From assembly GCA_022711115.1 (NCBI GenBank), contig JAKLFP010000005.1, positions 8,572 to 72,571 of the forward strand: 64,000 nucleotides of DNA. Direction: 5' to 3'. Positions 1 through 64,000 of this stretch are shown piece by piece. The notes under the pieces were generated by a model that did no database searches, had not been told where the DNA came from, and saw only the letters and a program-made list of their open reading frames with translations. Numbering within the stretch: position 1 is the stretch's first letter; each line of letters begins with the position of its first letter. The DNA is from Candidatus Omnitrophota bacterium (GTDB taxonomy: Bacteria > Omnitrophota > Omnitrophia > Omnitrophales > Aquincolibacteriaceae). Both the position numbers and the translations under genes were made by a program.

Positions 1-587
1 TGTCCTGGATCAAACCCGGTGTTCTGTGGGCTAAATATAAGAAGATTGTTATCGCTCCTGTGGATACGACGCATTTGATGAAGGCGGATTTTTGGCAGGA
101 GATGGGACGGAGTGACGACATCGAGAAGGACATCAAGAAACTCGCGCTGTATACCCGATCCTCTTTTCTGCGCGAATTTTTTATGGATCCCAACAAGCGT
201 TTTAAGGTCACGTACAGCATGGAGCCGAATCCCGATACCCTTCAATTGGAAATGGCGTTGACGGAACTGACTCCGAATAAGGTGCTTTTGAAAGCCGCTG
301 GGTATGTGCCGCTTTATGGTTTGGTGGCCAAAGCCGTGAACCAGACGAATACGAGTTATGTGGCAATCGAAATCCGTTTGAAAGACGCTCGGACAGGGGA
401 AATCCTTGCCAAATTCGCGGACAAGAAGAACGAACCACTCACGTTTGTGAATGTCAATCAGATGACCTGGTACGGTTTTGCCGAAAAGAGAGTGGACCAG
501 TGGGCATTGAAGTTAGTCGAGACTCTGAATCGCCGGCCGGGGCAGGTCGTGGAAGGATCCTCCAACATTGATCTGAGTCTATGGTGA
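1..587 (+). CDS. hypothetical protein, 5'-truncated at the window edge (frame stays open to position 3)
   Basis: The reading frame is open from position 3 to the stop at 585-587; the ORF track gives an internal GTG at 60. I could not recognise any catalytic motif. Confidence 0.4.
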   Translation, partial: SWIKPGVLWAKYKKIVIAPVDTTHLMKADFWQEMGRSDDIEKDIKKLALYTRSSFLREFFMDPNKRFKVTYSMEPNPDTLQLEMALTELTPNKVLLKAAGYVPLYGLVAKAVNQTNTSYVAIEIRLKDARTGEILAKFADKKNEPLTFVNVNQMTWYGFAEKRVDQWALKLVETLNRRPGQVVEGSSNIDLSLW

Positions 588-638
588 TTTTCGGATCAGC
601 ACATCAATGAAAAGGTAAAGCTTTCAAGGCTGGTCTTT

Positions 639-1703
639 TCATTTTGTCATACCTTCACGCATTGCCTCGTCCAACTCTTCTGAAGTAATCACATATTTTT
701 TGAGTGCGCGCGGGGTTTTTTCCCAAAGGGCATAGGGAGTAGCGATAATGACTTCCTGGGAAGGGTCCAGCGTCGACAAGCGCTCCATGGAAAAATTCTC
801 CTGCCGGATGTTGTCCGGCAAAGCGAGAGGCGAGCGGTAGATCCGATCGCGCCAATCTTGCACCGTGCTGACCATGGCCGTATGCTTCTTATTTTTAAAA
901 TAATCTCGGTTTGCCATAAAAACAGAAAGCGGCATTTTGGAATAAATTTGTACGTGCTGGTTCTGTTTTTTGAGTTTTCTCCGGGTCATGGCATCCCGAG
1001 ATTTTTCAATCATGGTGATGGCTTTCGAACTGACTCTTACCACCTCCCGGTTGATCCTTTTGAGTCCCGCGGATATTTGCCAGCGAAAGTAACCCATGCC
1101 ATCCGCAACGTAGCCGAGACTTTTCACGCGAACCGGTTTTTTGCTGAGAGAAGACGCTCCCCAGTTGATAGGAGACATAAAAGCTTTGTCTATGTCATAC
1201 AGGATGTCCTCGAGCAAAACAACCAACAAATAAGCACGGACTTGCATTAATGGAGTGACCCCGCCCAGGCTGTCACCCCCTATGACTGAATTTGCCAAAC
1301 GGGCATCGGACAGCGAGATTTGACGCAGTTGTAAGGCGTCCCAAAATTGGCCGAAACGCCGCACCGGTTGAACGCGTGGTAATCGAGAATAAGCGTACTC
1401 AAGCGAATCGAGCGATTTTGAAATAGGGCTTTTGTTATTCCTAGCAATCAGTCCGATCATCCCGTCACCCAACCGCACAAATTCCAGTTCCGTGAAAGCG
1501 AAAGCGGAAGCGGCGATATTGTGAAGGTCTGTATCTTTTTTATAATCATGGACCGTCATAGGATCCGTCCAGAAAAGATCTTCCGACGAATCCTTGACAG
1601 GGGATGCCACAAGCGTCGTGGAAACAAAACAGATAAATCCGAACGCAATGATCCCTGCGATGCTTTTAATTTGCAAAAATCCCTCCGATGGGTTCCGAAT
1701 CAA
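639..1703 (-). CDS. hypothetical exported/membrane-anchored protein
   Basis: 354-aa ORF with an N-terminal hydrophobic segment (IAGIIAFGFICFVSTTLVASPV). It overlaps the stop of the upstream minus-strand phosphodiesterase gene by 38 nt, which suggests co-transcription. Confidence 0.5.
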   Translation of the reverse strand: MIRNPSEGFLQIKSIAGIIAFGFICFVSTTLVASPVKDSSEDLFWTDPMTVHDYKKDTDLHNIAASAFAFTELEFVRLGDGMIGLIARNNKSPISKSLDSLEYAYSRLPRVQPVRRFGQFWDALQLRQISLSDARLANSVIGGDSLGGVTPLMQVRAYLLVVLLEDILYDIDKAFMSPINWGASSLSKKPVRVKSLGYVADGMGYFRWQISAGLKRINREVVRVSSKAITMIEKSRDAMTRRKLKKQNQHVQIYSKMPLSVFMANRDYFKNKKHTAMVSTVQDWRDRIYRSPLALPDNIRQENFSMERLSTLDPSQEVIIATPYALWEKTPRALKKYVITSEELDEAMREGMTK

Positions 1704-3483
1704 AATCTGTTTTTTCGGAGTGGTCCAGGATCTGGAACAAAGTGGGTGTGACGTCGATGATCCGGTGAGGGGAAGGATCGATCCCGGAACGGATGTTGGG
1801 TCCGGAGAGCATCAAAATCGATCGCAGGGAATCTTTATAAGCGGATCCGTGGTCCGCACCATGAATATCCTCACTCCTGAAATTCCAGCCGGGAGTGGCG
1901 GATAACCAAATATCCGGATCCTGCGCCTTGGCCATAGGAGCAAATTCCGGTTTCCACATCAAGGCGTGAACGATCGCACTGATAGCGTCCGGGTAGTCCG
2001 TTTCGTACGTTGCTTCAAGCCATTCCTGATCGTTATGGAATTCCCCGATGAATTTTTCGGGATCGGGAGTATGAAAATGGGGATGTTTGAGATAGCCGAA
2101 AGGATCGTCTGCGGAGGCTGCTTCATAATTCAGAGATCCCTTTGCGTCTTGAGAAACGTTATGGGCCGGTTCATAACGGTAGCGTAATTTGCCCTCGGTT
2201 GATTCGATATGAATCAGGGCGTCATTGCCCGTTCGTTTCGCGATGTAAATAAGCTCTTCTGAAAGTTTTATAATGAGGAAATCCACGGGATGGGGGTCGA
2301 TCTTTTCCGGAAATTTATTTCTTTGGGAAAGGTCAATGTTAAGAAGCTCCCGGATAAGATTTACCGGTTCTCGGTTGGGACCCAGGCCGTAATGTTGTAA
2401 CTCATACAAGGTATTGGGCCGGTCCCATTTTCCGGAATTGCTGTCCCCAACCGGGAGAAAAATCCTTGCCTGCCCTCTTCCCATATTATCGATAAAGGTG
2501 AAAGACGAGAGGTCCGTTCCGGGATGAGAAATCACATAATCCGGGCTGCGGACATTCATCTTGAGGGTTTTGTAAAAAAAATCACGGTCGAGATAGTAAG
2601 GCTGATTGTAAATCCCCCCCATGCCGCCATAAGAGCCGTGGTCGGAAAAAAAGACGACATAAGGAGCGCGGCCGTTATCTTCACGCATGAAGGCTTCGTG
2701 AAGTTTTCCAATCCATTTGTCCACGCCTTCAATTTTTTTCCGGACTTCCTGGCTAAATTGTCCCCACTCGTACCGGTGCTGGTCCTCATCCATCTCGGTG
2801 AACCAAAGCAAAAACAGTTTGCCGCGTGTGTCCGGAACCATATAACGGAGACCGTACAAGCCATTGACGTTGTCTAAACGCTCCGCGGCTTCGATCGTCA
2901 CGCGGTAAGGGTGTTCAACGTCATTGGCCGCGACGTGCGGCCAGGCCCAGGGTGCTATCAGAGGATGGACCGGAACGACCGAAGAATGATACTTCTCACC
3001 CAAGTAATCATAAAATGCCTTGATCCCGTTTTGCTTGAGAATGAAGGACGGCTTATCCACCCGGCTCAGGAGATTGAAATATCTTGGGAAATGCTCGGGA
3101 ATGAAAAACATTCGTTTCATGATATTTTTTTTTCGGACCGGGAAGCGTTCAAAAACGGATTGCGCCTTGAGACCGGATTGATCCTGCCATTTTCCGGTAA
3201 TCAGACAGGTGAAGGCGGTGATGGTGAGGGATGGGAAAGTGCTGAAAAAGTTCGGGAAACGAAGCCCTTGGTCATAGAAAAGTTTTTTGATCGTAGGAAG
3301 CTGGCCTTTATCGACCATGTCATCCACCACATCGGGCCGAAGGCTGTCAACAAAGATGAAAAGGATTTTTGAATCCGGAAGAGCGGCCTTATGAGTACCG
3401 CGCGAAGCGGTGGAAGCCGCATGCGCCGGGACTGAAGACGTAAACCATATGGCTAGGAACAGCCACAGTAATATTCTCTTCAT
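1666..3483 (-). CDS. alkaline-phosphatase-superfamily enzyme (type I phosphodiesterase / nucleotide pyrophosphatase-like), secreted
   Basis: 605 aa with a signal peptide (MKRILLWLFLAIWFTSSVPAHA). FVDSLRPDV near the N-terminus and GADHGS near the C-terminus are the metal-ligand motifs of the AlkP / ENPP family. Confidence 0.7.
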   Translation of the reverse strand: MKRILLWLFLAIWFTSSVPAHAASTASRGTHKAALPDSKILFIFVDSLRPDVVDDMVDKGQLPTIKKLFYDQGLRFPNFFSTFPSLTITAFTCLITGKWQDQSGLKAQSVFERFPVRKKNIMKRMFFIPEHFPRYFNLLSRVDKPSFILKQNGIKAFYDYLGEKYHSSVVPVHPLIAPWAWPHVAANDVEHPYRVTIEAAERLDNVNGLYGLRYMVPDTRGKLFLLWFTEMDEDQHRYEWGQFSQEVRKKIEGVDKWIGKLHEAFMREDNGRAPYVVFFSDHGSYGGMGGIYNQPYYLDRDFFYKTLKMNVRSPDYVISHPGTDLSSFTFIDNMGRGQARIFLPVGDSNSGKWDRPNTLYELQHYGLGPNREPVNLIRELLNIDLSQRNKFPEKIDPHPVDFLIIKLSEELIYIAKRTGNDALIHIESTEGKLRYRYEPAHNVSQDAKGSLNYEAASADDPFGYLKHPHFHTPDPEKFIGEFHNDQEWLEATYETDYPDAISAIVHALMWKPEFAPMAKAQDPDIWLSATPGWNFRSEDIHGADHGSAYKDSLRSILMLSGPNIRSGIDPSPHRIIDVTPTLFQILDHSEKTDFDSEPIGGIFAN

Positions 3484-3718
3484 AGGATATTTTCCTTAGT
3501 TTGGTTCATGATTCTACGGAAATGATATCTTTTAATCAAGCATGGAACTTTGGAGAGGGGCATCTTTCATGTGGTCACAAACAGCTGCAGGGCATGCCAT
3601 GAATTTTGAAGAACTGGCTATCAGTTTCGTATATAATGCTGCCGATCAAGAGACCTCTCGTGATCAGTCTCCAGAAACAATCATTATGGGCCACCAAAAA
3701 GCAACAGGATAGAATTGC

Positions 3719-4438
3719 ATGTTGAGTTCACAACACCATTCGGGAATTGCATCCAAGCCGTCGCGCGTCGGTGCTTTTCGTTTTTCCATGGAATATTTTC
3801 TTCTTTCACTTATTCTTCTGATTGCCGCGACTCCTTTGTTAGAGGAATGGGTTTTTGGTGTTCTTGTTGAATCGCTTCTGCTCACACTTGTCCTTTTGTC
3901 CGCGGTGTTCGCTGTGGCCAGCAACCGGCGATCTTTGATCATTGCATCAGTACTTGTCATCCCTCCCTTAGTCATGCGATGGATCCGGTTTTTTTCTCCC
4001 GAAAGTCTGTGGCCGGAAAGCGTTTTTTTACCCGCGGTGATCTTCATGGTTTATGTGATCTGGCATCTTCTTCGTTTTATTCTGCGAGCGCCGTGCGTGG
4101 ATAAAGAAGTTTTGTGCGCCGGGATCGCGACTTATCTCACGCTGGGTTTGATGTGGGCTTTTATCTATATCCTGTTAAGTAACGTCGATCCGGGTTCTTT
4201 CCGATTCACAAGCGGACCGATGGCGCAGGTTTCCATGAGAGGTTTTACGGGGATCTATTTCAGCTTGGTGACTTTAACCACCGCAGGCTATGGTGATGTT
4301 ATCCCGGTTTCCAGTTTGGCGAGAATGCTTGCCGCGATGGAAGCGGTAACGGGTGTGCTTTATGTGGCGGTTTTGATATCCCGCCTTGTGGCCCTGCATG
4401 CGTCGGAAAGTATGGCGCGACGTAGTGGGGAGCGCTAG
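3719..4438 (+). CDS. potassium channel family protein (2TM/pore type)
   Basis: Selectivity-filter signature TTAGYGD preceded by a pore helix and flanked by TM helices. Alternative start at MEYFLL (3788). Confidence 0.75.
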   Translation: MLSSQHHSGIASKPSRVGAFRFSMEYFLLSLILLIAATPLLEEWVFGVLVESLLLTLVLLSAVFAVASNRRSLIIASVLVIPPLVMRWIRFFSPESLWPESVFLPAVIFMVYVIWHLLRFILRAPCVDKEVLCAGIATYLTLGLMWAFIYILLSNVDPGSFRFTSGPMAQVSMRGFTGIYFSLVTLTTAGYGDVIPVSSLARMLAAMEAVTGVLYVAVLISRLVALHASESMARRSGER

Positions 4439-4480
4439 CGAAGTGTTTATGAGCATTTTAGATTTTGAAAAGGAGTCAGT

Positions 4481-5242
4481 ATGCTTTCAATCTTGAATAG
4501 TTTGTTTGTCTTTGGCTGTGTTTTCGGCGGCGCGCTTGCCGGTTTGTTTATCCGGACGATTCTTCCGGGCCATCATATGAGCGAAGAGTCCAGGGATGCC
4601 GTGAAATTGGGGGCCGGTTTGATCGCCACGCTGACGGCTTTAGTGCTTGGACTTTTGATCAGTTCGGCAAAAGACTCGTTTGATTCTGTGAATTCCGCTC
4701 TGACGCAATCCAGCGCAAAGATCATCTTGCTGGATCGCACGTTGTCGAAATACGGACCGGAGACACAAAAAGCTCGGGAGCAACTGAAAGAGTCTTTAAC
4801 TTCGAGTATTGCGATGTTCTGGCCTGAAAAAAAGGCACAAATGCCGAAGTTGAGTGCTTTTGAGAAAAAAACGGGCATGGAGCAGGTTCAGGACCGGGTT
4901 CGGGAACTCGCCCCGCAGAGCGATCCCCAAAGATCACTTCAAGTGCAGGCGATCCAACTCAGCAATGACATTTTACAGATTCGGTGGTTGATGATCGAGC
5001 AAGCCCAGATTGCGCTGCCGAAAGTGTTTTTCGTGATCCTGCTTGCCTGGCTTACCATTCTTTTTATGTGTTTTGGATTGTTGGCGCCAAGAAACACAAC
5101 TGTCATCGTCGTTTTTTTCGTTTGCGCGGTATCCGTGGCCGGCGCGATGTTTCTGATCCTTGAAATGAACAGTCCTCTTGCGGGCATGATGAAAATTTCC
5201 AGTGCCCCGCTTATCAAAGCCATGGAATTAATAGGGAGATAA
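4481..5242 (+). CDS. membrane protein with 2 N-terminal and 2 C-terminal TM segments (DUF4239-like)
   Basis: 253 aa. Hydrophobic segments at both ends and a polar middle; RBS-like GGAG lies upstream of the ATG. Confidence 0.5.
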   Translation: MLSILNSLFVFGCVFGGALAGLFIRTILPGHHMSEESRDAVKLGAGLIATLTALVLGLLISSAKDSFDSVNSALTQSSAKIILLDRTLSKYGPETQKAREQLKESLTSSIAMFWPEKKAQMPKLSAFEKKTGMEQVQDRVRELAPQSDPQRSLQVQAIQLSNDILQIRWLMIEQAQIALPKVFFVILLAWLTILFMCFGLLAPRNTTVIVVFFVCAVSVAGAMFLILEMNSPLAGMMKISSAPLIKAMELIGR

Positions 5243-5352
5243 AGGGCAGGAAAAAATAATTTTTGTTACAGCAGCCTTTTAATATTTCTTAGCTTGACCT
5301 CCATCCCTTATAGAGAGTTTACAGGCAGGAAGTTCTTGTCTATACTCTCTTC

Positions 5353-6771
5353 GTGATGATCGAAAATTCCCTCGAACGAGACAGGCAGATTTTTAGTCGG
5401 CAAAGTCTGTTAACGCTTGCTTTGGCCGTTTTACTGGTATTCCAGGATGACTTCATGCTCCGAATTGCCGGCTGGCTTTTGATCTCTGGGGCTATCCTGA
5501 AATCTCCGGAACAGGGCATGGCGCTTTGCTTTTTCTTTGCGCCCTTCTTTTGGTATTCGGCAGGTTCCTTCAAACTGTTTTTTACGTTAAAACCTTTCCA
5601 ACTGACTTTTTTTCTTACTGTATTGGCTTGTTTTTTTTCAAAGCGAGAGATAATTGGGCATGCCATCAAGCTCACATGTAAAGACATCAAAAACTGGCTT
5701 CTCCTGGGATTTCTTTTAAGTTTATATCTCGCGATCTTCTTGAATCACGCGGATCAAAAAAGTGTGCGGCTGACCCTGAATCTGACACTGCTGATCGCCT
5801 GGTTTTTTCTGGCCTCTGGTATGATCCGAACTCCGCTGCTCTTTGAGGCCTGCCTTAAAAGCTATTTGGCCGGTAGTGCTCTGATCGTGGGCGGTATTTC
5901 TTTGAAAGGAATGCTAGACCGTGGTTACTCCATCTTTGAAGGGCATAATGCCTACGGCGATTTTCTGCTTTTTTGCATTCCTTTAACAGCAGTTTTTTTT
6001 GTTTCGACAAAAAGCAGGGTTAGGAAATTTTTTCTTTGGTTGTTTTTTTCTCTTCTGCTGCCCAATCTTTTTCTTTCCTTTTCGCGGTCGGCGCTTATAG
6101 CGTGCCTCACCGTTTCTTTAGGCGTGATACTTTTCTTTATTTTGAAAAAGCGTGGGCGAGAGGTTTTAATGCTTTTGGGTGCCTTATGTTTGCCTCTCTT
6201 GGTCGCTTGGTATTTTCCGCATAAATTCGGAGATCCACCGATGACATTTCGAGAACGGGTCATCGGCTGCGTTCAAATGGCCGGAGAGGTTGTGGGCACT
6301 GAAAAGAGAACGCCGTTCGTGATCGGCGGCGGATATCAGAGTATGCAAAACGGTCCGGTTCTAGGAACATTTTCGGTAAAAGGAAAAATGGATGCGGCAT
6401 TGAAATTTCGGTTTCTTGCGTGGCGCGATATGATTTCGGAAATAAAGAAAAATCCCTTTTGGGGTAAAGGGCTCTATCTCGACGGGCACAGCGTGTATGT
6501 CGATGTTTTGTATTCTGCCGGGGTGTTGGGTGCGGGGTGTTTTTTCCTTTTTCTTCTATTCTGGTGTTATCAGGTGCTTTGTTTTATAATTCAAAGCCGT
6601 TGCAAAAATTTGGTTTATCCGGCGGTGGGTGTTTTTGCAGGAGTGACGGCTTGGCTGATCCAGTCTTATGTAGAAACCTATTTCCTGCTTTTCTATATCT
6701 GGGCGTTTCTGGCTGCAGGGGCAGCTTTGAGCCAGTTGGGGCAACGGGAGGCTCCGTTACCGTCGGAATAA
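5353..6771 (+). CDS. O-antigen ligase / polymerase family (Wzy_C domain) polytopic membrane protein
   Basis: 472 aa with at least 10 TM segments. It has the Wzy_C-like loop (FSRSALIACL ... periplasmic loop ... WGKGLY) typical of WaaL/O-antigen ligase-like proteins. Confidence 0.6.
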   Translation: MMIENSLERDRQIFSRQSLLTLALAVLLVFQDDFMLRIAGWLLISGAILKSPEQGMALCFFFAPFFWYSAGSFKLFFTLKPFQLTFFLTVLACFFSKREIIGHAIKLTCKDIKNWLLLGFLLSLYLAIFLNHADQKSVRLTLNLTLLIAWFFLASGMIRTPLLFEACLKSYLAGSALIVGGISLKGMLDRGYSIFEGHNAYGDFLLFCIPLTAVFFVSTKSRVRKFFLWLFFSLLLPNLFLSFSRSALIACLTVSLGVILFFILKKRGREVLMLLGALCLPLLVAWYFPHKFGDPPMTFRERVIGCVQMAGEVVGTEKRTPFVIGGGYQSMQNGPVLGTFSVKGKMDAALKFRFLAWRDMISEIKKNPFWGKGLYLDGHSVYVDVLYSAGVLGAGCFFLFLLFWCYQVLCFIIQSRCKNLVYPAVGVFAGVTAWLIQSYVETYFLLFYIWAFLAAGAALSQLGQREAPLPSE

Positions 6772-6842
6772 AAATGAGAAATATGGCAAAAAACAACCGG
6801 GCTGGAAAGCCTTGAACCCTTTTATTTTTTTGCTGGAGCATT

Positions 6843-7748
6843 GTGGAAGATTATCGCATAAGTAAGCTTCGTCTTCTTGAGGCCGAAAGTATTCACATTA
6901 TTCGTGAAGTGGCCGCGTCTTTCGAGCGTCCCGTCATGCTCTATTCCGTTGGGAAAGATTCCTCCGTCATGGTGCGGCTGGCCCAGAAGGCTTTTCATCC
7001 CGGCAAACTTCCATTTCCTCTTCTTCATGTGGATACCGGCATGAAATTCAAAGAAATGTACCAATTCCGGGATCGGTTCACGAAAGAAATCGGAGCGGAA
7101 TTGCGTGTCTATAAGTTCCAGAAGGCCATGGACCAGGGAACTAATCCGTGGGATCTCGGGACAATCCAATGCTGTGCCCTTCTTAAAACCCAGGCCCTTT
7201 TGAATGCCCTTCAAGAGGGAGGGTATCAAGCCGCGCTTGGAGGTGCCAGGCGGGATGAAGAGAAATCCAGGGCCAAAGAACGTATTTTTTCTTTCCGGGA
7301 CGAATACGGGCAGTGGAATCCCAAGAACCAGCGTCCCGAGATTTGGAAGCTCTATAACACCCTGGCTGGCCAGAAAGAAAGCATCCGCGTTTTCCCGTTA
7401 TCCAACTGGACAGAACTTGATATCTGGCAATATATTCATCTTGAGAAGATCCCTGTGGTTCCGATGTATTTTGCCAAAGAAAGAGAAATGATCCTGCGCG
7501 AAGGGCAGCTGATCCCGCTGGACGGTCCTGTCCCTCTGAGGGAAGGGGAAAAACCCCAAAAGGTTCTTTGTCGATTCAGGACATTGGGCTGCTATCCCTG
7601 TACGGGTGCGGTCCGTTCCGCGGCTGCCACAGTGCCCGAGATTATAGAGGAGATCATGACCGTAAAAAATTCCGAGAGAATTACGCGCCTCATCGATCAT
7701 GATCAGGATTCTTCCATGGAACAAAAAAAGAAGGAAGGATATTTCTAG
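6843..7748 (+). CDS. cysD: sulfate adenylyltransferase subunit 2
   Basis: PAPS-reductase-like fold motif [12 protein letters not shown] and overall CysD-like length and sequence. Its stop overlaps the start of the next gene (TAGTG). Confidence 0.9.
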
Positions 7749-9679
7749 TGCCGCAAGGGGCCAAGAGTGTTCACACAATTCTTGAGCAAAGCGAAAAAGC
7801 GGATCTTCTCCGTTTTACGACCGTAGGAAGCGTGGATGACGGAAAATCAACGTTGATCGGGCGATTACTCTATGAAGCGGGGGGACTTTATGAGGATCAG
7901 CTGGCTGCGATTCGCAAAGACTCCGGGAGATTCAAGCGCGAAGAGTTTGACCTCTCGCTTGCCATGGACGGCCTGAAGGCTGAACGGGAACAGGCAATCA
8001 CCATCGATGTTGCTTACCGTTATTTTTCCACGCCGAAACGCCACTTTATCATTGCCGATACGCCGGGCCACGAACAGTATACGCGCAACATGGCGACAGG
8101 CGCCTCCACGGCCGATCTGGCGATCATCCTGATTGATGCCTGCCACGGTGTTTCCATTCAGTCCAAGCGTCATGCCTTTATCGCTTCGCTTCTCGGTATC
8201 CGGCATATGGTGGTGGCCGTCAACAAAATGGATCTTGTGGATTATTCCGAGGAGGTTTTCCGGAAAGTTGAAGAAGATTTCAATATTTTTGCTGAAAAGC
8301 TGAGAATTTCCGACCTCATGTTCATACCGATCAGCGCGCTGAAAGGGGACAATGTCGTTAAAAAAAGCGGAAACACTCCCTGGTATGAAGGATCGGCCCT
8401 GTTGTCTCATCTTGAGACTGTTCATGTCCAAAGTGACCGGAACCTGATTGATCTGAGGTTCCCAGTGCAATATGTCCTGAGGCCGGACCGAAATTTCCGG
8501 GGATATTGCGGACAACTTGCCGGAGGAGTGCTGCGCAAAAAAGACGAAGTACTGGTTTTGCCTTCTTTGAGGAAAACGCACATTCGATCCATCTCTACCG
8601 GCGAAAAAGAAGTGCCTTATGCCTTTGCGCTTCAATCCATCACCGTGACACTTGAAGACGAAGTCGATGTGACGCGAGGCGATATGGTAGTTCACTCAGG
8701 GAATCTGCCGAAGATCCAGCGTGAAACGGATGCCATCCTCGTGTGGATGGATGAAAAACCCTTAAAAACGGGAGAGGTTTATCTGATCAAACATACCACG
8801 CAGCTTCTCAAAGGGACGGTTGCGCATCTTCATTTCAGCATTGACCCGGATGATCTGAAGCGAAAAAAGGCCAAAGAACTGAAGATGAACGAAATCGGCA
8901 GGGCGACGGTTCAGTTTTTTCGGTCTGTTTTCTGCGATGATTATGCGAGGAACCGTGAAACCGGAAGTTTTATCATGATCGATCCGGTGACCCATGCGAC
9001 TGTGGCCTCAGGAATGATCATCGAGAGAGGGCATCTTCCTTTGATGGCCAAACCGGATGAAAAGGCCTCGGTCAAAAGTCCGTTTCTGCACCGGCAGGAA
9101 GGGATCATATCTCTCAAAGATCGCAGCCGTTTATTGCGCCAAAAACCAGCAACGCTATGGATGACCGGCCTGAGCAGTTCGGGAAAATCCACGATTGCTT
9201 TTGAACTGGAAAAAAGGCTCATGGCTGAAGGTCGCTTGTGTTATGTTCTCGACGGTGACAATGTCCGTTATGGATTGAACCGTGATCTCGGATTTTCGCC
9301 GCAGGACCGGAGCGAGAATATTCGCCGCGTAGCCGAAGTTGCGAATCTTTTTAACGAAGCCGGCGTGATTGTGATCACAGCTTTTATTTCGCCGTACCGG
9401 GAAGACCGGGCACAGGCAAGAAAGATCATCGGGGCTGAACGATTCATCGAGGTTTTCGTGGATGCGCCGGTCGAGGTTTGCGAAACAAGAGATCCCAAAG
9501 GACTTTACAAAAAAGCGAAGAGGGGAGAGATTCCGGAATTTACAGGTGTGAATGCTCCCTATGAAGTGCCGGAATCGCCCGAGGTCCATCTGAAGACCGG
9601 AGAAGAAAGTACGGATCTTTCCGCGGGAAAAGTTTACCAGTATTTGAAGGAACGCGGGTGTCTGGAGGCCTGCGAGTAA
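7748..9679 (+). CDS. cysNC: bifunctional sulfate adenylyltransferase subunit 1 / adenylylsulfate kinase (CysN-CysC fusion)
   Basis: N-terminal GTPase motifs (GSVDDGKSTLIGRL, DTPGH, NKMD) as in CysN. The C-terminal domain has the APS-kinase P-loop LWMTGLSSSGKST and CysC-like motifs (DGDNVR, FISPYREDR). Confidence 0.9.
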   Translation: MPQGAKSVHTILEQSEKADLLRFTTVGSVDDGKSTLIGRLLYEAGGLYEDQLAAIRKDSGRFKREEFDLSLAMDGLKAEREQAITIDVAYRYFSTPKRHFIIADTPGHEQYTRNMATGASTADLAIILIDACHGVSIQSKRHAFIASLLGIRHMVVAVNKMDLVDYSEEVFRKVEEDFNIFAEKLRISDLMFIPISALKGDNVVKKSGNTPWYEGSALLSHLETVHVQSDRNLIDLRFPVQYVLRPDRNFRGYCGQLAGGVLRKKDEVLVLPSLRKTHIRSISTGEKEVPYAFALQSITVTLEDEVDVTRGDMVVHSGNLPKIQRETDAILVWMDEKPLKTGEVYLIKHTTQLLKGTVAHLHFSIDPDDLKRKKAKELKMNEIGRATVQFFRSVFCDDYARNRETGSFIMIDPVTHATVASGMIIERGHLPLMAKPDEKASVKSPFLHRQEGIISLKDRSRLLRQKPATLWMTGLSSSGKSTIAFELEKRLMAEGRLCYVLDGDNVRYGLNRDLGFSPQDRSENIRRVAEVANLFNEAGVIVITAFISPYREDRAQARKIIGAERFIEVFVDAPVEVCETRDPKGLYKKAKRGEIPEFTGVNAPYEVPESPEVHLKTGEESTDLSAGKVYQYLKERGCLEACE

Positions 9680-9715
9680 ATTTTTTTGAATGTCATTTAA
9701 AAAGGAGAAAATGTC

Positions 9716-10468
9716 ATGACCTATTTGATTATAGCAGGCATTACTTTTTTGAGTGAATATCTTGATTCCGGCCTTGGCATGGGATACGGGACGGCGCTCG
9801 CGCCGATTCTTATTTTGATGGGATTCGACCCGGTTCAGGTCGTACCGGCAGTGCTTATTTCCCAGCTGTTTACTGACATCGCCGCCTGCATCAGCCATCA
9901 TAAAATGTTCAATGTGGATCTGAAGCCGGGCTCACAGGATTTCAAGGCAGCATCCCTTCTGGGATTGATGAGCGTGATTGGGGTCGTGATCGCTGTTTTT
10001 GTGGCGGTCAAGATTCCAAAAAAGATCCTGACCCTGTATATCGGGTTGCTTGTTGCATCCATGGGAGCACTTGTCCTTTATACGACGAATCGGCCCATGA
10101 AGTTCTCCTGGAAGAAATTGATGGGCATCAGCCTTTTGGCCTCTTTCAATAAAGGTATTTCAGGCGGCGGCTATGGACCGCTTGTGATGGGAGGACAAAT
10201 GCTCTCCGGCGTTCACGTCAAGAGTGCCGTCGGGATTACGGCATTTGCCGAAGCCATTACGTGCCTCGCGGGTTTTCTTATTTATATTATTACAGGAAAG
10301 GCTATTGATTGGAAGTTGACGCTTACTTTGATCATTTTTGCGACAGGGGCTGTGCCGGTTGCGGCCATGACCGTCAAGCACGCTCCTTCCGCATCTTTGA
10401 AAAGGTATGTCGGGATTATGATGCTGCTGCTCGGCTTTCTGACCTTAACCAAAGTTGCCGGATCTTAA
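9716..10468 (+). CDS. TauE/SafE (DUF81) family anion transporter
   Basis: 250 aa with 7-8 TM segments and the internal-repeat glycine motifs typical of TauE/SafE sulfite/sulfonate exporter family proteins. It sits directly after cysNC. Confidence 0.75.
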   Translation: MTYLIIAGITFLSEYLDSGLGMGYGTALAPILILMGFDPVQVVPAVLISQLFTDIAACISHHKMFNVDLKPGSQDFKAASLLGLMSVIGVVIAVFVAVKIPKKILTLYIGLLVASMGALVLYTTNRPMKFSWKKLMGISLLASFNKGISGGGYGPLVMGGQMLSGVHVKSAVGITAFAEAITCLAGFLIYIITGKAIDWKLTLTLIIFATGAVPVAAMTVKHAPSASLKRYVGIMMLLLGFLTLTKVAGS

Positions 10469-10593
10469 AGGCTGCGGAAATTTGGTGTTTCCTGAGGAAA
10501 TCTGACAAGGTCGGACAATGCGATTGAGTACGTCAATTATTTTTGCTACACTGACCCACTCATTTTTTAAAAATAAGCACTAAAGGATTTAAA

Positions 10594-12321
10594 ATGGAAC
10601 GTATACTTCTGATCAATCCATCAGGTTGGCAGAAGGAGAGCATTAATTTAGGACTCTCCTATTTAGCTTCTTCTTTAATGGCCCATGGGTTTGATGTGCT
10701 CATTCTTGATTTGAATCGTTATGAAATGAGCGATGCCGCATTCTTGGAAAATGTCCGTCAGTTTAGTCCTCGTTTGGTTGGAATATCCATAAAAACTGCA
10801 ACAGCACGAGAAGGGGGGCGACTATCGCGACTCCTGAAGGAAGCGATGCCTGAAGTGATTACCGTTGCTGGCGGACCCCACATGTCTCTCTGCCCAGAAT
10901 CTTATATGCGAGATTATCCTTCCATTTCTTTCGGTGTTATGGGGGAGGGTGAGGAAGCTATGGTCCATTTAGCCAAAGCAATATGCAATGGCGGAAAAGT
11001 GGAAAAACTCAACGGGATCGTATGGAGACAGAACGGTCAAATTCTCCTCAATAAATGGATGCCGCCGGAGAACCTCGATGCTCTGATGTTTCCCAACCTT
11101 GATGTGATTCAGGGGTTTAGTTGGAAAAATTTTCGCTACCCAATACTTTCCAGTCGAGGTTGTCCTTTTGGTTGTATTTATTGCTGTGTGAATAAGCTGA
11201 CTGGTTCCAGAAAGTGGCGTTACCGTACTCCGGAAAATGTGGTGGATGAACTGGAATCGCTTGTGCGAACGAAAGGCATCACTTCTTTTGAAATTTGGGA
11301 TGATAACTTTACATTGGACTTGTCGCGTGCGAAAAAAATTTGCCAATTACTTATCGATCGCAAGCTTAATTTATCCTGGTACTGCCATAATGGAATCCGG
11401 GCCGACCGCATTGATGAAGAGCTGGCTCAAATGATGAAAGCGGCGGGTTGCACAAGCCTGGCTTTTGGCGTTGAGAGCGGAAGTCCTGTCACCTTTGCCG
11501 CCATTAAAAAGGGAGAACCCCTTTCCGCAGTCATTAACGCTGTGAAATTAGTCAAAAAGGCCGGTATCAAAGCCGTTGGCTATTTCATCATAGGACTTCC
11601 TGGGGACACTTTGGAAAGGTTTGTTGAAACGGTTTATTTCCAACGATCCCTCGAGTTGGATCATTATGTCTACGGCATGCTCATCCCTTATCCCCATACG
11701 GAACTCTGGGAAATAGTACAAACTCATGGAACTATGTTCTGCGAAATTACCGAAACACAACACTTCAGCGATGACATGGTTCCAATCTCGTTTGAGCTGC
11801 CAGATTTTCCGAAAGCCGATATGATTCGAGCGTTCTATATTGCCAAATATTTCGACTTGTTTGATGCAATCCGGCAGGTTGCTGACAGCGTCAACCTAAC
11901 CGTGGTCCATCATGTCTCTCCTCCCATGATAAGTCATCTGCCGGGCATGTTTATTGCCGGAGGCTCGAAAATTTGCCATGTAGTCGTTGGCGGGGATGAG
12001 GCTGTTGTGCGGGCACTGCCTTCTTTCACGCAGGTACCAAACACAACCAAAATATTATTTTCTGATAACATGCCTTCAGACATTCCTTTTGAAAATCAAA
12101 TAGCTGTCGTCGATCAAGGCTCTAATATATTGGAACGCATTTCTCCCGATTCCGGCCTTGTCTTATTCGATGCGAGGCGGCCGCTTCGTCATTTGACTCT
12201 AGTGCGGCTTCCCAAGGCTGGATCTTTGGGTGCGCGCGGAGCACCTGACAGTGATTTGAAAAACGATGAAAAGAAGAATGTGTTTTCCAAAGCACTGGAT
12301 GCTTTGGGTATTCATCCATGA
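10594..12321 (+). CDS. B12-binding-domain radical SAM protein (copy 1) with C-terminal extension
   Basis: N-terminal Rossmann-like cobalamin-binding region (ILLINPSGW ... VAGGPH). The radical SAM cluster motif is CPFGCIYCC, followed by a glycine-rich SAM motif. About 175 aa of unassigned C-terminal tail. Confidence 0.8.
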   Translation: MERILLINPSGWQKESINLGLSYLASSLMAHGFDVLILDLNRYEMSDAAFLENVRQFSPRLVGISIKTATAREGGRLSRLLKEAMPEVITVAGGPHMSLCPESYMRDYPSISFGVMGEGEEAMVHLAKAICNGGKVEKLNGIVWRQNGQILLNKWMPPENLDALMFPNLDVIQGFSWKNFRYPILSSRGCPFGCIYCCVNKLTGSRKWRYRTPENVVDELESLVRTKGITSFEIWDDNFTLDLSRAKKICQLLIDRKLNLSWYCHNGIRADRIDEELAQMMKAAGCTSLAFGVESGSPVTFAAIKKGEPLSAVINAVKLVKKAGIKAVGYFIIGLPGDTLERFVETVYFQRSLELDHYVYGMLIPYPHTELWEIVQTHGTMFCEITETQHFSDDMVPISFELPDFPKADMIRAFYIAKYFDLFDAIRQVADSVNLTVVHHVSPPMISHLPGMFIAGGSKICHVVVGGDEAVVRALPSFTQVPNTTKILFSDNMPSDIPFENQIAVVDQGSNILERISPDSGLVLFDARRPLRHLTLVRLPKAGSLGARGAPDSDLKNDEKKNVFSKALDALGIHP

Positions 12322-12567
12322 GCATGGATCACAAGATGCCATCCGGACATAGCTGTGACCAGCCACCATGCGGTTTACGCCTTATGATGAAAAATGCTAG
12401 ATCTTTTTTTCTTTCAAAAATTTCATTAAAGACTTCGCTTCAAAGTCTTAAAAAAAATATTGCCGGTATGGGTAAAATCCTGCAAACACTGAAGCCGGAC
12501 CGGAAATTTTTATGGGTAAAAATACAACTCTTGATGAAACGAAAATCGAAACAAAACTTTCCATACG

Positions 12568-13800
12568 ATGAAAATTCTTCATATTTGTGATTGGTATACC
12601 CCTATTGGGGGAGCCGAGAAACTTCTTTTCGGGACACTTGATAGGCTGGAGCAAAAAGGCCACACAAATATCGTGGTTTTCAACGAACATCCCCATCAGG
12701 GCCTGACGGGGAAGCGTGCTGAGTATGCCTGCAAGTTTCTGGAGCTTTTTGTGTATTTTCATCCTGACGCACCCTCTTTCGCAATGCAGTCTATTCCGCG
12801 ACTCAAGGAGATTATTGACCGGCATGCCCCTGATGTCTGTCATATCCACAATTTTCAAAATCCCTATGCGACAGAATTTTTGCTTGAAGAAATTCCCTGC
12901 GTTCGTTCTATTCACGATCCTCGCCTCTATTGTTTTACGAACTGGCGGTTACTGCCGGATCGCAGTATTTGCCCTTACCCTCTTGGTGTTGAATGTCTTC
13001 GACAAGGTTGTTTGTCTTCCGGGCTAAAGCCGAAGACCGATTTTGATAGGAACGCTTTTTGGGTATTGAGGCATCACAACCTGCATAAAAAGATGCCGGC
13101 GCTTATCCTGGAAAGCCGGATGCAAATGGACTGTATGATCCAGAACGGATTTTCACCGAAACAGCTTTTCTGGCTGCCTAATTCGACGTCGATTCAGCCC
13201 ATAACCGAGGTGCGGGAGTTTGTGGAAAAACACCATGACCCGAATGAACGCATCGTTCTGTTTGTCGGGCGGGCTTCGTATGAAAAGGGGATTCATGTGC
13301 TGGTGGAATCTTGTCGGTATCTTCGCAGTGACTGCAAGATTGTAATTATCACAGCGGGTCCTTTGCTTGAAGAGATCCAGCAGCAAGCTGCTGAATTTGG
13401 CGATCGCATTGAGGTGATTCCCGGGCTGTCTTATGAAGAAACCCGGGTCTACTATGCTCGAGCCTCCGTGGTGGCGGTCCCATCGGTTTGGCTTGAAAAT
13501 TTCTGTCTGGTCGGTCTGGAGGCCTTTGCCAATATGAGGCCCGTGATTGGTTCTCGTATCGGGGGTATCCGCGACTGGATGAAAGAGGAAGAGACAGGAT
13601 GGTTTTTTGAGCCGGGGAATTCAAAAGATCTGGCGGCTAGAATCGATAACGCATTCGAGAACAAAGAACGTCTTCAAGCCATGGGTGAGAGTGCGTATCG
13701 GCGAGTACAAACATATTATAACCAGGATCTCTATACCTTTCGTTTGTTAGAAATTTATTCAAAAGGAATCGAATATTTTAATGCTGAGAGGTGTCTGTGA
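12568..13800 (+). CDS. glycosyltransferase family 1 (GT4-like), copy 1
   Basis: N-terminal MKILHICDWYTPIGGAE and a C-terminal GT-B nucleotide-sugar-binding region (EAFANMRPVIGSRIGGIRDW). It is a paralog of the protein at 28071-29342. Confidence 0.75.
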   Translation: MKILHICDWYTPIGGAEKLLFGTLDRLEQKGHTNIVVFNEHPHQGLTGKRAEYACKFLELFVYFHPDAPSFAMQSIPRLKEIIDRHAPDVCHIHNFQNPYATEFLLEEIPCVRSIHDPRLYCFTNWRLLPDRSICPYPLGVECLRQGCLSSGLKPKTDFDRNAFWVLRHHNLHKKMPALILESRMQMDCMIQNGFSPKQLFWLPNSTSIQPITEVREFVEKHHDPNERIVLFVGRASYEKGIHVLVESCRYLRSDCKIVIITAGPLLEEIQQQAAEFGDRIEVIPGLSYEETRVYYARASVVAVPSVWLENFCLVGLEAFANMRPVIGSRIGGIRDWMKEEETGWFFEPGNSKDLAARIDNAFENKERLQAMGESAYRRVQTYYNQDLYTFRLLEIYSKGIEYFNAERCL

Positions 13801-14846
13801 AGGTCGCTTTGGTAAAGACACACAACCAGGTGCGTCTGGATGAGATCAAGACACCTGTGCCGAGTCCGGGTGAGGTTCTGCTTCAAATCGATGCTTGTGG
13901 TGTCTGCGGTAGCGACTATCTTGAGGCGACGGCTTGGGCGCACTCGTGGAAGCGTTTTGGTCATGAAATAGCCGCCACAGTATTTGCTACAGGAAACGGG
14001 GTAGAAGGATTCGCGGTGGGAGATCAAGTGGTTGTGGCGCTCTCTGTTGCTTGTGGGACATGCAAAAGCTGCCTAGCGGGTCATCCAAGACATTGTTCTC
14101 GTCTTATTATTGCAGAGCAAGGCGGTTTTGGAGATTATTTGTTGGTCAAAGATACCCGCCTTTTATTCAAAGTGGAGCCTCGCCTTCCGGTTGAATTAGC
14201 GGTCTTCACAGAGCCTGTTACCGTTGTGTTGGATGCTTTCCATCTTGTTGAATTAAAACCGGAAGATAAATTAGTAGTGATTGGCGGTGGTTTTATCGCC
14301 TGTATCGCTCTTTTGATCGCCAAGATTCTTGGGGTGATCCATCCCTTGGTATTAAGCCGCAAATCTCATCCGCTGCTGGATGCCTGTCTGGCATCGACAG
14401 GAGGGGATTATGTTTCATGGCTTGCAGTGGGAGAACATACGGTGGCAGCGCCAGAGACTTTTGCACAAAAACTCGCAGAACATACAGGACGTGTTGTGGC
14501 CATCCATACAGCTCCCGCCAAGTTCATGCCTCTTTATATTGAAAAATTGCCCTATGATTCTTGTGTCGTGAATTTGGGTTTGTCTGCAAGCGACAAAGAT
14601 AATGAGATGCCATTGGATGCATCGCGGCTTATTTTTAAAAGAATGCAAATTATGAGTGCTTTTCCGGTTCCCTGTCTTTACCTTGCGGAGGCGGTTCATC
14701 TTCTCCAGAAAAATCAGGATTTATTTTCTCTCCTGACCCCTGAAAGTCTTCCTCTCGAGCGGTTACCGGAAGTGATTGCAGCACCCCGGAAATTAAAACG
14801 TAAAATCATGATCGTTTCCCAACCGTCCGGAGGATTACGATCATGA
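13791..14846 (+). CDS. zinc-dependent medium-chain dehydrogenase/reductase (sorbitol/threonine dehydrogenase-like)
   Basis: CGVCGSD and GHE catalytic-zinc motifs, a structural-zinc Cys cluster (CGTCKSC...C) and a GGGFIA Rossmann motif. The start is 13791 (GTG) or 13797 (GTGA overlap with the upstream stop). Confidence 0.75.
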   Translation: MSVKVALVKTHNQVRLDEIKTPVPSPGEVLLQIDACGVCGSDYLEATAWAHSWKRFGHEIAATVFATGNGVEGFAVGDQVVVALSVACGTCKSCLAGHPRHCSRLIIAEQGGFGDYLLVKDTRLLFKVEPRLPVELAVFTEPVTVVLDAFHLVELKPEDKLVVIGGGFIACIALLIAKILGVIHPLVLSRKSHPLLDACLASTGGDYVSWLAVGEHTVAAPETFAQKLAEHTGRVVAIHTAPAKFMPLYIEKLPYDSCVVNLGLSASDKDNEMPLDASRLIFKRMQIMSAFPVPCLYLAEAVHLLQKNQDLFSLLTPESLPLERLPEVIAAPRKLKRKIMIVSQPSGGLRS

Positions 14847-17023
14847 GCTCAAAAGGTTCGCATACCAGGCCTATTTTTATCACCGCAAGGTTTCGAAGCG
14901 GTTCCACCCTTCTCTGGAATCTTTTTCGCAACCTACCGGGTTGCCTTGCTTTTTATGAACCCTGCAATGACCTTCTCACCACTCATATCGAGATAGATAC
15001 CAAACCCCCTCCGTCACATCAGGGAGTGACTTCCTATTGGGACGAGTATCGACCTATATTGGAAGAGTTGCGTTTGCGGTATCGTCAGGAATTCGGTCTG
15101 AACCATTTGTATTTAGAAAACCAGGATACGTATCCTGATTTTGAGAATTATATCCGTTTTTTGCTGAAAGCAGCTTCGGGAAAAGTCCCGGTGCTCCAGT
15201 TTAACCGAATAGATTTTCGTCTGCCATGGCTGCGCGAACGCTTTCCGAATGCATTTATTTTACACCTTACCAGAAATTCCAGAGATATGTGGTTTTCCAT
15301 GATACGAGGTCTCTCGGGTGAATCCTGGCGGGATCCTTTGGAAAACACGAACTATGATCTTTTGCTGTGGTCTGTAGCTCTTTCCAGTGAGTTTCCGTTT
15401 CTGTTTAGTCCTGAAGTTAAAACGACCTATCATCGTCATTATCTTCTCTGGCGGCTCAGTGGGCTCATGGGGACACAGCAAGCTGACATGACGCTGGATT
15501 TTGATCGTGATCTGCTTGGAACCCGGGAGAAGACACTTCAATTAATCACAGATCTTGTGGGAGCTGACAACGCGGAGATCGAACGTCTTGCGAAGCTGGT
15601 GGTCATGCCCGAAACTGGCGGTTGGAGAAAGTTGATCGATGGGCGCTGGTTTACTAAGGCCGAAATGGAATGTGATGCGCTTCTCGAAGAGTTAGGGCTT
15701 TTGGAGGATTTTGGGAAAAAACCGCTTGCAAGCATAAGAAAAAAACATCTTTCAGCATGGAATCATGCGACAGCTGCGGCAACGGAAAGGGTGGCTAAAG
15801 CGTCCGCAAAACTGTTCGGAATGCTGCGACGGGACCGGCTAGTTTTAGGTAAGGATCATGAACAATATGTGATCAATAGTGGAAATGTTATTCGCCATGA
15901 TAAAAAGTTGCTCGAGGATGCCGCTCACCGTTTAAACTCCGTGCAACAAAACTTTCAGGAAGCAGAGGAGTCGTTGCGTCTCAAACAGCAAGCATTTGAA
16001 GAAAGCCAAAAGGTTTTAGCAAACACCCAGACTGCACTTGAAAATAAGAGGCAGGAACTGGTTACGATCAATCAGCGTTATTCGGAGGTGCAGGAACAAT
16101 TACGCGCCAAGCAGCAAGCATTTGAAGAAAGCCAAAAAGTTTTAGCAAGCACCCAGACTGCACTTGAGAATAAGCGGCAGGAGCTGGTTTCGATAAACCA
16201 GCGTTATTCGGAGAAGCAGGAACAATTACGCGTCAATCAGCAAGCATTGGAAGAAAGCCAAAAGGTTTTAGCAAGCACCCAGACTGCGCTTAACAGTAAG
16301 AACCAGGAGTTGGTTGCGATAAATCAGCGTTATTCAGAGACGCAGGAACAATTACGTGTCAATCAGCAAGCATTCGAAGAAAATCAAAAAGTTTTGACGG
16401 GTACGCAGACTGAGCTCAACAGTAAGAGTCAGGAGCTAGCGGCGCTAAGCCAGTGTTTTTCAGAGACGAAGGATCTGTTGCGTGTCAAGCAGCAGGAATT
16501 CGAGGAAAGCCAAAAAGTTTTAGCAAACACCCAGACTGCGCTTGAAATTGAGAGGCAGGAGCTGGTTGCGATAAATCAGCGTTATTCGGAGACGCAGGAA
16601 CAATTACGCGTCAAACAGCAAGCATTTGAAGAAAGCCAAAAAGTTTTAGCAAGTACCCAGACTGCACTTGAAAATAAGAGCCAGGAGTTGGTTGCGATCA
16701 ATCAGCGTTATTCGGAGACGCAGGAACAATTACGTGTCAATCAGCAAGAATTCGAGGAAAGCCAAGAGGCTCTTTCGGATGCGCAAAATGGACTCAATGA
16801 AAAAGAGCGGGAACTCATTTTGATGAAGGAGACTCTTGGAGAAATGCGCCTGGAATTACACAAAGAAAGATCGGAGCTGGAAAATGCGCAAGAAATACTT
16901 ACTAATACAAGAATTATTTTAGCCCAAAATGAACAGATTTTGCGTGAAACCGCGCTTAGGGTTCAGCCGAAGCAATTTTTTCAAAAAAATTTCATAATTA
17001 AAAAAATAAAAAAATTTTTTTAA
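14843..17023 (+). CDS. sulfotransferase-domain protein with long C-terminal coiled-coil repeat region and basic amphipathic C-terminus
   Basis: The N-terminus has the PAPS 5'-phosphosulfate-binding motif (PIFITARFRSGSTLLWNLF) and the 3'-phosphate-binding motif (LHLTRNSRDMWFS). Residues about 378-671 are 7 tandem 42-aa heptad-like repeats (LRxKQQAFEESQKVLAxTQTALENKxQELVxINQRYSExQEQ). The C-terminal tail is KQFFQKNFIIKKIKKFF. ATGA overlap with the upstream gene. Confidence 0.75.
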   Translation: MSSKGSHTRPIFITARFRSGSTLLWNLFRNLPGCLAFYEPCNDLLTTHIEIDTKPPPSHQGVTSYWDEYRPILEELRLRYRQEFGLNHLYLENQDTYPDFENYIRFLLKAASGKVPVLQFNRIDFRLPWLRERFPNAFILHLTRNSRDMWFSMIRGLSGESWRDPLENTNYDLLLWSVALSSEFPFLFSPEVKTTYHRHYLLWRLSGLMGTQQADMTLDFDRDLLGTREKTLQLITDLVGADNAEIERLAKLVVMPETGGWRKLIDGRWFTKAEMECDALLEELGLLEDFGKKPLASIRKKHLSAWNHATAAATERVAKASAKLFGMLRRDRLVLGKDHEQYVINSGNVIRHDKKLLEDAAHRLNSVQQNFQEAEESLRLKQQAFEESQKVLANTQTALENKRQELVTINQRYSEVQEQLRAKQQAFEESQKVLASTQTALENKRQELVSINQRYSEKQEQLRVNQQALEESQKVLASTQTALNSKNQELVAINQRYSETQEQLRVNQQAFEENQKVLTGTQTELNSKSQELAALSQCFSETKDLLRVKQQEFEESQKVLANTQTALEIERQELVAINQRYSETQEQLRVKQQAFEESQKVLASTQTALENKSQELVAINQRYSETQEQLRVNQQEFEESQEALSDAQNGLNEKERELILMKETLGEMRLELHKERSELENAQEILTNTRIILAQNEQILRETALRVQPKQFFQKNFIIKKIKKFF
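15974..16855 (+). repeat. 7 x 126-bp in-frame tandem repeat inside the sulfotransferase gene
   Basis: Repeat units start at 15974, 16100, 16226, 16352, 16478, 16604 and 16730. Long stretches are identical between units (for example caagcatttgaagaaagccaaaa(g/a)gttttagcaa). Confidence 0.85.
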
Positions 17024-17056
17024 ATAACCGGCAATTCATTCCAAGAAAGGAAGAGT

Positions 17057-18790
17057 ATGGAAAACAAAAAAACTACACTTATCGAATTGGCTCTTTCACG
17101 ATTTAATTTCGCATTTAAAAAACCGAACAATTTTTTTGCAATGTTGCTTAGATACTTTTTAAAAGCAAAGAATAGAAATGATGCGATACCGACATTTATT
17201 AATTTAATTCATTCCCAGCATCCTTATGGGATGACAGTCAATGGTGTTGGTGGTCTGCAAGAAGGTGATAAGGGTTTGTATCGCTGGTTTTCAGGAAGTG
17301 AGACAATACTCCGATTCAAGTTGCCTCAGGAAAAAAATATGCAACTCTGTCTGGATTTTTACAACACCTTTCCTAACCAGAGCATATCGGTCATAATCAA
17401 TGGCCATGTCATGGAATCTTTTAATGATATTCATCCCGGGGCCAGAATAAAAAAACGGTACTCTTTTGAGGGGCATGCCAGTAACGAAATCGTACTGCAA
17501 TATAAAAAAACAAATAAATCACTCAAGCTTTATCCTGACGACGCAAGAGATTTAGCGGCAATCTTTTTTGAATTCAAAGTTCTTTTTAGCGATGTAAATG
17601 CGAACCGCCATTTGCAACGATTCGATCTTTCGTCGATTACATATCTTGGATCACCCCTTAAAAACGCTAGGCTGAATCGAGAAGAATATGAGAAGGGGCG
17701 AACGATTCTGAGAAGTCTTCCTTCTGTGGTAACATTAGCCTTGACGACATATTGCAACAATAAGATCCCGTGCCTCATTTGTGACAGGGTTACCCGTAAT
17801 AGGGTCACTGATTGCGACATCAGTGAAGAAATAATTAACAGTGCCAGTCCATTGCTTAAAACCGCGATGTATGTATTATTACATTCTGGTGGGGAGGCGA
17901 TGCTCTCACGACATTATGATAAACTAATAAAAGAAATTAATCCTCCCACACGAGTTTCTTTTGCTACAAACGCCATGCTCATGACGCCTAAACGGGCGGA
18001 TCTGATGCTTGAGAGGGATATTATGGCCGGTATCGTCATATCGTTAGATGCGGCTACGCCGGAGATGTACCGGCTCATGAGGCCAGGTTCGAACTTTGAA
18101 ACCGTGATTAAAAATGTCGCTTATTATATTGACAAGGCTAAAAGTTTAAATCGACATCACTCTAATGTTGATCTTAATATGACGCTTTGCAACTCCAATA
18201 TCATGGATGTCCCTAAACTGGTTGATCTTGCAAAGAAAATTGGTGCCCGCAGCATAAGTTATACTCATCTTAATATCGGGCTTCACCACAAAGTTCAGAC
18301 AGTCGAGGGTTGGGAGTGGGATTATGTCGAACAGATGAATTTTAAAAACAAGGAGCTGCATGACGATTTACTTTTTGAAGCCTATACTACAGCGAAAAAA
18401 AATGGGATAGTCATTTCTCTGCCATCGAATCGTCCCTACATCGGAAAAAACGCAGAAAAATATAATCAGTCAATGCTCAAAACTCCTTGTGAAATTCCTT
18501 TTCAAGAGAGTCAAGGGGTAAAGCATTGGGATTCGCGGTATCATCATAAGATCGCACCCCATATTCCGCTATGTTTTAAGCCTTGGCAGGAAATAGCTAT
18601 TCTCCCGGACGGGGCAACAAGAATTTGTTGCTTCCATGGTAGGGAATTCTACATTGGATATCTTCGGATGAACAATTTTATGAACATTTGGAATTCCGAT
18701 GTAATGGTAGCAACTCGGGAGCAATTTCTGGCTCATGGTGTGGCTCGTGTATGTGTAGAGTCGCAGCCTTGTCCTCACCGCCCGAAGTAA
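17057..18790 (+). CDS. radical SAM-like protein with non-canonical Cx5Cx2C cluster motif and Cys-rich (SPASM/twitch-like) C-terminus
   Basis: TYCNNKIPCLIC followed about 40 aa later by the glycine-rich SAM motif LLHSGGEAML. The C-terminus has CCFHG...CVESQPCPH. About 220 aa of N-terminal domain could not be assigned. Confidence 0.5.
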   Translation: MENKKTTLIELALSRFNFAFKKPNNFFAMLLRYFLKAKNRNDAIPTFINLIHSQHPYGMTVNGVGGLQEGDKGLYRWFSGSETILRFKLPQEKNMQLCLDFYNTFPNQSISVIINGHVMESFNDIHPGARIKKRYSFEGHASNEIVLQYKKTNKSLKLYPDDARDLAAIFFEFKVLFSDVNANRHLQRFDLSSITYLGSPLKNARLNREEYEKGRTILRSLPSVVTLALTTYCNNKIPCLICDRVTRNRVTDCDISEEIINSASPLLKTAMYVLLHSGGEAMLSRHYDKLIKEINPPTRVSFATNAMLMTPKRADLMLERDIMAGIVISLDAATPEMYRLMRPGSNFETVIKNVAYYIDKAKSLNRHHSNVDLNMTLCNSNIMDVPKLVDLAKKIGARSISYTHLNIGLHHKVQTVEGWEWDYVEQMNFKNKELHDDLLFEAYTTAKKNGIVISLPSNRPYIGKNAEKYNQSMLKTPCEIPFQESQGVKHWDSRYHHKIAPHIPLCFKPWQEIAILPDGATRICCFHGREFYIGYLRMNNFMNIWNSDVMVATREQFLAHGVARVCVESQPCPHRPK

Positions 18791-18852
18791 AAAAATAACA
18801 TGATATTTATTTATCAACCCCTGAATTTTGTTTTTAAAATAAAAATTTAATA

Positions 18853-19638
18853 ATGATTAAATTAATACGCCATAATCGTCACCTGATTGCATCGATGGTT
18901 GCGCGCAATCTAAAGGCCCGATTTGCCGGGACTGCCATGGGAATACTCTGGTCATTTTTTTTACCACTCGTCCAGGTTTGTATCTATACCTTTGTATTCT
19001 CTGTCATCATGCATGCCAAAGCCCTTGGAGAATACCAGCATGTGCCGTTTCCGATATGGCTCTGCGCAGGGTTACTTCCTTGGAACATGTTTAGCGAGGG
19101 TTTGGGGATGGCTGTAGGTTCCATTACCGGGAATTCTCACATTGTCAAAAAGACGATGTTTGATAAAAGGATATTACCGCTTTGTTCGGTTATTACCAGT
19201 CTTGTCAACCACGGTATCGCTCTTTCAGTCCTGCTGGTTTTTATGTTGTTTTTCGGAATCCGTCCGGGATGGACCCTTTTGTGTTTGCCCCTAGTGAGCG
19301 TGATCGTGTTCTTATGGACGCTAGCTTGGGCCTATATCGTTGCCGCTTTGAATGTTTTTTTGCGTGATATCAGTCAAATGGTGGGAGTTATTTTAAACTT
19401 TTGTTTTTTTGCAACGCCTATTGTTTATTCTAAGGATCTTGTGCCGCCGGTTTTTGGAATGATTGTCAAAGCAAACCCGTTTTTTTATCTTTTACAAGCG
19501 TACCGAGAGATTATTTTGCTGAACAAGCTGCCCAATATTTTTGAATTATGCGTCGTCACAGCAGGGATCACGCTTTTTCTGTCTGCTGCGGTTTATTTAT
19601 TTAAGATTTTATCGTACGATTTTGCCGACTCTCTTTAG
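18853..19638 (+). CDS. wzm: ABC-2 type polysaccharide export permease (Wzm/TagG family)
   Basis: 261 aa with 6 TM segments. The N-terminus NRHLIASMVARNLKARFAGTAMGILWSFFLPL is characteristic of Wzm/KpsM-type permeases. Confidence 0.8.
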   Translation: MIKLIRHNRHLIASMVARNLKARFAGTAMGILWSFFLPLVQVCIYTFVFSVIMHAKALGEYQHVPFPIWLCAGLLPWNMFSEGLGMAVGSITGNSHIVKKTMFDKRILPLCSVITSLVNHGIALSVLLVFMLFFGIRPGWTLLCLPLVSVIVFLWTLAWAYIVAALNVFLRDISQMVGVILNFCFFATPIVYSKDLVPPVFGMIVKANPFFYLLQAYREIILLNKLPNIFELCVVTAGITLFLSAAVYLFKILSYDFADSL

Positions 19639-19655
19639 ACACGAGAAAGATCGAA

Positions 19656-20978
19656 ATGGAAAATAAAGTACTGATCACGGTGGATGAGATATCGAAAAAA
19701 TACAAATTGTATAATAAGCCGTTTGACCGGTTGAAGGAATTGGCGGATCCCTTCCGGAGGCAATATCATCGTGATTTTTGGGCCCTTCGCGATATTTCTT
19801 TTGAAGTCCGCAGGGGAGAAAGCGTGGGTATTATTGGCGTGAATGGCAGCGGTAAATCCACCCTGCTTCAAATCATCTGCGGGATATTGAAACCCACGAA
19901 AGGTCAGGTGGAGGTCAACGGACGGATTTCAGCGCTCCTGGAGCTTGGGTCGGGATTCAATCCTGAATTGCCCGGCCGTGACAATGTCTATCTGCAAGGG
20001 GCTATGCTGGGATATTCGCCTCAAGAAATGAAAAGAAAATTTAACAAGATAGTAGAATTTGCGGATATCGGTGATTTTTTGGACCAGCCGGTTAAAACAT
20101 ACTCGTCCGGTATGATGATCCGTTTGGCATTCGCAGTGGCGATTCAGATTGATCCCGAAATTTTGATCGTCGACGAAGCCCTTTCCGTGGGAGATGTTTT
20201 TTTTCAGTCGAAATGTTTTCGAAGAATCGAAGAGCTATGCAACAAAGGTGTCACGATCTTATTTGTCTCGCATCAGCTAAGTACGATCCAATCCGTGTGC
20301 CAAAAGGCTATTCTGCTCGACAAGGGAAGGATTGTCTGCCAGGGAGATTCCAGAACCACAGTGGAGGCTTACATCCGTCATATTGCCACGTTGCATGGAG
20401 CCAGGGATATGGCAACGATCCAAGAAGATATACGGATTGAAAAAGAAGTCAAGGAAACGGTCGCCGCGGAAGATCATTCGAAAGACAACCTGGGCGATGA
20501 ACGTTTTTCAGCAACGAATCGTTATGGGACCGGCAAAGCGAGGCTTCTAAAATATGTCGTCAATGATTTGAATAATTGCAAGCAGATAGTGGTTCAATCC
20601 GCGGCTTCTTTAAAGATCCGGTTGACCTATAAAACACATGCGAGGATAGAAAAACCTTTTGTGGCTATTCGTATCAATACTGTTACAGGTGTTCAGATCT
20701 ATGGCAATAATACGACCTTTGCTAACGTTTCTTTGGAGTCTTGTTCAAAAGGAGATGAGATTGAAGTGGAGTTTGAGCAGTATTTGTACCTGAATCAAGG
20801 AAGCTATTTGCTGACATTCGCTTTTGCCGAATGGGGTGAACATGGGAAAGTAATCCATATCGATCGGTTTGTTGATGCGGTTCACATTAATGTAGCCGGC
20901 GGTCCTTATCCCTACGCCGGAATATGTAATTTTCAAGGGAAAGTAACCGTGCTTAATCATACGAAACAGGAGGCATGA
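19656..20978 (+). CDS. wzt: polysaccharide ABC exporter ATP-binding protein with C-terminal glycan-binding domain (Wzt/TagH family)
   Basis: Walker A GVNGSGKSTL, ABC signature YSSGMMIRLAFA and Walker B ILIVDEALSVGD, plus a C-terminal domain of about 190 aa as found in Wzt. Confidence 0.85.
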   Translation: MENKVLITVDEISKKYKLYNKPFDRLKELADPFRRQYHRDFWALRDISFEVRRGESVGIIGVNGSGKSTLLQIICGILKPTKGQVEVNGRISALLELGSGFNPELPGRDNVYLQGAMLGYSPQEMKRKFNKIVEFADIGDFLDQPVKTYSSGMMIRLAFAVAIQIDPEILIVDEALSVGDVFFQSKCFRRIEELCNKGVTILFVSHQLSTIQSVCQKAILLDKGRIVCQGDSRTTVEAYIRHIATLHGARDMATIQEDIRIEKEVKETVAAEDHSKDNLGDERFSATNRYGTGKARLLKYVVNDLNNCKQIVVQSAASLKIRLTYKTHARIEKPFVAIRINTVTGVQIYGNNTTFANVSLESCSKGDEIEVEFEQYLYLNQGSYLLTFAFAEWGEHGKVIHIDRFVDAVHINVAGGPYPYAGICNFQGKVTVLNHTKQEA

Positions 20979-21703
20979 TGGAAAAGGTGGTTTTTACAAG
21001 TATCCCTAAAACTGGAACGCATCTTTTATTGAGATATTTTTATTTTATTAACTTTAAACAAGCTGGACCCTATGCTGTCCCCTTTTTTGACAAAAAATTT
21101 TACGACTTTATCAGAAATTTAAAATCTGGCGAATACAGCGTGTGGCATTATCACTGGAGTGAAGAACTTGCCGCGATCACTCGTGACGTAGGAGCAAAAG
21201 TTGTTTTTCTCTATAGAGATCCCCGTGCCTGGGTCAGTTCTACGCTGCATTGGATCATGCGGTCACCGACAAACCCCCTTCACGAATTATTTGCGAACCA
21301 TTTTAAGACTGATCAGGAAAGAATTGAAGTATTGATCAAGGGTTCGAACAGCGATGCAATTTCCCCTCCAATTCAAAGTATGAATAATTTTTGGCATACC
21401 TACGAGGGATGGCTGTATGAGCCCAATGTTTATAAAGTACGTTTTGAGGACATTATAGGGCCTCGAGGCGGCGGAGATAAAGAAACGCAACTGCGTGTCT
21501 TGGGTGAATTAATGCAATTTACAGGGGTGAGGAATGAATCGGTCACTAAAGAAGAGATTATCGATCAGCTTTTTTCTTCTGAGGTCGAGACGTTCCGAAA
21601 GGGAACTATCGACTCATGGCGTGAGGATTTTACCCCCGAACTCCACGACTTGTTTTTGAAGGAGGCCGGTGAATTGCTTAAAGTCTGGGGATATGCCCCT
21701 TAA
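20975..21703 (+). CDS. sulfotransferase-domain protein (tandem paralog 1)
   Basis: 5'-PSB-like motif TSIPKTGTHLL and 3'-PB-like motif FLYRDPRAWVSS. ATGA overlap with the wzt stop. Confidence 0.65.
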   Translation: MMEKVVFTSIPKTGTHLLLRYFYFINFKQAGPYAVPFFDKKFYDFIRNLKSGEYSVWHYHWSEELAAITRDVGAKVVFLYRDPRAWVSSTLHWIMRSPTNPLHELFANHFKTDQERIEVLIKGSNSDAISPPIQSMNNFWHTYEGWLYEPNVYKVRFEDIIGPRGGGDKETQLRVLGELMQFTGVRNESVTKEEIIDQLFSSEVETFRKGTIDSWREDFTPELHDLFLKEAGELLKVWGYAP

Positions 21704-21820
21704 GGCATGTCAGTAAGACCAGAAAACGATTCATGGGCCTAGGCCACCAGCAAATTTCATGTGGCAACATGGAAATCTTAATTAACAGGGATCATATAAA
21801 AATCGTCTGGAAAGCAGCTG

Positions 21821-22618
21821 ATGGAAAAAGTGCTTTTTGTGAGTATCCCGAAATGCGGAACGCATCTTTTATGGCGATATTTCCCTTTTGTGGGTTTTAA
21901 GTATGAAGGCCCGTACGATGCCGCTTCATTCAAAATAGAATTTTATGATTATGTTCGAAATTTAAAAGAAGGGTTTTACAGCGCCTATCATTTTCTTTTG
22001 ACGGAAGAATTGTCAGAAATCATCAGATCGAATGGCATTAAAACCGTTTTTTTATATCGTGATCCCCGGGCACAAATTTGCTCAAATAAGAATTATATCC
22101 TAAAAACGCCTTCCCACATATTGCATCGGCATTTTACGGAAGATATGACCGATGATGAAGACAGAATCAAACTGCTCATTCAGGGGTTTGATCCCGACAA
22201 GGATAAGCTATACAAAGAGATTTACCAGAAGCCCATGTACCCTATTTCTTTTCGAAAAAAAGGTCCTGATTTTAAATTTCGAGGAGGGATTAACGCGCTT
22301 TATAGTACCTACGCCCCGTGGCTTGAAGCACCCAACTGCTATTGTGTCCGTTTTGAGGATTTGGTGGGTCCTAAGGGCGGAGGCAGCGCTGAGCGACAGT
22401 TGCAAGTCGTTCGTGAATTAATGGATTTCACGGGGACACCTCGTGGAAGATTAGATCCGAAAGAAGTCGCCAATATCCTTTACAATGAAAAGGCAGATAC
22501 GTTTCATAAAGGTCAAATTGATTCGTGGCGGGAAGAATTTACTCCGGAGTTGCACAAAATCTTTATGCGCGAAGCCGGTGAATTACTGAAATATTGGGGC
22601 TATCCAGAGGATGTTTGA
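21821..22618 (+). CDS. sulfotransferase-domain protein (tandem paralog 2)
   Basis: VSIPKCGTHLL and FLYRDPRAQICS motifs. Its C-terminus (DSWREEFTPELHKIFMREAGELLKYWGY) is nearly identical to that of paralog 1. Confidence 0.65.
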   Translation: MEKVLFVSIPKCGTHLLWRYFPFVGFKYEGPYDAASFKIEFYDYVRNLKEGFYSAYHFLLTEELSEIIRSNGIKTVFLYRDPRAQICSNKNYILKTPSHILHRHFTEDMTDDEDRIKLLIQGFDPDKDKLYKEIYQKPMYPISFRKKGPDFKFRGGINALYSTYAPWLEAPNCYCVRFEDLVGPKGGGSAERQLQVVRELMDFTGTPRGRLDPKEVANILYNEKADTFHKGQIDSWREEFTPELHKIFMREAGELLKYWGYPEDV

Positions 22619-22734
22619 GAGTTTTGAGGCCGAAATTTCGGGGGTTTTCTGAGTGAAAATTATCATAAAGTATGTTGACGAAATTTTAAAAAGAAAACTA
22701 TCTGTTTGAGCTTAACGAAGCGGGGAACCATCCA

Positions 22735-24858
22735 GTGATTTCCGGAAATTTAGATTTTTTAAAGGCATTAAAACGGCAAGAAAAATGGTTGTCAGGGATT
22801 GTCTTATGCGGGGTCATTTTTTTAATTTGGTCCTGGGTACATAGCCGTACTTCGATGGTCGCTTGGCAAACACCGCTGCGTTATGAAGGGGGGAAAGATG
22901 TTGCATTCGTTCTAGCTTATGCAAAGGCATTCATGGATGGTGATATTTTCCCTGTTTTGTCTAAGTGGGTGTCGCATCTGAATGCCCCTTTTTCTGCCAA
23001 TTGGAACGACTATCCTGTAACGGATGAATTTATCTACGCAGCCATGGGCTGGATTGGTAAGGGGATAGGCCTTTTCCCAGCGGCTAATCTTATGGTTCTT
23101 TTGGCGCATTTATTGACGGGGCTATCCTTCTACTACGTGGGCAGAAAATTAAAATATCGTCTTGCCTTTGTCTTCGCGGGCGCCGTTCTGTTTACTTTTT
23201 TCCCTTATAGTTTCCCACACAATTTAGTAAATATTATGTATTCCTATTACGGGCATATACCGTTAATGTTGCTAGTGAGCTGGTGGGCCTTTTCATCGAC
23301 GACGCCCCAAATTAAGAGCCGAAAATGGTCCATAGCGGTTGTCATTGCTGCGATCTCGGGCACGTTTAATGTATACTACACAGGAATGTTTCTGCAGTTT
23401 CTCGGATTTACGGTGTTGCTGCATCTTGCCAGGAAGGAGTATCGTCTCATCACCTTTCCCCTATTGTTGATCGGAGTCACTGTGGCTAGTTTTCTAATTA
23501 TGAATGCTGATACTCTAAGCTATACATGGTTTCACGGACAAAACCCTCAAGCCATTGTTCGTAACTTGACATCTTTGGATAAATTTGCCTTAAGGATTCC
23601 CTCACTGGTATTTCCTCAAGATCATCACCGTTGGCATGCTTGGGCTGAATACGGGCAGAGCCATTACTTTATTCCCACAATGATAGAAGGGGAAAAAAAG
23701 GGGGGGTATCTTGGTTTGGTTGGGTTGGCTGGATTGATGTGGCTGACGGGAACAAGTTTGTTTCGCCTCCTCCAAGGTAAGTTGAACCTGATTCCTATAC
23801 ATGCATGGCAAATCCTTTGGGTTTTGCTGTTTTCTCTTGCGGGTGGCATTAATCTTCTTTTAGGGACATTCGGATTTGTTTTATTTCGCTGTACGTTTCG
23901 GTATGGCCTTTTCATATTCGCTCTTGTTTTATTATTCTTAGTACGCCAACTCTCTCGGAAATGTTCCCCCAAATGGACTATACCCTTAGCATGTGGAATT
24001 ATCGTTATTGGCTTATGGGATCAATTACCTCCTAAAGATTCACCGGCCGAAATTCAACGCATAGCTAATTTTATGAAATCTGAACGTAATTTTTCAAAAG
24101 AATTAGAAGCGCAATTACCTCAGGATTCGATGGTATTCCAATTGCCTGTTGTCGCCTTTCCAGAGACTCGCCCCATATATCAGATGACTGATTATGAGCA
24201 TTTTAGACCATATTTGTTTACACGACACCTGCATTACTCTTATGGTACTAATAAGGGCCGGCGTGATGCCGATTGGCAAGTGGTGGTCAATAAATTAACT
24301 CCAGCAGATATGATTGCTAAACTAGAATCTTATGGATTTGGCGCGATTATCATTAACCGCAAGGGATATGAAGACAAAGCTGTACAGTTACTTGAGGGCA
24401 TAGTCGCTACGGGTCGGTCCATCATTGCGGATAACGGTGAATTGGTTGCGATCAAATTAAAGCCTATGGCAAAGCCGATTCTTCCAGAGATACCCCCGTT
24501 TTATAGCACTGGCTGGTCGTTAGATGAGGGCACTCACAGATGGGCCATCTCAAGGCATGCCGAAATCAACATTTTTAATAATGACAAAAAACCAAAGCAG
24601 GTAACTATAAAATTCGCCTTAATCACTTTAAAACCGAGAAATGTACGAATCGGAATTAATGGTACAACATTACAAACTGCCTCGCTAGACAACACTAATG
24701 CAAAGCCATATTTTGAATTGGTATCCGTAACCTTGAATCCTGGTGGAAATTCCTTGTTTATTGATACAGATGTCCCTCCTCAATATCCGGGGAATAATGA
24801 TTCGCGTAAAATATCCTTTGGAATTTCTGGTTTTATGATTAAAGAGTACCAAACATGA
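22735..24858 (+). CDS. large polytopic membrane protein with C-terminal soluble domain (GT-C/YfhO-like architecture), function unknown
   Basis: 707 aa with about 12 TM segments in the first roughly 430 aa, then a soluble domain of about 270 aa. Putative GTG start. Confidence 0.5.
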   Translation: MISGNLDFLKALKRQEKWLSGIVLCGVIFLIWSWVHSRTSMVAWQTPLRYEGGKDVAFVLAYAKAFMDGDIFPVLSKWVSHLNAPFSANWNDYPVTDEFIYAAMGWIGKGIGLFPAANLMVLLAHLLTGLSFYYVGRKLKYRLAFVFAGAVLFTFFPYSFPHNLVNIMYSYYGHIPLMLLVSWWAFSSTTPQIKSRKWSIAVVIAAISGTFNVYYTGMFLQFLGFTVLLHLARKEYRLITFPLLLIGVTVASFLIMNADTLSYTWFHGQNPQAIVRNLTSLDKFALRIPSLVFPQDHHRWHAWAEYGQSHYFIPTMIEGEKKGGYLGLVGLAGLMWLTGTSLFRLLQGKLNLIPIHAWQILWVLLFSLAGGINLLLGTFGFVLFRCTFRYGLFIFALVLLFLVRQLSRKCSPKWTIPLACGIIVIGLWDQLPPKDSPAEIQRIANFMKSERNFSKELEAQLPQDSMVFQLPVVAFPETRPIYQMTDYEHFRPYLFTRHLHYSYGTNKGRRDADWQVVVNKLTPADMIAKLESYGFGAIIINRKGYEDKAVQLLEGIVATGRSIIADNGELVAIKLKPMAKPILPEIPPFYSTGWSLDEGTHRWAISRHAEINIFNNDKKPKQVTIKFALITLKPRNVRIGINGTTLQTASLDNTNAKPYFELVSVTLNPGGNSLFIDTDVPPQYPGNNDSRKISFGISGFMIKEYQT

Positions 24859-25051
24859 GAAGATGGAAAACCGTAATATCAATCAAAAATAATTGAAGCT
24901 TCTGTAATGCTCCCCGTTAAGCAAGAGTGAAAAACTGTAGAACCGAGCTCGTGTTTTGGTGGGGCTATAAATGTGTAATTGATGAATAAACATATAGCGG
25001 CAAAAAAAATAATCCTAATAATTTTTTTGAATATAGCATTAATATTGGGTA

Positions 25052-25981
25052 TTGGGTATTGGGGAAGTTATAGCCCGCATCACCTATGTGAAACCATGGT
25101 ATTTGAAATTAATTGAAGAACAAAAAGCCAATTATTTAAGAATCAAACCGCGCATCAATGCATTAGGTTTGAGGGGCGGAGATTACCAAGCAACAAAAGC
25201 ACCGAATTGTATGCGAGTCCTTGTTTTGGGAGATTCTTTTACTTTTGGTTCGGGAGTCGGCGATGATGCGGCGATCTTTCCGGAAGTGTTGGAAAATAAA
25301 CTCAGCATGGAATTTCTGCGGCAAGGGGAAAAAATCGAAATTTTAAATGGCGGTATTCCCGGAAGTCTTACGAGCGATTGGGTGGACCTTTTGTTAAAAC
25401 TAAAAGACCCTTTTAAGCCCGATATCATTTTGGTGGTATTTTTTATGCGCGATGGAACAAAAACCAGTTCCATGGGAAGCTTTTTTTCACCCATACGGGA
25501 AGAAATGAAGTTGCGGGACAAGCAATCTTTTCTATACCAGCACCTGTTTTTTTTCAGATTCATTCAGGAATACCGAGACCGTGTCTGGTTATCCAAAAAA
25601 TATTCTACCGCATTGCTTGAGTCTTATTTTGGGGATACCACGCAAACAGAGGAATGGCAAAATGCGCAAAGAAATATTTTGAAGATTAAGAAGCTCGGAG
25701 ATGAAATGAACGCCAAGGTGGCGCTGGTGGTTTTTCCAATACTTGTTGAATTAAATCGAAATTATCCTTTCAAAGACATTGATCGAGCTGTTAGTGAATT
25801 TGGGATCCGGCATCATATTCCTGTCCATAGTCTTTTGCCTGCTTTTATGGGGAAAAATGGAGCTCAATTATGGGTATCTCATTACGATCAACATCCCAAT
25901 GCGCAGGCGCATTTGATCGCAGCGGATTCTATTTTACCCTTCTTGAGAGAATTGCTAGTATCAACGGGCGCTGGAAATTAA
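25052..25981 (+). CDS. SGNH/GDSL-family hydrolase (possible glycan O-acyl esterase/transferase)
   Basis: GDS(F) block VLVLGDSFTFGSG and downstream SGNH-like blocks (NGGIPG, DQHPN). The ORF track starts at a TTG (25052); the ATG at 25211 (MRVLVLGDSF) is an alternative start. Confidence 0.55.
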   Translation: MGIGEVIARITYVKPWYLKLIEEQKANYLRIKPRINALGLRGGDYQATKAPNCMRVLVLGDSFTFGSGVGDDAAIFPEVLENKLSMEFLRQGEKIEILNGGIPGSLTSDWVDLLLKLKDPFKPDIILVVFFMRDGTKTSSMGSFFSPIREEMKLRDKQSFLYQHLFFFRFIQEYRDRVWLSKKYSTALLESYFGDTTQTEEWQNAQRNILKIKKLGDEMNAKVALVVFPILVELNRNYPFKDIDRAVSEFGIRHHIPVHSLLPAFMGKNGAQLWVSHYDQHPNAQAHLIAADSILPFLRELLVSTGAGN

Positions 25982-26220
25982 AATAGTGTCAATATTCATT
26001 TGAGATTGAACGAGCTAACCAAAGAAACCGGAACATACTCATTCTTCGCTTTTCCCGTTCTTTATCATGGTTTTTTCCCGATGATTCAAATGTATGGAGT
26101 CATGAGATTCAGAGCGATCAGCCCTTGGACCAGTAACTTTTTGAGAAAGATCAAAACTCACCACATATTACAAAGATCAACCGCTGAGATTTTAAAAATG
26201 AAATTATCAGGATTGAAATC

Positions 26221-28074
26221 ATGAAAATCCTTTTGATCAACCCGCCGGGGTGGCAGGACGGAAGTGTCAGTCTTGGGCTGGCGTATCTTTCAGGCGCTTT
26301 GCTTCAAGGAGGTCACGAGGTCAAAATTCTTGATTTCACCGGGAAAAACACAACGCCGGAAGCCATTGCCGAGATGGCAAGAGAGTGGGAGCCTGAGTTC
26401 ATTGGCTTACATATAAAGACAGCACAGGCTAATACCGCATCTAAAATTTCCAAGGCTATAAAGAAAATTTTTCCTCATGCGCTTCATGTGGCAGGGGGGC
26501 CGCATGTGACGCTTTGTTATGAAAAATACCTGAAGGAGAATCCGGAGTTTGAATATGGATTCTCGGGAGAGGCCGATCGCAGTTTTCCCGAGTTTTGCGA
26601 AAGGATTCAGAAAAAGGAATCTGTTGAAAGCCTGGGAGGACTGATCTTCCGGCGAAACGGAAAAATCATTCTAAACACACCGGAACCGATTCTTGATCTT
26701 GATCATTTGCCGCAGCCCTGTTTTGATGTTATGGAAGGTTTCCATTGGGCTGGATTTCGTTACCCTCTTTTAACAAGCCGCGGATGTTCCTATCAGTGTA
26801 ATTTTTGTTCCGTTCCTCGTTTATCAGGAAAAAAATTTCGTTATCGATCACCGCAAAATTGCATCGAAGAATTAGCTCGCGTTAAAGCTGACAAAGGGAT
26901 CCAATCGTTCGAAATTCTCGATGACAATTTTACGTTTTTGATGGATCGCGCAAAAGATTTCTGTCGCAAGTTGATCAAGGCCGATCTCCATCTCTCATGG
27001 TATTGCCATAACGGTATCCGTGCCGACAGGTTTGACGATGAACTTGCCGGACTCATGAAAGAAGCGGGGTGCACGAGCGTTGCTTTTGGTATTGAATCGG
27101 GTGATGAGGCCGTGTTCCGCAGGATCAATAAAGGCGAAAAACTGGAGCAGATTGTACAGGCGATTGCCACGGCCCGAAAGGCAGGGCTTCAGACGGTCGG
27201 ATATTTTATTATCGGGCTTCCGGGGGATAGTTTGCAGGCGGTGAAGAGAACGATCGCTTTCCAGAAAACTCTCAAGCTGGACCATTATATCTATGGCATT
27301 TTTATACCTTACCCCGGGACCAAGGGAGAAGAGGATGTCTTAAGGGAAGGCAGAATCCTTCGGGATATTAGGGAAACAAGCCATTTTTCTGACCGGCCAC
27401 AAGTTCCCATCGAATACCCTTATTTTACAAAAGAAGAGATAGAAGAGGCTTACTATTTGGCATCTGCGGGGGAGTTGCTTGATCTTATCGAAACATGGAA
27501 GATCAACGGTTCCTTGAAAAATGTTATTTTTGTTGAAATGAATCCGCCGACCTATGCCTTTCGCAGGTTTTCTCGATGGGTGGAGGGAGGGATGGATCTT
27601 TTGATCAATGCGATTTTTGACGGCTGTTTTGAGCTTGATAAAAAAGAAGGATCGGTGCGGCAGGTCTATTCCTACCAACATTATTTGTATCGCTGGCGGA
27701 TGATTCGAGAACTCGTCAGTCATTTTTGGCTTCTTCGGAAAAAAAGATACCAATTGGCTTTTTTCCCGTTCAAAAGAAGAAAATCCGTCCTTTTATTTTT
27801 TTGGGCGATTGTGGGTGCGAAACATACTGTGCTTTATGATTTTGAGGGGAGCCGTTTTGTGGAAATCTCTCTGCGAAGCCCCCATTTCCGGTCTTTTTTG
27901 AAAAGATACATAAAAAAGCAAATCCCAAACATTCCCTGGATATTGCTCGACGGCATCAGCGGTATCTTTGAAGGCGTCCTTCAAAGGATCATTCATGCCG
28001 GTATTTGTTGTTATCTCTATTTCCGAAAGCCTTTTTCATCGGAAGCTCTTCAAAAGGAAAACGGAGAAAAATGA
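26221..28074 (+). CDS. B12-binding-domain radical SAM protein (copy 2) with divergent C-terminal extension
   Basis: Paralog of 10594-12321 with the same order of B12-binding, radical SAM (CSYQCNFC) and SAM motifs. About 200 aa of extra hydrophobic/basic C-terminal tail. Confidence 0.8.
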   Translation: MKILLINPPGWQDGSVSLGLAYLSGALLQGGHEVKILDFTGKNTTPEAIAEMAREWEPEFIGLHIKTAQANTASKISKAIKKIFPHALHVAGGPHVTLCYEKYLKENPEFEYGFSGEADRSFPEFCERIQKKESVESLGGLIFRRNGKIILNTPEPILDLDHLPQPCFDVMEGFHWAGFRYPLLTSRGCSYQCNFCSVPRLSGKKFRYRSPQNCIEELARVKADKGIQSFEILDDNFTFLMDRAKDFCRKLIKADLHLSWYCHNGIRADRFDDELAGLMKEAGCTSVAFGIESGDEAVFRRINKGEKLEQIVQAIATARKAGLQTVGYFIIGLPGDSLQAVKRTIAFQKTLKLDHYIYGIFIPYPGTKGEEDVLREGRILRDIRETSHFSDRPQVPIEYPYFTKEEIEEAYYLASAGELLDLIETWKINGSLKNVIFVEMNPPTYAFRRFSRWVEGGMDLLINAIFDGCFELDKKEGSVRQVYSYQHYLYRWRMIRELVSHFWLLRKKRYQLAFFPFKRRKSVLLFFWAIVGAKHTVLYDFEGSRFVEISLRSPHFRSFLKRYIKKQIPNIPWILLDGISGIFEGVLQRIIHAGICCYLYFRKPFSSEALQKENGEK

Positions 28075-29342
28075 AAATACTCCATGTCTGTGATTGGTAT
28101 CGGCCGTTTGGAGGTGCGGAAAGGCTTCTCTTGGGGACATTGGAACTTTTGGAGGCGGCAGGGCATCAAAATATCATAATCACTTCGGATCACCCCTCGC
28201 AGATGAGGACGGGTAAGCGTTTGGAATATTTCCTTCCCAATCTCGAAATCAATTTCGCGTTATTGCCCCGGTGGAGAATTTTTGCACGAAATATGAAACA
28301 GCTTCAAAAAAACATCGGAGCTATTATCCGGGAACACAGGCCGGATGTGATTCATATCCACAATCTGCAAAATCCTTATGTGATTCAAATCTTAACTCCA
28401 TTGGCTCCTACGGTGCGATCTGTTCATGATCCAAGGCTTTATTGTTTTACGAACTGGAGATTGCTTCCCAATAACGAAATTTGTCCTCATCCTCTGGGAA
28501 AGGCTTGCCTAAAAGAAAAATGCTTGTCGTGGAACTTTTTGAGGCTTTCGAACACTGAAAAATGGGCGCCGTTCAAGTTAATGCATTTGCGCGAAAACAA
28601 AAAAATCGATATGCTGATAGCGGAATCTCATGCCGTGGAAGCCTGTTTAAGGCAAAATGGATTCTCCGATCTCCAGATTGCTCTGCTTCCTAATTACACG
28701 GAGAAAAAAGGGGAATGGCGGCAGGTCGAAGCATTTAACCGGCGTTATCACGTTCCAGGACAACGCGTGGTTGTTTTTGTGGGCAGGGCTTCTTACGAAA
28801 AAGGAATAGAGCATTTGGTGGAAGCCATGGCGCTGATCCCTAGGCCGTGGAAGCTGGTCCTTGTGACGGGCGGGGAATATCTCGGCCGGGTGCGTGAAAA
28901 GATCGAGGCTTTGAATCTTGGCGATGCCGTAGAGATCCCCGGAGTTCATGATTATGAAACAACACGCACCTATTATGCCCGCTCCGATGTGGTGGTTGTT
29001 CCTTCTGTTTGGATGGAATCTTTTTGTCTGGTGGGGCTTGAGGCGATGGCAAACGGGAAACCCGTTGTTGCTTTTCGGGCAGGCGGTATTCCGGATTGGC
29101 TTCTAGACAATGAAACAGGCCTTTTGGCGCCTGTCAGGGATGTCAAAGCGCTCGCGGGGAAAATACAAACATTGCTTGATAATGAAAAACTTGCCCGTGA
29201 AATGGGCAGAAAAGGATATGAAAGAGCCGCAAAAGTTTTTTCGAAAGAACGATATCTTTCGGCTCTGGAAGGAATTTTTCAAAAAGCAATCCAGCTGAAA
29301 AACAAAAGCCATAAAGCAAACGTTACACAAAACCAAGCCTAA
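28071..29342 (+). CDS. glycosyltransferase family 1 (GT4-like), copy 2
   Basis: MKILHVCDWYRPFGGAE N-terminus and GT-B C-terminal motif EAMANGKPVVAFRAGGIPDW. ATGA overlap with the upstream radical SAM gene; the ORF-track start at 28005 was rejected as an upstream read-through. Confidence 0.75.
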   Translation: MKILHVCDWYRPFGGAERLLLGTLELLEAAGHQNIIITSDHPSQMRTGKRLEYFLPNLEINFALLPRWRIFARNMKQLQKNIGAIIREHRPDVIHIHNLQNPYVIQILTPLAPTVRSVHDPRLYCFTNWRLLPNNEICPHPLGKACLKEKCLSWNFLRLSNTEKWAPFKLMHLRENKKIDMLIAESHAVEACLRQNGFSDLQIALLPNYTEKKGEWRQVEAFNRRYHVPGQRVVVFVGRASYEKGIEHLVEAMALIPRPWKLVLVTGGEYLGRVREKIEALNLGDAVEIPGVHDYETTRTYYARSDVVVVPSVWMESFCLVGLEAMANGKPVVAFRAGGIPDWLLDNETGLLAPVRDVKALAGKIQTLLDNEKLAREMGRKGYERAAKVFSKERYLSALEGIFQKAIQLKNKSHKANVTQNQA

Positions 29343-29484
29343 AATTTTAACGTAGAAATAAAACCCTTTCTCGCGTTTTTAGGCGAAATTCACAATAACT
29401 TAAAGTGCGGTGTAGTGAAAAGCATAGAGGTTGATGAATATGACTGTCGATCTTGAACTCGAAGCTAAAGTGGAATAACCGATC

Positions 29485-30702
29485 ATGAAAATTGCTTTTT
29501 TCCACAATCTTCCGTCCGGCGGCGGTCTCAAAACGCTTTGTCAGAAAGCAAATTGTCTCAGGCAAAAAGGGCATGAGATTGTCGTTTATAGTTTTAGTTC
29601 CGCGGAGAAGGACTTCCCTCGCTTATGGGATCATGTCACGGATCATCAAGTCGTGATTCCGTTGGAGTTTAGGGGGGGCGGAAAATACCGTGCGTATCAG
29701 AAGGCTTCGGAAGAACTGGCGGGACGGATCAATCAGTCGGATGTGGATATGGTGCTTGTTGACAAGTGCCGGTTTTTGGGTTCGCCGACGATGATGCGGT
29801 ATTTGAAGAAACCGTTTATTTTTTACACGCAGGAGCCCTTACGGTACAAAGAACATGAACGTTTAGCGCCCCCTGATTTTTTAGCAAAGAATTTTATCCA
29901 TAAAAAAAAGCCAATACAGGCGGGCGGCAGAGGGTTCCGTTTGGGGCAGATCTTTGATCACTTGATGATCCGAAAAATCGATCGGCAAAATTTACGCAAA
30001 GCTGAAAATATTTGGACCAATTCCTGTTTTAGCCAGGCGTGGCTTCAGCGTGTCTATAATGTTCGTGCGGAAGTGGTTTATCAGGGGATCGATGTGGAAT
30101 GCTTCAAACCCGAACCCGGTCTTAAAAAAACAAACCGGGTTCTTTCAGTGGGACGGATTAGCCGGATCAAAGGCTATGATCTGCTTTTAGAAGCCATCAC
30201 AAAAATTCCTGTTGCCGTGAGACCGGGATGGGACATCGTTTGTGATGATGAAACTTCATCCTATTCGATGGGACTCCAGAAACAGGCTGAGGAAAACGGG
30301 GTTGACTTGCGTGTCTTCAGACGGATTCATGAAAAAGAGCTTTGCCGTTTATATCAGGAAAGCAAGGTTGTTCTTTGTGCTTCCCACCGGGAACCCTTTG
30401 GATTGGTCCCGCTGGAAGCGATGGCTTGCGGAACGCCGGTGATTGCAGTGGATGAGGGGGGGTATCGGGAAACGGTTGTTCATGGAAAAACAGGCCTTTT
30501 ATTGCCGCGGGATCCGGCGCTCTGGGTCCAACACATTCAAGAAATCTTTAAAGAACCTGAGATGAGGGAAAATTTTGGAACCGCGGGACGACAACGAGTA
30601 GAACGGCAGTGGACTTGGAAAAATTTTATAGATGCGATAGAATCCTGGGCACAAAGCCATTTAGAAAGAGGCGACAAAATTCATGGACCGCGTCCCACAT
30701 AA
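29485..30702 (+). CDS. glycosyltransferase family 1 (GT4)
   Basis: The EPFGLVPLEAMACGTPVIAVDEGGYRETV motif is the canonical GT4 E-x7-E nucleotide-sugar-binding block. Confidence 0.8.
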   Translation: MKIAFFHNLPSGGGLKTLCQKANCLRQKGHEIVVYSFSSAEKDFPRLWDHVTDHQVVIPLEFRGGGKYRAYQKASEELAGRINQSDVDMVLVDKCRFLGSPTMMRYLKKPFIFYTQEPLRYKEHERLAPPDFLAKNFIHKKKPIQAGGRGFRLGQIFDHLMIRKIDRQNLRKAENIWTNSCFSQAWLQRVYNVRAEVVYQGIDVECFKPEPGLKKTNRVLSVGRISRIKGYDLLLEAITKIPVAVRPGWDIVCDDETSSYSMGLQKQAEENGVDLRVFRRIHEKELCRLYQESKVVLCASHREPFGLVPLEAMACGTPVIAVDEGGYRETVVHGKTGLLLPRDPALWVQHIQEIFKEPEMRENFGTAGRQRVERQWTWKNFIDAIESWAQSHLERGDKIHGPRPT

Positions 30703-31687
30703 AACAGTCAAGTTGACCATTATCATTGTGAATTGCGATACTCCGGAATTGACGATGGACTGCATCTACTCTATTTATCAATTCAAGCCGTCATGCCCCT
30801 TTGAAGTCATCCTTGTCAACAATGGTACGAACGGAATCGAGGCAGAGCATCTGAAAGAATTTCCCGGGATTAAAATGATCAAGACCGGCAGCAACCTGGG
30901 ATTCAGCAGGGCCAATAATCTCGGGATTTATAATTCCTTGGGTGATTTTATCGTTCTCCTCAATAGCGATACCAAGTTGATCGATCGGAGTTTTGACGCC
31001 ATGCTGGACTATATGGAAGAAGCCAAAAACCGGCATGTCGGAGCACTGGGCCCCAGAGAAGTGGACGGTGAACAACGGTTTCGCCTTTCCTGTGGTTCTT
31101 TCCCGACTTTTTTTTCCGAATTGACCAGAAAAGTTTGGCACTACCGTCTTTCGATCAATGATTATAATTTGCGCGATTATCTTGATTCAAAGCACGCGAT
31201 CATGAAAGACGTGGACTGGGTATCCGGCTCCTGCCTGATGCTGCGCCGGTTGGCGCTTCATGAGGCCGGTTTGCTGGATGAAAGCTTTTTCTTGTATTTT
31301 GAGGACATTGATCTTTGCAGCCGTTTGTGGAAAAAAAAGTGGGAAGTTCACTATTTCCCGGAAACCAGCGTGATTCACTATGGGGGCGGCTCTGCCCGGA
31401 AAAACTTGATGCTGGCCATGACGGAATACCGCCGCAGTGAGATTTATTTTGTCAGGAAATATTATGGTTGGCTTGGGGAAATGGGGATTCGCTTTTTTCT
31501 GTTTTTAAAATACGGCTACTATTTTGCGAAACAGTATCCTGTTTTTCTGATCCGGAAATTCCTCAAAAAAAGGTTCCGGGAGGCTTACGTGGCCGCGCTG
31601 CTTTCAAAAAAAGTCGTCGAAATCACATGGGATGCTGTCAATGCCAATCCCATCGAGCCTCCTTTAAAGATGAAAGGCAAAAGCTGA
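30683..31687 (+). CDS. glycosyltransferase family 2
   Basis: LTIIIVNCDTPELT (GT-A N-terminus), the VLLNSDT DxD-like block and a GT2-typical length. 20-nt overlap with the upstream GT1. Confidence 0.75.
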   Translation: MDRVPHKTVKLTIIIVNCDTPELTMDCIYSIYQFKPSCPFEVILVNNGTNGIEAEHLKEFPGIKMIKTGSNLGFSRANNLGIYNSLGDFIVLLNSDTKLIDRSFDAMLDYMEEAKNRHVGALGPREVDGEQRFRLSCGSFPTFFSELTRKVWHYRLSINDYNLRDYLDSKHAIMKDVDWVSGSCLMLRRLALHEAGLLDESFFLYFEDIDLCSRLWKKKWEVHYFPETSVIHYGGGSARKNLMLAMTEYRRSEIYFVRKYYGWLGEMGIRFFLFLKYGYYFAKQYPVFLIRKFLKKRFREAYVAALLSKKVVEITWDAVNANPIEPPLKMKGKS

Positions 31688-31791
31688 CAAAGGGCAGGCG
31701 CATCCGGTGTTTGTTTTTGTCATCGATTGTTTTTTAAAAGAATAAGCTTCTCAACTTGCAATTTGTATACTTCCCAGTATAATGCATCCCC

Positions 31792-32601
31792 ATGTTACTT
31801 GATACCTTCACCCACTTACAAGACATGACAGACGATAAGTTTGTCTCTCCGCTCAAGAAGATGAACTCTTTGACAGAGTCCATGAAACTTTATTGTCTCG
31901 GCGTCAGTCCTGAAGACTGGTCTTTGGTAAGTAACATCGTTTATGAGAGCGGCGACATCATCGTTCCTTTTTTTGGGATCCATCCGTGTCATGTGAACCA
32001 CACCCCGCCCGGATGGGAAAATCAGCTTAAGAATATCTGTGTCAAGCACATCGAATCCGGGGTCGGGGAGATCGGGCTTGATAAAGCGACAAAGGCGACG
32101 GATTACGAAAAGCAGAAGGAGATTTTCAAAGCTCAGGTCAATCTCTCGGAGAAGCTTCTCAGGCCGATGGTGATCAGTTGTGTCCAGGCGTGGGACGATC
32201 TTTACTCGGTCTTGAGCGGCATCAACACTTATAGCTCCCGCTTTATGATCAAAGCCTATGACGGACCTTCGAGTATGCTGAAAAAACTGCTGGATCTCGG
32301 TGGTTTTATCTCGTTTTCCCACAGGCAGCTTGCCAGCGGGAAAGAGTTCATCAAGAATCTTTTGGCGGATGTGCCATTGGACCGGTTGCTGGTAGGGACG
32401 GATTATCCTTTTTCGGAGAACCGCAAAATCGAAGCCGTCACAAGCTACGACAAATATCTTGCCCGGCTCCGGGAAACTTATACCCTGGCAAGGCAGGGCC
32501 GAGATATTGAAGAGGCGGAATTTAAAAAGACCTTGTACGCCAACGGGGATTACTTTGTTACGGGGCATAAGAACCCCAAAGACAAAAAAAAGCTTCTCTG
32601 A
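31792..32601 (+). CDS. TatD-family metal-dependent hydrolase
   Basis: GEIGLD and LLVGTDYPF motifs of the TatD/amidohydrolase TIM-barrel fold. The antisense ORF 31816-32568 was rejected. Confidence 0.6.
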   Translation: MLLDTFTHLQDMTDDKFVSPLKKMNSLTESMKLYCLGVSPEDWSLVSNIVYESGDIIVPFFGIHPCHVNHTPPGWENQLKNICVKHIESGVGEIGLDKATKATDYEKQKEIFKAQVNLSEKLLRPMVISCVQAWDDLYSVLSGINTYSSRFMIKAYDGPSSMLKKLLDLGGFISFSHRQLASGKEFIKNLLADVPLDRLLVGTDYPFSENRKIEAVTSYDKYLARLRETYTLARQGRDIEEAEFKKTLYANGDYFVTGHKNPKDKKKLL

Positions 32602-33100
32602 AATTCCGCATCAAGCTTCTCAATATTCCACCTTCTGGTTGTTCCTTATTTGCAAATATTACTGAAACACAAAATTCAACTCACCTTCGACATCATCTTT
32701 TCGATTAGAACAAACGAATAACAAATTTTCGCATTTTCGTGTTCGAACTTTTATTTTTAAAATCATTGCCAAAGCATATCTTTTTTCAAAAATACATTCT
32801 GTTTCACTGATTTTGATCGATGTAAATACAACTCAATCCAATCCAATACCAGCCAAAAACCTGCCGAGTTTACTTATTCTCGAAAAAGAAATATGAAACG
32901 TTTTTGTTCAATCATTCTTTAAAAAAGAGAAATCTTAAAGTATTTTCAAGTAAGGCTAGTTCCTGCTATATTCTGCTAGAAAGAACTTTCTCGGATGTCC
33001 TGGTCTGTCCCGGTCTGTCCTATTGTAGTAATTTCATCGATTGTTTATACTTCCTCCGTATTGAAAAAATTCGAATTACTAACTGAGGGGGACTCATCAC

Positions 33101-34003
33101 ATGAAAAAACTAATCATCATTGGCTTTATAATGCTTTCGTTTGTACCGGCGGCCTTTGCCGTTACGGTTCTTCCTGATCCTTCGACGACATACGATGGAC
33201 TTCCGGTGGCCTTACCCTATGATCAGTTTTTTTCTTACTCAACGAAATTACTTACCCAATTCGGTTATTCAGGATTTACCAATGCGGCGGGCGTCGGAGG
33301 ACTCGATGTTGTGCTTCTTACGCAGGCCGGCGGTATCGACAATGATCCTGTAAACGGAAGTTTTGTTTTTGAGGATCCCCAACCTTCTGCTACCGGTGGC
33401 ACGGACACATTGTCAGGCACATGGGGCGCTGGCAATGAAGCTCACGGCCCTGTACTTGTCGATAATTTGGTCGGATATTTGCATAATCAATTTGGTCCCA
33501 CCAATAATATCCCGGTATTTACTTTTGATATAGTAGAGCCGGGCAACGGTGATCCATTTTCTGGAATCCCGATTCCTCCAAGTCCGATTGATTTACAAAT
33601 GGTAGCAAAATTTAGCGTTTATGATCCTGTCACTAAAACGGACAAAGCAATTTGGTCGCTTGACGGTATCAACAATGGCTCATGGGATCCCAATGATTTT
33701 ATTACTGTTCACGGAAAACTATCGTTTCAAGGACTGTCCGGCACTGTTTATACAGCAGACAATACAGGGTCGGGGAAGTACGATTTTCTTGTCTATGCTC
33801 CGACCATGGATCTTAGCCAGTATACAGGGAAGGGGTATGAATTTCATATTAACACCCAAATGAAACTTTTGGATGGAGGTGGGGAGGAATCTTTTATTTC
33901 GGGTGCTTTTACGACCGGTAGGACGGTCACTCCCGAACCTGCAACTGTTCTTCTCCTTGGGACAGGTCTGTTAGGGTTAGTGATCAGGCGCAGGCTTTTC
34001 TAA
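33101..34003 (+). CDS. PEP-CTERM sorting-domain secreted protein
   Basis: Signal peptide, then the C-terminal PEP-CTERM signature VTPEPATVLLLGTGLLGLVIRRRLF (PEP motif, TM helix, Arg cluster). The gene follows a roughly 500-nt AT-rich leader. Confidence 0.8.
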   Translation: MKKLIIIGFIMLSFVPAAFAVTVLPDPSTTYDGLPVALPYDQFFSYSTKLLTQFGYSGFTNAAGVGGLDVVLLTQAGGIDNDPVNGSFVFEDPQPSATGGTDTLSGTWGAGNEAHGPVLVDNLVGYLHNQFGPTNNIPVFTFDIVEPGNGDPFSGIPIPPSPIDLQMVAKFSVYDPVTKTDKAIWSLDGINNGSWDPNDFITVHGKLSFQGLSGTVYTADNTGSGKYDFLVYAPTMDLSQYTGKGYEFHINTQMKLLDGGGEESFISGAFTTGRTVTPEPATVLLLGTGLLGLVIRRRLF

Positions 34004-34247
34004 AACCGCTTAGTTTTTTCAGCGTTACAGTATCCTCATATCACTCGCCATACTCTTTCCTGACAGAGTGTTTCCTTTCGCGGGATTATTCCCTTCATAA
34101 AATATGTAAAGACACAGACCTTTGTCGAGATCCTTGCCTTAGACAGGAAGCTTCTTGTCGACAAATACTTCAGCGAGGGAAATTAAAACTTTTTCAAGAA
34201 TGGTAATAGCGCGCTTCTAAAAGGTAGCGACTGTGATTCAAAGAGGA

Positions 34248-35132
34248 TTAGCTGCTATTTTTGGAAAGAATGAACTGGATAAAGGCCTGAGCGGCGGAGC
34301 TCATTTCCGCATTCATTCTTGTTGCGATGGCCAGGGGATATTCCCAGGAGCTTTGCGGAACTGAGATTTTCTTGATTCGCTTTAATTCCACTTCTTTTTC
34401 AACCGCTATCTCTGGAACAATCGCAATACCCAGTCCGCTCTCAACAGCTTGTTTCATGCTTTCAACTTCATCAAAAACATGAACGATATTAGGGCGAATA
34501 CCCATTTCATTTAAGAGTTGATCGATGACCTTGCGTGCCGGCAGAGTTTTATCAGGGAAAATAGTCGGATTTTGAAAAAGCCTACTCAGACCCGATAAGG
34601 TGGAAGCATAGCGCGGGTATGTTGGGGGAGTGATGATAGCAAGTTTGTTTTTTTTGAATATTTGAAGCTTTATTTGAGGATGTTTTTGAGGAAAAGCCAC
34701 AAGCGCCAGGTCTGCTTTATCGCTTAAAATATGCTCATAAATATCAGGCATCTTGGCATAAGTAATGTTGATATGGATTTTGGGATATTCCTGCATAAAG
34801 GGGCCGGAATAAACGGGCAATTCATGTATTCCCACGGTGATGCTCGTGGCGATTTGGATCGGCCCGGCAATTTCAGCGGAGTCTTGCGCAAGCGATTTTC
34901 TAAGCCTCTCATAATCACGAAGAATAGCGATGCTTGTTTTATAAACCTTTTTTCCTGCTTCCGTAAGCTGGATGGAGCGCCTTGCCCGGTTGAGGAGGCG
35001 GTGGCCGAGATTTTCTTCCAGAGAACGTATATGATGACTGACGGCGGATTGGGTAATGTAGTTGATTGAGGCTGCTTTGGTAAAACTGCTCATTTTTACA
35101 AGGTCGCAAAAAATTTTCAAAGAATGTAACAT
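34248..35132 (-). CDS. LysR-family transcriptional regulator
   Basis: N-terminal wHTH (FTKAASINYITQSAVSHHIRSLEENLGHRLLNRARR) and a LysR substrate-binding domain. I chose the start at 35132 (MLHSLKIF) because a GAGGAA RBS lies 7 nt upstream; the ORF track extends to 35168. Confidence 0.85.
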   Translation of the reverse strand: MLHSLKIFCDLVKMSSFTKAASINYITQSAVSHHIRSLEENLGHRLLNRARRSIQLTEAGKKVYKTSIAILRDYERLRKSLAQDSAEIAGPIQIATSITVGIHELPVYSGPFMQEYPKIHINITYAKMPDIYEHILSDKADLALVAFPQKHPQIKLQIFKKNKLAIITPPTYPRYASTLSGLSRLFQNPTIFPDKTLPARKVIDQLLNEMGIRPNIVHVFDEVESMKQAVESGLGIAIVPEIAVEKEVELKRIKKISVPQSSWEYPLAIATRMNAEMSSAAQAFIQFILSKNSS

Positions 35133-35253
35133 GAGAAATTCCTCATATGAGTAATAAATATTATTCATTTACTTTATACATCGAACTGTGCCATAATGCA
35201 ACCCTTAAATGGGCAACTCAAAAGCTTTCTGCAGTTCTAACCAGGAGGAAATC

Positions 35254-36261
35254 ATGAAAAAAGTTTTGAGTTATTTTGTCGTCTTCTCCCTTCTTGTAGG
35301 TATCCCCCTATTAACCTCTTCTACGTTATCGTATGCCGCCGAAACAAATCAGAATAGCCAGTATGAAAATGACCTTGGAGGATTGGGTATCTGGAGCATG
35401 ACCGGAGGCGGGCATGCGGATCAGAGAGAAAATAAAGGTTACAAAGCCTTTCAGGACAATACACTGGTAACGTCAGCAGGGTTTGACAAGATCGTGACCC
35501 CGCATGTTCGTCTTGGGAGCTATTTCGGGTACGGGTATTCCAATAAAAATTACAAAGTGAATATGCCCGGGTATGGAAGTTACGGATTGAATGACGATGC
35601 GTTCAGTGTGGTAGGGACAGTGACTTACGATTCGATCAATCTTTGTGAATCCCGATCAAGGGGGAAGTATTCGCCCGAAGCGGTTCGGAATCAAGGCATT
35701 GACGGATGGTATGTTGATAGCGCTATGGGATTCACCCAGCATAACTATGATCTGCGTACGGAAAGGTTCAATGGCGCCCTTGCCCCCAATCTGGAGGTTG
35801 GAAAAGGTGATGATCACGGGCAGGAATATTTCGTCGGGTCAGAAGCAGGATACATCTACAATACGGGCAAGGAGAACACAATTCATATTACCCCCTTTAC
35901 GTCCTTGTCATATGATCATCTCTATAAAAATGTGCTGAAAGTCAAAGGTCTGGGCGTCAATGACTACAAGCTCAAAGAGGGGGGATCCAATAGTCTTGAG
36001 CAAGGCTTTGGCGTCAAACTCGCCAAGTCGCTTGTTTCCGAGAAAATGGGTACTTTCATCCCTTATGTTAAAGCCGAGTGGTTGATCGATTATATTCACG
36101 ATATCCAGAGCCAGAATAGACAGAGGAACACCGGAGTGTTTGGAGCCGGGATCATCTTTCTGAGCAAAGGGCACATGACCTGGTCGGCCAACTGGGATAT
36201 GGACATTCAGAACAGGAATTTTGGAAATGTCGGCTACGGAAAAATCCGGTATGATTTCTAA
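35254..36261 (+). CDS. outer-membrane beta-barrel protein (autotransporter beta-domain/OMP-like), divergent from the LysR gene
   Basis: Signal peptide (MKKVLSYFVVFSLLVGIPLL), alternating beta-strand pattern, and a C-terminal aromatic residue (IRYDF). Start taken at 35254 with an AGGAGG RBS. Confidence 0.55.
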   Translation: MKKVLSYFVVFSLLVGIPLLTSSTLSYAAETNQNSQYENDLGGLGIWSMTGGGHADQRENKGYKAFQDNTLVTSAGFDKIVTPHVRLGSYFGYGYSNKNYKVNMPGYGSYGLNDDAFSVVGTVTYDSINLCESRSRGKYSPEAVRNQGIDGWYVDSAMGFTQHNYDLRTERFNGALAPNLEVGKGDDHGQEYFVGSEAGYIYNTGKENTIHITPFTSLSYDHLYKNVLKVKGLGVNDYKLKEGGSNSLEQGFGVKLAKSLVSEKMGTFIPYVKAEWLIDYIHDIQSQNRQRNTGVFGAGIIFLSKGHMTWSANWDMDIQNRNFGNVGYGKIRYDF

Positions 36262-36300
36262 GCAAAGGTTTTTTTCAAAACAACAACAGGAGGTTTAACA

Positions 36301-37776
36301 ATGTTTCACTCTAAAAAATTCATGAGTGTTCTCGTTTTGCTGCTTGTCGTCGGTACGGCGTTTGTGATGTCGGGCTGTGCGACTTGCTGCGGCGGCCCCG
36401 CTCCCGTGAAAGCCAGCAAGTGTGCGTTTGGGGTTCAAGGGTGCGATAAAGGTAACAGTGCCATCTGGATCGAGAAATCGATGCCGGAGCAGGTCGTTGT
36501 CGGGAAACCCTTCGAGTACACCATCCAGGTGACGAACCTGAGGTCGTGTGCGTTGGAGGATGTGGCAATTAGTGAGAGAGCTTCAGAAGGGCTTACGATT
36601 CAGTCAGGTGAAGCGGAATTGAAGATCGGGACTATGAAGCCGCATGAGGTGCGTCAGATTAAGATGACCGCTGTTGCCAATGCGGGCGGGACTCCCTCGA
36701 CTTGCACTAAAGCGGATTACAAACCCGTGCTTTGCTGCGGGTTGGAAGCGATTTCACCGAGTTTGAAAGTTGTTCTTGAAGCGCCGAGTCAGGCGTTACT
36801 CTGCGATCTCATTCCCGTGAAAGTAACGGTGACGAATACGGGTACGGGCAATGCGCAGAATGTGAAAGTAACACAAGCTTTACCTCAGGGATTGACCACG
36901 CATGATGGAAAGACATCCCTTGTGATGGATGCGGGGACACTTGCAGGTGGGGCTTCCAAGAGCTATACAGTAAACCTGAAAGCCGCACAATCGGGTGATT
37001 ATAGTAACAGCGCTTCAGCGGCTGCCGCGAGTGGTATTACGGCCGCTTCAGGAGCTGTGACGACTTCCGTTGTGCAGCCTGTGCTCAAGGTTGGCGTTTC
37101 TGGTCCAGGCAAGATTTTTGTGACCAAAAATGCGGATTTCAAGGTTGATGTTCAGAACACCGGAAATGCTGATTCTGCAAACACCACAGTGATGGCGACC
37201 ATTCCCGCGGGGATGAGGTTTGTTGGCGCCTCCAACGGTGGTGCTGTTTCTGGTAATTCGGTGGTTTGGAACATCGGGACGTTGCCTGCCGGCAAAGGTG
37301 CTACTCTTGACATGACCTTCAATGCTGTGTCGGGTGGAACGGGAGAAAGCATTGCCAGAGCCACGGGTACTTGCTGCCAGGAAGCAAATGCAGCAGTCAA
37401 ATCCGATGTCGAAGGAATCCCGGCGATCCTGCTGGAGGTTGTTGATACGGAAGATCCTATTCAGGTTGGTGCGGCGGAAAAGTATTACATCACGGTTACC
37501 AACCAGGGATCTGCTCCGGATAACAACATTGTCGTGAAAGTGAATTTCGAAGACAATCTCGACTATGTGTCTTCTTCCGGTCCGACCCAAGGTCAGTCCG
37601 GGGATGTCAAATCAGTCGCATTTGCTCCGTTAGCAACACTCGGAGCTGGCCAAAGGGCAACATGGGAAGTGACTGCGAAAGCGGTCAAAGAAGGGGATCA
37701 TCGCACGACGGTTGTTATGACGAGCGATGTGATCAGCCGGCCGGTTCAGGAAACGGAAGCGACTCGAATTTACTAA
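36301..37776 (+). CDS. lipoprotein with DUF11 (conserved repeat domain, OmcB-like) repeats
   Basis: Lipobox VMSGC, then repeated blocks of about 110 aa of the type (Y/F)TI(Q/T)VTN-G ... NxV as seen in DUF11/CARDB-like repeats. Several paired cysteines (CCGG, LCCG, GTCCQ). Confidence 0.6.
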   Translation: MFHSKKFMSVLVLLLVVGTAFVMSGCATCCGGPAPVKASKCAFGVQGCDKGNSAIWIEKSMPEQVVVGKPFEYTIQVTNLRSCALEDVAISERASEGLTIQSGEAELKIGTMKPHEVRQIKMTAVANAGGTPSTCTKADYKPVLCCGLEAISPSLKVVLEAPSQALLCDLIPVKVTVTNTGTGNAQNVKVTQALPQGLTTHDGKTSLVMDAGTLAGGASKSYTVNLKAAQSGDYSNSASAAAASGITAASGAVTTSVVQPVLKVGVSGPGKIFVTKNADFKVDVQNTGNADSANTTVMATIPAGMRFVGASNGGAVSGNSVVWNIGTLPAGKGATLDMTFNAVSGGTGESIARATGTCCQEANAAVKSDVEGIPAILLEVVDTEDPIQVGAAEKYYITVTNQGSAPDNNIVVKVNFEDNLDYVSSSGPTQGQSGDVKSVAFAPLATLGAGQRATWEVTAKAVKEGDHRTTVVMTSDVISRPVQETEATRIY

Positions 37777-37800
37777 TTCGAGGATTGTGCTGTCAGTCAG

Positions 37801-37842
37801 CAAAGGCGCCGAAGGCAGCAATTCGGCGCCTTTGCTGTTTTA
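37801..37842 (+). terminator. Rho-independent terminator
   Basis: 13-bp perfect stem CAAAGGCGCCGAA / TTCGGCGCCTTTG with an 8-nt loop, followed by CTGTTTT. Confidence 0.65.
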
Positions 37843-37992
37843 CGAATTTATGAGCAAGGCGATTTCTGAAAAAAAGTTGGCACGCTATTCCTCCTTGGTT
37901 TGGTAAGCGTGCCTTCTTTTTCACAAGGAAAGTCTAACCCCTGCTTTATAACGTTCAAGGGAAGCACATTTTTAAAAAAAGGAAGGAAGACA

Positions 37993-38412
37993 ATGAAAAA
38001 AAATATATTCAAAATAGCGAGTCTCTGTTTTCTCATGTTTTGCGTTGCTTCGCTGGGCGTTGTTGCTTACGGTGAGGATGTCACGGAAAAAACCCCCGAA
38101 GGTTGGAGCAAAGGGCTGAAAAAAGGCTGGCAGGGGAATATGCCTCCCGGGCTTTCGAAAAAAGAAAGCAAAAAGATAAGTAAAGAAGCTGAAAAGGCTG
38201 CAAAGGAAGTTGACAAGCAAAAGAAAAAAGCAGAGAAAGAAGCCAAAAAGGCTCAGAAGCAAGCAGAGAAAGATGCCAAGAAAGCCAAGAAGCAAGCTGA
38301 AAAAGAAGCCAAGAAGCAGAAGAAAAAAGCAGAAAAAGAGGCTAAGAGAGCAGAAAAAGAAGCCCGAAAGGCCCAGCAACAGGCTGAAAAAGAAGCGGGG
38401 AAAGTTTCTTAA
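37993..38412 (+). CDS. small secreted Lys/Ala/Glu-rich repeat protein
   Basis: Signal peptide MKKNIFKIASLCFLMFCVASLGVVAYG, then about 90 aa of AEKEAKKAQKQ-type degenerate repeats. RBS AGGAAGG upstream; the ORF-track start at 37900 was rejected. Confidence 0.5.
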   Translation: MKKNIFKIASLCFLMFCVASLGVVAYGEDVTEKTPEGWSKGLKKGWQGNMPPGLSKKESKKISKEAEKAAKEVDKQKKKAEKEAKKAQKQAEKDAKKAKKQAEKEAKKQKKKAEKEAKRAEKEARKAQQQAEKEAGKVS

Positions 38413-38477
38413 ACTTTTAAATGTGAAGCGTTTGTTTTGAAAAGCTTTTTTTATTTCAAAAAAGGAGAAATGAAACT

Positions 38478-38918
38478 ATGAAAATCATGGAAGAATTCAA
38501 GGCCTTTGTCATGCGCGGCAATGTCATTGATATGGCGGTCGGCGTGATTATTGGTGCTGCTTTCGGGAAAATAGTGACGTCTTTGGTGAACGATGTCTTG
38601 ATGCCGCCGATCGGACTACTGCTCGGTAAAGTCGATTTCAGCAACCTCTATATCAACATGTCAGGAAAAGTGTTTGAATCTTTGGCGGAAGCTCAAAAAG
38701 CCGGTGCTCCGACCTTGAACTACGGGATCTTTCTAAATAACGTGATCAATTTTATAATTGTGGCCTTTGTGATCTTCATATTGATCAAGCAGATCAATCG
38801 GCTGCAGCGTCAACCGAAACCGGCACCCGCGGTTCCGACGACCAAGGACTGCCAGTTTTGTTGTTCTACGATTCCGATTAAGGCGACCCGCTGTCCGAAC
38901 TGCACATCTCAGGTCTGA
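38478..38918 (+). CDS. mscL: large-conductance mechanosensitive channel with C-terminal CxxC...CxxC zinc-ribbon-like tail
   Basis: Conserved MscL N-terminus ([27 protein letters not shown]...DVLMPPIG), a second TM segment, then [24 protein letters not shown]. Confidence 0.85.
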
Positions 38919-38967
38919 TCGGTTGCTTCAGATGTTTTTTAACATTAAAATCAATGGAGGCATTAAC

Positions 38968-39711
38968 ATGAAAAAACTTTTTGTGGTGTTTTTGGTGGGA
39001 GGGATGATTCTGGCAGGCATGTCCGGTTGTTCCAAGCAAGAACAGCCCGTGCAGAATTTGCCGGTTGTTCCGTCGACGGAACAGCCTTTGCAGAACGTGG
39101 TTGACCAAACGACCGAACAAGTTCAAACCGTTGCTGCGGAAGCCCAATCGAAGGCGGATGAGGTTGTGCAAAATGTTCAAGAAAAAGTCACAGAAGCGGG
39201 AACGGCCTTCCAGGACCAGCTGAATAATATGGTCAAGTCTTCAGAAAATGTTACGGAAGATCTTGCGCAGAAAGTTGATGCGGCAGTGGACAGCACGGTA
39301 ACGCAGGCTGAAACTAAGGCCGCTGAAGCGACAGCCCCCATTACGGAACCTTCAATTCCGGCTTCGCCGGATGCTGTGGTGAGTCAAGCCGAGCAGGCGG
39401 TTGAGGCAGTTGTGGAGGGAGAGGCGAAACAAGTTGGCGCCACAGTTGCAGACACGGCAGCTCCGGTGGCGGCACCTTCGGTCCCGGACACGCTCGATGC
39501 TGTGGTAGAGCCGGTAAAAGAAGAGGTTGTTGCCGCGGTTGATAGTATGGCAAAATCAGCCGAGACTCAAGCCGCAGAGGTTTCAGCTCCGATAACAACA
39601 GAGACAGTGCAACCTGCAACTCCTGTGACGCCGGCTGCGGCAAATGTTGCCAATGCCGTTAGTGAGGCTGTTGCGCCGGATTCAACGAACACTCCTGCCT
39701 CTACGATTTAA
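38968..39711 (+). CDS. low-complexity (A/V/E/Q/T-rich) lipoprotein
   Basis: Lipobox GMSGC after the signal peptide MKKLFVVFLVGGMILA; the remainder is low-complexity. The ORF-track start at 38923 was rejected. Confidence 0.45.
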   Translation: MKKLFVVFLVGGMILAGMSGCSKQEQPVQNLPVVPSTEQPLQNVVDQTTEQVQTVAAEAQSKADEVVQNVQEKVTEAGTAFQDQLNNMVKSSENVTEDLAQKVDAAVDSTVTQAETKAAEATAPITEPSIPASPDAVVSQAEQAVEAVVEGEAKQVGATVADTAAPVAAPSVPDTLDAVVEPVKEEVVAAVDSMAKSAETQAAEVSAPITTETVQPATPVTPAAANVANAVSEAVAPDSTNTPASTI

Positions 39712-39722
39712 GAAAACAAGCT

Positions 39723-39769
39723 AAAGAGGTGCCCCATTTTAACTGGTTGGGCGCCTCTTTTCCTTTTCT
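39723..39769 (+). terminator. Rho-independent terminator
   Basis: 12-bp stem AAAGAGGTGCCC / GGGCGCCTCTTT (one G-U pair) with a 14-nt loop, then TCCTTTTCT. Confidence 0.5.
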
Positions 39770-39808
39770 AATCAAAGAATCGCATCACTTTTAAAAGGAT
39801 AATCTCGC

Positions 39809-41152
39809 ATGATTCAGAAAATGCAACGATTTTTAAAACAGGATATCTGGCGCATTCGAGTCGGGGAAGCCAAGGGGTTTCGAGGAAAAGGGATCCGCCT
39901 GCTACGCATTTTTTTACTCTCTTTCAGTCAGTTTTCAAGCGATATGTGCTCGCTTCGCGCTTCTGCGCTTACGTTCTATACCCTTCTTTCCATCGTTCCG
40001 GTGCTCGCCATGTCTTTCGGCATCGCCAAAGGGTTCGGTTTGGATAGGCTTTTGCGGGAAAAGTTAATCGAGGGCATGCAGGGCCAGCAGGAAGTTCTGA
40101 ATCGGGTCATTACGTTTGCGGAAACCATGCTGGAAAATACACGGGGCGGGTTGGTCGCAGGGGTCGGTGTCGCCCTTCTTCTCTGGTCCGTGATCCAGGT
40201 GCTTGGAAATATCGAATCCTCATTCAATGATATATGGGGTATCAAAAAGCAGCGCAGTTTAGGAAGGAAATTCACGGATTATCTTTCCATGATGTTGATT
40301 GCTCCGATTCTTTATATTGTCGCAAGCAGCGCCACCGTGTTTGTGACGAGTCAGATCACCCTGATTATGGAAAAGATAGCTTTTCTTGGCCCCGTGGCGC
40401 CTTTTATTATTATGAGCCTCAAAATCCTTCCTTTTTTTATTTTTTGGGGACTTTTGACTTATCTCTACATTGCCATGCCTAACGGAACAATCCATTTTAA
40501 ATCCGCACTTCTCGGAGGTATTGTAGCCGGCACGATGTATCAAATTGTTCAATGGATTTATATCCGTTTTCAGATCGGAGTCTCGAGTGCAGGCGCTATT
40601 TACGGAAGCTTTGCGGCTTTGCCGCTTTTTTTGATTTGGCTGCAGATGAGCTGGCGGATCGTGCTTTACGGCGGAGAACTTGCGTTCTCGCATCAGAACG
40701 AACAAACCTTTGAGTTCGAACATGATTGTCTGAATGCAAATTATGCTGTCAAAAAACTTCTTTCGCTCCGGATCGCGCAAATCTGTGTTAACCGTTTTGC
40801 CGAGGGACTGCCGCCTCTTACTGCCGAAAAAATTGCGGCGCAGTTGGAAATGCCGGTGCGGCTCGCGCGGGACCTGATCTTTCATTTGACGGAGGCGAAT
40901 ATTTTGACGACGGCTCAAGGAGAAAACGAACGTGACCGCCGTTACCAGCCTGCCCGTGATGTGGGGGATATGACGGTCCAGTTCGTGATCGAACAAATGG
41001 AGAAAGCGGGGACAAGCGATATCCCGGTCATAGAAACGCCCGAGCTTGATAAATTGCGGGGATCGCTTATGGCCTTTGGCGTTGCTGTCAAAAAACTGCC
41101 TGAAAATAAACTTCTGAAAGACTTGCATGCGATCTCTTCACCTGTGTCGTGA
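39809..41152 (+). CDS. YihY/BrkB family inner-membrane protein with about 150-aa C-terminal cytoplasmic extension
   Basis: YihY-like N-terminus (ASALTFYTLLSIVPVLAM) and 6 TM segments. The antisense 289-aa ORF was rejected. Confidence 0.7.
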   Translation: MIQKMQRFLKQDIWRIRVGEAKGFRGKGIRLLRIFLLSFSQFSSDMCSLRASALTFYTLLSIVPVLAMSFGIAKGFGLDRLLREKLIEGMQGQQEVLNRVITFAETMLENTRGGLVAGVGVALLLWSVIQVLGNIESSFNDIWGIKKQRSLGRKFTDYLSMMLIAPILYIVASSATVFVTSQITLIMEKIAFLGPVAPFIIMSLKILPFFIFWGLLTYLYIAMPNGTIHFKSALLGGIVAGTMYQIVQWIYIRFQIGVSSAGAIYGSFAALPLFLIWLQMSWRIVLYGGELAFSHQNEQTFEFEHDCLNANYAVKKLLSLRIAQICVNRFAEGLPPLTAEKIAAQLEMPVRLARDLIFHLTEANILTTAQGENERDRRYQPARDVGDMTVQFVIEQMEKAGTSDIPVIETPELDKLRGSLMAFGVAVKKLPENKLLKDLHAISSPVS

Positions 41153-41155
41153 AAT

Positions 41156-41902
41156 ATGATGCATAGAAAAACAGCCTGCTTTATTTGCTTTGTTTTTTTT
41201 GCGGCTATTTCGTGTGTTCAAGCGGGTTGGAGAGAACAGCTGCAAACGGTATTCAAACCATTGCAACAGGCAAGTCTTAGCGATACCCAAATCGGGCAGG
41301 GGTTGAAAGAAGCTTTAATGACCGGTGTCGATCATGCGGTCAAAAAGGCAAGTGCGGCAGGCGGGTATTTCCAAAACGAACAAATCAAGATCAAGTTCCC
41401 GCAACAGCTTTCCATGGTTGAAAAAGGGCTAAGAACGATCGGGATGGGCTCGAAGATCGATGATTTTGAGAAAAGCGTCAATCGCGCGGCAGAAGCAGCG
41501 GCCCCTCAAGCCAAAGGAGCTTTGCTGGATGCGGTCATGGGGATGTCCTTTGAAGATGCACGAACGATTCTTAAAGGAGGTGATACGGCCGCCACGGATT
41601 ATTTCAAGCAAAAGACTTGGAACCGGCTTTACCAGATGGTGGCGCCCTCGATGAAAAAGACCCTCGACCAATACAGTGTTTCTCAGAAATATGATCAGTT
41701 GCTTGGGGCGTACAACAAAATCCCTCTTGCCGCGAAGCCGAAACTCATTTCAGCAGATCAGTATGCCACGGCCAAAGCGCTGGATGGGCTTTTTGTTCTG
41801 ATTGCCGAGCAAGAGAAAAAGATCCGGACCGATCCGCAAGCCCGTATCACTGACCTTCTGAAGAGCGTTTTTGCCTCAACCGGAAAAAACAACAAGTTAT
41901 GA
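41156..41902 (+). CDS. secreted hypothetical protein (DUF4197-like)
   Basis: Signal peptide, 248 aa, no catalytic motifs recognised. Confidence 0.45.
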   Translation: MMHRKTACFICFVFFAAISCVQAGWREQLQTVFKPLQQASLSDTQIGQGLKEALMTGVDHAVKKASAAGGYFQNEQIKIKFPQQLSMVEKGLRTIGMGSKIDDFEKSVNRAAEAAAPQAKGALLDAVMGMSFEDARTILKGGDTAATDYFKQKTWNRLYQMVAPSMKKTLDQYSVSQKYDQLLGAYNKIPLAAKPKLISADQYATAKALDGLFVLIAEQEKKIRTDPQARITDLLKSVFASTGKNNKL

Positions 41903-42132
41903 TGACACTTAAACACTGGATATTCTGTGTAATGGCGTGTATGTTGATTGCGGGATGTGCCAGTAAACCTGTTCCCGAAGAATGCAGCACGTGCCGGGAA
42001 ACAGCCCCGGCGGTCTCCCCGTCCAATCACGGCCTCGTTTAAAGAAATATTCCGGCATGGTCTAGCACAAAGCAGATTCAAAGCTTGATGCAAAAGTTTC
42101 TTCGACACTTCAACATGAAAAGGAGATTGAAC

Positions 42133-43989
42133 ATGAAAAAGTTTCTTATGATTCTTTTTATCATCATACTTATCATCATGGTGGGGGGGGCTGTTTTTTT
42201 AATGACGCTCGACGTGGATAAATTCAGGCCTCAGATCGTGAGCCAGATCGAAAATGCCATCAAAAAACCTGTCCTTTTGGATAAAATCAAATTGGGCTGG
42301 CAATCCGGTATGGCCCTGGAGCTTCGGGGATTTGCTGTTTTAAAGAGCCAGCAAAGTTCTGAAGCGCTCGTCAAAGTGGATTCTGCCAAGGCCCTTTTGA
42401 AACTCGCGCCACTTTTTTCCCGGCAGATCCAGATCACGACTATCTACTTGGATCATCCCTTAATCCATCTCATCAAAAAACAGGACGGGACGTTCGAAGG
42501 TTTGGAATCTGCAGTACAACCGCCGAGCCGGCCACAAGACGGGAACAGTTCGGGTCAAGCAGCGGCCCTTGCCTTTCTTGTGAATGACATCAGGATCAAC
42601 GACGGAGAAGTTATTTTTAAAGATGTTTCGGGTAAAGAACCGATGGAGATCAACCTTCGCAAGATCCATGTGACCCTTGCCAATGTCGCGCTGAATGAAC
42701 CGATCGATTTCAAAATCGCAGCAGCGGTTTTCAGCAATGGTCAAAATCTGAACGCCCAAGGGAAACTAACGATTTCTCCACAAGAGCGAACCCATACCGT
42801 AAAGGGATTTCACGCCGCATTGCAATTGGCGCCAATGGATTTCCAGGAAATGGTCAAAGTCAGCCCGGCTCTCAAGACGTCGGGGATTGTCTTTCCGCTT
42901 GAGGGAACCCTGACGGTCGATGCCGACTCCTTGAAGATGGATGATCAAGGACTTAAAAATGAACCCATAAAAATTCGTTTGAATCGCGGCAAGATCCGTT
43001 TGCAATCGCTTAAAGATCCGGTTGAAAATATTTCATTGGATGCACTTGTGACGGTTGCCATGATCAAGGTTCAAAAATTCACGGCCGACCTTGCCGGCGG
43101 AAAAATTGAAGGACAAGGTGCAGTTAACATCACAAATCCTTCAAGCCCGGTAACCGCTTTTGATGTAAAAGTAGATAAATTGAAAATCGAGAATCTGACC
43201 ACATCGCTTCCACAAGCCGGTCCCCAAGCTAAAGGATTGCTTTCAGTGGTGGTGAGAGGGAACTTGACCGGACAAACTCCGGAGGATATCCAACAGACGA
43301 TCACTGCGGAGGGGACTGTGACTTTGGAACAGGCTGTGATCACCCATCTGAATATTCTGAGGGAAGTCTTTCAAAAACTGTCCGTGATTCCCGGTCTGGT
43401 GGAAAAACTTCTGATGCGTTTACCGAAGAATTACCAGGAAAAATTAAAAACAGAAGATACACAACTAAAAACGGTTCAGTTTCCATTTTTAGTAAAGAGC
43501 GGAGTAGTTCGTTTGCCGCAAATAGATGTGAGTACAGATTCCTTTCAGGTAACAGGCTCCGGGACCTATGGCTTGGTACAAAGTGATGTGGCCGGAACCG
43601 CTGTGCTTGCCATCGAACCGGATCTTTCCGGGGCGATGATCCGTAGTGTAGAAGAACTGCAGTATCTGACAAATGAAAAGAAGGAAATTCAGGTTCCTCT
43701 GGCGATTCAGGGCCGTATCCCGAAAGTTACGGTGATGCCGGATCTTCAGTTTGTAGCTTCCAAGATAGCGGCCCAGAAGGCAAAAGAAGTGATCGGCGGT
43801 TATCTGGAAAAGGCGCTCGGCAAAAAAGAAACCCCAGCAGATCCAAGGACCACATCTGCCAAGTCTGAACCGGTGACTGCGGAATCTCCGACTAAAAAGG
43901 CAGGACTGCTTGGAGAACTGCTCCGGCAAGGTATGAAGGAAATTCTTTCCGAAGACCCAGCATCTACAGCAACAGAAAAAGTCTTATGA
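42133..43989 (+). CDS. AsmA-family protein (outer-membrane biogenesis/lipid transport-like)
   Basis: N-terminal TM anchor (MKKFLMILFIIILIIMVGGAVFLM) followed by a long beta-rich periplasmic region with the AsmA-like N-terminal block (LDVDKFRPQIVSQIENAIKKPVLLDKIKLGW). RBS AAGGAG upstream. Confidence 0.7.
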   Translation: MKKFLMILFIIILIIMVGGAVFLMTLDVDKFRPQIVSQIENAIKKPVLLDKIKLGWQSGMALELRGFAVLKSQQSSEALVKVDSAKALLKLAPLFSRQIQITTIYLDHPLIHLIKKQDGTFEGLESAVQPPSRPQDGNSSGQAAALAFLVNDIRINDGEVIFKDVSGKEPMEINLRKIHVTLANVALNEPIDFKIAAAVFSNGQNLNAQGKLTISPQERTHTVKGFHAALQLAPMDFQEMVKVSPALKTSGIVFPLEGTLTVDADSLKMDDQGLKNEPIKIRLNRGKIRLQSLKDPVENISLDALVTVAMIKVQKFTADLAGGKIEGQGAVNITNPSSPVTAFDVKVDKLKIENLTTSLPQAGPQAKGLLSVVVRGNLTGQTPEDIQQTITAEGTVTLEQAVITHLNILREVFQKLSVIPGLVEKLLMRLPKNYQEKLKTEDTQLKTVQFPFLVKSGVVRLPQIDVSTDSFQVTGSGTYGLVQSDVAGTAVLAIEPDLSGAMIRSVEELQYLTNEKKEIQVPLAIQGRIPKVTVMPDLQFVASKIAAQKAKEVIGGYLEKALGKKETPADPRTTSAKSEPVTAESPTKKAGLLGELLRQGMKEILSEDPASTATEKVL

Positions 43990-44111
43990 GACTAAGCGCC
44001 ATTCTTGGCATCAGCAAAAGATAATCCCGCAAAGCGCATGATTTTGGTTTGCATCCCTCAGGTGATGAGAAGAGCAAAGTTGCTTGGTCAATGGAGCCGT
44101 CTGTAAAGCCT

Positions 44112-44924
44112 ATGGGGAATAAAAAAAGGGCGCATCAAGCGATAGCCGTATTCCTTTGCCTTTCCCTGGGGATGGCGGGTTGCGCGGTTTTAAAAACAGA
44201 TGAGTATGCCCAATTTGGGTACAAAGGCCAGGCTGAAACGAAAGAAGGCCAAAGAGTTCTGCCGATTGATTGGCTCGGGAATTTTTTTGGAGCTTTTTCA
44301 AAATTGATTCTCTGGAATTGGAAAGTAGACCGCCATCATATTCAGGCAGATACCCAAGAAGTGGTGGCCCAATACCTACGAGCTCACGAAGATACGCTTG
44401 GAAATGTTTTGGTTCAGTTGAACCGTTATGCCCCTCAGGATTCCTGGGGACGTCTTTTTCAAAATAAGGGAGTCCAATGGCCGTATCGGTATTTTTTGGG
44501 GATTTTCAGTGTTTTAATTTTGGATACGCTCCTGCCTGGGCGCATCTTTGGCGGTGATCGATACGATCCTTTCACGCATACAGTCCATCTTTACTCTGAT
44601 CTTCCCTCGATCGCTCTGCATGAACTTGGCCACGCGGAGGACTTTGCAGAACGCCGTTACCGTGGCTCTTACGCCTTATTCCGGATCGTGCCCTTTGCCG
44701 ATCTTTATCAAGAACGTAAAGCTACCGATTTTGCCTTTCAGTATGTCCGTAGTGAAAAAATGTATTCCACCGAAATCGAGAGTTATAAGGTGCTCTACCC
44801 GGCGTATGGAACCTATGTGGGCAGTTATCTGTTTTCTTTTGGAATCGTAGCTCTTATTGTGGGCCATATCTGGGGGAGATCGGAAGCTCACGGGCTGGAA
44901 AAACGCATTGCCATAAAGGCATAG
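44112..44924 (+). CDS. putative lipoprotein with HExxH (zinc-metallopeptidase-like) motif and C-terminal TM segment
   Basis: Signal/lipobox-like GMAGC, the motif ALHELGHAEDF, and a C-terminal hydrophobic segment. The start is uncertain; the ORF track begins at 44049. Confidence 0.4.
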   Translation: MGNKKRAHQAIAVFLCLSLGMAGCAVLKTDEYAQFGYKGQAETKEGQRVLPIDWLGNFFGAFSKLILWNWKVDRHHIQADTQEVVAQYLRAHEDTLGNVLVQLNRYAPQDSWGRLFQNKGVQWPYRYFLGIFSVLILDTLLPGRIFGGDRYDPFTHTVHLYSDLPSIALHELGHAEDFAERRYRGSYALFRIVPFADLYQERKATDFAFQYVRSEKMYSTEIESYKVLYPAYGTYVGSYLFSFGIVALIVGHIWGRSEAHGLEKRIAIKA

Positions 44925-45134
44925 TTTTCAGCAAAGCAGACAAGGCTGTTGCCGAATGACAAACCGCATCTTTCTCAAACGAAGGGCCCCGGTTTTCTTC
45001 CAAAGACTTGCATCGCTCCATTTGGATCGCAGAATATCCCAAGTTGTGATCTATGATCTTGTGTTATAAAAGCTGATGCCGATTTGTATGTGGCCTATTT
45101 GGTCGAAAAGAAGTAAAATGCCACCTTAAAATAG

Positions 45135-46517
45135 GTGGTGTATCCCATGCTTTCAAGAAATCTTCACGCGACTTTTTTGCGTTTCGCGGCTTGTCTTTTT
45201 GTCATCTCGCTTATAGGTGTTATAAGTGCAGGGTGTGCGCGCTATCGGCCTGACTTTTCCAAAAATGCACCATACTTCCAACGGGTACAGACCCAGGAGA
45301 AAGACAATGTTTCTGTGTCCGTGGTCGGATTGAGCGCGGAGGAGAGCAAGAAAACTTTTGGAGCAAAGCTTGCCAAGAAGAAAATCCTTCCTTTGTGGCT
45401 CAAGATCGAGAACCGCGATCCCAAGAAATCTTACTTCTTTTGGGAGCGGGGAATCGATGCCGACTATTACCCTGCGGGAGAAGCGGCTTATATGCTCAAA
45501 GTAAAGCCGGGGATTCGGTTATTCGACCGGCCTCTCATGCGGCTGCTTTTACCATTGGGTTTTCTCGCGATGCCGATTGACCATTTTTTTGTTCAGCCTG
45601 CCAATGACAAAATGAGAGAGACTTTTACGCGCGAGTCGATCCGGTTTGGATGGATCGCACCGGGAGAGACGAAGTCCGGGTTTATTTTTGTACCTCTCGA
45701 ACTCGGAACAAAGCAGGTGACGGTGGATCTCTATGGTGATGAGATCAAGACGGGAGGGGAAGGCCTGAAGCATTTCAATTTCTTTGTGCAGATTCCAGGA
45801 ATCCAGGCGGATTATCGCACCAAAAAATTCGAAAGCTACTATAGAGCGGACCAAATCAAAGAGATCGCCGATGACAAGGAATTCGCAAAGGAAGTGGTAG
45901 CACTTCCGTGCTGTGTGACGAACGCGAGCGGAACAAAGAACGGAGATCCTGTGAATTTGGTTGTGATCGGGACTCAGGATGAATTGTTGTCGGCATTCAC
46001 GACCGCCAAGTGGGACGAGACCGAGATCTTGTCATTTAAAACAGCGATGAAGATGGCGGGTTCGTTTCTTTTCGGCGAGAGTTATGACTATTCGCCGTTC
46101 AGCTCTCTTTATCTTTACGGACGCAGTCAGGATATCGGGCTTCAAAAAGCGCGCAACATGAATGAACGGTTACACCTCAGACTTTGGTACAGCCCGATCC
46201 GATATAAAGGAAAACCGGTCTGGGTAGGGCAGGTGAGCCGGGATATAGGAGTTCGGTTTACGACCAAGACTTGGAATTTGATGACGCATAAGATCGATCC
46301 GGATATTGATGAATCGGCCGTTTATGTTCTTTCGGATTTAATGTACCACCATCGCATTGCCAAGCAGGGTCCTGTAGGGGGGAGTGTTCCTAGCACTCCT
46401 GAAAAACCCGCCAAGAACCTGACCGGAGATCCCTATTTCACTTCTGGGAAAAGGGTTGTGATCTTACTTTCGGAAAATATTGCCGCGGGTCCTCCGGGTT
46501 GGTTTGATTGGCAATAA
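45135..46517 (+). CDS. lipoprotein with LssY-C-terminal-like domain (paralog A)
   Basis: Lipobox ISAGC. The conserved C-terminal block (NGDPVNLVVIG ... LHLRLW ... GKPVWVGQVSRDIGVRFTTKTWNLMTHKIDPDIDE) is shared with the protein at 58494-59849. Confidence 0.55.
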   Translation: MVYPMLSRNLHATFLRFAACLFVISLIGVISAGCARYRPDFSKNAPYFQRVQTQEKDNVSVSVVGLSAEESKKTFGAKLAKKKILPLWLKIENRDPKKSYFFWERGIDADYYPAGEAAYMLKVKPGIRLFDRPLMRLLLPLGFLAMPIDHFFVQPANDKMRETFTRESIRFGWIAPGETKSGFIFVPLELGTKQVTVDLYGDEIKTGGEGLKHFNFFVQIPGIQADYRTKKFESYYRADQIKEIADDKEFAKEVVALPCCVTNASGTKNGDPVNLVVIGTQDELLSAFTTAKWDETEILSFKTAMKMAGSFLFGESYDYSPFSSLYLYGRSQDIGLQKARNMNERLHLRLWYSPIRYKGKPVWVGQVSRDIGVRFTTKTWNLMTHKIDPDIDESAVYVLSDLMYHHRIAKQGPVGGSVPSTPEKPAKNLTGDPYFTSGKRVVILLSENIAAGPPGWFDWQ

Positions 46518-46712
46518 TAAAAATATTCCGATACAGCGTTTTTTTGATGATGGAGGAGTCAACCTTTGTACTTGAATTTAAAGGGCTTACGTTTAGTATA
46601 AATGCCAATTTCCATTTTGTGAATCTCCATCGATGCGTTGAATATCGGAGTTTACTCCCAAGGCTCAGCACGAACTTTTTTTTTAAAATCATCAACGATT
46701 AAGGAGTCAACT

Positions 46713-47771
46713 ATGTCTATAAAAATTTCCAAGCAGTCTTTTAAAAAAATCATTCCTGTTATTGCCGTCGCGGCAGTCGTGGTTTTTGGTGTCCAGTATT
46801 GGAAGGCGAAGCAGTCGGAATTGCCAAAGGGCATCGCCTCGGGGAACGGGAGGATCGAGGCCAAACTGGTTGATGCTGTCGCTAAGGATGCATTGAGGGT
46901 CAAGGAAATCCTTGTTGATGAAGGAGATCTTGTTAAACCGGGTCAGGTATTGGCTGTTCTGGATACGGCTACATTTGAGTCTCAATTAGCAGAAGCCAAG
47001 CTCAATGCTGTCGCTGCGGAACAACGCGTCGCAACCGCTAATGCTGCCGTGATCAAGCAAAAGAGCCTTCTTGATAACGCAAAGCTCGAGTACGAGCGTA
47101 CAAAAAAGCTTGTCGAACAGAATGCCCTTTCTCAAAGGGAATTCGATGCCCGCACAACATCTCTAGCCACCAATACGGCTGCTCTTGCAGAAGAAGAAGC
47201 GAAGTTGAATACGGCAAAACAAGAGGTCGAAGTGGCTAAGCAGAATATCATAACCATTCAAACCCATATTGATGATGCCACGCTCAAGTCTCCCGTGACC
47301 GGAAGAGTTCTTTATCGCTTGGCTGAGCCAGGGGAAATGCTTGCTGCCGGAGGAAAAGCATTGACGTTAGTAAATTTGGGAGACGTTTATATGGAGATCT
47401 ATCTTCCCTCCGAACAAGCCGCCGGTCTTAAAGTCGGTGCCGAGGCTAGATTGACAGTTGATTTTGCTCCGGGCCGCGCGGCTCGCGGGTATGTCAGTTT
47501 TGTATCTCCCGAGGCGCAATTTACTCCTAAACAGGTCGAAACACGCAGTGAACGGGATAAACTGATGTTTCGGGTCAAGATTCAGGTTCCCAAAGAGTTG
47601 GTGTCTGCCTCTGTGGAACGCATCAAGACGGGGATACGTGGTGTCGGGTATGTCAAAATAAAGGATTCCGCAGTTTGGCCAGAGTGGTTGCAGAATTTAT
47701 GGGTTCCCCCCAGCCAACCGAACACAGAGCCCACTCGACAATCGGCCACTGCTACAGCAATAACGAAGTAA
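46713..47771 (+). CDS. HlyD-family membrane-fusion (periplasmic adaptor) protein
   Basis: N-terminal TM anchor, the biotinyl/lipoyl-like hairpin (VKPGQVLAVLD ... TLKSPVTGRV) and a central coiled coil. AAGGAG RBS upstream. Confidence 0.8.
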   Translation: MSIKISKQSFKKIIPVIAVAAVVVFGVQYWKAKQSELPKGIASGNGRIEAKLVDAVAKDALRVKEILVDEGDLVKPGQVLAVLDTATFESQLAEAKLNAVAAEQRVATANAAVIKQKSLLDNAKLEYERTKKLVEQNALSQREFDARTTSLATNTAALAEEEAKLNTAKQEVEVAKQNIITIQTHIDDATLKSPVTGRVLYRLAEPGEMLAAGGKALTLVNLGDVYMEIYLPSEQAAGLKVGAEARLTVDFAPGRAARGYVSFVSPEAQFTPKQVETRSERDKLMFRVKIQVPKELVSASVERIKTGIRGVGYVKIKDSAVWPEWLQNLWVPPSQPNTEPTRQSATATAITK

Positions 47772-47878
47772 AGCAAATGTTATTCTTGCTGGGGCCTTTC
47801 AAGGTGCTAGAAGGAATCACTTTGTGGGGTAACATCGATTTAACCCCAATGAAATGCATGACTAGAGGAATCTGACCT

Positions 47879-50674
47879 ATGGTGTCTTCTGCTTTCCGAA
47901 CATCTTCGATAGAATCACCTGGAAAACCCGTGGTTTCTATTAAAGATGTGATCCATCGTTATGGCAAAGCCGTAGCACTCAATAACATTTCTCTCGATAT
48001 TCCAAGCGGACTCATGGTTGGGATTATCGGCCCTGACGGTGTCGGCAAATCAACGATTATGGCGTTGATTGCCGGATCCAAAACAATACAGCAAGGAAGC
48101 GTGACAGTTTTGGATGGTGATATGGCAGACATCAAACATCGGCGTGTCGTATGTCCTAAGATTGCGTACATGCCTCAAGGACTGGGGAAAAACCTCTATT
48201 TGGAACTCAGTGTTTATGACAATGTTGCTTTCATGGCGCAACTCTTCGGACTTTCCAAAGAAGAAGTTCCGATACGCGTAAAGCAACTGCTTGAGGCTAC
48301 GGGGCTTGGCCCTTTTGCCAGTCGTCCTGCGGGCAAGCTTTCAGGTGGTATGAAGCAAAAAGTCGGTCTTTGCGGTGCGTTGGTTCATGATCCAGACCTC
48401 CTCATTCTTGATGAACCCACGACGGGCGTCGATCCGCTTTCTCGGCGTCAGTTCTGGACGCTTATTGATGATATCCGTGCTAGCCGGCCTGGTATGAGTG
48501 TTCTCATTTCCACAGCCTACATGGATGAAGCGCAAAAGTGGGACTGGATCGTCGCCATGGATGCCGGCCGCGTGCTGGCAACAGGTACGCCGAAAGAATT
48601 GATGAAGCGGACTAACGCTAAAGATCTTGAGGAATGCTTCATTGGTCTGTTGCCGGAAGAAAAACGCAGAGGACATACCGAACTTGCTATCCCGCCACTC
48701 ACCATCGAAAAATCTGAAATTGTCATTGATGCTAAAGGTCTAACGCGTCGTTTCGGCAGCTTTACAGCAGTGGACCATGTCACTTTGTCGATAGAGTGCG
48801 GCGAGATCTTTGGTTTTCTTGGCTCCAATGGTTGCGGCAAGTCCACTACCATGAAAATGTTAACCGGATTGTTACCTTCTACTGAAGGAACCGCAACTCT
48901 TTTTGGAAGTTCGGTCGAAGCCGGGAGCATGGAAGTACGCAAGAAGCTTGGTTACATGACGCAGGCGTTTTCTCTCTACGGAGAATTGACTGTTCGCCAA
49001 AACCTGGTTCTGGATGCTCTTCTTTATCATATTCCAAAGGAAAAGGCAGATACGCGTATTAAAGAGTTGGTCGAAAAATTTGGCTTAGGTCCACACCTCG
49101 ATTCGTTGGCGGATTCTTTACCGATGGGTTTACGGCAGCGGCTTTCGCTGGCAGTTGCCGTACTTCATGAACCTAAAATATTGATCCTTGATGAACCCAC
49201 TTCGGGGGTCGATCCCGTTGCCCGCGACAGTTTTTGGGAGCTGCTGATCGATCTTTCGAGGAAACAGGGTGTGACGATTTTTATCACCACGCATTTCATG
49301 AACGAAGGTATGCGCTGTGACCGAATCTCGCTTATGAACTCGGGAAAAGTGCTAGCATGTGATGCTCCACAGAAACTGATCGAAGAGCGTGGTGCTACTT
49401 GTTTAGAAGATGCCTTTATCGCCTATATGGAAGACGCGATTGCTGAAAGCCCTTCCGGTGGCAAAGGTAAAGATAAGGCGAAAGGGGATGCTTCCTCAGT
49501 CCAGCAGTCCGGACTTTCTCAAACATCATCAACTCCGTCTTCTTTTCAATTGAAACTTATGCGCATGTTTGCTTATGTTCGTAATGAAACCATGCAGATT
49601 CTTCGTGACCCCGTGCGATTGGTTTTTTCATTCTTGGGATCGGCACTATTGATGCTTGTTTTCGGCTTTGGGATCACGACCGACGTCGAACACGTTCGCT
49701 ATGCCGCATACGATCTTGACCAGTCACCAGAAAGCCGTGCGTATCTTGAGCAATTCGCGGGATCGCCCCGTTACTTTACTCGTACGCCAGAGGTTCGATC
49801 TTCCGCGGAAGGCTTGCATCGGCTTCAAGCAGATGATATTTCGGTACTTCTTGAAATTCCGCCTAATTTCGGCAGAAATTTCCGCAGGGGAAATAGTCCC
49901 GATATCCTGGCTCAGGTGGATGGCGCCATGACATTCCGTGGCGAGACGGTTGCCCAGTATGTTCAAGGCGTCAATGATAAGATGCTGCAGAATCCTGCGA
50001 TGGGATTGCAAACGGGTGCTCCGAAATACACCGCTCAATTTCAAGAACGCTATATGTACAATCCAACGTTCGAAAGTGTTTTTGCAATCGTGCCGAGTGT
50101 TCCGGCCTTGTTGCTTGTTTTGATTCCGGCGATTCTCATGGCAGTGAGTATTGTGCGCGAAAAAGAGCTTGGTTCCATGATTAACTTTTATGTGACGCCG
50201 ACAGGAAAACTGGAATACCTTCTTGGAAAACAATTACCCTACATCGCGATAGCGTTGCTCAACTTTGTGATCCTAGCCATAATGGCGCGATTTGTTTTTG
50301 GTGTGCCTATCAAAGGCAGTTTTCTATTTTTGACGTTGTGCACGTTGCTTTATGTGACGACGACCACGGGTATCGGGATGGTCATATCGACTTTTACCAG
50401 CAGCCAGGTTGCGGCTGTGTTTGTGACTGCGATTCTCACGATTACACCTACGGTTCAATTTTCAGGCTTGTTGCAACCCGTCTCGACACTGATGGGAAGA
50501 GCACGGCTCTTTGGGACATTCTGGCCCACCACTTATTACATGCATTCGAGTGTGGGAGCTTATACCAAGGGAATCAGTGCCTGGCTCATGATGCCGGACA
50601 TCATTTATCTTGCTTGTTGTATCCCGATTCTTTGGGCAATCAGTATGCTTGGCCTTAGAAAGCAGGAGAAATAA
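47879..50674 (+). CDS. fused ABC transporter: two ATP-binding domains plus an ABC-2 permease domain (RbbA/YhiH-like)
   Basis: Two Walker A sites (GPDGVGKST; GSNGCGKST), two ABC signatures (LSGGMKQKV; LPMGLRQRL), two Walker B sites (LLILDEPT; ILILDEPT), then a 6-TM ABC-2 domain. Confidence 0.85.
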   Translation: MVSSAFRTSSIESPGKPVVSIKDVIHRYGKAVALNNISLDIPSGLMVGIIGPDGVGKSTIMALIAGSKTIQQGSVTVLDGDMADIKHRRVVCPKIAYMPQGLGKNLYLELSVYDNVAFMAQLFGLSKEEVPIRVKQLLEATGLGPFASRPAGKLSGGMKQKVGLCGALVHDPDLLILDEPTTGVDPLSRRQFWTLIDDIRASRPGMSVLISTAYMDEAQKWDWIVAMDAGRVLATGTPKELMKRTNAKDLEECFIGLLPEEKRRGHTELAIPPLTIEKSEIVIDAKGLTRRFGSFTAVDHVTLSIECGEIFGFLGSNGCGKSTTMKMLTGLLPSTEGTATLFGSSVEAGSMEVRKKLGYMTQAFSLYGELTVRQNLVLDALLYHIPKEKADTRIKELVEKFGLGPHLDSLADSLPMGLRQRLSLAVAVLHEPKILILDEPTSGVDPVARDSFWELLIDLSRKQGVTIFITTHFMNEGMRCDRISLMNSGKVLACDAPQKLIEERGATCLEDAFIAYMEDAIAESPSGGKGKDKAKGDASSVQQSGLSQTSSTPSSFQLKLMRMFAYVRNETMQILRDPVRLVFSFLGSALLMLVFGFGITTDVEHVRYAAYDLDQSPESRAYLEQFAGSPRYFTRTPEVRSSAEGLHRLQADDISVLLEIPPNFGRNFRRGNSPDILAQVDGAMTFRGETVAQYVQGVNDKMLQNPAMGLQTGAPKYTAQFQERYMYNPTFESVFAIVPSVPALLLVLIPAILMAVSIVREKELGSMINFYVTPTGKLEYLLGKQLPYIAIALLNFVILAIMARFVFGVPIKGSFLFLTLCTLLYVTTTTGIGMVISTFTSSQVAAVFVTAILTITPTVQFSGLLQPVSTLMGRARLFGTFWPTTYYMHSSVGAYTKGISAWLMMPDIIYLACCIPILWAISMLGLRKQEK

Positions 50675-50676
50675 CC

Positions 50677-51801
50677 ATGAATTCGTTGCTGAACATTTTT
50701 TGGCTTGGGCTCAAGGAGATTCGCAGTTTGATTAGCGATAAAGTGATGCTTTTATTCGTGATTTACGCTTTCACGATGGCCGTCTACATTCAGGCGACTG
50801 GGACCTCGAATGAAGTCAACAACGCTTCGATTGCTTTTGTGGATGAAGATAATTCCGCCTTGTCAAAAGAACTCTTCAATGCGTTCTACCCACCACGCTT
50901 TCAGATCCCTAAGAAAATTAATGCGCATGAGGTCGAAACCGCTATGGATAAAGGGCAGTTTATGTTTGTGGTGGTCATTCCGCCTCAATTTGAATCCGAC
51001 CTTCGTGCTGGGCGTAATCCGGAAATTCAAATTAATATCGATGCCACAGCGATGCAACAAGCCAGCATTGGCACGAATTACATCAAAAATATCATTAACA
51101 AACGCATCTCAAATTTTCTTAAACGTACAGATGAAAAAACCACGATGCCTGTGAATCTCATCGTTCGCAAACTTTTTAATCCCAACGGAGTGTCTTCTTG
51201 GTTTTTGAGTGTGGTGGCTATCATCAATCAGATCTCTTTGCTGACGATCGTGTTGACGGGTGCTGCGGTTATTCGCGAACGTGAGCATGGAACATTGGAA
51301 CACCTGCTCGTCATGCCGCTCACCGCTTTTGAGATCGCAATGGCAAAAGTTTGGGCTAATGGTCTGGTGATTCTGATCGCTACAGCCGTTTCGCTTTTTG
51401 GTGTCGTGGAAATGGCTCTGAAAGTGCCCTTTGCCGGTTCGCACTTGCTGTGGTTTTTTGGCGTCATTCTCTATTTGTTCTTTGCCACGGCACTCGGGAT
51501 ATTTTTAGGGACCATTTCGCGTTCGATGGCTCAATTCGCTCTTTTGATCATCTTGGTCATTCTTATGTTGATGCTCCTCTCAGGAGGATCGACGCCTGTC
51601 GAAAGCCAACCCGAGTGGCTTCAGCGCCTGACTTTCTTTTTACCGTCACGACATTTTGTGAGTTTTTCACAAGTGATCATTTATCGTGGCGGCGGGCTGA
51701 ATGCGGTTTGGAGTCAATTTTTGATGGTCAGCGCGATGGGTCTCGGATTTTTCATTTACAGTCTTGCGCTTTTTAGAAAATCAATCGCAGTCACGAAATA
51801 A
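50677..51801 (+). CDS. ABC-2 family permease (YhhJ-like)
   Basis: 374 aa with an N-terminal TM segment, a large periplasmic loop and 5 C-terminal TM segments. It starts 2 nt after the upstream stop. Confidence 0.8.
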   Translation: MNSLLNIFWLGLKEIRSLISDKVMLLFVIYAFTMAVYIQATGTSNEVNNASIAFVDEDNSALSKELFNAFYPPRFQIPKKINAHEVETAMDKGQFMFVVVIPPQFESDLRAGRNPEIQINIDATAMQQASIGTNYIKNIINKRISNFLKRTDEKTTMPVNLIVRKLFNPNGVSSWFLSVVAIINQISLLTIVLTGAAVIREREHGTLEHLLVMPLTAFEIAMAKVWANGLVILIATAVSLFGVVEMALKVPFAGSHLLWFFGVILYLFFATALGIFLGTISRSMAQFALLIILVILMLMLLSGGSTPVESQPEWLQRLTFFLPSRHFVSFSQVIIYRGGGLNAVWSQFLMVSAMGLGFFIYSLALFRKSIAVTK

Positions 51802-51829
51802 GTTTAATCATCGTAGAGGAGAACATTCA

Positions 51830-53233
51830 ATGAAGCAGACGACCCTTTTTCTTATTCTTGCCGTATTCGTTTCTGGTTGTGCGATCGGGCCGCGCTACCG
51901 TGAGCCGAAAATGGAACTACCTCAAAGCTACCGCAGTTACAAGACCGTAGAACAGGGTGAGGCCATGGTCAATATGCCGTGGTGGAAAGTTTTCAATGAC
52001 CAGACCCTGCAAGAGTTGATTCGGGAAACTCTTGCCAATAACTACGATCTTCGGGCGGCAGCTGCGCGCGTTGATGAGGCGCGAGCCCAGGTAGGCGTGA
52101 CGCGGTCTCAGATCATGCCTCATACCGATCTGACAAGCAGTGTTTCGCGGGATCGCAATTCCAAAGATCTTTATCCATGGTTGGAGCCACTTACATCCAC
52201 CTATACTGGCGGGTTCAATACGGCGTGGGAAGTTGATCTTTGGGGAAAGATCCGTCAGTCTATCCGGGCTTCCAAGGCTGAATTTTTGGCCACCGAAGAT
52301 GCGCGTCGGGGTGTGATGGTGACCCTTGTGGCCGATGCGGCTCAAACTTATTTCACAATCCTTGAGCTTGATCTTGAACTGGATATTGCCACTAAGACGC
52401 TTAAAACTCGGAGTGACAATTTAGATCTATTCAGGAAGCGCTTTCAAGGTGGTACTGCTTCAGGGCTTGAAGTGGCTCGGGCCGAAGCAGACTATCAACA
52501 AACCGCCGCAAATATTCCCGAGATCGAACGTCAGATCGCGATCCAGGAAAATAAGCTATCGGCGTTGTTGGGAAGGAATCCTGGGCCGATCCAGAGAACG
52601 GCTACCCTTGACAAGCAATCCTTCGTGCCCGCCATGCCCGGATCCGGTCTTCCGTCCGAAGTATTGAAGCGGCGTCCGGATATTATGGGAGCGGAACAAA
52701 TGGTGCGTGCGGCGAACGCGACGGTGGGCGTTAAGGTCGACGAATTCTTACCGCTCGTGAATCTAAACAATTTTGTTGGCGGTGCTGGCGAACGCCCTTC
52801 AAAGGTTTTTGATTCGGATGGGTATACTTGGACAATCGGTGGAGATGTGAAGATGCCTCTCTTCCAAGGTGGGAAAAATGTCTATAACTATAAAGCCGCT
52901 AAAGCGCAATGGCAGCAGTCGGTCGCGTATTATAAACAGACGGTAGTGACTGCATTCCATGAGGTAGCGGACGCGTTGGTCGGTATTGAAAAGATAAAAA
53001 AGGTCCGTGAAGAACAAGAGAAACAGGTAGAGGCACTCAAAGAGTCTGCCAAGCTTTCACTATCACGCTATGACGCCGGGCTTTCCAGCTACATCGAGGT
53101 TCTAGATGCCGACCAGCAATATTATAGCGCACAGACTTCTCTTGCAAAAACCCAAGGCTCTCAGTTGATCTATTATGTTCAACTTTATCGAGCGCTTGGC
53201 GGCGGTTGGCAGCCTGAAGAGACCAAGAAATAA
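51830..53233 (+). CDS. efflux transporter outer-membrane factor lipoprotein (NodT/OprM family)
   Basis: Lipobox VSGCA, PRYxxP-like motif (GPRYREPK) and TolC-like repeat blocks. RBS GAGGAG upstream; the ORF-track start at 51764 was rejected. Confidence 0.8.
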   Translation: MKQTTLFLILAVFVSGCAIGPRYREPKMELPQSYRSYKTVEQGEAMVNMPWWKVFNDQTLQELIRETLANNYDLRAAAARVDEARAQVGVTRSQIMPHTDLTSSVSRDRNSKDLYPWLEPLTSTYTGGFNTAWEVDLWGKIRQSIRASKAEFLATEDARRGVMVTLVADAAQTYFTILELDLELDIATKTLKTRSDNLDLFRKRFQGGTASGLEVARAEADYQQTAANIPEIERQIAIQENKLSALLGRNPGPIQRTATLDKQSFVPAMPGSGLPSEVLKRRPDIMGAEQMVRAANATVGVKVDEFLPLVNLNNFVGGAGERPSKVFDSDGYTWTIGGDVKMPLFQGGKNVYNYKAAKAQWQQSVAYYKQTVVTAFHEVADALVGIEKIKKVREEQEKQVEALKESAKLSLSRYDAGLSSYIEVLDADQQYYSAQTSLAKTQGSQLIYYVQLYRALGGGWQPEETKK

Positions 53234-53270
53234 AGATTTTTTGAAGATAGTTATTACGAGATCTTAATCT

Positions 53271-54563
53271 ATGACCGAATCGAATCTTGATTTTACAATA
53301 CAAAAACTTGGTGAATGCCGTTTCTCTTCACCTGTCTCAGACAGACATTTTTTGACGGATAACGATCTGTTGCTTTATCACTCCCAATTAAAAGATTTCA
53401 AGCCCTACTCCGATATGTGGCAAAATTTACCGGCCATGGAATTGGCGGGCCCCAGGGATAAAATCTTTTTTGATCCGAACGAGTTGAATTGCGGCATCGT
53501 GACGTGCGGCGGTCTTTGTCCAGGGCTGAATGATGTGGTGCGGGCCGTGGTCATGGAACTTCACTATGGCTATGGTGTCAAAAAAGTTCTTGGGTTCCGT
53601 TATGGCTATGAAGGATTAGTGGAAAAGTTCGGACATATTCCTGCGGAGTTGACGCCGCAAAATGTTAGCAGGATTCATGAAATGGGCGGGACGATTTTAG
53701 GTTCGTCACGCGGAAATCAAGACCCGTGTGAAATGGTAGACAGGCTTCAGGCTTTGAAGATCGGGGTTTTATTCACGCTCGGAGGGGACGGAACACTGCG
53801 GGGGGCTCATGCAATCTATGAAGAGATCACAAGGCGTGGTTTGAACATTGCGGTTATCGGAATTCCAAAAACGATCGATAATGATATTTCGTTCGTACAG
53901 AAAACTTTTGGATTGGAAACAGCCGTCAGCGAGGCTCGGCGTTTCACTTATGCAGCCCACAGTGAGGCGACGGGTGCCCGCAACGGGATCGGACTTGTGA
54001 AACTCATGGGGAGGGACTCCGGATTTATTGCGGCTTATACATCCCTTGCGGACAGTCAGGTCAATTTCTGTCTGGTCCCGGAGTCGGTGTTTACGCTCGA
54101 AGGTTTTTTAAAAGCCTTGCAAAAAAGGATCGAAGCCAAGGGGCATGCTGTGATTTTGGTGGCGGAAGGGGCCGGACAGGATCTGATCGTAAAAGATGTG
54201 ACGCGAAAGAAAGATATGTCGGGGAATATTCTTCATGAAGACATAGGGGGTTTCCTTCGCGATGAGATCAAAGCCTATTTCAAGGAAATCGGAGTTGAGA
54301 CCAGCGTCAAATATATCGATCCCAGCTATACCATCCGAAGTATGCCGGCCAATGCCCATGATTCCGCGTTCTGTCTTCTTTTAGGACATGCCGCAGTCCA
54401 TGCCGGCATGTCAGGTCGGACCGATATGATGGTGGGTTCCTGGAAAGGGGAAGCGACGCATATTCCCATTTCTTTGGCAATCTCTAAGCGTAAAAAAATC
54501 GATCTTCACGGTTGGTTATGGGAAACCGTTCTCGCCTCGACGGGTCAACCCCGAGTGATGTAA
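53271..54563 (+). CDS. pfk: 6-phosphofructokinase (long, group III-like)
   Basis: GGDGT, PKTIDND and GLCPGLND motifs. It carries Gly in GGDG but Lys in PKTIDND. Confidence 0.85.
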   Translation: MTESNLDFTIQKLGECRFSSPVSDRHFLTDNDLLLYHSQLKDFKPYSDMWQNLPAMELAGPRDKIFFDPNELNCGIVTCGGLCPGLNDVVRAVVMELHYGYGVKKVLGFRYGYEGLVEKFGHIPAELTPQNVSRIHEMGGTILGSSRGNQDPCEMVDRLQALKIGVLFTLGGDGTLRGAHAIYEEITRRGLNIAVIGIPKTIDNDISFVQKTFGLETAVSEARRFTYAAHSEATGARNGIGLVKLMGRDSGFIAAYTSLADSQVNFCLVPESVFTLEGFLKALQKRIEAKGHAVILVAEGAGQDLIVKDVTRKKDMSGNILHEDIGGFLRDEIKAYFKEIGVETSVKYIDPSYTIRSMPANAHDSAFCLLLGHAAVHAGMSGRTDMMVGSWKGEATHIPISLAISKRKKIDLHGWLWETVLASTGQPRVM

Positions 54564-55483
54564 TTTTGAATTTCTTAGATTCCGTTAAACTTAAAGCAGG
54601 CACGTGTTTCAAAGAAAAATTTCCGAAAGCAACTTCTTTTTTGACACGGAAGCACTGGGTTGCAATATTCACCCTATTTTGTTTTTTGTCCAGCTCTTGT
54701 GCGACGATTTCGCCGGATGTCCGGCGTTCTAAAGCGGACAACATGGCAGAATTAACCGGCTTCAAGAAAGAGATGGTTAAAACCGATCCCTTCCTTCTAA
54801 CTGCTTACGCGCGCCTTTCGGAGCCCGGGAAACCGATTCACATCTATATTGAAGGGGACGGTTATGCTTGGGTAACACCGTCAAGAGTTTCCGGGGATCC
54901 GACCCCCCGTGATCCCATGGTGCTTTCGTTGGCGGCCGAAGATCCCGCTTCTAATGTGGTTTATCTAGCGAGACCATGCCAATACACTTCTATGGGAAGC
55001 AATCCGGAATGTGAAGCTTTTTTTTGGACGAGCGGCCGGTTTTCGGAAGAAGTGGTGCGGTCCATGAGCCAAGCTGTTTCCTATGTCGCCGCTAGCGTAA
55101 AATCTTCTGAGATCCATTTGATTGGGTATTCCGGTGGCGCGGCTGTCGCAGTATTGATCGCTGCTAGGCGGCAGGACGTTAAAAGTTTGCGGACTATCGC
55201 GGGCAATCTTGATCCTGAACTCGTGAATCGACGTCATGGCGTGAACCAACTTAAAGGATCTTTAGATCCACTTGATGTTGCTGACCGTGTTGCTTCCATT
55301 CCGCAGATTCATTTTGTGGGGGGCGACGATACGGTTATTCCTTTGGAAGTCACAGGTTCTTTTTTGGAAAAAATGGGGAATGATCGGTGTTTTCAGATTC
55401 AATCTCTTCCCGAAGCTTCCCATAAAGACGGTTGGAGGGATCACTGGAAGGAACTGCTTCGCTTGCCTTTGCGGTGTCAGTAG
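54512..55483 (+). CDS. alpha/beta-hydrolase-fold lipoprotein (start uncertain)
   Basis: GYSGGA (GxSxG nucleophile elbow) and a lipoprotein-like FLSSSCA. The ORF overlaps the pfk 3' end by 52 nt; an in-frame TTG at 54641 is a plausible alternative start. Confidence 0.5.
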   Translation: MVMGNRSRLDGSTPSDVILNFLDSVKLKAGTCFKEKFPKATSFLTRKHWVAIFTLFCFLSSSCATISPDVRRSKADNMAELTGFKKEMVKTDPFLLTAYARLSEPGKPIHIYIEGDGYAWVTPSRVSGDPTPRDPMVLSLAAEDPASNVVYLARPCQYTSMGSNPECEAFFWTSGRFSEEVVRSMSQAVSYVAASVKSSEIHLIGYSGGAAVAVLIAARRQDVKSLRTIAGNLDPELVNRRHGVNQLKGSLDPLDVADRVASIPQIHFVGGDDTVIPLEVTGSFLEKMGNDRCFQIQSLPEASHKDGWRDHWKELLRLPLRCQ

Positions 55484-55560
55484 AATTTATCTGATGCAAC
55501 ATCAAGCTCAGGGAGGCTTCGGGCAGACCGCCGGTAGTTTTATAAGGCAATAATTAAAAT

Positions 55561-55590
55561 TTGACAAACGGAACGAGATAGGGCATATTA
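55561..55590 (+). promoter_or_regulatory. sigma70-like promoter candidate (TTGACA, about 17-19 nt, CATATT/TATTAA)
   Basis: Perfect -35 hexamer at 55561-55566 with a weak -10. A second perfect TATAAT lies at 55774-55779, just upstream of the cspA RBS. Confidence 0.3.
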
Positions 55591-55627
55591 ACACCGTAGT
55601 AAGCAAAGAGGTAGAACAAGCTTTGTA

Positions 55628-55668
55628 CCGCAAGGTAAGACAGTTCGCCTTGCGGTTTTTTGTTTTTA
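55628..55668 (+). terminator. stem-loop plus U-tract (intrinsic terminator or attenuator) between the hydrolase gene and cspA
   Basis: CCGCAAGG - 12 nt - CCTTGCGG, followed by TTTTTTGTTTTT. Confidence 0.5.
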
Positions 55669-55803
55669 CCCTGTTTTTAACTTCCCGAAAGGGAAAAAGA
55701 AGCGGGCTAGCTCCAACTGGACGTGGTTGAATTCAGTACCGAACAGAGAAAGTTGGTCTTGTCATGCGTTACTATAATTTTATCGAAAGGAGTACTGACA
55801 ACC

Positions 55804-56004
55804 ATGGTAAAAGGTAAAGTGAAGTGGTTCAACAACTCAAAGGGTTTTGGGTTCATTTCTCGTGAAGGTGGCGCTGATGTCTTCGTACATCACACCGCGA
55901 TTCAGGGGGAAGGATACAAGTCTTTGGAAGAAGGCCAAGCGGTCGAATTCGAAGTGACCCGCGGTCCCAAGGGCGAACAAGCCTCTAACGTTGTGAAGAT
56001 CTAA
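55804..56004 (+). CDS. cold-shock protein (CspA family)
   Basis: [34 protein letters not shown] carries the RNP1/RNP2 motifs; 66 aa. AAGGAG RBS; the ORF-track start at 55723 was rejected. Confidence 0.9.
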
Positions 56005-56023
56005 CACCACAACTGAACAAATC

Positions 56024-56062
56024 AAAAAGGCCCGATGGCGTAAGCTGTCGGGCCTTTTTTTG
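56024..56062 (+). terminator. Rho-independent terminator
   Basis: GGCCCGA - 12 nt - TCGGGCC followed by TTTTTTT. Confidence 0.7.
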
Positions 56063-56124
56063 TCCATTCTTGCTATGTCCAATGCAATTTTTTATACTAT
56101 CCACAATTTGGGAGGAAAGGATCC

Positions 56125-57522
56125 GTGACTTCCAGTCAGGTGTGGCTGATTGCTAGCGTTGCGATGTATATGGCTTTCATGCTCGGGATCGGTTTCTGGA
56201 CGAGTAAAAGAATCCATAATACCAAAGACTACATTATCGCAGGTGGCAAAATGGGTTGGTGGCTTTCTGTCGGCACCATTTTCGCGACTTGGTTTGGGGC
56301 TGAGACCTGCATGGGTTCTTCCCGTACGGCATTTGAAAAAGGTATTCTTGGTGTCATTGCTGATCCGTTTGGCGCCGGGCTTTGTCTCATTTTGGCGGGT
56401 CTTTTTTTCGCCAAGATTTTTTACCAGTTGAAAACCGAAACGATTATTGATTTTTTTGAGCAGCGGTACGGAAAAAATGTCGCGGCCATTCTGAGCCTTC
56501 TTTATATTCCCGTTTATCTCGGTTGGATTGGCGGTCAATTACTCGCTTTTGGCATCATTCTCCATGCACTGACGGGGCTTCCGGTCATGTTGTCGGTGTT
56601 GATCTCAACTGCCGTGGTGATCCTTTACACCTATTGGGGCGGGATGTGGGCGGACGCGGTGACGGATCTTTATCAGATGATATTTATCCTGCTGGGTCTT
56701 TTGATCCTTTTTCCATTACTCGTACATGATCTCGGAGGATTTTCCTCCGTTGTAGCCAAGACGCCAGAATCCTATTTTCATTTCTATCCACACACAAATT
56801 CCAAACTCACCTGGTTGAACTATATTCAGGCCTGGATGATGGTCGGGATCGGTTCGCTGCCCGCACAGGACCTTTTTCAGAGGATGATGGCCCCCAAAAC
56901 CGCGGCGATGGCAAAAAAGGCCGCGATTCTTTCGGGAATGATGTACATTGTGATCGGGTTTATTCCGGTCATGCTCGGCATTTTGGGAAGGCTCGCGATG
57001 CCGGAAAGTACCGGAGAGTCGATTCTGATCGATCTTGCCCAAAAATACCTTTCGCCGCCACTTATGGCGCTGATGGTGGGCGCGCTTCTTTCTGCCATCA
57101 TGAGCTCCGCGGACAGCGCGCTTCTTGCGCCGGCAGGTATTATCGGTCACAATATTGTTTCTTATCTCAGCCCCGGAGCCAGTGAGAAATTGAAACTTCA
57201 GTGGTGCCACAGAAGCATTCTCATCGTAGGGGTGTTGTCGCTTGTCCTTGCGCTTTATTTTCGAAATATTTACACGCTTTGCACACATGCCTGGGGGATT
57301 CTTCTTGTGGGAGTGGCTGCCCCGATGATGGCGGGGGTGTATTGGCATAAGGCCAGCACTGCGGGCGCAGTGGCCGGAACTTTGTCCGGAACGTTTTCTT
57401 GGATTTTGTTTTCTGTTTTTTTACCGGAGGGTTACCCGACCCATCTCTTTGGCTTTTTAATTTCTTGTTTAGGCTTGATCATCGTTAGTTTATTCACATC
57501 GCGGAAAGGACGTTTCTCATGA
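56125..57522 (+). CDS. sodium:solute symporter family (SSF) transporter
   Basis: 465 aa with about 13 TM segments and SSF-typical N-terminal blocks (DYIIAGGKMGWWLSVGTIFATWFGAETCMG). GTG start with a GGAGG RBS. Confidence 0.8.
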   Translation: MTSSQVWLIASVAMYMAFMLGIGFWTSKRIHNTKDYIIAGGKMGWWLSVGTIFATWFGAETCMGSSRTAFEKGILGVIADPFGAGLCLILAGLFFAKIFYQLKTETIIDFFEQRYGKNVAAILSLLYIPVYLGWIGGQLLAFGIILHALTGLPVMLSVLISTAVVILYTYWGGMWADAVTDLYQMIFILLGLLILFPLLVHDLGGFSSVVAKTPESYFHFYPHTNSKLTWLNYIQAWMMVGIGSLPAQDLFQRMMAPKTAAMAKKAAILSGMMYIVIGFIPVMLGILGRLAMPESTGESILIDLAQKYLSPPLMALMVGALLSAIMSSADSALLAPAGIIGHNIVSYLSPGASEKLKLQWCHRSILIVGVLSLVLALYFRNIYTLCTHAWGILLVGVAAPMMAGVYWHKASTAGAVAGTLSGTFSWILFSVFLPEGYPTHLFGFLISCLGLIIVSLFTSRKGRFS

Positions 57523-58457
57523 AAAAAATTCTTTTCTGGCTCGCGAATGGATTTCCGGTATGGGTCCTCGCGGCTTCTCTGATCGCCTTATGGCAGCCTT
57601 GGATTTTTACGTGGTTTGCCGGTCGCCTGATCACGATTGGGTTGGGGATCATCATGCTTGGGATGGGGCTGACACTCACGCTTGAGGATTTTAAGCGAGT
57701 TGTGAAATTCCCAGCGTGGGTAGGGATCGGAATGCTTCTCCAGTATACCGTGATGCCGCTTTTGGGATGGGGCATGAGTTATCTTTTTCATCTCCCGACT
57801 GTTTTTGCAGTCGGGTTGATTCTTGTTTCGTGTTGCCCCGGTGGCACGGCGTCGAATGTGGTCAATTACCTGGCCCAATCAGACGTGCCGCTTTCTGTGA
57901 CGATGACGGCCATTTCCACGATCCTCGGTGTTGTGATAACGCCGCTTCTCACCGCACTGCTTGCCGGCAGCCGCATTGAAGTGAATGCCTGGGGTCTTCT
58001 TGCTGATTGTTTTTGTGTTGTTATATTTCCTGTAGCGTTAGGGATAGGGTTAAACCGATATGCTCCAAGATTCACGCAGAAAATCGTACCGGCAGCCCCG
58101 TTTGCTGCCGTTGTATTCATTACTTTGATTGTGGCATCCATCATCGGCGCCGGCCGCGATATGATCCTTCGGAGCGGTCCGTCACTGCTTGGAGCAGTTT
58201 TTAGTCTTCATGCCGGAGGTTTTTTTCTGGGATATCTTTTCAGCAAGTGGATGACCCATCATGAGATTGTTTCACGAACCATCTCTGTGGAAGTAGGCAT
58301 GCAGAATTCCGGACTTGGTGCCGTTCTGGCGCGTAATAATTTCACAGATCCCGCGACCGCAATTCCTTCTGCGATATCAAGCCTGACACATTGTCTTATC
58401 GGGAGTTTTCTTGCAGCCCTTTGGCGGTTCAAAAACATGCGGCAAGAAAGACATTGA
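57519..58457 (+). CDS. bile acid:sodium symporter (BASS/SBF) family transporter
   Basis: 312 aa with about 9 TM segments and BASS-like blocks (LGLILVSCCPGGTASNVVNYLA ... EVGMQNSGLG). ATGA overlap with the upstream gene. Confidence 0.8.
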   Translation: MKKILFWLANGFPVWVLAASLIALWQPWIFTWFAGRLITIGLGIIMLGMGLTLTLEDFKRVVKFPAWVGIGMLLQYTVMPLLGWGMSYLFHLPTVFAVGLILVSCCPGGTASNVVNYLAQSDVPLSVTMTAISTILGVVITPLLTALLAGSRIEVNAWGLLADCFCVVIFPVALGIGLNRYAPRFTQKIVPAAPFAAVVFITLIVASIIGAGRDMILRSGPSLLGAVFSLHAGGFFLGYLFSKWMTHHEIVSRTISVEVGMQNSGLGAVLARNNFTDPATAIPSAISSLTHCLIGSFLAALWRFKNMRQERH

Positions 58458-58493
58458 GATGAAAAATTCCTTTCGTTTTTTGAAGAATCACGC

Positions 58494-59849
58494 TCAGCTT
58501 AGATGATCGACCAAATCATTCCAGCTAAAAGAACTTACGGGAACATCCTGGGTAGAAAGTTCAAGCACGAGCAATTTATTATCCGTTTGATAGGGATCTC
58601 CCGTAAGGTTTTTACGGGGGTGGGTAGATTGTTCCAATGCCTGATTTTTGATGAAGCCGAATTTTGTTACCTTGAATACTTGCATCAGATCTGCTAGCAG
58701 ATAATCCCGCGCATCATCGAGGTTCGGATCAATTTTGTGGGTTGTCAGATACCAAGTCTTGGTGGTGAGCCTTACTCCGATATCGCGGCTGATGGTGCCG
58801 ATCCAAACGGGTTTTCCATTGCAACGGATGGGAGTATACCAGAGACGCAGGTGAAGCCGTTGATTGATGGTGTTTCTGGCTTTTTGAAGTGCGATGTCCT
58901 GTGGGTGTCCTTTGTAATAAAGAGGACTCACCGGTGAGTAGCGGTCACTTTCTCCTGTAAAAAAGGCCTTGGCCATGGCAAATCCTGAACCGGCCGTAAG
59001 CGCCTTGGTTTCATCCCAACCGGCTGAGGTGAAAATCGTTATGACGTCTTCAAGTTCCCCAAGCACCACAAGATTAAAGGGATCTCCGTTCTTCGTACCT
59101 TTTTTATTCGTGGTACAGCAAGGGATTTTTTTTAAAAGTTCAGGGATCTGTGCCGTCGAACACTCCGTGACTGTTTCTTCCGGGTAACGATCCTCGTAAT
59201 CCTTTGTCGTGTAGTCAGGTTTGATCCCCGGAACGGTGACTACAAAATCCATTGTTTTGGGGCCTTCGTTGCCAAGGAGTTCTACTTTTACGTGTTTGGT
59301 CCCTTCGTCCACGGAAGTGAAGACGAATCCGGATTCCTTGGACTTTGGCATGATAATATTGCTGGGTAGGGCAACTTTATTAAAAAAAGTGTCCATTTTT
59401 TTATTGTTATAATTAGCCGCAATAAGGTTCACTGGAATGATCGCCAGTGCCGGGAAGAAAATAATTGCGATCAATCCTGCCTCTAAGAGTTGGCGGCTTT
59501 TTTTGAAATGAGCCATATAGGAGGCTTCTTCGGTTGAATAATAATTTGGGTCCATGTTGTGCGGTATGAAAACATAGGGGGTTATTCCTTGATTTTCGAT
59601 CTCAAGCCAGACAGGCTGGATTCCTTTTTTGGCAAGATTGACCCCGAAGGTTTTTTTGCTTTCTTTGTCGCTTAAGACCGTGATGGTTGCGCGGAGGTTA
59701 TCTTTTTCCTGGGTTTGGGCTCGCTGCATGAAGGAACTGCGGTCGGTGATGTTCGGCCGATAGGAGATGCAACCTGAAAAAGACATCGCCAAAATAAGAA
59801 AAGGGACGACTGCTTCTTTTATCCTTTTGATCCGATTTATTCCGGGCAT
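58494..59849 (-). CDS. lipoprotein with LssY-C-terminal-like domain (paralog B)
   Basis: Lipobox FSGC. Co-linear similarity to 45135-46517 over the whole length (QRAQTQEKDN, KNGDP(F/V)NLVV(L/I)G, LHLRLWY(T/S)PIR, THKIDP(N/D)(L/I)D). Confidence 0.55.
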   Translation of the reverse strand: MPGINRIKRIKEAVVPFLILAMSFSGCISYRPNITDRSSFMQRAQTQEKDNLRATITVLSDKESKKTFGVNLAKKGIQPVWLEIENQGITPYVFIPHNMDPNYYSTEEASYMAHFKKSRQLLEAGLIAIIFFPALAIIPVNLIAANYNNKKMDTFFNKVALPSNIIMPKSKESGFVFTSVDEGTKHVKVELLGNEGPKTMDFVVTVPGIKPDYTTKDYEDRYPEETVTECSTAQIPELLKKIPCCTTNKKGTKNGDPFNLVVLGELEDVITIFTSAGWDETKALTAGSGFAMAKAFFTGESDRYSPVSPLYYKGHPQDIALQKARNTINQRLHLRLWYTPIRCNGKPVWIGTISRDIGVRLTTKTWYLTTHKIDPNLDDARDYLLADLMQVFKVTKFGFIKNQALEQSTHPRKNLTGDPYQTDNKLLVLELSTQDVPVSSFSWNDLVDHLS

Positions 59850-59980
59850 GTTTTTAACCGTTTTTTCGAAAGTACCTTTTAGTGGAGTTCAGTAGTATTG
59901 TGTTTTATAATACAAACGTATTAAGAACAACGTCTAATATCTTATCTTCTTTATCAAAATACAAAAAGGGAGATTTTTTC

Positions 59981-60772
59981 ATGAAAAAGATCACTCTGTT
60001 TGCTATATCCTTATTTCTTATCGGTTGCACTACCGTGCCTATTACGGGGCGCAAACAGCTTTCCTTTATCCCTCAGGGGGAATTGCTCACTCTTAGTGAT
60101 CAAAATTACAAACAGGTGCTGAGCCAGTCCAAAATTTCATCGGATGCCAATTGGAGCGCCAAGGTGACAAGTGTCGGGCAAAAGATCGCGGTATCGGCTG
60201 AAACGTTCATGCGTGAAAACGGCATGGAAAAAGAGCTCCAGAATTATCAGTGGGAATTCAGGTTGATCGATGACCCGAAGACTGTGAATGCTTTTTGCAT
60301 GCCGGGCGGGAAGATCGTGGTCTATACGGGAATTTTGCCGGTCGCAAAGGATGAAATTGGTCTCGCAACGGTGATGAGCCACGAGGTTGCGCATGCCATT
60401 GCCAATCACGGCGGCGAGCGTATAAGCCAGCAATTACTTGTTCAATTGGGAGGGATGTCGCTGGAACAGGCCATGAAATCTAAGCCTGCCGCAACTCAAA
60501 AGATCTTGATGCAAGCCTATGGCGCCGGAACGCAAGTCGGTGTTCTTTTGCCTTACAGCCGTTCGCATGAATCTGAAGCCGATCATATTGGTCTTATCCT
60601 GATGGCTCGTGCCGGATATGATCCCGCGAAAGCGGTCGCGTTTTGGGAAAGAATGAATGCTTTGGGCGGGATGAAATCGCCTGAGTTTCTTTCTACCCAT
60701 CCAGCGACCTCGCGCCGGATCGCGGATATCAACAAAGAAGTTCCCGAAGCAGAAAAGTATTATAAAAACTAG
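59981..60772 (+). CDS. M48-family zinc metallopeptidase lipoprotein
   Basis: Lipobox LIGC. HEXXH motif MSHEVAHAIANH and a downstream E (GHESEADHIG), characteristic of the M48/Ste24-like fold. RBS AAGGGAG upstream. Confidence 0.75.
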   Translation: MKKITLFAISLFLIGCTTVPITGRKQLSFIPQGELLTLSDQNYKQVLSQSKISSDANWSAKVTSVGQKIAVSAETFMRENGMEKELQNYQWEFRLIDDPKTVNAFCMPGGKIVVYTGILPVAKDEIGLATVMSHEVAHAIANHGGERISQQLLVQLGGMSLEQAMKSKPAATQKILMQAYGAGTQVGVLLPYSRSHESEADHIGLILMARAGYDPAKAVAFWERMNALGGMKSPEFLSTHPATSRRIADINKEVPEAEKYYKN

Positions 60773-60864
60773 CACGAAATAAAATATGCGGCATGAAGCA
60801 AAAACTTTTTTTGCCGCATAGCGTATGATTTGCGCGTCATGCATTTTAAATTGAGGGAGGCAGT

Positions 60865-62319
60865 ATGAGCGGTATTTACGGAATTATTTCTAAAAAAGAT
60901 TGTATGGATTCCCTGTTTTACGGAACGGATTATCATTCCCATCTTGGAACGGAATTCGGAGGGATTGCTGTGATGGACGGGGATCAGTTCAGCCGGCAGA
61001 TCCATGGCATTGCGCAGAGCCAGTTCAAGTCTAAGTTTTTTGAGGATCTGCCAAACCTGAAGGGGAATAAGGGCATCGGTGTGATCAGTGACTGCCATGA
61101 GCAACCGATCTATTTTAATTCCAAATTCGGGCCGTTTTGCATTGTTACGGTTGGACTCATTGAAAATTCCGAAGAGCTGGTTGAAGAACTTCTTCACCGT
61201 GGGCACTCATTTGCTGAGATGAGCAGCAAGGGGCCCGTCAATACGACCGAACTTATTGCCAAGCTCATTACGCTTGGAGACAACCTCGTTGATGGGATCG
61301 ATCATATGTTTGACATGATCGAAGGCTCTTGTTCGCTTCTAATCCTCAACCGGGACGGGATCTATGCCGCCCGTGACCGGTTTGGTTATACACCGCTTGT
61401 CATTGGAAAACGTGCGGATGCTTATGCGGTGGCTTCCGAAACTTCGGCTTTTCCGAACGATGATTTCAAAATTCTGAAATATCTTGCTCCCGGAGAGATC
61501 CTGCTGCTCAATGAAAACGGTCTTTCGACTCAGAGAGAAGGAAATGCTGAGATGCAGATCTGTACCTTCCTTTGGATCTATACCGGGTTTCCAGCTTCGG
61601 ACTATGAAGGTGTCAACACGGAAGCTTCAAGAGAACGCTGCGGCAGAGCTCTTGCAAGGAAGGATAAGGATATTCAGGTGGATCTGGTTGCAGGCGTCCC
61701 GGATTCCGGGACCAGTCATGCGATTGGGTATGCCATGGAAAGCGGAAAGCCGTTACGACGTCCGCTGGTAAAATATACACCAGGTTATGGGCGCAGCTAT
61801 ACGCCACCTACACAAAGAATTCGTGATCTTGTTGCAAAGATGAAATTGATCCCGATCCGCGAAATCATTGCCGGGAACAGGATTGCGATTTGCGATGATT
61901 CTATTGTTCGTGGGACACAACTCAAGAACTTCACGATTAATAAACTTTGGGAAGCCGGCGCCAAAGAAATTCATGTTCGGCCCGCTTGTCCGCCATTGAT
62001 GTTTCCGTGCAAATTCTGTCTTTCCACGCGCAGTACCCATGAATTGGCCGCACGCAAGGCGATCCGCAGCATTGAGGGCCAGGACGTGGAGGATGTTTCA
62101 GAATATGTGGATCCTGATTCTCCCAAGTATAGGAAAATGGTTGATTGGATTGCAAAAGATCTTGGAGTCACAACACTCCGGTACCAGACTGTGGACGACA
62201 TGGTCGAGGCGATCGGTTTACCGAAAGAAAAATTATGCCTTTATTGCTGGACGGGGGAATGTCCGGTTTCCAAGAAGAAAGAATTTCATAAATCTTGCAA
62301 TGCGTCTGGGAGATCATAA
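60865..62319 (+). CDS. amidophosphoribosyltransferase-like protein (class II glutamine amidotransferase domain + type I PRTase domain) with Ser in place of the N-terminal Cys nucleophile
   Basis: The N-terminus MSGIYGI compares with PurF MCGIVGI. The PRTase PRPP-binding loop is IAICDDSIVRGTQL. C-terminal Cys cluster (CPPLMFPCKFC ... CLYCWTGEC). Strong GAGGGAGG RBS. Confidence 0.7.
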   Translation: MSGIYGIISKKDCMDSLFYGTDYHSHLGTEFGGIAVMDGDQFSRQIHGIAQSQFKSKFFEDLPNLKGNKGIGVISDCHEQPIYFNSKFGPFCIVTVGLIENSEELVEELLHRGHSFAEMSSKGPVNTTELIAKLITLGDNLVDGIDHMFDMIEGSCSLLILNRDGIYAARDRFGYTPLVIGKRADAYAVASETSAFPNDDFKILKYLAPGEILLLNENGLSTQREGNAEMQICTFLWIYTGFPASDYEGVNTEASRERCGRALARKDKDIQVDLVAGVPDSGTSHAIGYAMESGKPLRRPLVKYTPGYGRSYTPPTQRIRDLVAKMKLIPIREIIAGNRIAICDDSIVRGTQLKNFTINKLWEAGAKEIHVRPACPPLMFPCKFCLSTRSTHELAARKAIRSIEGQDVEDVSEYVDPDSPKYRKMVDWIAKDLGVTTLRYQTVDDMVEAIGLPKEKLCLYCWTGECPVSKKKEFHKSCNASGRS

Positions 62320-62345
62320 ATTCTGAGTAACGAAAGGAAAAACGT

Positions 62346-62735
62346 ATGGAGCGTAAGATCGCGTCAAGTTTCTTGTTGATTATTTTCATGCTTATGATCC
62401 TGTTCGGACCGGTTCAGGCGGCAGAAGATGCGGTTTCTCCGGGGACTCAAGCTTCTTCCCAAGCTTTAAACGAACAAGTTTCTTCTCAGAGTTTAGGCGC
62501 ACAAGCCGGGGAAACCGCCAAAGAATTAAAAGATAAAGCTGAAGTGGCTAGTGTCAAAGTTGCTGAGGCATCCAAAAAAGTTGAAGCGGAAGCCCAGGAT
62601 CTCTTTAAGGATCTTCAAAAACAATGGGATGAATTTGCCAAGCGGTTCCAGGCATCGCTCCAACAGCTATCCGTTCAAATGAAACAGCAGGAAGAAGATT
62701 TCAAAAAATCCTTCAATAAACCGCCCAAGTCTTAG
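62346..62735 (+). CDS. small secreted hypothetical protein
   Basis: Signal peptide (FLLIIFMLMILFGPVQA) followed by a charged helical region. RBS AAAGGAAA. Confidence 0.45.
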   Translation: MERKIASSFLLIIFMLMILFGPVQAAEDAVSPGTQASSQALNEQVSSQSLGAQAGETAKELKDKAEVASVKVAEASKKVEAEAQDLFKDLQKQWDEFAKRFQASLQQLSVQMKQQEEDFKKSFNKPPKS

Positions 62736-63198
62736 TTTCTTTTATAAACGTCGTGGGTGGTGCTGATGTTGCGATGTTTTCTCTATAAAAAATCATCAAG
62801 TAATGATCTGAACCTTTTGTTACGGTTGCAGCGAAAAAGACATCTTCAAAAGACTTCCTAGCGGTTTTTAAATCAGGGTAAAATGCCTTTTACCGGTTAT
62901 TTTGGATCTTGTGTCGGTGCATGAAAAATCTGGACCAAGGGAAAGGGGCGTAAAAAAATCCCATTTTGAAGGGCATCTTTCCAAGGAGATGCCGCCAATA
63001 TTTTTGGTTCCAGGGAAGCTCTTTTCTAAAAGAGCCGATTATTTTTAGAAGAGATTTTGGTCATAGGCATACCAGCTTAGTAGGGCGGCTTATGAACGCG
63101 GCTATGACTTTTCTCACCAAGAAGAGTGTTCAGGTTGTGGTTGCCATTTTTTTCCTTATCAAAGTGATTTAAAGACTGACAGGGGGCATGATTCGTTG

Positions 63199-64000
63199 AT
63201 GAAGAAAGTAATTGTCCTCTCCTTTTTTGTTCTTGGCTTTACATCGCTCATTTCGCAGGTAGTTATCATTCGGGAAATTGCGATGAGCTTCTATGGAAAC
63301 GAATTTTTTATCGGCTGGGTCCTTTTTGTCTGGCTTTTTTGGACAGGATTTGGCAGTTATCTCGAAAACAGGTTTTCAAAGACTCCAGAAACAGCCTTCC
63401 GATGGTGGGGATTCTGCCACATTGCGGTCGCCCTGCTTTTCCCGTTTATGCTCGCACTGATTCGCTCAGGAAAGTTGCTTCTCGGAACACCGGCGGGTGC
63501 GGTTCCGGATCTTTTTTCCTCGCTTGCTTTCTCCTGCCTTGCTCTCGGACCTTTCTGCTTAATTTTGGGTTTTCAGTTTGCGGTAACTGCACGATGTTGG
63601 GTGCTTCAGGATCCCGAAACGCGAACTTCGTCCGTTCTAGGCCGGTCTTATCTGTATGAAACGTTTGGTTTTATTGCAGGGGGCACTCTGTTCAGCTATG
63701 CGTTTGTTTTTGCCAATGAGTTTAAAGTGGCATTCCTTCTCATGCTCATGAATTTTACAAGTGCCGGCATTCTTTTTTATTTAACGAAAAATCAAAAACG
63801 GAAAATCTTTTTGGGACTCTGTTTGATTTTTACTTGGGCATCTGTGGGTATATTTTTTGCCGCCGAATTTTTACAGCGACAAACGGCCCGATGGCATTTT
63901 CCGACGGAACAATTTGTAGAGATGCGCAATACCGTGCATGGCAATCTCGCGGTGACGCGGGTCGGTCACCAATATAATTTTTACCAAAACGGTCTTCTTT
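63199..64000 (+). CDS. spermidine-synthase-family protein with N-terminal multi-TM domain (3'-truncated at the window end)
   Basis: ATG at 63199 in frame 1, absent from the ORF track because no stop is reached. About 7 TM segments, then the start of the soluble domain (VHGNLAVTRVGHQYNFYQNGLL), which resembles the SpeE N-terminal tetramerisation segment. Confidence 0.45.
   Translation, partial: MKKVIVLSFFVLGFTSLISQVVIIREIAMSFYGNEFFIGWVLFVWLFWTGFGSYLENRFSKTPETAFRWWGFCHIAVALLFPFMLALIRSGKLLLGTPAGAVPDLFSSLAFSCLALGPFCLILGFQFAVTARCWVLQDPETRTSSVLGRSYLYETFGFIAGGTLFSYAFVFANEFKVAFLLMLMNFTSAGILFYLTKNQKRKIFLGLCLIFTWASVGIFFAAEFLQRQTARWHFPTEQFVEMRNTVHGNLAVTRVGHQYNFYQNGLL

Follow-up and report, generated by a model that had tools for sequence, protein, structure and literature searches.

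An Omnitrophota gene cluster that may assemble a sulfate-capped, length-measured surface glycan

Capped ABC-transporter-dependent glycan pathways are recognized by a terminating enzyme placed distally on a coiled-coil ruler, together with a Wzt carbohydrate-binding module (CBM) and a membrane-proximal helix or polymerase (PMC11231755). The caps known in these systems are methyl, methylphosphate and Kdo (PMC11231755). Sulfated polysaccharide loci have also been described. The sulfated capsule of Vibrio sp. KMM 8419, structurally solved and published in 2024, is encoded by a locus with an ABC exporter, second copies of cysD, cysN and cysC, and three sulfotransferases, a combination that its authors considered a hallmark of sulfated polysaccharide synthesis (PMC11641403). 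The locus analyzed here shares cysDNC, three sulfotransferases and an ABC exporter with that of strain KMM 8419. Therefore, the original prediction that such a combination is not a described system was wrong at the general level.

We analyzed a 64,000-nucleotide stretch of DNA (the window) from the metagenome-assembled genome (MAG) of an uncultured Omnitrophota bacterium. The cluster spans approximately 26 kb, all on one strand (Table 1), and comprises 18 co-directional genes from 6843 to approximately 31687 in the ORF list, or 21 when the Wzy_C gene at 5353 and the downstream genes through PEP-CTERM are included. The co-directional arrangement and the start/stop overlaps that had been predicted were recovered: the series of plus-strand ORFs is unbroken from 5353 to 34003, the sequence TAGTG at 7746-7750 joins the cysD stop to the GTG start of cysNC, and ATGA overlaps are present at 14843, 20975 and 28071. 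Further overlaps of 10 nt at 13791 and 20 nt at 30683 were found, and the remaining gaps measure 17-246 nt, except for the one ahead of the PEP-CTERM gene. Profile searches with Pfam and NCBIfam supported the predicted PAPS synthesis, three sulfotransferases, four glycosyltransferases (three GT4 and one GT2, the latter weakly similar to rhamnosyltransferase family TIGR01556), dehydrogenase, SGNH protein and Wzm/Wzt exporter. The families listed originally thus stood, but the inventory was incomplete, as three radical-SAM enzymes, TauE, a GT-C enzyme and the Wzy_C gene had been left out; the sulfotransferase/coiled-coil fusion architecture was also absent from it. As predicted, the scanned long ORFs of the window include no initiating transferase of the WecA/WbaP type, and the domain scans found no nucleotide-sugar genes there. 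The most likely product of the locus is a sulfated polysaccharide for the cell surface, and we consider it probable that such a sulfated glycan is made and exported by Wzm/Wzt.

Table 1. Features of the cluster and its flanks (window coordinates).
Feature	Coordinates	Strand	Evidence or remark
Wzy_C / O-antigen-ligase-like polytopic membrane protein, 472 aa	5353..6771	+	Pfam Wzy_C 3e-8, 34 bits vs cutoff 31.7
CysD, small subunit of sulfate adenylyltransferase	6843..7748	+	NCBIfam NF003587 5e-137; Pfam PAPS_reduct 9e-51
CysN-CysC fusion (ATP sulfurylase GTPase subunit + APS kinase)	7748..9679	+	NF004035 1e-270; APS_kinase 2e-69
TauE/SafE (TSUP) permease	9716..10468	+	Pfam TauE 7e-28
B12-binding radical-SAM enzyme 1, 575 aa	10594..12321	+	B12-binding 3e-22; Radical_SAM 6e-24
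GT4 glycosyltransferase a	12568..13800	+	Glycos_transf_1 9e-33
Zn-type medium-chain (MDR) dehydrogenase	13791..14846	+	ADH_N 1e-20
Sulfotransferase/coiled-coil protein, 726 aa	14843..17023	+	Sulfotransfer_3, 27.8 bits vs cutoff 27
Radical-SAM/SPASM enzyme, 577 aa	17057..18790	+	Radical_SAM 8e-10; SPASM 4e-9
Wzm, ABC-2 permease	18853..19638	+	ABC2_membrane 5e-17
Wzt, nucleotide-binding subunit + C-terminal CBM	19656..20978	+	ABC_tran 5e-25; Wzt_C 2e-26, aa 287-424
Small sulfotransferase ST1a, 242 aa	20975..21703	+	Sulfotransfer_1 28.1 bits vs cutoff 22
Small sulfotransferase ST1b, 265 aa	21821..22618	+	Sulfotransfer_1 23.1 bits vs cutoff 22
GT-C-fold membrane glycosyltransferase, 707 aa	22735..24858	+	AF2 + Foldseek
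SGNH/GDSL hydrolase-like protein	25052..25981	+	Lipase_GDSL_2 1e-7; Lipase_GDSL 6e-6
B12-binding radical-SAM enzyme 2, 617 aa	26221..28074	+	Radical_SAM 4e-27; B12-binding 2e-18
GT4 glycosyltransferase b	28071..29342	+	Glycos_transf_1 6e-39; ATG overlaps radical-SAM enzyme 2 stop
GT4 glycosyltransferase c	29485..30702	+	Glycos_transf_1 5e-36
GT2 glycosyltransferase	30683..31687	+	Glycos_transf_2 2e-13
TatD	31792-32601	+	Between cluster and PEP-CTERM gene
PEP-CTERM protein	33101-34003	+	499-nt gap 5' of gene

What sets the locus apart most is a sulfotransferase that continues into a very long coiled coil. A Sulfotransfer_3 domain (aa 1 to approximately 330) at the N-terminus of this 726-aa protein is followed by approximately 365 residues of heptad coiled coil, including approximately seven copies of a 42-aa repeat, and by a basic tail after Pro709 (PKQFFQKNFIIKKIKKFF, charge +6). 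Proline is absent from aa 340 to 708, and the coiled coil has a hydrophobic periodicity of 3.5/7 residues. The underlying tandem repeat comprises 6.2 copies of 126 bp (15981-16765), a number that may be inaccurate in a metagenome assembly. The borderline Pfam score was firmed up by the homologues of the N-domain, as nearly all 1439 of them carry PF13469, and by an AF2 model (pLDDT 93) whose top 37 PDB fold matches are all PAPS sulfotransferases. Residues R16, R18, G20, R144 and S152 of the PAPS motifs are invariant in the family. The model thus identifies the N-domain as a PAPS-sulfotransferase fold. ST1a aligns with mouse SULT7A1 over both PAPS-binding motifs (PKxGTH and RDPxxxxxS), and ST1b is its paralogue (47% identical, motifs shared). 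The profile check proposed with the original prediction therefore favored genuine sulfotransferases, with matches to Sulfotransfer_1/3 above cutoff and agreement from homologues, fold and alignment.

The 726-aa protein belongs to a seven-gene core (10594-20978: B12-binding radical-SAM enzyme 1, GT4 a, MDR dehydrogenase, sulfotransferase/coiled coil, radical-SAM/SPASM, Wzm and Wzt-CBM) that is found again in six other contigs, Desulfovibrio-like or metagenomic (L001-L006). Orthologues of GT4 a (68-81% identical), a candidate chain-extending enzyme, and of the dehydrogenase occur in all six; those of radical-SAM enzyme 1 (62-66% identity) and of the radical-SAM/SPASM enzyme, which carries an extra domain of approximately 200 aa at its N-terminus, occur in five (L001-L004 and L006). 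Radical-SAM enzyme 1 falls under every NCBIfam equivalog cutoff and has a paralogue downstream of the core, enzyme 2 (46% identical). Wzm matches galactan Wzm and KpsM weakly in NCBIfam, and the best solved relatives of the Wzt nucleotide-binding domain are the O-antigen/teichoic-acid-type ABC ATPases 8dku/7k2t (3e-80), which we take to be Aquifex aeolicus Wzt, followed by TarH and TagH. ST1a homologues lie after Wzt in L001, L003 and L004. The closest homologues of the 726-aa protein are encoded within the same core; their coiled-coil tails differ in length and repeat unit, with a conserved motif of approximately 20 aa at the far end. Because these homologues (P0001-P0003) lack the basic tail, the membrane-anchor reading used below rests on one sequence. 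Downstream of the core, the 707-aa membrane protein has no Pfam or PDB sequence match, but its AF2 model (pLDDT 89.3, pTM 0.86) matched AftD (9e-7), AftA (TM-score 0.51, target-length normalised), STT3, ArnT and EmbC in Foldseek, and its C-terminus a CBM6/CBM35 beta-sandwich. On this model, it is a GT-C-fold glycosyltransferase, which probably uses a polyprenyl-phosphate sugar to decorate the glycan in the periplasm. The translation of the SGNH/GDSL protein shows no evident signal peptide.

We provide a putative mechanism in which the locus assembles a sulfated surface glycan by a capped, ABC-transporter-dependent route, a reading with about an even chance of being right. Sulfate would enter via TauE and be turned into PAPS by CysD/CysNC. 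At the cytoplasmic face, the GT4/GT2 enzymes would build the chain on a polyprenyl carrier, with initiation by an enzyme encoded elsewhere; ST1a and ST1b would sulfate internal residues, and the radical-SAM enzymes, the dehydrogenase and the SGNH protein may make further modifications. The C-terminal end of the 726-aa protein would anchor or dock at the membrane and hold the sulfotransferase domain approximately 50 nm off it, at the tip of the coiled coil. When the growing chain meets this tip domain, its non-reducing end would be sulfated and elongation would stop; the adjacent radical-SAM/SPASM enzyme may act together with this sulfotransferase. The Wzt CBM would read the cap, so that only finished chains enter Wzm/Wzt. 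In the periplasm, the GT-C enzyme would add side residues and the Wzy_C-family protein would link the chain to an acceptor, either lipid A-core or a protein.

The role of the 726-aa protein could be a different one. It might be one more in-chain sulfotransferase, with the coiled coil serving oligomerisation or as a scaffold for a biosynthetic complex, while termination and CBM recognition depend on another group, such as a methyl group or a radical-SAM product. Most family members are enzymes of 340-400 aa with neither a coiled coil nor Wzm/Wzt nearby, which indicates that the domain as such is not termination-specific; in L004 (a Desulfovibrio MAG) and L005 the core comes with short-tailed enzymes of 376 and 361 aa, so a long ruler is not obligatory for it. 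L002 carries a class-I SAM methyltransferase after Wzt, where the window has the small sulfotransferases, and the established caps are not sulfate. However, in every characterised capped system it is the coiled-coil protein that bears the distal terminator (PMC11231755), and here the sulfotransferase is the sole catalytic domain on that protein. Additionally, the WbdD/WbbB format of terminator and ruler is matched exactly by fusions in other phyla: a Chloroflexi MAG encodes sulfotransferase/heptad repeats/GT2 in the order Wzm, Wzt(Wzt_C), two sulfotransferases and the fusion protein, a KSB3 MAG encodes the same fusion, and other representatives join the sulfotransferase to 300-530 proline-free residues, to a GT2 or to a GT4. 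Long forms are enriched beside Wzm/Wzt (6/18 versus 1/64, Fisher p = 3e-4), and the sulfotransferase-radical-SAM/SPASM fusions P0381 and P0388 link the two adjacent window genes. We therefore regard the in-chain role as improbable and the 726-aa protein as a candidate capping enzyme with a molecular ruler, a proposal as apt to hold as to fail. The acceptor is a separate matter. The Wzy_C gene precedes cysD by 71 nt in the same orientation, and by its sequence the protein is a candidate WaaL- or PglL-like ligase for the exported glycan. As a PglL-like O-oligosaccharyltransferase it could make a protein-linked glycan, possibly on PEP-CTERM or S-layer-type proteins, or the product could be a capsule-like polymer; neither would be an LPS O-antigen. 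The Wzy_C family spans WaaL ligases, PglL enzymes and polymerases, the match is weak with no NCBIfam match, a PEP-CTERM gene lies downstream, an STT3/PglB-like gene adjoins the core in L002, and glycans other than LPS are likewise products of capped ABC pathways (PMC11231755). Against this, neither an exosortase nor export genes of the KpsD/E or OPX/PCP type occur in the window, and TatD and a 499-nt gap separate the PEP-CTERM gene from the cluster. Such a conjugate is thus rather unlikely, and the TatD and PEP-CTERM genes, the latter originally counted in the cluster, probably lie outside the functional unit. A different conjugate would alter the acceptor only and leave the assembly mechanism unaffected.

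The origin of the sulfate-activation genes bears on whether the cluster is a single dedicated pathway, as originally predicted. CysNC is predicted to make PAPS, the sulfotransferase donor, through its fused APS kinase, and the TauE/SafE protein is probably a sulfate importer; sulfate uptake has been shown for TauE-family members co-operonic with sulfate adenylyltransferase (PMC11535334). The nearest relatives of CysNC are from other Omnitrophota MAGs (72-75% identity), and by sequence it is native to this phylum. The portable core here adjoins this native cysD-cysNC-TauE unit, 125 nt away on the same strand, yet none of the six related core loci has cysDNC within 10 kb. Co-migration was therefore not borne out, and cysDNC belongs to a conserved Omnitrophota unit rather than to a single dedicated pathway. 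The unit could be an ordinary sulfate-activation operon for cysteine synthesis beside a glycan locus, in a mosaic cluster, a serious contender to which we give somewhat less than an even chance. Its CysNC is vertically inherited, TauE adjoins cysD-cysNC in three of four Omnitrophota relatives, an Rrf2-type regulator precedes the unit in two, and the unit is kept with or without sulfotransferases nearby: two border it in one relative, and none lies within 10 kb in the other three. Together with the cysDNC-free core loci, the latter may point to a general sulfate-activation operon. Nevertheless, in agreement with the original prediction, no cysH/cysIJ lies beside cysDNC here or in four Omnitrophota relatives, nor do cysH, sir or cysK adjoin it in any of these five genomes; glycan genes, differing between genomes, flank the unit in all five, and separate cysC/cysDN copies adjoin homologous sulfotransferases in 7/83 loci. 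An ordinary operon could still feed the sulfotransferases. That these enzymes act on a lipid or small molecule, with the glycan genes as incidental neighbors, is very improbable. Sulfotransfer_1/3 families do include lipid, peptide and small-molecule enzymes, and the fold matches of the 726-aa N-domain are led by TPST, SULT and polyketide sulfotransferases; however, the sulfotransferase genes overlap the dehydrogenase and Wzt genes, their order relative to Wzm/Wzt and GT4 is kept across seven loci, and proteins exist in which this N-domain is joined covalently to a GT2 or GT4 glycosyltransferase.

Overall, a sulfate-capped, length-measured glycan is a reading that we hold at even odds; the identity of the cap as sulfate and its recognition by the Wzt CBM are a more tentative part of it. 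Sulfated ABC-exporter loci in general are already known, and the new element is the sulfotransferase/coiled-coil protein, with which the locus appears to be a new form, based on sulfate, of the known "cap and measure" control of chain length.

From its gene content, the cluster is quite probably a locus for a sulfated glycan exported by a Wzm/Wzt transporter. The original prediction, which spoke of a co-directional series of genes with overlapping stop and start codons, was accurate in this respect: in the ORF list the plus-strand genes run without a break, and the TAGTG and the three ATGA junctions that it quoted are present in the sequence. Two additional overlaps of 10 and 20 nt join genes of the series, the other intergenic gaps are 17-246 nt, and at the end of the series TatD is preceded by 104 nt and the PEP-CTERM gene by 499 nt. 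Upstream of cysD, at a distance of 71 nt, lies a gene of the Wzy_C (O-antigen-ligase) family. Searches with Pfam and NCBIfam recovered every product that had been listed, namely CysD, a CysN-APS-kinase fusion (CysNC), three sulfotransferase matches, three GT4 and one GT2 glycosyltransferases, an MDR dehydrogenase, Wzm (ABC2_membrane, 5e-17), Wzt (ABC_tran, 5e-25), a GDSL/SGNH protein and a PEP-CTERM protein. However, the list was incomplete, since two B12-binding radical-SAM enzymes, a radical-SAM/SPASM enzyme, a TauE/SafE permease and a 707-aa membrane protein are encoded among the same genes. The three radical-SAM enzymes, the dehydrogenase and the SGNH protein all scored far under the NCBIfam equivalog cutoffs. 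The nucleotide-binding domain of Wzt matched solved ATPases of O-antigen/teichoic-acid-type ABC transporters (8dku/7k2t) at 3e-80, and its C-terminal carbohydrate-binding module (CBM; aa 287-424) matched Pfam Wzt_C at 2e-26 (93 bits against a cutoff of 30.4); this region is conserved across the related loci L001-L008. As predicted, none of the scanned long ORFs of the 64-kb window encodes an initiating enzyme of the WecA/WbaP type (Glycos_transf_4, Bac_transf). Model capped systems, too, have wecA outside the O-antigen locus, so this absence is compatible with membership in such systems. The window has neither nucleotide-sugar pathway genes nor tRNA genes. Predicted promoters and terminators were about as numerous as expected from shuffling, and operon limits were therefore not drawn from them.

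Positions of the features discussed, in the window unless another locus is named
Feature	Locus	Position	Strand
Alkaline-phosphatase-superfamily protein	window	1666-3483	-
Unbroken gene series, beginning with the Wzy_C gene	window	5353-34003	+
TAGTG overlap	window	7746-7750	+
TauE/SafE permease	window	9716-10468	+
Seven-gene core	window	10594-20978	+
B12-binding radical-SAM enzyme 1	window	10594-12321	+
Non-coding gap after enzyme 1	window	12322-12567	
GT4a	window	12568-13800	+
10-nt gene overlap	window	13791	+
ATGA junctions	window	14843, 20975, 28071	+
726-aa sulfotransferase/coiled-coil protein	window	14843-17023	+
126-bp repeat array	window	15981-16765	+
Segment of low G+C	window	16000-26000	
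Radical-SAM/SPASM enzyme	window	17057-18790	+
N-terminal extension of radical-SAM/SPASM enzyme	window	17057-17656	+
Small sulfotransferase ST1a	window	20975-21703	+
Small sulfotransferase ST1b	window	21821-22618	+
707-aa protein (predicted GT-C)	window	22735-24858	+
B12-binding radical-SAM enzyme 2	window	26221-28074	+
GT4b	window	28071-29342	+
20-nt gene overlap	window	30683	+
Autotransporter beta-domain-only protein	window	35209-36261	
Autotransporter beta-domain-only protein	L002	2727-3752	
Autotransporter beta-domain-only protein	L003	4440-5432	
LssY_C-domain paralogue	window	45135-46517	+
HlyD / fused ABC / ABC-2 / OEP export set	window	46638-53233	
LssY_C-domain paralogue	window	58494-59849	-
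Sulfatase	L010	6503-8026	

The Pfam scores of the three sulfotransferases were borderline (27.8, 28.1 and 23.1 bits), and their identity was therefore tested by other means. The N-terminal 330 residues of the 726-aa protein gathered 1439 homologues at E <= 1e-3, nearly all of which carry a precomputed PF13469 assignment. In an alignment of 24 homologues, R16, R18 and G20 (RFRSGST) together with R144 and S152 (RNSRD...S), which make up the PAPS-binding motifs, are invariant. Because the domain profile matched PDB sequences (TPST and Stf1) only below threshold, a fold search was needed. With an AlphaFold2 model of the domain (pLDDT 93, pTM 0.91), the first 37 PDB matches were all PAPS sulfotransferases, including retinol dehydratase, tyrosylprotein sulfotransferases, cytosolic SULTs, M. 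tuberculosis Stf1 and the curacin sulfotransferase domain, at modest TM scores of 0.35-0.48. The small enzymes ST1a and ST1b are 47% identical paralogues with PK(T/C)GTH and RDPRA...S motifs, and ST1a aligns with mouse SULT7A1 across PKxGTH and RDPxxxxxS. The motifs, and for the 726-aa protein also the model, point in all three proteins to 5'-phosphosulfate and 3'-phosphate binding on a P-loop-like alpha/beta fold, and the predicted sulfotransferases appear to be genuine.

The sulfate-activation genes could instead belong to an assimilatory sulfate-reduction operon, in which reductases adjoin cysDN. No PAPS/APS reductase or sulfite reductase was found anywhere in the window, and neither cysH nor a sulfite reductase gene occurs within 10 kb in four Omnitrophota relatives (L084-L087); the expectation that cysDNC stands outside a cysH/cysIJ operon was thus borne out. 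CysNC is native to the Omnitrophota lineage, as its nearest relatives (72-75% identity) are annotated Omnitrophota. In the four relatives cysD-cysNC forms a conserved unit, with TauE preceding it in three and an Rrf2 regulator ahead of it in two, and glycan genes border it in all of them: methyltransferases and a GT2 gene in L084; genes for two proteins of the types pyruvyltransferase/GT2/GT2 (1260 aa) and RgpF/GT2/GT4 (1076 aa) in L085; two GT2 genes with a Wzy_C gene in L086; and two sulfotransferase and two GT2 genes in L087. We rejected orthology between the L086 Wzy_C and the one upstream of cysD in the window, which share a family-level motif match alone (E = 0.018). This arrangement fits a conserved sulfate-activation operon at the edge of a hypervariable glycan locus, where the sulfotransferase/exporter core would have been taken up. 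The content of the glycan region whose edge the unit marks differs in every genome examined, and this edge may serve as an anchor for cataloguing Omnitrophota surface-glycan diversity. Because experiments have demonstrated sulfate import by TauE-family permeases encoded in one operon with sulfate adenylyltransferase (PMC11535334; for the family, PMC5840216), this would, by analogy, be the likeliest role of the TauE protein.

The core itself was found elsewhere. Three metagenomic contigs, which carry the closest homologues of the 726-aa protein (55-70% identity), share with the window the order B12-binding radical-SAM enzyme, GT4, MDR dehydrogenase, sulfotransferase, radical-SAM/SPASM enzyme, Wzm and Wzt with Wzt_C; after Wzt, L001 and L003 have between one and three small sulfotransferases and L002 has a SAM methyltransferase. 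In a scan of 80 loci, taken from one genome per species and searched by tblastn with all window proteins, the core was complete or nearly so only in L001-L006, which are the three metagenomic contigs and Desulfovibrio, Maridesulfovibrio and "Deltaproteobacteria" MAGs; the 6.9-kb contig L005 holds the GT4, dehydrogenase, sulfotransferase and Wzm/Wzt genes alone. In these six core loci, cysD, cysNC and TauE are all absent within 10 kb. Of 83 loci, seven have an APS-kinase or cysDN homologue no more than 10 kb from the sulfotransferase, and the full cysD-cysN(C) set was present in three Vicinamibacterales loci. The seven-gene core is horizontally mobile, and the cluster is a mosaic of a native sulfate-activation unit, this mobile core and extra tailoring genes that include a second pair of B12-binding radical-SAM and GT4 genes and a GT-C enzyme. 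For the original prediction this means that the sulfated Wzm/Wzt glycan stands, but that a "dedicated" pathway is not proven, cysDNC being a conserved unit that also occurs without the core. The G+C content is 47-50% in cysDNC and the flanks compared with 40-43% between about 16 and 26 kb, a drop that is consistent with horizontal acquisition of that segment. It takes in the distal core and the genes for the small sulfotransferases, the GT-C enzyme and the SGNH protein. An autotransporter beta-domain-only protein of 330-350 aa is encoded next to the cluster in the window, in L002 and in L003; the three gave no tblastn match to one another (E < 1e-8), and their co-location is therefore probably coincidental.

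Among the tailoring genes, the 707-aa protein has 246 homologues, none informatively annotated, several of which have about 65% identity and come from Methylococcales and Deltaproteobacteria MAGs. It matched nothing in Pfam (E up to 10) or among PDB sequences, so its class was resolved by structure prediction alone. With an AF2 model built from 42 sequences (pLDDT 89.3, pTM 0.86), Foldseek returned the GT-C enzymes AftD (9e-7), AftA (TM-score 0.51, normalised to target length), STT3, ArnT and EmbC, and the C-terminal beta-sandwich matched CBM6/CBM35 modules. D55 and D92 are invariant in the 42 homologues, and the modeled protein appears to combine the polytopic fold of GT-C enzymes with conserved acidic residues in the first periplasmic loop. 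Since Foldseek places it in GT-C, it would be the fifth glycosyltransferase of the locus, of the type that uses polyprenyl-phosphate sugars in the periplasm. The N-terminal extension of the radical-SAM/SPASM enzyme (about 200 aa) has no Pfam match and shows a faint similarity to the CBM-like sandwich of the GT-C protein (BLASTP E = 0.06); glycan binding would be an unusual function for a domain of a radical-SAM enzyme.

The B12-binding radical-SAM enzymes are 46% identical paralogues, and each stands beside a GT4 gene, so that the pair is present twice; the L001-L006 orthologues of GT4a are 44-47% identical to GT4b. The second pair overlaps by 4 nt and the orthologous pair also overlaps in L001-L003, which suggests that such an enzyme and its GT4 may work as a unit. 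In the window, the first enzyme has 575 aa compared with 671-701 aa for its L001-L003 orthologues, which overlap the next gene, and it is followed by a non-coding gap of 246 nt. A frameshift was considered and rejected: no frame in 12200-12600 continues the homology, and the C-terminal ~150 aa have therefore been lost.

The 726-aa protein deserves the closest attention. After the sulfotransferase fold (aa 1-330) come about 365 proline-free residues that form a putative coiled coil: residues 340-708 contain no proline and at most two glycines per 56 residues, and hydrophobicity is periodic at 3.5 and 7 residues. The corresponding DNA includes 6.2 copies of a 126-bp unit with 83% matches and no indels, each copy encoding 42 residues or six heptads. 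This identity without indels implies that the repeats were probably expanded fairly recently; short-read assembly may have mis-counted the copies, so the true length of the proposed ruler may differ. At the standard coiled-coil rise of about 1.5 Å per residue, some 365 residues would span a length in the region of 50 nm. After Pro709 comes PKQFFQKNFIIKKIKKFF, a tail of net charge +6 whose hydrophobic moment is not above the coiled-coil average. The closest homologues lack this basic tail and have a terminal motif in common. Close homologues in the same core have coiled-coil tails of about 140-200 residues that differ in length and repeats, and a far-end motif of about 20 residues (L..T..ML.Q.E..L) is conserved in them; if the protein were a ruler with a docking site, a variable spacer with a conserved end would be expected. 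The repeat units have 21 residues in P0001, one of these close homologues, and 7 (P0091) or 11 (P0086) residues in other long family members. The architecture predicted for the 726-aa protein is that of a terminator on a coiled coil, with the sulfotransferase as its sole catalytic domain.

A profile search of 1.84 billion cluster representatives returned 898 family members at E <= 1e-10, and about 25 of the best 70 have at least 600 aa. The architectures sampled include a sulfotransferase followed by 300-534 proline-free, charge-rich residues, a sulfotransferase with a GT2 or a GT4 (1272 aa), and a sulfotransferase with a second sulfotransferase; in more distant homologues the GT2 or GT4 is fused at the end that would be membrane-proximal. 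Fusions of Sulfotransfer_3, heptad repeats and Glycos_transf_2 (40-42% identity; PF00535 at 1e-26 and 8e-23) occur in a Chloroflexi MAG (L007) and a KSB3 MAG (L010). The Chloroflexi order is Wzm, Wzt with Wzt_C, two sulfotransferases, the fusion protein, MBOAT and an epimerase, and this locus appears to follow the same logic as the window in another phylum; no Wzm/Wzt genes were found within 10 kb of the KSB3 fusion. In P0381 and P0388 (1019 and 758 aa), the sulfotransferase domain is fused to a radical-SAM/SPASM enzyme. These fusions link the two adjacent window genes for the 726-aa protein and the radical-SAM/SPASM enzyme and suggest that both may act on the same substrate, perhaps in a two-step cap resembling that of the WbdD kinase and methyltransferase.

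Sulfotransferases of at least 480 aa were present in 6 of the 18 loci with a Wzm/Wzt match compared with 1 of the 64 without one (Fisher p = 3e-4 for the 82 loci with a usable ORF, a rough test of related sequences). However, L004 and L005 keep core genes with sulfotransferases of just 376 and 361 aa, and most family members are plain enzymes of 340-400 aa with no exporter nearby. On balance, the evidence from sequence leaves the chances about even that the 726-aa protein is both terminator and ruler. That the CBM of Wzt reads a sulfate cap is a more tentative proposal, which we hold at somewhat under even confidence. Equally tentative is the broader model in which sulfation would be a chain-terminating stop-and-export signal: the PAPS sulfotransferase at the tip, possibly working with its radical-SAM/SPASM partner, would cap the non-reducing end, and the CBM of Wzt would read the cap. 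The length of such a ruler would be tunable by gain or loss of repeats.

Capped ABC transporter-dependent glycans are recognized by a terminating enzyme at the distal end of a coiled-coil molecular ruler, by a membrane-proximal amphipathic helix with a polymerase site or fused polymerase glycosyltransferases, and by a carbohydrate-binding module on Wzt that admits capped chains only; the known caps are methyl, methylphosphate and Kdo (PMC11231755). The window resembles the WbdD-WbdA-Wzm/Wzt system of E. coli O9a and K. pneumoniae O3 in its Wzm and Wzt with a C-terminal CBM, in an N-terminal modifying enzyme on a long coiled coil with a short C-terminal segment that may be of the membrane type, and in glycosyltransferases that are separate proteins. 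In contrast, its predicted head is a PAPS sulfotransferase where WbdD has a kinase and a methyltransferase, and it adds adjoining PAPS-synthesis genes and three radical-SAM enzymes. The WbdD ruler studied by Hagelueken et al. in 2015 is reportedly much shorter than the window's ~365 residues of 42-aa tandem repeats. The order of K. pneumoniae O12 WbbB and O7 ORF6 (terminator, coiled coil, polymerase) is that of the Chloroflexi and KSB3 fusions (terminator-type enzyme, coiled coil, GT2), whereas the window's glycosyltransferases are unfused and its head domain, a sulfotransferase, takes the place of their Kdo transferase or methyltransferase-kinase. A PEP-CTERM/exosortase exopolysaccharide system was also considered. 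Its single sign is the PEP-CTERM-tailed protein (28 bits); a search of the window for exosortase, OPX and PCP genes gave none, and for lack of an exosortase, membership was rejected.

The original prediction had regarded PAPS synthesis and sulfotransferases in such a locus as a system not yet described. This was mistaken, and the general concept of a sulfated-glycan locus is already published: the locus for the sulfated capsule of Vibrio sp. KMM 8419 combines three sulfotransferases and a second set of cysC/cysN/cysD with ABC export of the KpsMT type, and the authors regard PAPS genes and sulfotransferases in a polysaccharide cluster as a hallmark of sulfated polysaccharide synthesis (PMC11641403). 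Both loci unite PAPS-synthesis genes, sulfotransferases, glycosyltransferases and an ABC exporter; however, the Vibrio paper reports no Wzt-type CBM, coiled-coil terminator or radical-SAM enzymes (PMC11641403). The Vibrio exporter is of the KpsMT/KpsDE capsule type rather than Wzm/Wzt, and its genes lie in an 80-gene composite region of a cultured gammaproteobacterium whose product was chemically shown to be sulfated, whereas the window locus is known from the genes of an uncultured MAG. CysD and CysN-CysC-type PAPS synthesis beside carbohydrate sulfotransferases also recalls the NodPQ and CysDNC systems. Rhizobial NodPQ/NodH and mycobacterial CysDNC/Stf0 combine a dedicated PAPS supply with carbohydrate sulfotransferases of the same superfamily, but their sulfate goes onto small glycolipids or lipo-chitooligosaccharides and not onto a Wzm/Wzt-exported polymer. 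Gene clusters have been described for further sulfated glycans of bacteria, among them synechan (PMC8205485), the Cobetia capsules (PMC11766843) and the exopolymers of Pontiella, from the related PVC group (PMC7356697). An orphan, unexplained sulfotransferase gene directly follows wzt in the O-antigen cluster of Aeromonas salmonicida (PMC4483657). What appears to be new, as read from sequence, is a PAPS sulfotransferase on a repeat-built coiled coil beside a CBM-bearing Wzt, together with the sulfotransferase/coiled-coil/glycosyltransferase fusions elsewhere. No paper joining a sulfotransferase to a coiled-coil terminator was found in the open literature. An earlier prediction may exist in the 2019 Glycobiology terminator census of Mann, Kimber and Whitfield, whose abstract is said to mention predicted "new chemistries".

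The flanks hold several further genes. An alkaline-phosphatase-superfamily protein (Phosphodiest 5e-20, with a weak Sulfatase match) is encoded about 2 kb upstream of the Wzy_C gene and about 3.4 kb upstream of cysD, and the KSB3 locus has a true sulfatase directly upstream of its sulfotransferase-GT2 genes; such neighbors may serve sulfate-ester turnover or editing. The two LssY_C-domain paralogues are unrelated to the glycan finding, and one of them precedes a HlyD / fused ABC / ABC-2 / OEP export set.

The terminator-ruler reading would extend an established paradigm and be of note to specialists in bacterial glycan assembly. If the stop-and-export model is true, a capping chemistry uncharacterized before occurs in at least five phylum-level lineages (Omnitrophota, Desulfobacterota, Chloroflexi, KSB3 and Myxococcota). 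Capping is widely used by bacteria to measure surface glycans and control their quality; a sulfate cap would join the few established chemistries and tie this strategy to sulfur metabolism. Natural variants allow tests of the ruler model outside enterobacteria: the sulfotransferase occurs alone, with coiled coils that range from about 40 to more than 500 residues, or in fusions with GT2, GT4 or radical-SAM domains. Sulfated polysaccharides are rare in bacteria and wanted as biomaterials, and the compact seven-gene core offers a starting point for engineering. For the Omnitrophota, a barely studied phylum, our data suggest a strongly anionic and variable cell surface that is encoded beside the sulfate-activation operon.

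Follow-up and report, generated by a model that had tools for sequence, protein, structure and literature searches.

Radical SAM enzymes such as MoeK5, GenK, GntE/GenD1 and Fms7 act on already glycosylated intermediates, that is, on sugars attached to an aglycone or lipid. The B12-dependent radical SAM Csp3-methyltransferases include MoeK5, GenK and GntE/GenD1, the substrates of class B enzymes are very diverse, and AprD4 has an architecture related to class B and binds no cobalamin (PMC12931638). For apramycin, the 1,2-diol dehydratase AprD4 and the NADPH-dependent reductase AprD3 form an established radical-plus-reductase pair that acts on paromamine after glycosylation (PMC5461906). HpnI/HpnK/HpnJ and Cds work after glycosylation, on a sugar that is linked to a lipid; HpnJ is proposed to convert BHT-glucosamine into a cyclitol ether, and the product of Cds is calditol (PMC13459092).

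We analyzed a 64,000-nucleotide stretch of DNA from a Candidatus Omnitrophota bacterium (hereafter the window), which contains two cassettes of a B12-type radical enzyme (rSAM) and a sugar-adding enzyme (GT), a gene pair that was previously undescribed. We consider it fairly probable that this pair is an install-and-tailor module, in which a class B rSAM modifies a lipid-linked sugar added by its partner GT within a Wzm/Wzt locus for a sulfated glycan. All four genes were located where the original prediction had placed them (Table 1), and every motif it quoted was found. The co-linear similarity it described for the two rSAM cores was borne out by BLAST (residues 3-444, 203/445 identical or 46%, E 2e-142), and GT-1 and GT-2 aligned over their whole length (189/412 identical, 46%, E 2e-116). 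The cluster motif reads CPFGCIYCC in copy 1 and CSYQCNFCS in copy 2. An all-against-all BLAST among the window's ORFs gave no third copy. The claim that the GT directly follows the rSAM held for copy 2, where the GT-2 start overlaps the rSAM2 stop (ATGA at 28071-28074) and translational coupling is predicted; a stop/start overlap also occurs in most orthologs. It failed for copy 1, where a 246-nt spacer holds a 90-aa ORF whose ATG overlaps the rSAM1 stop (ATGA) and whose 3' end extends 23 nt into GT-1. This ORF had no Pfam match. Residues 620-701 of P0003, a full-length ortholog, aligned with it (41% identity, E 2e-14), which identifies the ORF as the split-off C-terminus of the ancestral rSAM. 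The same split was found in P0002/L132, a relative at 68% identity, and the ORF sequence was identical in two other assemblies.

Table 1. Features of the window, with assignments as predicted from sequence and models.
Feature	Position	Strand	Description
Wzy_C/O-antigen-ligase-like protein	5353-6771		
rSAM1	10594-12321	+	575 aa; predicted type-1 class B enzyme, B12-binding domain + radical SAM core
90-aa ORF	12318-12590	+	Split-off C-terminal segment of ancestral type-1 rSAM
GT-1	12568-13800	+	410 aa; predicted GT4-type retaining glycosyltransferase
Zn-dependent medium-chain dehydrogenase/reductase	13791-14846	+	351 aa; PF08240 ADH_N, 74 bits; overlaps GT-1 end
Sulfotransferase	14843-17023	+	PF13469; long C-terminal coiled coil of 42-aa repeats
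Second radical SAM enzyme, SPASM/twitch type	17057-18790	+	577 aa; PF04055 + PF13186
Wzm (ABC-2 permease) + Wzt (ATPase with Wzt_C carbohydrate-binding domain)	18853-20978	+	PF01061, PF00005, PF14524
Membrane protein	22735-24858		707 aa
rSAM2	26221-28074	+	617 aa; predicted type-2 class B enzyme
GT-2	28071-29342	+	423 aa from ATG at 28071; predicted type-2 Cys4 GT4
Ordinary GT4 (without Cys4 insertion) + GT2	29485-31687	+	Pfam matches; both also next to the cassette of L105, the closest relative of copy 2

If the two cassettes had arisen by a recent duplication within this genome followed by divergence, as originally framed, then they should be each other's closest paralogs. Their location within one cluster, in the same orientation and at a distance of 15 kb, their similar GC content and the equal identity of both genes between copies would fit such an event. 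The nearest neighbors of both genes were instead cassettes of other organisms, L089/L090 for copy 1 (58% and 67% identity of rSAM and GT to L089) and L105/L106 for copy 2 (67% and 65% to L105, which also carries the nearest relative of GT-2), whereas the two copies were 39-46% identical to each other. Orthologs of rSAM1 were 55-68% identical to it over 93% of its length, as compared with 46% for rSAM2. Furthermore, copy 1 is part of a seven-gene block that is also found in a Desulfovibrionales-type locus, and the C-terminal tails of the two rSAMs belong to unrelated types, each kept within its own subfamily across many contigs. Sequence comparison thus already contradicts a recent duplication, which we regard as most improbable. 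Since the copies are not each other's closest paralogs, the apparent duplication represents two old subtypes of one module, which appear to have diverged anciently.

That the tails are unrelated was correctly foreseen: BLAST found no similarity past residue 444, and when the tail families were compared profile against profile the probability was 0.4%. Their sizes are about 130 and 175 aa, not the 175 and 200 aa first estimated. The rSAM1 tail contains an alpha/beta domain at about residues 436-540, and the rSAM2 tail is of a different type with moderately hydrophobic segments. Type-2 orthologs keep the latter (P0115, 58% identical over residues 1-568; L105, 67%). By hydropathy, which is a crude indicator of membrane association, most rSAM orthologs have a C-terminal hydrophobic segment that is consistent with a membrane location; the window's rSAM1 lacks the segment that its orthologs carry.

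Both rSAMs scored above the Pfam thresholds for the B12-binding domain (PF02310, 79 bits for rSAM1 and 67 for rSAM2; cut-off 32) and the Radical_SAM domain (PF04055, 85 and 96 bits; cut-off 29.5), in agreement with their initial description as B12-binding radical SAM enzymes. The cluster cysteines (C190/C194/C197 in rSAM1, C189/C193/C196 in rSAM2) were invariant in 112 aligned sequences. An AF2 model of rSAM1 (pLDDT 93) has a beta-alpha-beta N-terminal domain, and its best Foldseek matches were TsrM, AprD4, MgmA, TokK, CysS and OxsB, with E values of 1e-26 to 1e-19 for those other than AprD4. The predicted structure of rSAM1 therefore shows the class B fold that had been proposed as a check; this match was computed on the rSAM1 model, and the assignment of rSAM2 follows from its Pfam domains and cysteine motif. 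TsrM, TokK, CysS, OxsB and MgmA/QCMT share the overall two-domain fold with the rSAMs at 17-22% identity, but they have no GT partner and act on tryptophan, carbapenems, a nucleotide or a protein. With TokK, OxsB, CysS and QCMT the sequence match reaches into the N-terminal domain, while that with AprD4, the best solved-structure match to the core (E 2.5e-23), is limited to the core. We infer that the rSAMs bind cobalamin, noting that a cobalamin-type fold is no proof of this since AprD4, with its related architecture, binds none.

Neither rSAM1 nor rSAM2 reached the curated cut-off of any NCBIfam model. The best model was BchE for rSAM1 (168 bits, cut-off 481) and HpnJ for rSAM2 (161 bits, cut-off 578), with HpnJ second for rSAM1. 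The named class B families BchE, HpnJ, PhpK, BzaD, ladderane rSAM, HpnR, TsrM-type, KedN5 and AprD4 were all rejected as scoring below their cut-offs. Since no cut-off was reached, the chemistry cannot be transferred by homology.

The partner GTs matched PF00534 with 114 bits (GT-1) and 134 bits (GT-2) at a cut-off of 26. The earlier label GT1 derived from the Pfam name Glycos_transf_1; the enzyme is predicted to be a CAZy GT4-type retaining GT-B enzyme, and the recognizable-family matches listed were all GT4-type or related retaining GT-B enzymes (glycogen/starch synthases), so that CAZy GT1 was rejected. The TIGR04157 model (glyco_rSAM_CFB) was also discarded, at 38 and 42 bits against a cut-off of 400. 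The AF2 model of GT-1 (pLDDT 94.7) has a GT-B fold, and its Foldseek matches were sucrose-phosphate synthase (SPS), GlgM, MshA, PglA, BshA and PimA, with TM-scores of 0.69-0.76 for all of these except GlgM. SPS, MshA, BshA, PimA and PglA share the GT-B fold, the EX7E motif and the donor-binding C-terminal domain with GT-1, whereas the N-terminal (acceptor) domain of GT-1 contains an invariant insertion, HDPR...C122-x12-C135-x7-C143-x4-C148. No sequence-level counterpart of this HDPR plus Cys-x12-Cys-x7-Cys-x4-Cys insertion was found in solved structures. The four-cysteine insertion and the columns of the EX7E motif (E310-x7-E318) were invariant across 116 sequences. With this motif, the predicted fold and retaining GT4s as its nearest solved relatives, the GT looks catalytically competent. 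The Cys4 GT clade is small, with 7 representatives at E<=1e-30 among 1.84 billion; 514 GT homologs were found at E <= 0.001, and both rSAM and GT homologs carry generic annotations only.

The proposal that the pair would be found as a unit in other genomes was confirmed. In a metagenome scan seeded with GT motifs only, a family rSAM was adjacent on the same strand in 22/22 GT copies having at least 1.5 kb on both sides (16 upstream, 5 downstream, 1 fused). Three single-polypeptide rSAM-GT fusions were identified, namely L102 (1182 aa), P0241 (1157 aa) and the more distant P0290 (1325 aa), and 50 of the best 120 rSAM matches shared a longest-contig size with one of the best 120 GT matches. The rSAM and GT together form a conserved unit across several phyla. 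Members of the same GT clade also occur as fusions with other partners, a SPASM rSAM in P0287 and a class I methyltransferase in P0260, which fits a GT whose product is tailored at once. The suggested co-evolution of the pair was seen as a correlation of the rSAM and GT distance matrices (r = 0.91, 25 pairs; 0/5000 permutations reached this value), a result that is weak on its own because adjacent co-inherited genes correlate even without functional interaction. An rSAM acting on a non-glycan target such as a lipid carrier, peptide or cofactor, and merely co-inherited with the GT, would account for L003 (Salidesulfovibrio onnuriiensis), where the 8 kb to either side of the rSAM ortholog are free of GTs, so that the rSAM can exist without an adjacent one. 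It would also be in line with the diversity of class B substrates. Three independent single-chain fusions, the 22/22 adjacency and a context that is consistently a glycan locus argue against such a target, and we judge it very unlikely.

In the window, the rSAM and GT of copy 1 form a block of seven genes with the dehydrogenase, the sulfotransferase, the SPASM rSAM, Wzm and Wzt, in this order. The gene order is identical in a locus matching Maridesulfovibrio frigidus, and for the Wzm/Wzt end of the block the order matches L089, L093 and L133. Judged by their domains, Wzm and Wzt are predicted to be the exporter of an ABC-transporter-dependent glycan pathway, and Wzm/Wzt glycan loci recur around the cassette in Omnitrophota, Desulfobacterota and Gammaproteobacteria. 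Homologs of the sulfotransferase (in 8 loci and L133), a recurrent neighbor of the type-1 cassette, and of the SPASM rSAM (in 6 loci and L133) accompany the pair. The sulfotransferase gene contains 6.2 copies of a 126-bp repeat at 15981-16765. WbdD-type chain terminators likewise combine a coiled-coil tailoring enzyme with an adjacent wzm-wzt and a Wzt bearing a carbohydrate-binding C-terminal domain (PMC3482155), but the window's enzyme is a sulfotransferase and not a kinase/methyltransferase; the likeness is one of architecture only. No initiating transferase was identified within the window. Copy 2 is followed by an ordinary GT4 and a GT2; in L105 the order is RS2-GT2-ADH-GT4c-...-GT2fam, with an ADH between GT-2 and the ordinary GT4 that is missing from the window.

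In the mechanism that we favor, a retaining GT4 with a four-cysteine insertion in its acceptor domain would work on the cytoplasmic side of the membrane and extend an undecaprenyl-linked glycan by a sugar. A class B rSAM that has a cobalamin-type domain at its N-terminus and is in physical contact with the GT4 would then modify the added sugar at an unactivated carbon, the presumed substrate being the lipid-linked product of the GT itself. The two subtypes, with their different rSAM tails and GT acceptor domains, would yield two different modified residues. By analogy with GenK, GenD1 or MoeK5, C-methylation is our leading single guess for the chemistry, a tentative one, and C-methyl sugars are one possible product among several. 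GenK, GenD1/GntE, Fms7 and MoeK5 resemble the rSAMs in combining an N-terminal cobalamin-type Rossmann domain with a CxxxCxxC radical SAM barrel and in being encoded in sugar-biosynthesis loci. However, the similarity is at the superfamily level only, and the rSAMs differ in having extra conserved tail domains, in being obligately paired and sometimes fused with a specific GT4, in their dehydrogenase partner, and in a context of a Wzm/Wzt-exported polysaccharide rather than an antibiotic.

The Zn-type dehydrogenase is the third regular partner of the cassette. A homolog followed the GT in 14/15 type-1 loci with room for it and lay upstream of the GT in 7 type-3 loci, and the arrangement was also present in L004 and L133. 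Simple methylation gives no explanation for such a near-constant partner. In the mechanism that we favor, the dehydrogenase/reductase of subtype 1 would adjust the redox state of the same residue after the rSAM has acted. If the rSAM were instead a radical dehydratase/oxidase and the dehydrogenase its reductase, then the two would deoxygenate or epimerize a glycan sugar by the two-enzyme logic of AprD4/AprD3 on a glycoside, with the cobalamin-type domain structural or in a non-methyl role. The position of AprD4 as the best core match and among the top fold matches, the near-constancy of the dehydrogenase in type-1 and type-3 loci, its presence in the closest relative of copy 2 and the established post-glycosylation action of AprD4 with AprD3 (PMC5461906) would favor this. 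On the other hand, the AprD4 family model gave 96-103 bits against a cut-off of 500 and matched the core only. The rSAM N-terminal domain matches PF02310 and true cobalamin binders, and not that of AprD4. In addition, the dehydrogenase is missing beside most type-2 cassettes, including copy 2, so that it may act independently of the rSAM step. We therefore hold AprD4-like chemistry to be doubtful.

A further alternative is ring contraction or rearrangement of the freshly attached sugar by the rSAM, as proposed for HpnJ, Cds and OxsB, giving a carbocyclic or branched residue with a hydrolysis-resistant link. HpnJ, itself class B, and Cds provide precedents in which a GT is followed by a radical SAM enzyme that remodels a lipid-linked sugar, although their own mechanisms are unproven (PMC13459092). 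An enzyme using a fresh glycoside would fit the obligate GT pairing and the fusions, an aldehyde or ketone intermediate could explain the dehydrogenase, and HpnJ ranks among the top two NCBIfam matches of both rSAMs. Yet HpnJ scored 143-161 bits against 578 and BchE, PhpK and BzaD scored similarly, so nothing is specific to HpnJ; HpnI is an unrelated GT, the rSAMs are not members of the HpnJ or Cds families, and the substrates of those enzymes are membrane lipids and not an exported glycan. We know of no carbasugar in any bacterial O-polysaccharide. Ring rearrangement is accordingly improbable in our view, and the same holds for its specific form, in which no methylation occurs, the Zn dehydrogenase reduces the resulting carbonyl and the two subtypes give two such residues. 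As a corollary of that form, the invariant four-cysteine site of the GT would bind an iron-sulfur cluster or zinc and serve as the docking site for the rSAM. If ring rearrangement were true, a bacterial surface polysaccharide would contain a carbocyclic or branched residue or a glycosidase-resistant ether-type linkage. The remainder of our rough division between chemistries falls to reactions other than methylation, dehydration/oxidation and ring contraction/rearrangement.

Much is known about radical SAM tailoring of antibiotics, cofactors, lipids and peptides, and hardly any of it has been documented for exported bacterial surface polysaccharides. The conserved pair described here points to radical modification of cell-surface sugars. 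It defines a compact, recognizable module of a class B rSAM and a Cys4-GT4, as a rule with a Zn-dependent dehydrogenase, that is obligately linked and sometimes fused in anaerobes of several phyla. Since this module is also present in the locus matching the cultured Maridesulfovibrio frigidus, the glycan role of a B12-type radical enzyme is directly testable, and the fusion proteins are ready-made constructs for biochemistry. With the answer, O-antigen/capsule chemistry would gain a new modified sugar or reaction, and the generically annotated rSAM and GT homologs could be given functional annotations.

The four open reading frames of the original prediction were all found at its coordinates, and every motif that it quoted was present in the sequences; the cluster motifs read CPFGCIYCC in rSAM1 and CSYQCNFCS in rSAM2. 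By BLAST, the two rSAMs aligned co-linearly over residues 3-444 with 203 identities in 445 positions (46%, E 2e-142), and GT-1 and GT-2 aligned over their entire length with 189 in 412 (46%, E 2e-116). All-against-all BLAST of the window's ORFs found no third copy of the cassette, and gene-by-gene GC content did not distinguish the two. Past residue 444 the rSAM tails shared no BLAST similarity, and profile-profile comparison of their tail families returned a probability of 0.4%. The tails are therefore unrelated, as predicted, but they are shorter (~130 and 175 residues) than the 175 and 200 given there.

The GT had also been described as directly following the rSAM. This holds for copy 2, where the GT-2 start and the rSAM2 stop overlap as ATGA (28071-28074) and the two genes are translationally coupled, but not for copy 1, where a 90-aa ORF intervenes. 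The ATG of this ORF likewise overlaps the rSAM1 stop as ATGA, its last 23 nt are shared with the beginning of GT-1, and the sequence of the region was unchanged in two other assemblies. Since the ORF matches the C-terminal 82 residues of P0003, a full-length ortholog (41% identity, E 2e-14), and the relative P0002 (locus L132, 68% identical) is split identically, we conclude that rSAM1 is a product of gene fission. Programmed frameshifting at the rSAM1 stop was considered and rejected: there is no slippery heptamer, the next ORF has its own ATG over the stop, and the relative carries the same split.

Coordinates of the cassette genes and their neighbours in the window
Feature	Position	Strand	Description
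PAPS-synthesis genes CysD and fused CysN/CysC, with TauE-type exporter	6843-10468	+	immediately upstream of copy 1
rSAM1	10594-12321	+	ORF, 575 aa
90-aa ORF	12318-12590	+	occupies the 246-nt 'spacer' of copy 1
GT-1	12568-13800	+	ORF, 410 aa
Zn-dependent dehydrogenase	13791-14846	+	third partner
Coiled-coil sulfotransferase	14843-17023	+	126-bp repeats at 15981-16765
707-aa protein	22735-24858	+	many hydrophobic segments, no Pfam match, mid-cluster
rSAM2	26221-28074	+	ORF, 617 aa
GT-2	28071-29342	+	ORF, 423 aa from ATG; longest ORF has a TTG start at 28005

A duplicated cassette had been proposed. In a pairwise comparison of 25 rSAM/GT pairs, however, the two copies were not each other's closest paralogs. 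Copy 1 was nearest to the loci L089/L090 for both genes (58% and 67%) and copy 2 to L105/L106, again for both genes (67% and 65%), while the window copies were 39% and 45% identical to each other over full alignments. Many orthologs of rSAM1 were found at 55-68% identity with 93% of the length covered, tail included, and the tail of rSAM2 occurred in a separate set of ~620-aa proteins. These comparisons contradict a recent duplication. The rSAM and GT distance matrices of the 25 pairs correlated with r = 0.91, and none of 5000 permutations reached that value. This fits co-divergence of rSAM and GT, but co-inheritance of neighbouring genes would yield the same correlation, and we therefore gave more weight to fusions and adjacency. 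In the more distant type-3 subtype the order is GT-rSAM (L117, L119, L120, L122, L124 and L127). Two cassettes also occur in the metagenomic contigs L119 and L122 (in L122 at 5827-9034 and 10125-13140), so two versions per locus are not peculiar to the window.

The cassette recurred as a unit in other genomes, as had been anticipated. We scanned metagenomes from the GT side using only two GT motifs as seeds, which returned 44 loci, and counted adjacency for GT copies flanked by 1.5 kb or more on each side. The linkage was obligate: in all 22 such copies a family rSAM was the neighbour on the same strand, lying upstream in 16 and downstream in 5 and fused to the GT in 1. Locus L102 encodes a single protein of 1182 aa, in which the rSAM takes up residues 133-584 and the GT 771-1180, and a search with the GT acceptor domain returned P0241, a 1157-aa fusion of B12-binding, radical SAM and GT4 domains. 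P0290 is a more distant 1325-aa fusion of the same order, P0287 joins the GT with the four-cysteine insertion (Cys4-GT4) to a SPASM rSAM, and P0260 joins it to a class I methyltransferase. From these fusions and the adjacency it follows that the Cys4-GT4 clade is repeatedly joined to tailoring enzymes, radical SAM above all. The pair accompanies transporter genes in other phyla as well: a gammaproteobacterial contig (L004) carries rSAM-GT-dehydrogenase adjoining Wzm/Wzt and a sulfotransferase, and a deltaproteobacterial contig (L006) carries rSAM-GT inside a Wzm/Wzt locus. In Salidesulfovibrio onnuriiensis the rSAM occurs without the GT. Two ~1240-aa ORFs (L062, L069) that combine a distant rSAM with a weakly GT-like C-terminus were set aside as too remote to serve as evidence. 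A scan of genome contigs with the rSAM alignment was uninformative on the cassette, as the matches listed were only distant B12-rSAMs of 28-38% identity. These proteins (L008-L087) are ~470 aa long, have the CHNGIRAD motif in common, and number at least 599 in representative genomes; among the matches listed they often form arrays of 2-7 that have no Cys4-GT, for instance in Chloroflexota, Bathyarchaeia and Nanoarchaeota.

GT-1 and GT-2 match Pfam Glycos_transf_1, which corresponds to CAZy GT4 and not to GT1, the label used originally. The GT-1 model (pLDDT 94.7) resembles retaining GT4 enzymes, matching sucrose-phosphate synthase, GlgM, MshA, PglA, BshA and PimA. The EX7E motif (E310, E318) was invariant in 116 GT sequences, and the enzyme looks catalytically competent. 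Equally invariant in this set was an unusual acceptor-domain insertion, H116-D-P-R with C122, C135, C143 and C148. In sequence, solved structures matched solely the donor-binding half. An exhaustive search of the acceptor domain against 1.84 billion representatives returned just 7 proteins with E-values of 1e-30 or lower, and 61 with 1e-10 or lower. On plasmids, tblastn found as relatives of GT-1 only Sinorhizobium GT4s of 26% identity. The Cys4-GT4 clade also contains head-to-tail double GTs (P0248, P0268).

A homolog of the window's dehydrogenase lay 3' of the GT in 14 of the 15 type-1 loci with room for it, and in seven type-3 loci it immediately preceded the GT. L105 has one after its ortholog of GT-2; among the loci compared it was absent beside the remaining type-2 cassettes and the window's copy 2. 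The L105 dehydrogenase (7220-8296) is divergent and lies between the GT-2 ortholog and the next GT4, where the window has a gap of 142 nt (29343-29484). Copy 2 has therefore either lost its own dehydrogenase or shares that of copy 1. We consider it probable that a polyprenyl-linked glycan receives a sugar from the GT at the cytoplasmic face, that the attached rSAM then alters the added sugar, and that the dehydrogenase acts on this same residue. The two subtypes would produce two different residues.

Both rSAMs have a PF02310 B12-binding domain (79 bits in rSAM1, 67 bits in rSAM2) and a Radical_SAM domain (85 and 96 bits) in Pfam. An AlphaFold2 model of rSAM1 built from 112 homologs (pLDDT 93, pTM 0.89) gave TsrM, AprD4, MgmA/QCMT, TokK, CysS and OxsB as best solved structures (E 1e-26 to 1e-19), and the matches to TsrM, MgmA/QCMT, TokK, CysS and OxsB establish the class B fold for which the prediction had proposed a check. 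C-methylation, the leading if tentative choice of chemistry within the general model, is the commonest class B reaction, and GenK, GenD1, Fms7 and MoeK5 work on glycoside substrates. These four are B12-dependent radical SAM C-methyltransferases (PMC12931638). C-methylation would, however, leave both the strict pairing with the GT and the dehydrogenase unexplained. The dehydrogenase would be explained if the rSAM dehydrated or oxidised its substrate by radical chemistry and a reduction came next, as with AprD4/AprD3 (PMC5461906), and so would the match to AprD4, which in sequence was limited to the core. The sequence matches to TokK, OxsB, CysS and QCMT reached into the N-terminal domain; AprD4 has a related N-terminal domain, yet binds no cobalamin (PMC12931638). 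This route fits poorly with the strong B12-domain match, and we regard it as unlikely. No curated NCBIfam cut-off was reached, the best scores being those of BchE (168 bits, cut-off 481) and HpnJ (161 bits, cut-off 578). A ring contraction of the kind put forward for HpnJ and Cds (PMC13459092) would account for the GT pairing but has no specific sequence signal, and seems to us quite improbable.

The rSAM1 model contains an additional alpha/beta domain at residues 436-540. The non-cluster cysteines C250, C264 and C286 were invariant across the 112 homologs, and the WYCHNGIRADR motif nearly so; donation of a hydrogen atom is one conceivable role among others. An auxiliary Fe-S cluster held by these cysteines is unlikely, since the secondary-structure positions would place them at opposite strand ends and on an outer helix. 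Hydropathy analysis placed a hydrophobic segment at the C-terminus of most orthologs of either type; rSAM1 is without one, and the segments of rSAM2 are only moderately hydrophobic. Membrane association is thus suggested by the relatives, on a crude hydropathy measure.

Both cassettes lie on the plus strand in one glycan cluster (~5.3-31.7 kb), and the genes of the window after 31.7 kb are unrelated to it. The sequence of rSAM1 is on record from a Candidatus Omnitrophota genome. The cluster begins with an O-antigen-ligase-like protein, CysD, CysN/C and the TauE-type exporter and continues with rSAM1, GT-1, the Zn-dependent dehydrogenase, the coiled-coil sulfotransferase and a SPASM rSAM. Wzm, Wzt with a Wzt_C domain and two further sulfotransferases follow, and the cluster then runs through the 707-aa membrane protein and a GDSL esterase to rSAM2 and GT-2, after which come an ordinary GT4 and a GT2. 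Its middle (16001-28000) has 42% G+C, compared with 47-48% in the flanks; lowered G+C is often met in surface-polysaccharide loci. The 707-aa protein may be a membrane glycosyltransferase or polymerase that has gone unrecognised. Outside the cluster, near an HlyD/ABC-2/OEP efflux set, lie two paralogs of 44% identity (45135-46517, plus strand, and 58494-59849, minus strand); the former alone was compared with Pfam, and its product carries an LssY_C domain.

The seven genes from the rSAM to Wzt occur in unchanged order in L089, L093 and L133. The GT of L133 is a protein named by NCBI from Maridesulfovibrio frigidus. An STT3/PglB-type oligosaccharyltransferase gene (1-1923, minus strand) lies ~5 kb upstream of the L133 block, and glycan transfer to protein might take place in that organism. 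The last genes of the type-1 block are Wzm and a Wzt that carries a carbohydrate-binding domain, and for this reason the module may build a non-reducing-end cap recognised by Wzm/Wzt-type transporters, by analogy with E. coli O9a and WbdD (PMC3482155). Three sulfotransferases are encoded in the cluster (14843-22618), two of them tandem paralogs of 47% identity (20975-21703 and 21821-22618), and the glycan product is probably heavily sulfated. In the first sulfotransferase gene, a 126-bp unit repeated 6.2 times in tandem (83% matches) encodes a coiled coil of 42-aa repeats; homologs elsewhere are far shorter (~365-530 aa). This coiled coil resembles the 'ruler' found in WbdD and similar chain terminators, so sulfation might both cap the chain and determine how long it grows.

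Radical SAM enzymes and glycosyltransferases are already well known as superfamilies. We found no description of the rSAM and Cys4-GT4 pair in the literature searched, and no curated family in NCBIfam specific to either protein. The rSAM-GT module is recognisable, widespread and present in a cultured organism, and it points towards unexplored radical chemistry on surface glycans.

Follow-up and report, generated by a model that had tools for sequence, protein, structure and literature searches.

Gene content of the locus

We analyzed a 64-kb stretch of DNA (the window), which carries one co-directional cluster that includes Wzm, Wzt with Wzt_C, cysDNC, glycosyltransferases and a Wzy_C ligase-like gene. 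Within this cluster lies a seven-gene cassette, in the order B12-binding radical SAM enzyme, GT4 glycosyltransferase, dehydrogenase, a sulfotransferase-coiled-coil protein (the stalk protein), radical SAM/SPASM protein, Wzm, and Wzt with a carbohydrate-binding module (CBM). The genes concerned are as follows:

6843..9679, + strand: CysD and CysN/CysC, supply of PAPS, the sulfate donor (Pfam PAPS_reduct, GTP_EFTU, APS_kinase)
10594..12321, + strand: B12-binding radical SAM enzyme, first cassette gene (Pfam); position kept in L001, L006-L009 and L013
12568..13800, + strand: GT4 glycosyltransferase, 410 aa, candidate polymerase (Pfam); 409-411 aa in relatives
13791..14846, + strand: Zn-dehydrogenase-like protein (ADH_N) of the cassette (Pfam)
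14843..17023, + strand: sulfotransferase-coiled-coil gene, 726 aa; its ATG overlaps the upstream dehydrogenase stop by 4 nt (ORF list, translation)
17057..18790, + strand: radical SAM/SPASM protein of the cassette (Pfam)
18853..19638, + strand: Wzm, ABC-2 permease (Pfam PF01061)
19656..20978, + strand: Wzt ATPase with C-terminal carbohydrate-binding module (Wzt_C, aa 287-424; PF00005, PF14524, E 2e-26)
20975..22618, + strand: two stand-alone sulfotransferase-like proteins, both lacking a coiled coil (Pfam Sulfotransfer_1)

The seven-gene cassette was found in seven loci, namely the window and L001, L006, L007, L008, L009 and L013. Against NCBIfam, the stalk protein matched only generic coiled-coil models (SMC, Rad50), regarded as noise, and its neighbors matched no specific family.

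Catalytic head and stalk

The sulfotransferase-coiled-coil gene can be divided into five parts:

14843..15748, + strand: catalytic head, aa 1-302, with a PAPS-sulfotransferase fold
15749..15973, + strand: stalk base, aa 303-377, a helix continuous from the head (AF2 helix 303-376, pLDDT above 93)
15974..16855, + strand: tandem array of seven 126-bp units, aa 378-671; each unit is 42 aa, or six heptads
16856..16957, + strand: conserved C-terminal motif, aa 672-705, LxDEKxExxxxQxVLxQTQxMLAxxExKL, equivalent to a degenerate eighth unit
16958..17020, + strand: basic, aromatic tail, aa 706-726, ending ...PKQFFQKNFIIKKIKKFF, with a net charge of +6

By fold and motifs, the N-terminal half of the protein is assigned to the PAPS-dependent sulfotransferase superfamily, and the corresponding activity is predicted. 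The Pfam match to Sulfotransfer_3 (PF13469) on aa 10-178 is marginal, at 27.8 bits against a cutoff of 27. The head carries an RFRSGST 5'-phosphosulfate loop (aa 16-22) and an R144...S152 3'-phosphate motif, and in an alignment of 72 homologues the residues of both are invariant or reach at least 90% conservation. The AF2 model of the head has a pLDDT of 96.1, and PDB ranks 1-41 in Foldseek were all PAPS sulfotransferases, with E values down to 1e-4, TM of 0.3-0.5 and identity of at most 16%. A PDB sequence search using the head domain returned nothing meaningful, and the PDB holds no sequence-level relative.

Heptad tracking placed the register of the stalk from about aa 352 (nt 15896), from which it runs unbroken to aa 705. 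Each of the 42 array heptads has L, F or Y in the same place; at the second core position, four residues on, most have Q or N, an atypical choice for a canonical hydrophobic core. The stalk contains three Gly and zero Pro. With six heptads per unit, one unit corresponds to ~6.2 nm (42 x 0.148 nm), and the stalk would extend ~54-61 nm if continuous. In the full-length AF2 monomer, helices 303-518 and 522-706 are separated by a break at G520 in unit 4, and stalk pLDDT is 45-79. The 34-aa C-terminal motif aligns gaplessly across eight cassette proteins.

Structure and age of the tandem array

A preliminary description of this DNA had proposed seven in-frame 126-bp units at 15974-16855, and this array is real. 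TRF detected a single array at 15981-16765 (period 126, 6.2 copies, 83% matches, 0 indels, score 1045), with by far the highest score among repeats of the 64-kb window, and all seven boundaries at 15974 + 126k are in frame with the ORF at 14843-17023. Each unit translates to a 42-aa module, LRVxQQxFEESQKVL..., and the seven modules sum to 294 residues of the stalk helix. A non-coding origin of the repeat was ruled out by the long ORF, the in-frame units, the lack of indels and a dN/dS below 1.

Calling the units near-identical overstated their likeness, which ranges from 58 to 91% at the nucleotide level. Units 1, 2, 3, 5 and 6 share pairwise identities of 85-91% (79-90% in amino acids), unit 4 is 69-78% and unit 7 is 58-60% identical to the others, and a degenerate eighth unit at ~36% nucleotide identity begins at 16856. 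No two units share an exact run longer than 38 nt, and k-mers of at least 41 nt each occur only once within the seven-unit gene. A sequence block quoted as shared by units 1, 2 and 6 was broadly right, except that a further difference in unit 6 (agcaagTaccc) had been missed.

Synonymous drift, thought to be lacking, is present. By the Nei-Gojobori method, the five closest units differ from one another at a dS of 0.23-0.57, units 4 and 7 reach ~1-1.7, and dN/dS is 0.09-0.42 among the closest five (0.09-0.51 when units 4 and 7 are included). Judged from the dS of 0.23-0.57 and the dN/dS of 0.09-0.42, the array as a whole is old and its units are under purifying selection, which contradicts a recent expansion of the entire array. 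The array is nevertheless younger than the split from a relative (P0002, 67% identical), whose own 63-bp array is unrelated.

Seven- and eight-unit assemblies

The following positions of the array differ between assemblies:

16216..16357, + strand: placement interval of a one-unit (126-bp) indel relative to L003, L004 and L012, comprising unit 3 plus a 15-nt microhomology, GCAGGAACAATTACG
16226-16351: unit 3, within the indel placement interval
16638..16642, + strand: A5 run in unit 6; A4 in assembly L005, with truncation at 601 aa (P0001, ...ESQKF*)

L003/L004 (Candidatus Omnitrophota MAG; JGI contig) match positions 4843-27023 of the window with 0 mismatches apart from a 126-bp insertion, a span of 22,181 bp that is 100% identical when this one insertion is allowed. 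The inserted 126 bp is a perfect additional unit 3, giving a protein of 768 aa as against 726 aa. The same unit3-unit3 junction occurs in L012, from another JGI dataset, the contig of which ends inside the duplicated, perfect period-126 stretch. Assemblies with seven and with eight units thus differ, and we infer that both alleles exist in nature. Length variation between genomes is plausible because the assemblies are identical apart from the unit-3 copy and the third record breaks inside the duplication; the support from these assemblies is direct and inconclusive. A single-unit change would then separate otherwise identical genomes, the recent event being either a perfect duplication of unit 3 at the 15-nt microhomology or its reversal through a 141-nt perfect repeat.

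Copy-number variation had been anticipated in the preliminary description, and the extra unit 3 and the junction in L012 speak for it, although short-read collapse would mimic the seven-unit form. The assemblies compared had seven or eight units, with no 6- or 9-unit allele found: P0001 was the sole match when the repeat half of the protein was used as a query, and a 31-mer scan of metagenome contigs gave no further alleles. A protein-based scan of metagenome contigs recovered two loci only, both short and distant.

The eight-unit allele contains 141 nt of perfect period-126 repeat, and exactly one 141-mer is repeated in it. Since the eight-unit allele includes every 141- and 142-mer of the seven-unit allele, the loop could be bypassed in a short-read graph. 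A further 125 141-mers are private to the eight-unit allele, and therefore reads with the unit3-unit3 junction must exist. This nesting, together with the end of L012 within the duplication, makes the earlier warning of an assembly hazard well founded. Collapse among the diverged units was ruled out as a source of this hazard by the absence of repeated k-mers of at least 41 nt, and the ambiguity concerns unit-3 multiplicity only.

It is possible, if rather unlikely, that the difference between seven and eight units is itself an assembly artifact, with one fixed count that includes at least two identical copies of unit 3 and with the loop skipped by the window and L005 in a short-read de Bruijn graph. 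At k of 141 or below, the eight-unit graph includes the seven-unit path as a sub-path; L005 is a short-read contig built by MEGAHIT at k141, and L012 stops in the perfect period-126 stretch, as an unresolved loop predicts. Moreover, both differences among otherwise identical assemblies (the unit indel and A5/A4) fall in the 882-bp array, which an error hotspot fits as well as a mutation hotspot. However, a pure eight-unit population would give full loop coverage, at which an assembler normally breaks, as in L012, instead of running through, and the array is internal to ~222-kb contigs in both the window and L005. The remaining units are also too diverged to collapse, and stalk-length variation is the rule among relatives.

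The suggestion that the repeats recombine readily is weak for the seven-unit form, with its 38-nt run, and reasonable for the eight-unit form, with its 141-nt perfect repeat. The near-identical units of a hypervariable repeat are not found here, and a perfect 141-nt repeat is present only in the eight-unit allele. A contingency (phase-variable) locus, with high-frequency on/off or length switching within a clone, is very improbable: otherwise identical 22-kb loci do differ by two independent changes within the array, one an indel of a single unit and the other a -1 frameshift in A5, but the units are a poor slippage substrate because they are 9-41% diverged and share at most 38 nt of identity, A5 is shorter than typical slippage tracts, and the frameshift is confined to one short-read assembly (L005). 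For genome curation, the array is a place where short-read assemblies cannot fix copy number.

Stalk length among relatives

The lengths of the cassette neighbors are constant across loci, and only the stalk protein varies (419, 467, 490, 497, 528, 659 and 726/768 aa). Its length changes mostly in whole heptads, with both ends conserved and the middle variable. The distance from a conserved FG to the C-terminal motif is 100, 100, 149, 163, 170, 380 or 422 residues, all of which equal 2 mod 7. This spacing is found in 7/9 proteins, or in 6/8 when the window protein and its eight-unit allele (P0121) are merged, and binomial arithmetic gives a chance probability of ~0.001-0.007 for such agreement. 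The two exceptions (2/9) are P0003 and P0018, the latter having a 53-aa repeat that is no heptad multiple. Independent arrays with heptad-multiple units are also present in relatives: L006 has one with a 63-bp (21-aa) unit, and P0093 and P0088 have 7-aa and 14-aa repeats. Within this one cassette type the stalks range from 13 to 61 nm, a very broad span should glycan length follow stalk length. The relatives may be viewed as a natural series graded across this range, suggesting that rulers of this type evolve by whole-heptad module duplication between two conserved ends.

Proposed capping and length-setting function

In-frame repeats change protein length in YscP (the T3SS needle ruler), phage tape-measure proteins, and streptococcal M and alpha-C proteins, and in protein rulers the length of the protein sets that of another structure. 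The repeats of those rulers and surface proteins are usually much nearer identical than the units described here and vary at measurable frequency, and the proteins and their pathways are unrelated to the array.

Coiled-coil rulers are the accepted means by which glycan length is measured in ABC-transporter-dependent pathways. Terminators of such pathways typically bear a coiled-coil ruler, with the CBM of Wzt binding the terminal cap (PMC11231755). In WbdD, insertions into the coil raise the modal chain length and truncations lower it (PMC5082667). Two features of this terminator class are present at the locus, where a modifying enzyme is fused to an extended coiled coil and Wzm and a CBM-bearing Wzt are encoded two genes downstream, as they also are in six further loci. 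We consider it rather probable, based on gene context and comparison, that the repeats are the modular, length-setting middle of a coiled-coil stalk on a sulfotransferase that caps a surface glycan and sets its chain length. Such a ruler would fit both the gene context and the comparative pattern. On the model of WbdD, WbbB and other terminators of this kind, the PAPS-dependent head (aa 1-302) would sit on a single long heptad-repeat helix (~aa 303-705) of presumed oligomeric state, and its putative terminator activity would sulfate a growing undecaprenyl-linked chain at the non-reducing end only once the chain was long enough to reach the head. The Wzt CBM would then recognize this predicted sulfate cap, and the chain would be exported. 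Gain or loss of one unit would shift the stalk by ~6.2 nm and leave the heptad phase unchanged, and therefore the predicted ruler would change modal chain length in quantal steps.

The closest parallel to this arrangement is with WbdD (E. coli O9a and K. pneumoniae O3/O5), which likewise has an N-terminal capping enzyme followed by an extended C-terminal coiled coil, and the gene of which lies in a Wzm/Wzt cluster with a CBM-bearing Wzt (PMC11231755). The head of WbdD, however, is a kinase/methyltransferase rather than a PAPS sulfotransferase, with no sequence homology, and its stalk is ~20 nm as opposed to ~54-61 nm here if continuous. Tandem 42-aa modules are a feature of the present protein, in which an oligomeric state, a membrane helix and a polymerase-binding site comparable to those of WbdD are at most putative. 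Membership of the WbdD family was ruled out; because only a sulfotransferase domain was detected, with no methyltransferase or kinase, the protein is at most a functional analogue. A reading of the tail as a WbdD-like amphipathic membrane helix was dropped, its hydrophobic moment of 0.30 being no higher than that of shuffles (p 0.42). No conservation of the tail was found in relatives, and membrane anchoring is unsupported because the tail is neither demonstrably amphipathic nor conserved.

Varied terminating chemistries (Kdo transferase, methyltransferase-kinase) on coiled-coil rulers, with variable module organization, are also seen in WbbB (K. pneumoniae O12) and the ORF7-O4 and ORF6-O7 terminators (PMC11231755). 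These have glycosyltransferase or methyltransferase-kinase heads, some with a polymerase glycosyltransferase on the same chain; the cassette described here has its sole glycosyltransferase as a separate GT4 protein. Natural variation in coiled-coil length among strains has been described for putative terminators, themselves presumed methyltransferases, of E. coli group 3 capsule loci, which belong to another enzyme class and organism, and for which the passage concerned gives no tandem-repeat basis or unit size (PMC13171606).

A different role for the coiled coil, as a mere oligomerization or tethering scaffold of a polymer-decorating sulfotransferase, with its length drifting neutrally by repeat gain and loss and glycan length not set by it, is unlikely, though less so than the hairpin discussed below. 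The roughly five-fold range of stalk length among loci of the same cassette would suit a scaffold, as would the two to three further sulfotransferases in the cluster, by which sulfation need not be restricted to a cap. Two relatives break the heptad-phase rule, and the Wzt adjoining P0088 is without a CBM. Neutral drift is nonetheless difficult to reconcile with purifying selection on the units (dN/dS 0.09-0.42), and the conserved stalk ends and mostly phase-preserving length changes argue for a rigid, phase-sensitive spacer. In every system studied, moreover, the combination of a coiled coil and a Wzt CBM is the mark of the terminator/ruler strategy (PMC11231755).

An intramolecular antiparallel coiled coil, resembling the hairpin of an SMC arm, with its turn in unit 4, units 1-3 paired with units 5-7 and the C-terminal motif returning to the stalk base, seems quite unlikely. 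In its favor, the AF2 monomer helix is broken only at 519-521 (G520), which leaves one arm of 216 residues and another of 185. No other internal unit is as divergent as unit 4, about which the seven units are arranged symmetrically (3 + 1 + 3), and the stalk base and C-terminal motif are both conserved. However, AF2 often folds long amphipathic helices of monomers back artifactually, the pLDDT near the break is below 50, and a lone Gly breaks a helix only weakly. With eight units (4 + 1 + 3) the symmetry would be lost, and relatives with short stalks (100-residue spacer) have no obvious hinge.

Returning to the ruler that we favor, known examples come from a few enterobacterial serotypes with methyl, phosphomethyl or Kdo caps, and this locus would extend the principle to sulfate capping and to a conserved cassette rich in radical SAM enzymes. 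Literature searches found no precedent for a sulfotransferase terminator or a terminal sulfate cap. We tentatively raise the broader and rather unlikely idea that sulfate is a previously unrecognized chain-terminating cap in ABC-transporter-dependent glycan assembly, added by a widespread sulfotransferase family of roughly 1,400 members with a heptad-multiple ruler, of which 7- and 8-cassette forms occur in otherwise identical genomes of this Omnitrophota population. If the polymorphism of seven and eight units is real, these natural alleles could be used to test stalk length against chain length, and would amount to an experiment of nature, with glycan length adjusted in ~6-nm steps by gain or loss of a single repeat.

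Of the homologues lacking a coiled coil, the one examined for its context (L002, 341 aa) sits among flagellin genes and has no accompanying Wzm/Wzt. The only two labelled cassette loci carry the labels Candidatus Omnitrophota MAG and Maridesulfovibrio MAG, and in the wider sulfotransferase family some matches are labelled Desulfobacterales.

Structure and age of the repeat array

By Tandem Repeats Finder, positions 15981-16765 hold one strong array with a period of 126 and 6.2 copies (83% matches, no indels, score 1045), which outscores every other tandem repeat of the 64-kb window by far. As the preliminary description had proposed, unit boundaries recur every 126 nt from 15974 (15974 + 126k); all are in frame with the ORF at 14843-17023, and each unit translates into 42 residues of the form LRVxQQxFEESQKVLxxTQTALxxKxQELVAINQRYSETQEQ. 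A vestigial eighth unit begins at 16856, directly after the array. The repeat is genuine, lies in coding sequence and can be interpreted in functional terms. Another in-frame repeat, far weaker and K/A/E-rich with a 33/66-bp period, occurs at 38221-38358, inside the ORF at 37900-38412.

The units had been described as near-identical and lacking synonymous drift. Units 1, 2, 3, 5 and 6 are only 85-91% identical in nucleotide sequence among themselves, while unit 4 is 69-78% and unit 7 58-60% identical to the other units. The longest exact run common to two units is 38 nt, and the seven-unit gene contains no repeated k-mer of 41 nt or longer. Drift was found: by the Nei-Gojobori method, the five closest units are separated by dS of 0.23-0.57, units 4 and 7 give ~1-1.7, and dN/dS among units is 0.09-0.51. 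These are old units that have evolved under purifying selection, and the proposed recent expansion fails for the array as a whole, holding for a single unit in sister assemblies.

Seven- and eight-unit forms in the assemblies

Clustered at 90% identity with the closest database match is a 768-aa protein (HOW58345.1) of a Candidatus Omnitrophota MAG. Its locus, L003, and a JGI contig identical to it, L004, match window positions 4843-27023 with no mismatches over 22,181 bp and differ from the window only by an additional, perfect 126-bp unit 3. This indel may lie anywhere within 16216-16357; perfect periodicity extends over 141 nt, comprising 126 nt plus the 15-nt microhomology GCAGGAACAATTACG. 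In a separate JGI dataset, contig L012 is mismatch-free against the eight-unit form over 6,162 bp; it carries the unit3-unit3 junction and ends inside the duplicated stretch. The seven-unit assembly L005 (ENA ERZ27257456, k141_525586, MEGAHIT k141) agrees with the window over 21.8 kb save for one A, lost from the A5 run at 16638-16642 in unit 6 (11796-11800 region of L005). Two products of 601 and 111 aa result, the former without the conserved C-terminal motif, through either a real frameshift or an assembly error. Both differences among these otherwise identical loci fall inside the 882-bp array (chance p ~0.0016, (882/22181) squared), so the array is a hotspot of mutation, assembly error, or both.

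The initial warning of an assembly hazard was apt. All 141- and 142-mers of the seven-unit allele are also present in the eight-unit allele, in which exactly one 141-mer is repeated, so a de Bruijn assembler with k<=141 could skip the loop and derive the seven-unit path from eight-unit reads; assembly at such k cannot tell two unit-3 copies from three. The eight-unit allele has 125 private 141-mers, and reads with the unit3-unit3 junction must therefore exist. A loop with full coverage normally breaks a contig, as happened in L012, whereas the array of the window lies well inside its contig. The other six units are too diverged for mis-assembly, and we consider it fairly probable that both alleles are real. 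Gain of the eighth unit would involve exchange within 15 nt of identity and should be rare, and the 141-nt perfect repeat of the eight-unit form would readily support loss or additional gain. Overall the array is stable, with a locally unstable fresh duplicate.

Sulfotransferase head and coiled-coil stalk

The repeats belong to a 726-aa protein in which residues 1-302 form a compact domain (AlphaFold2 pLDDT 96.1). Each of the 41 PDB structures that match this head best is a PAPS-dependent sulfotransferase (TPST, SULTs, CurM-ST, Stf1), at identities of at most 16% and modest TM-scores. No sequence-level relative was found in the PDB, and the Pfam Sulfotransfer_3 match is barely over threshold. 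The RFRSGST loop and an R144...S152 motif are conserved across 72 homologues.

A helix exits the head from residue 303, and residues ~352-705 keep a single heptad register with zero stutters. L, F or Y occupies the same heptad position in 42 of 42 array heptads; four residues on stands mostly Q or N, a polar core position unusual for a coiled coil. Proline is absent from the stalk, and glycine occurs three times. Since one unit is exactly six heptads, gain or loss of a unit would change the rod by ~6.2 nm (42 x 0.148 nm) and leave its phase unchanged. The final 34 residues of the rod (aa 672-705) carry the motif LxDEKxExxxxQxVLxQTQxMLAxxExKL, which aligns without gaps in eight relatives; the rest of their stalks is unalignable. 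The C-terminal tail is basic and aromatic, not measurably amphipathic and not conserved, and a membrane helix like that of WbdD, a known coiled-coil chain terminator, is unsupported there.

The stalk could instead be an intramolecular hairpin, as the full-length AlphaFold2 monomer would suggest: the only helix break in the ~400-residue stalk is at residues 519-521 (16400-16408), at G520 in unit 4, the most divergent internal unit, with exactly three units on either side. Fold-back is, however, a common artefact of monomer prediction, and stalk pLDDT is low (45-79). Around this break, the eight-unit allele would be arranged 4 + 1 + 3.

Gene cluster and conserved cassette

The gene lies in a co-directional glycan cluster (~5.3 to 31.7 kb).

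Genes of the cluster
5353-6771, Wzy_C protein (ligase-like; WaaL/PglL-like), opening the cluster
CysD and CysN/C, PAPS supply
TauE
10594-12321, B12-radical SAM enzyme (core)
GT4 glycosyltransferase (core)
Zn-dehydrogenase-like protein (core)
14843-17023, sulfotransferase-coiled-coil protein (core)
17057-18790, radical SAM/SPASM protein (core)
Wzm (core)
Wzt with C-terminal Wzt_C carbohydrate-binding module (CBM; core)
two stand-alone sulfotransferases
further glycosyltransferases

The seven-gene core (B12-radical SAM, GT4, dehydrogenase, sulfotransferase-coiled-coil, radical SAM/SPASM, Wzm, Wzt-CBM) recurs in the same order in six more loci (L001, L006, L007, L008, L009 and L013), whose sulfotransferase heads are 43-67% identical to that of the window (47-67% by BLASTP; P0020 43% in the alignment). 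Neighbour lengths are constant: GT4 409-411 aa (419 aa in L001, with an uncurated ORF start), dehydrogenase 346-352 aa, Wzm 259-271 aa and Wzt 428-442 aa. The coiled-coil protein measures 419, 467, 490, 497, 528 or 659 aa in the other loci and 726 or 768 aa in the seven- and eight-unit forms of the window locus. In the one such neighbourhood examined (L002), a coiled-coil-less homologue of 341 aa lies amid flagellin genes, without Wzm/Wzt. At L014 4046-7436, a more distant family member (P0088, 570 aa, with 14-aa tail repeats) directly follows Wzm and a 263-aa Wzt without CBM.

Stalk length among relatives

Spacer length was counted between the conserved FG that closes the catalytic domain and the first residue of the C-terminal motif.

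Spacer length (residues) and remainder modulo 7
P0006, 100, 2
P0020, 100, 2
L001 protein, 149, 2
P0004, 163, 2
P0002, 170, 2
Window protein, 380, 2
Eight-unit allele (P0121), 422, 2
P0003, 210, 0
P0018, 328, 6

Six of eight spacers (or five of seven) share one class (p ~0.001-0.007, binomial, with proteins taken as independent). Relatives carry arrays of their own, unrelated to the 126-bp array: 63 bp (21 aa) in L006 (3.3 copies, 89% matches), 7-aa and 14-aa repeats in P0093 and P0088, and a 159-bp repeat pair in L008. Between L001 and L007, 89-91% identical in DNA with neighbours all of equal length, the stalks differ by a 61-aa segment. The stalk is thus the length-variable part in evolution, changing by internal duplication, usually of whole heptads, and spanning ~13 to 61 nm, if continuous. 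It could also be a mere scaffold of drifting length, which the purifying selection and the conservation of both ends and of phase make less likely.

A putative chain terminator and ruler

In the ABC-transporter-dependent systems studied, a Wzt CBM is always paired with a terminal cap, and the capping enzyme bears a coiled coil acting as a ruler (PMC11231755). Insertions in the WbdD coil raise, and truncations lower, modal chain length (PMC5082667). The coiled coils of putative methyltransferases in E. coli group 3 capsule loci are described as varying naturally in length (PMC13171606). The protein studied here follows the same logic as WbdD, an enzyme head on a coiled coil, but its head is a sulfotransferase. 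We infer that it is a terminator/ruler of the coiled-coil type, in which a sulfotransferase head sits on a modular stalk built of repeats, a variant on known rulers; the early remark about a putative ruler was apt. A chain long enough to reach the head would be sulfated at its non-reducing end, the sulfate cap would license export via the Wzt CBM, and stalk length would set chain length. Neither a sulfate cap nor a sulfotransferase terminator turned up in the literature searched.

Other genes in and around the cluster

An STT3/PglB-type oligosaccharyltransferase, DUF2304 and GT2 lie beside the cassette at L007 1-633 and L013 12721-14673, replacing the Wzy_C protein of the window, so the glycan polymer may be attached to protein instead of, or besides, lipid A-core. 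Three radical SAM enzymes lie in the cluster, two of them B12-binding and one of the SPASM type (10594-12321, 17057-18790 and 26221-28074), and two of the three are conserved cassette members; none reached an NCBIfam family cutoff. Radical SAM chemistry is unusual in a polysaccharide locus. Just downstream of the sulfotransferases, a 707-aa ORF (22735-24858) of the same length in L003, L004 and L005 has no Pfam or NCBIfam match. In four loci, an autotransporter beta-domain protein of ~330-350 aa, with little else, lies within a few kb of the cassette.

Beta-domain proteins
Window, 35209-36261
L001, 2766-3791, minus strand
L007, 2727-3752, minus strand
L009, 4440-5432

A PEP-CTERM-tagged protein encoded just downstream of the glycan cluster (33101-34003) is a hint that an exosortase-type system for surface proteins may lie close by.
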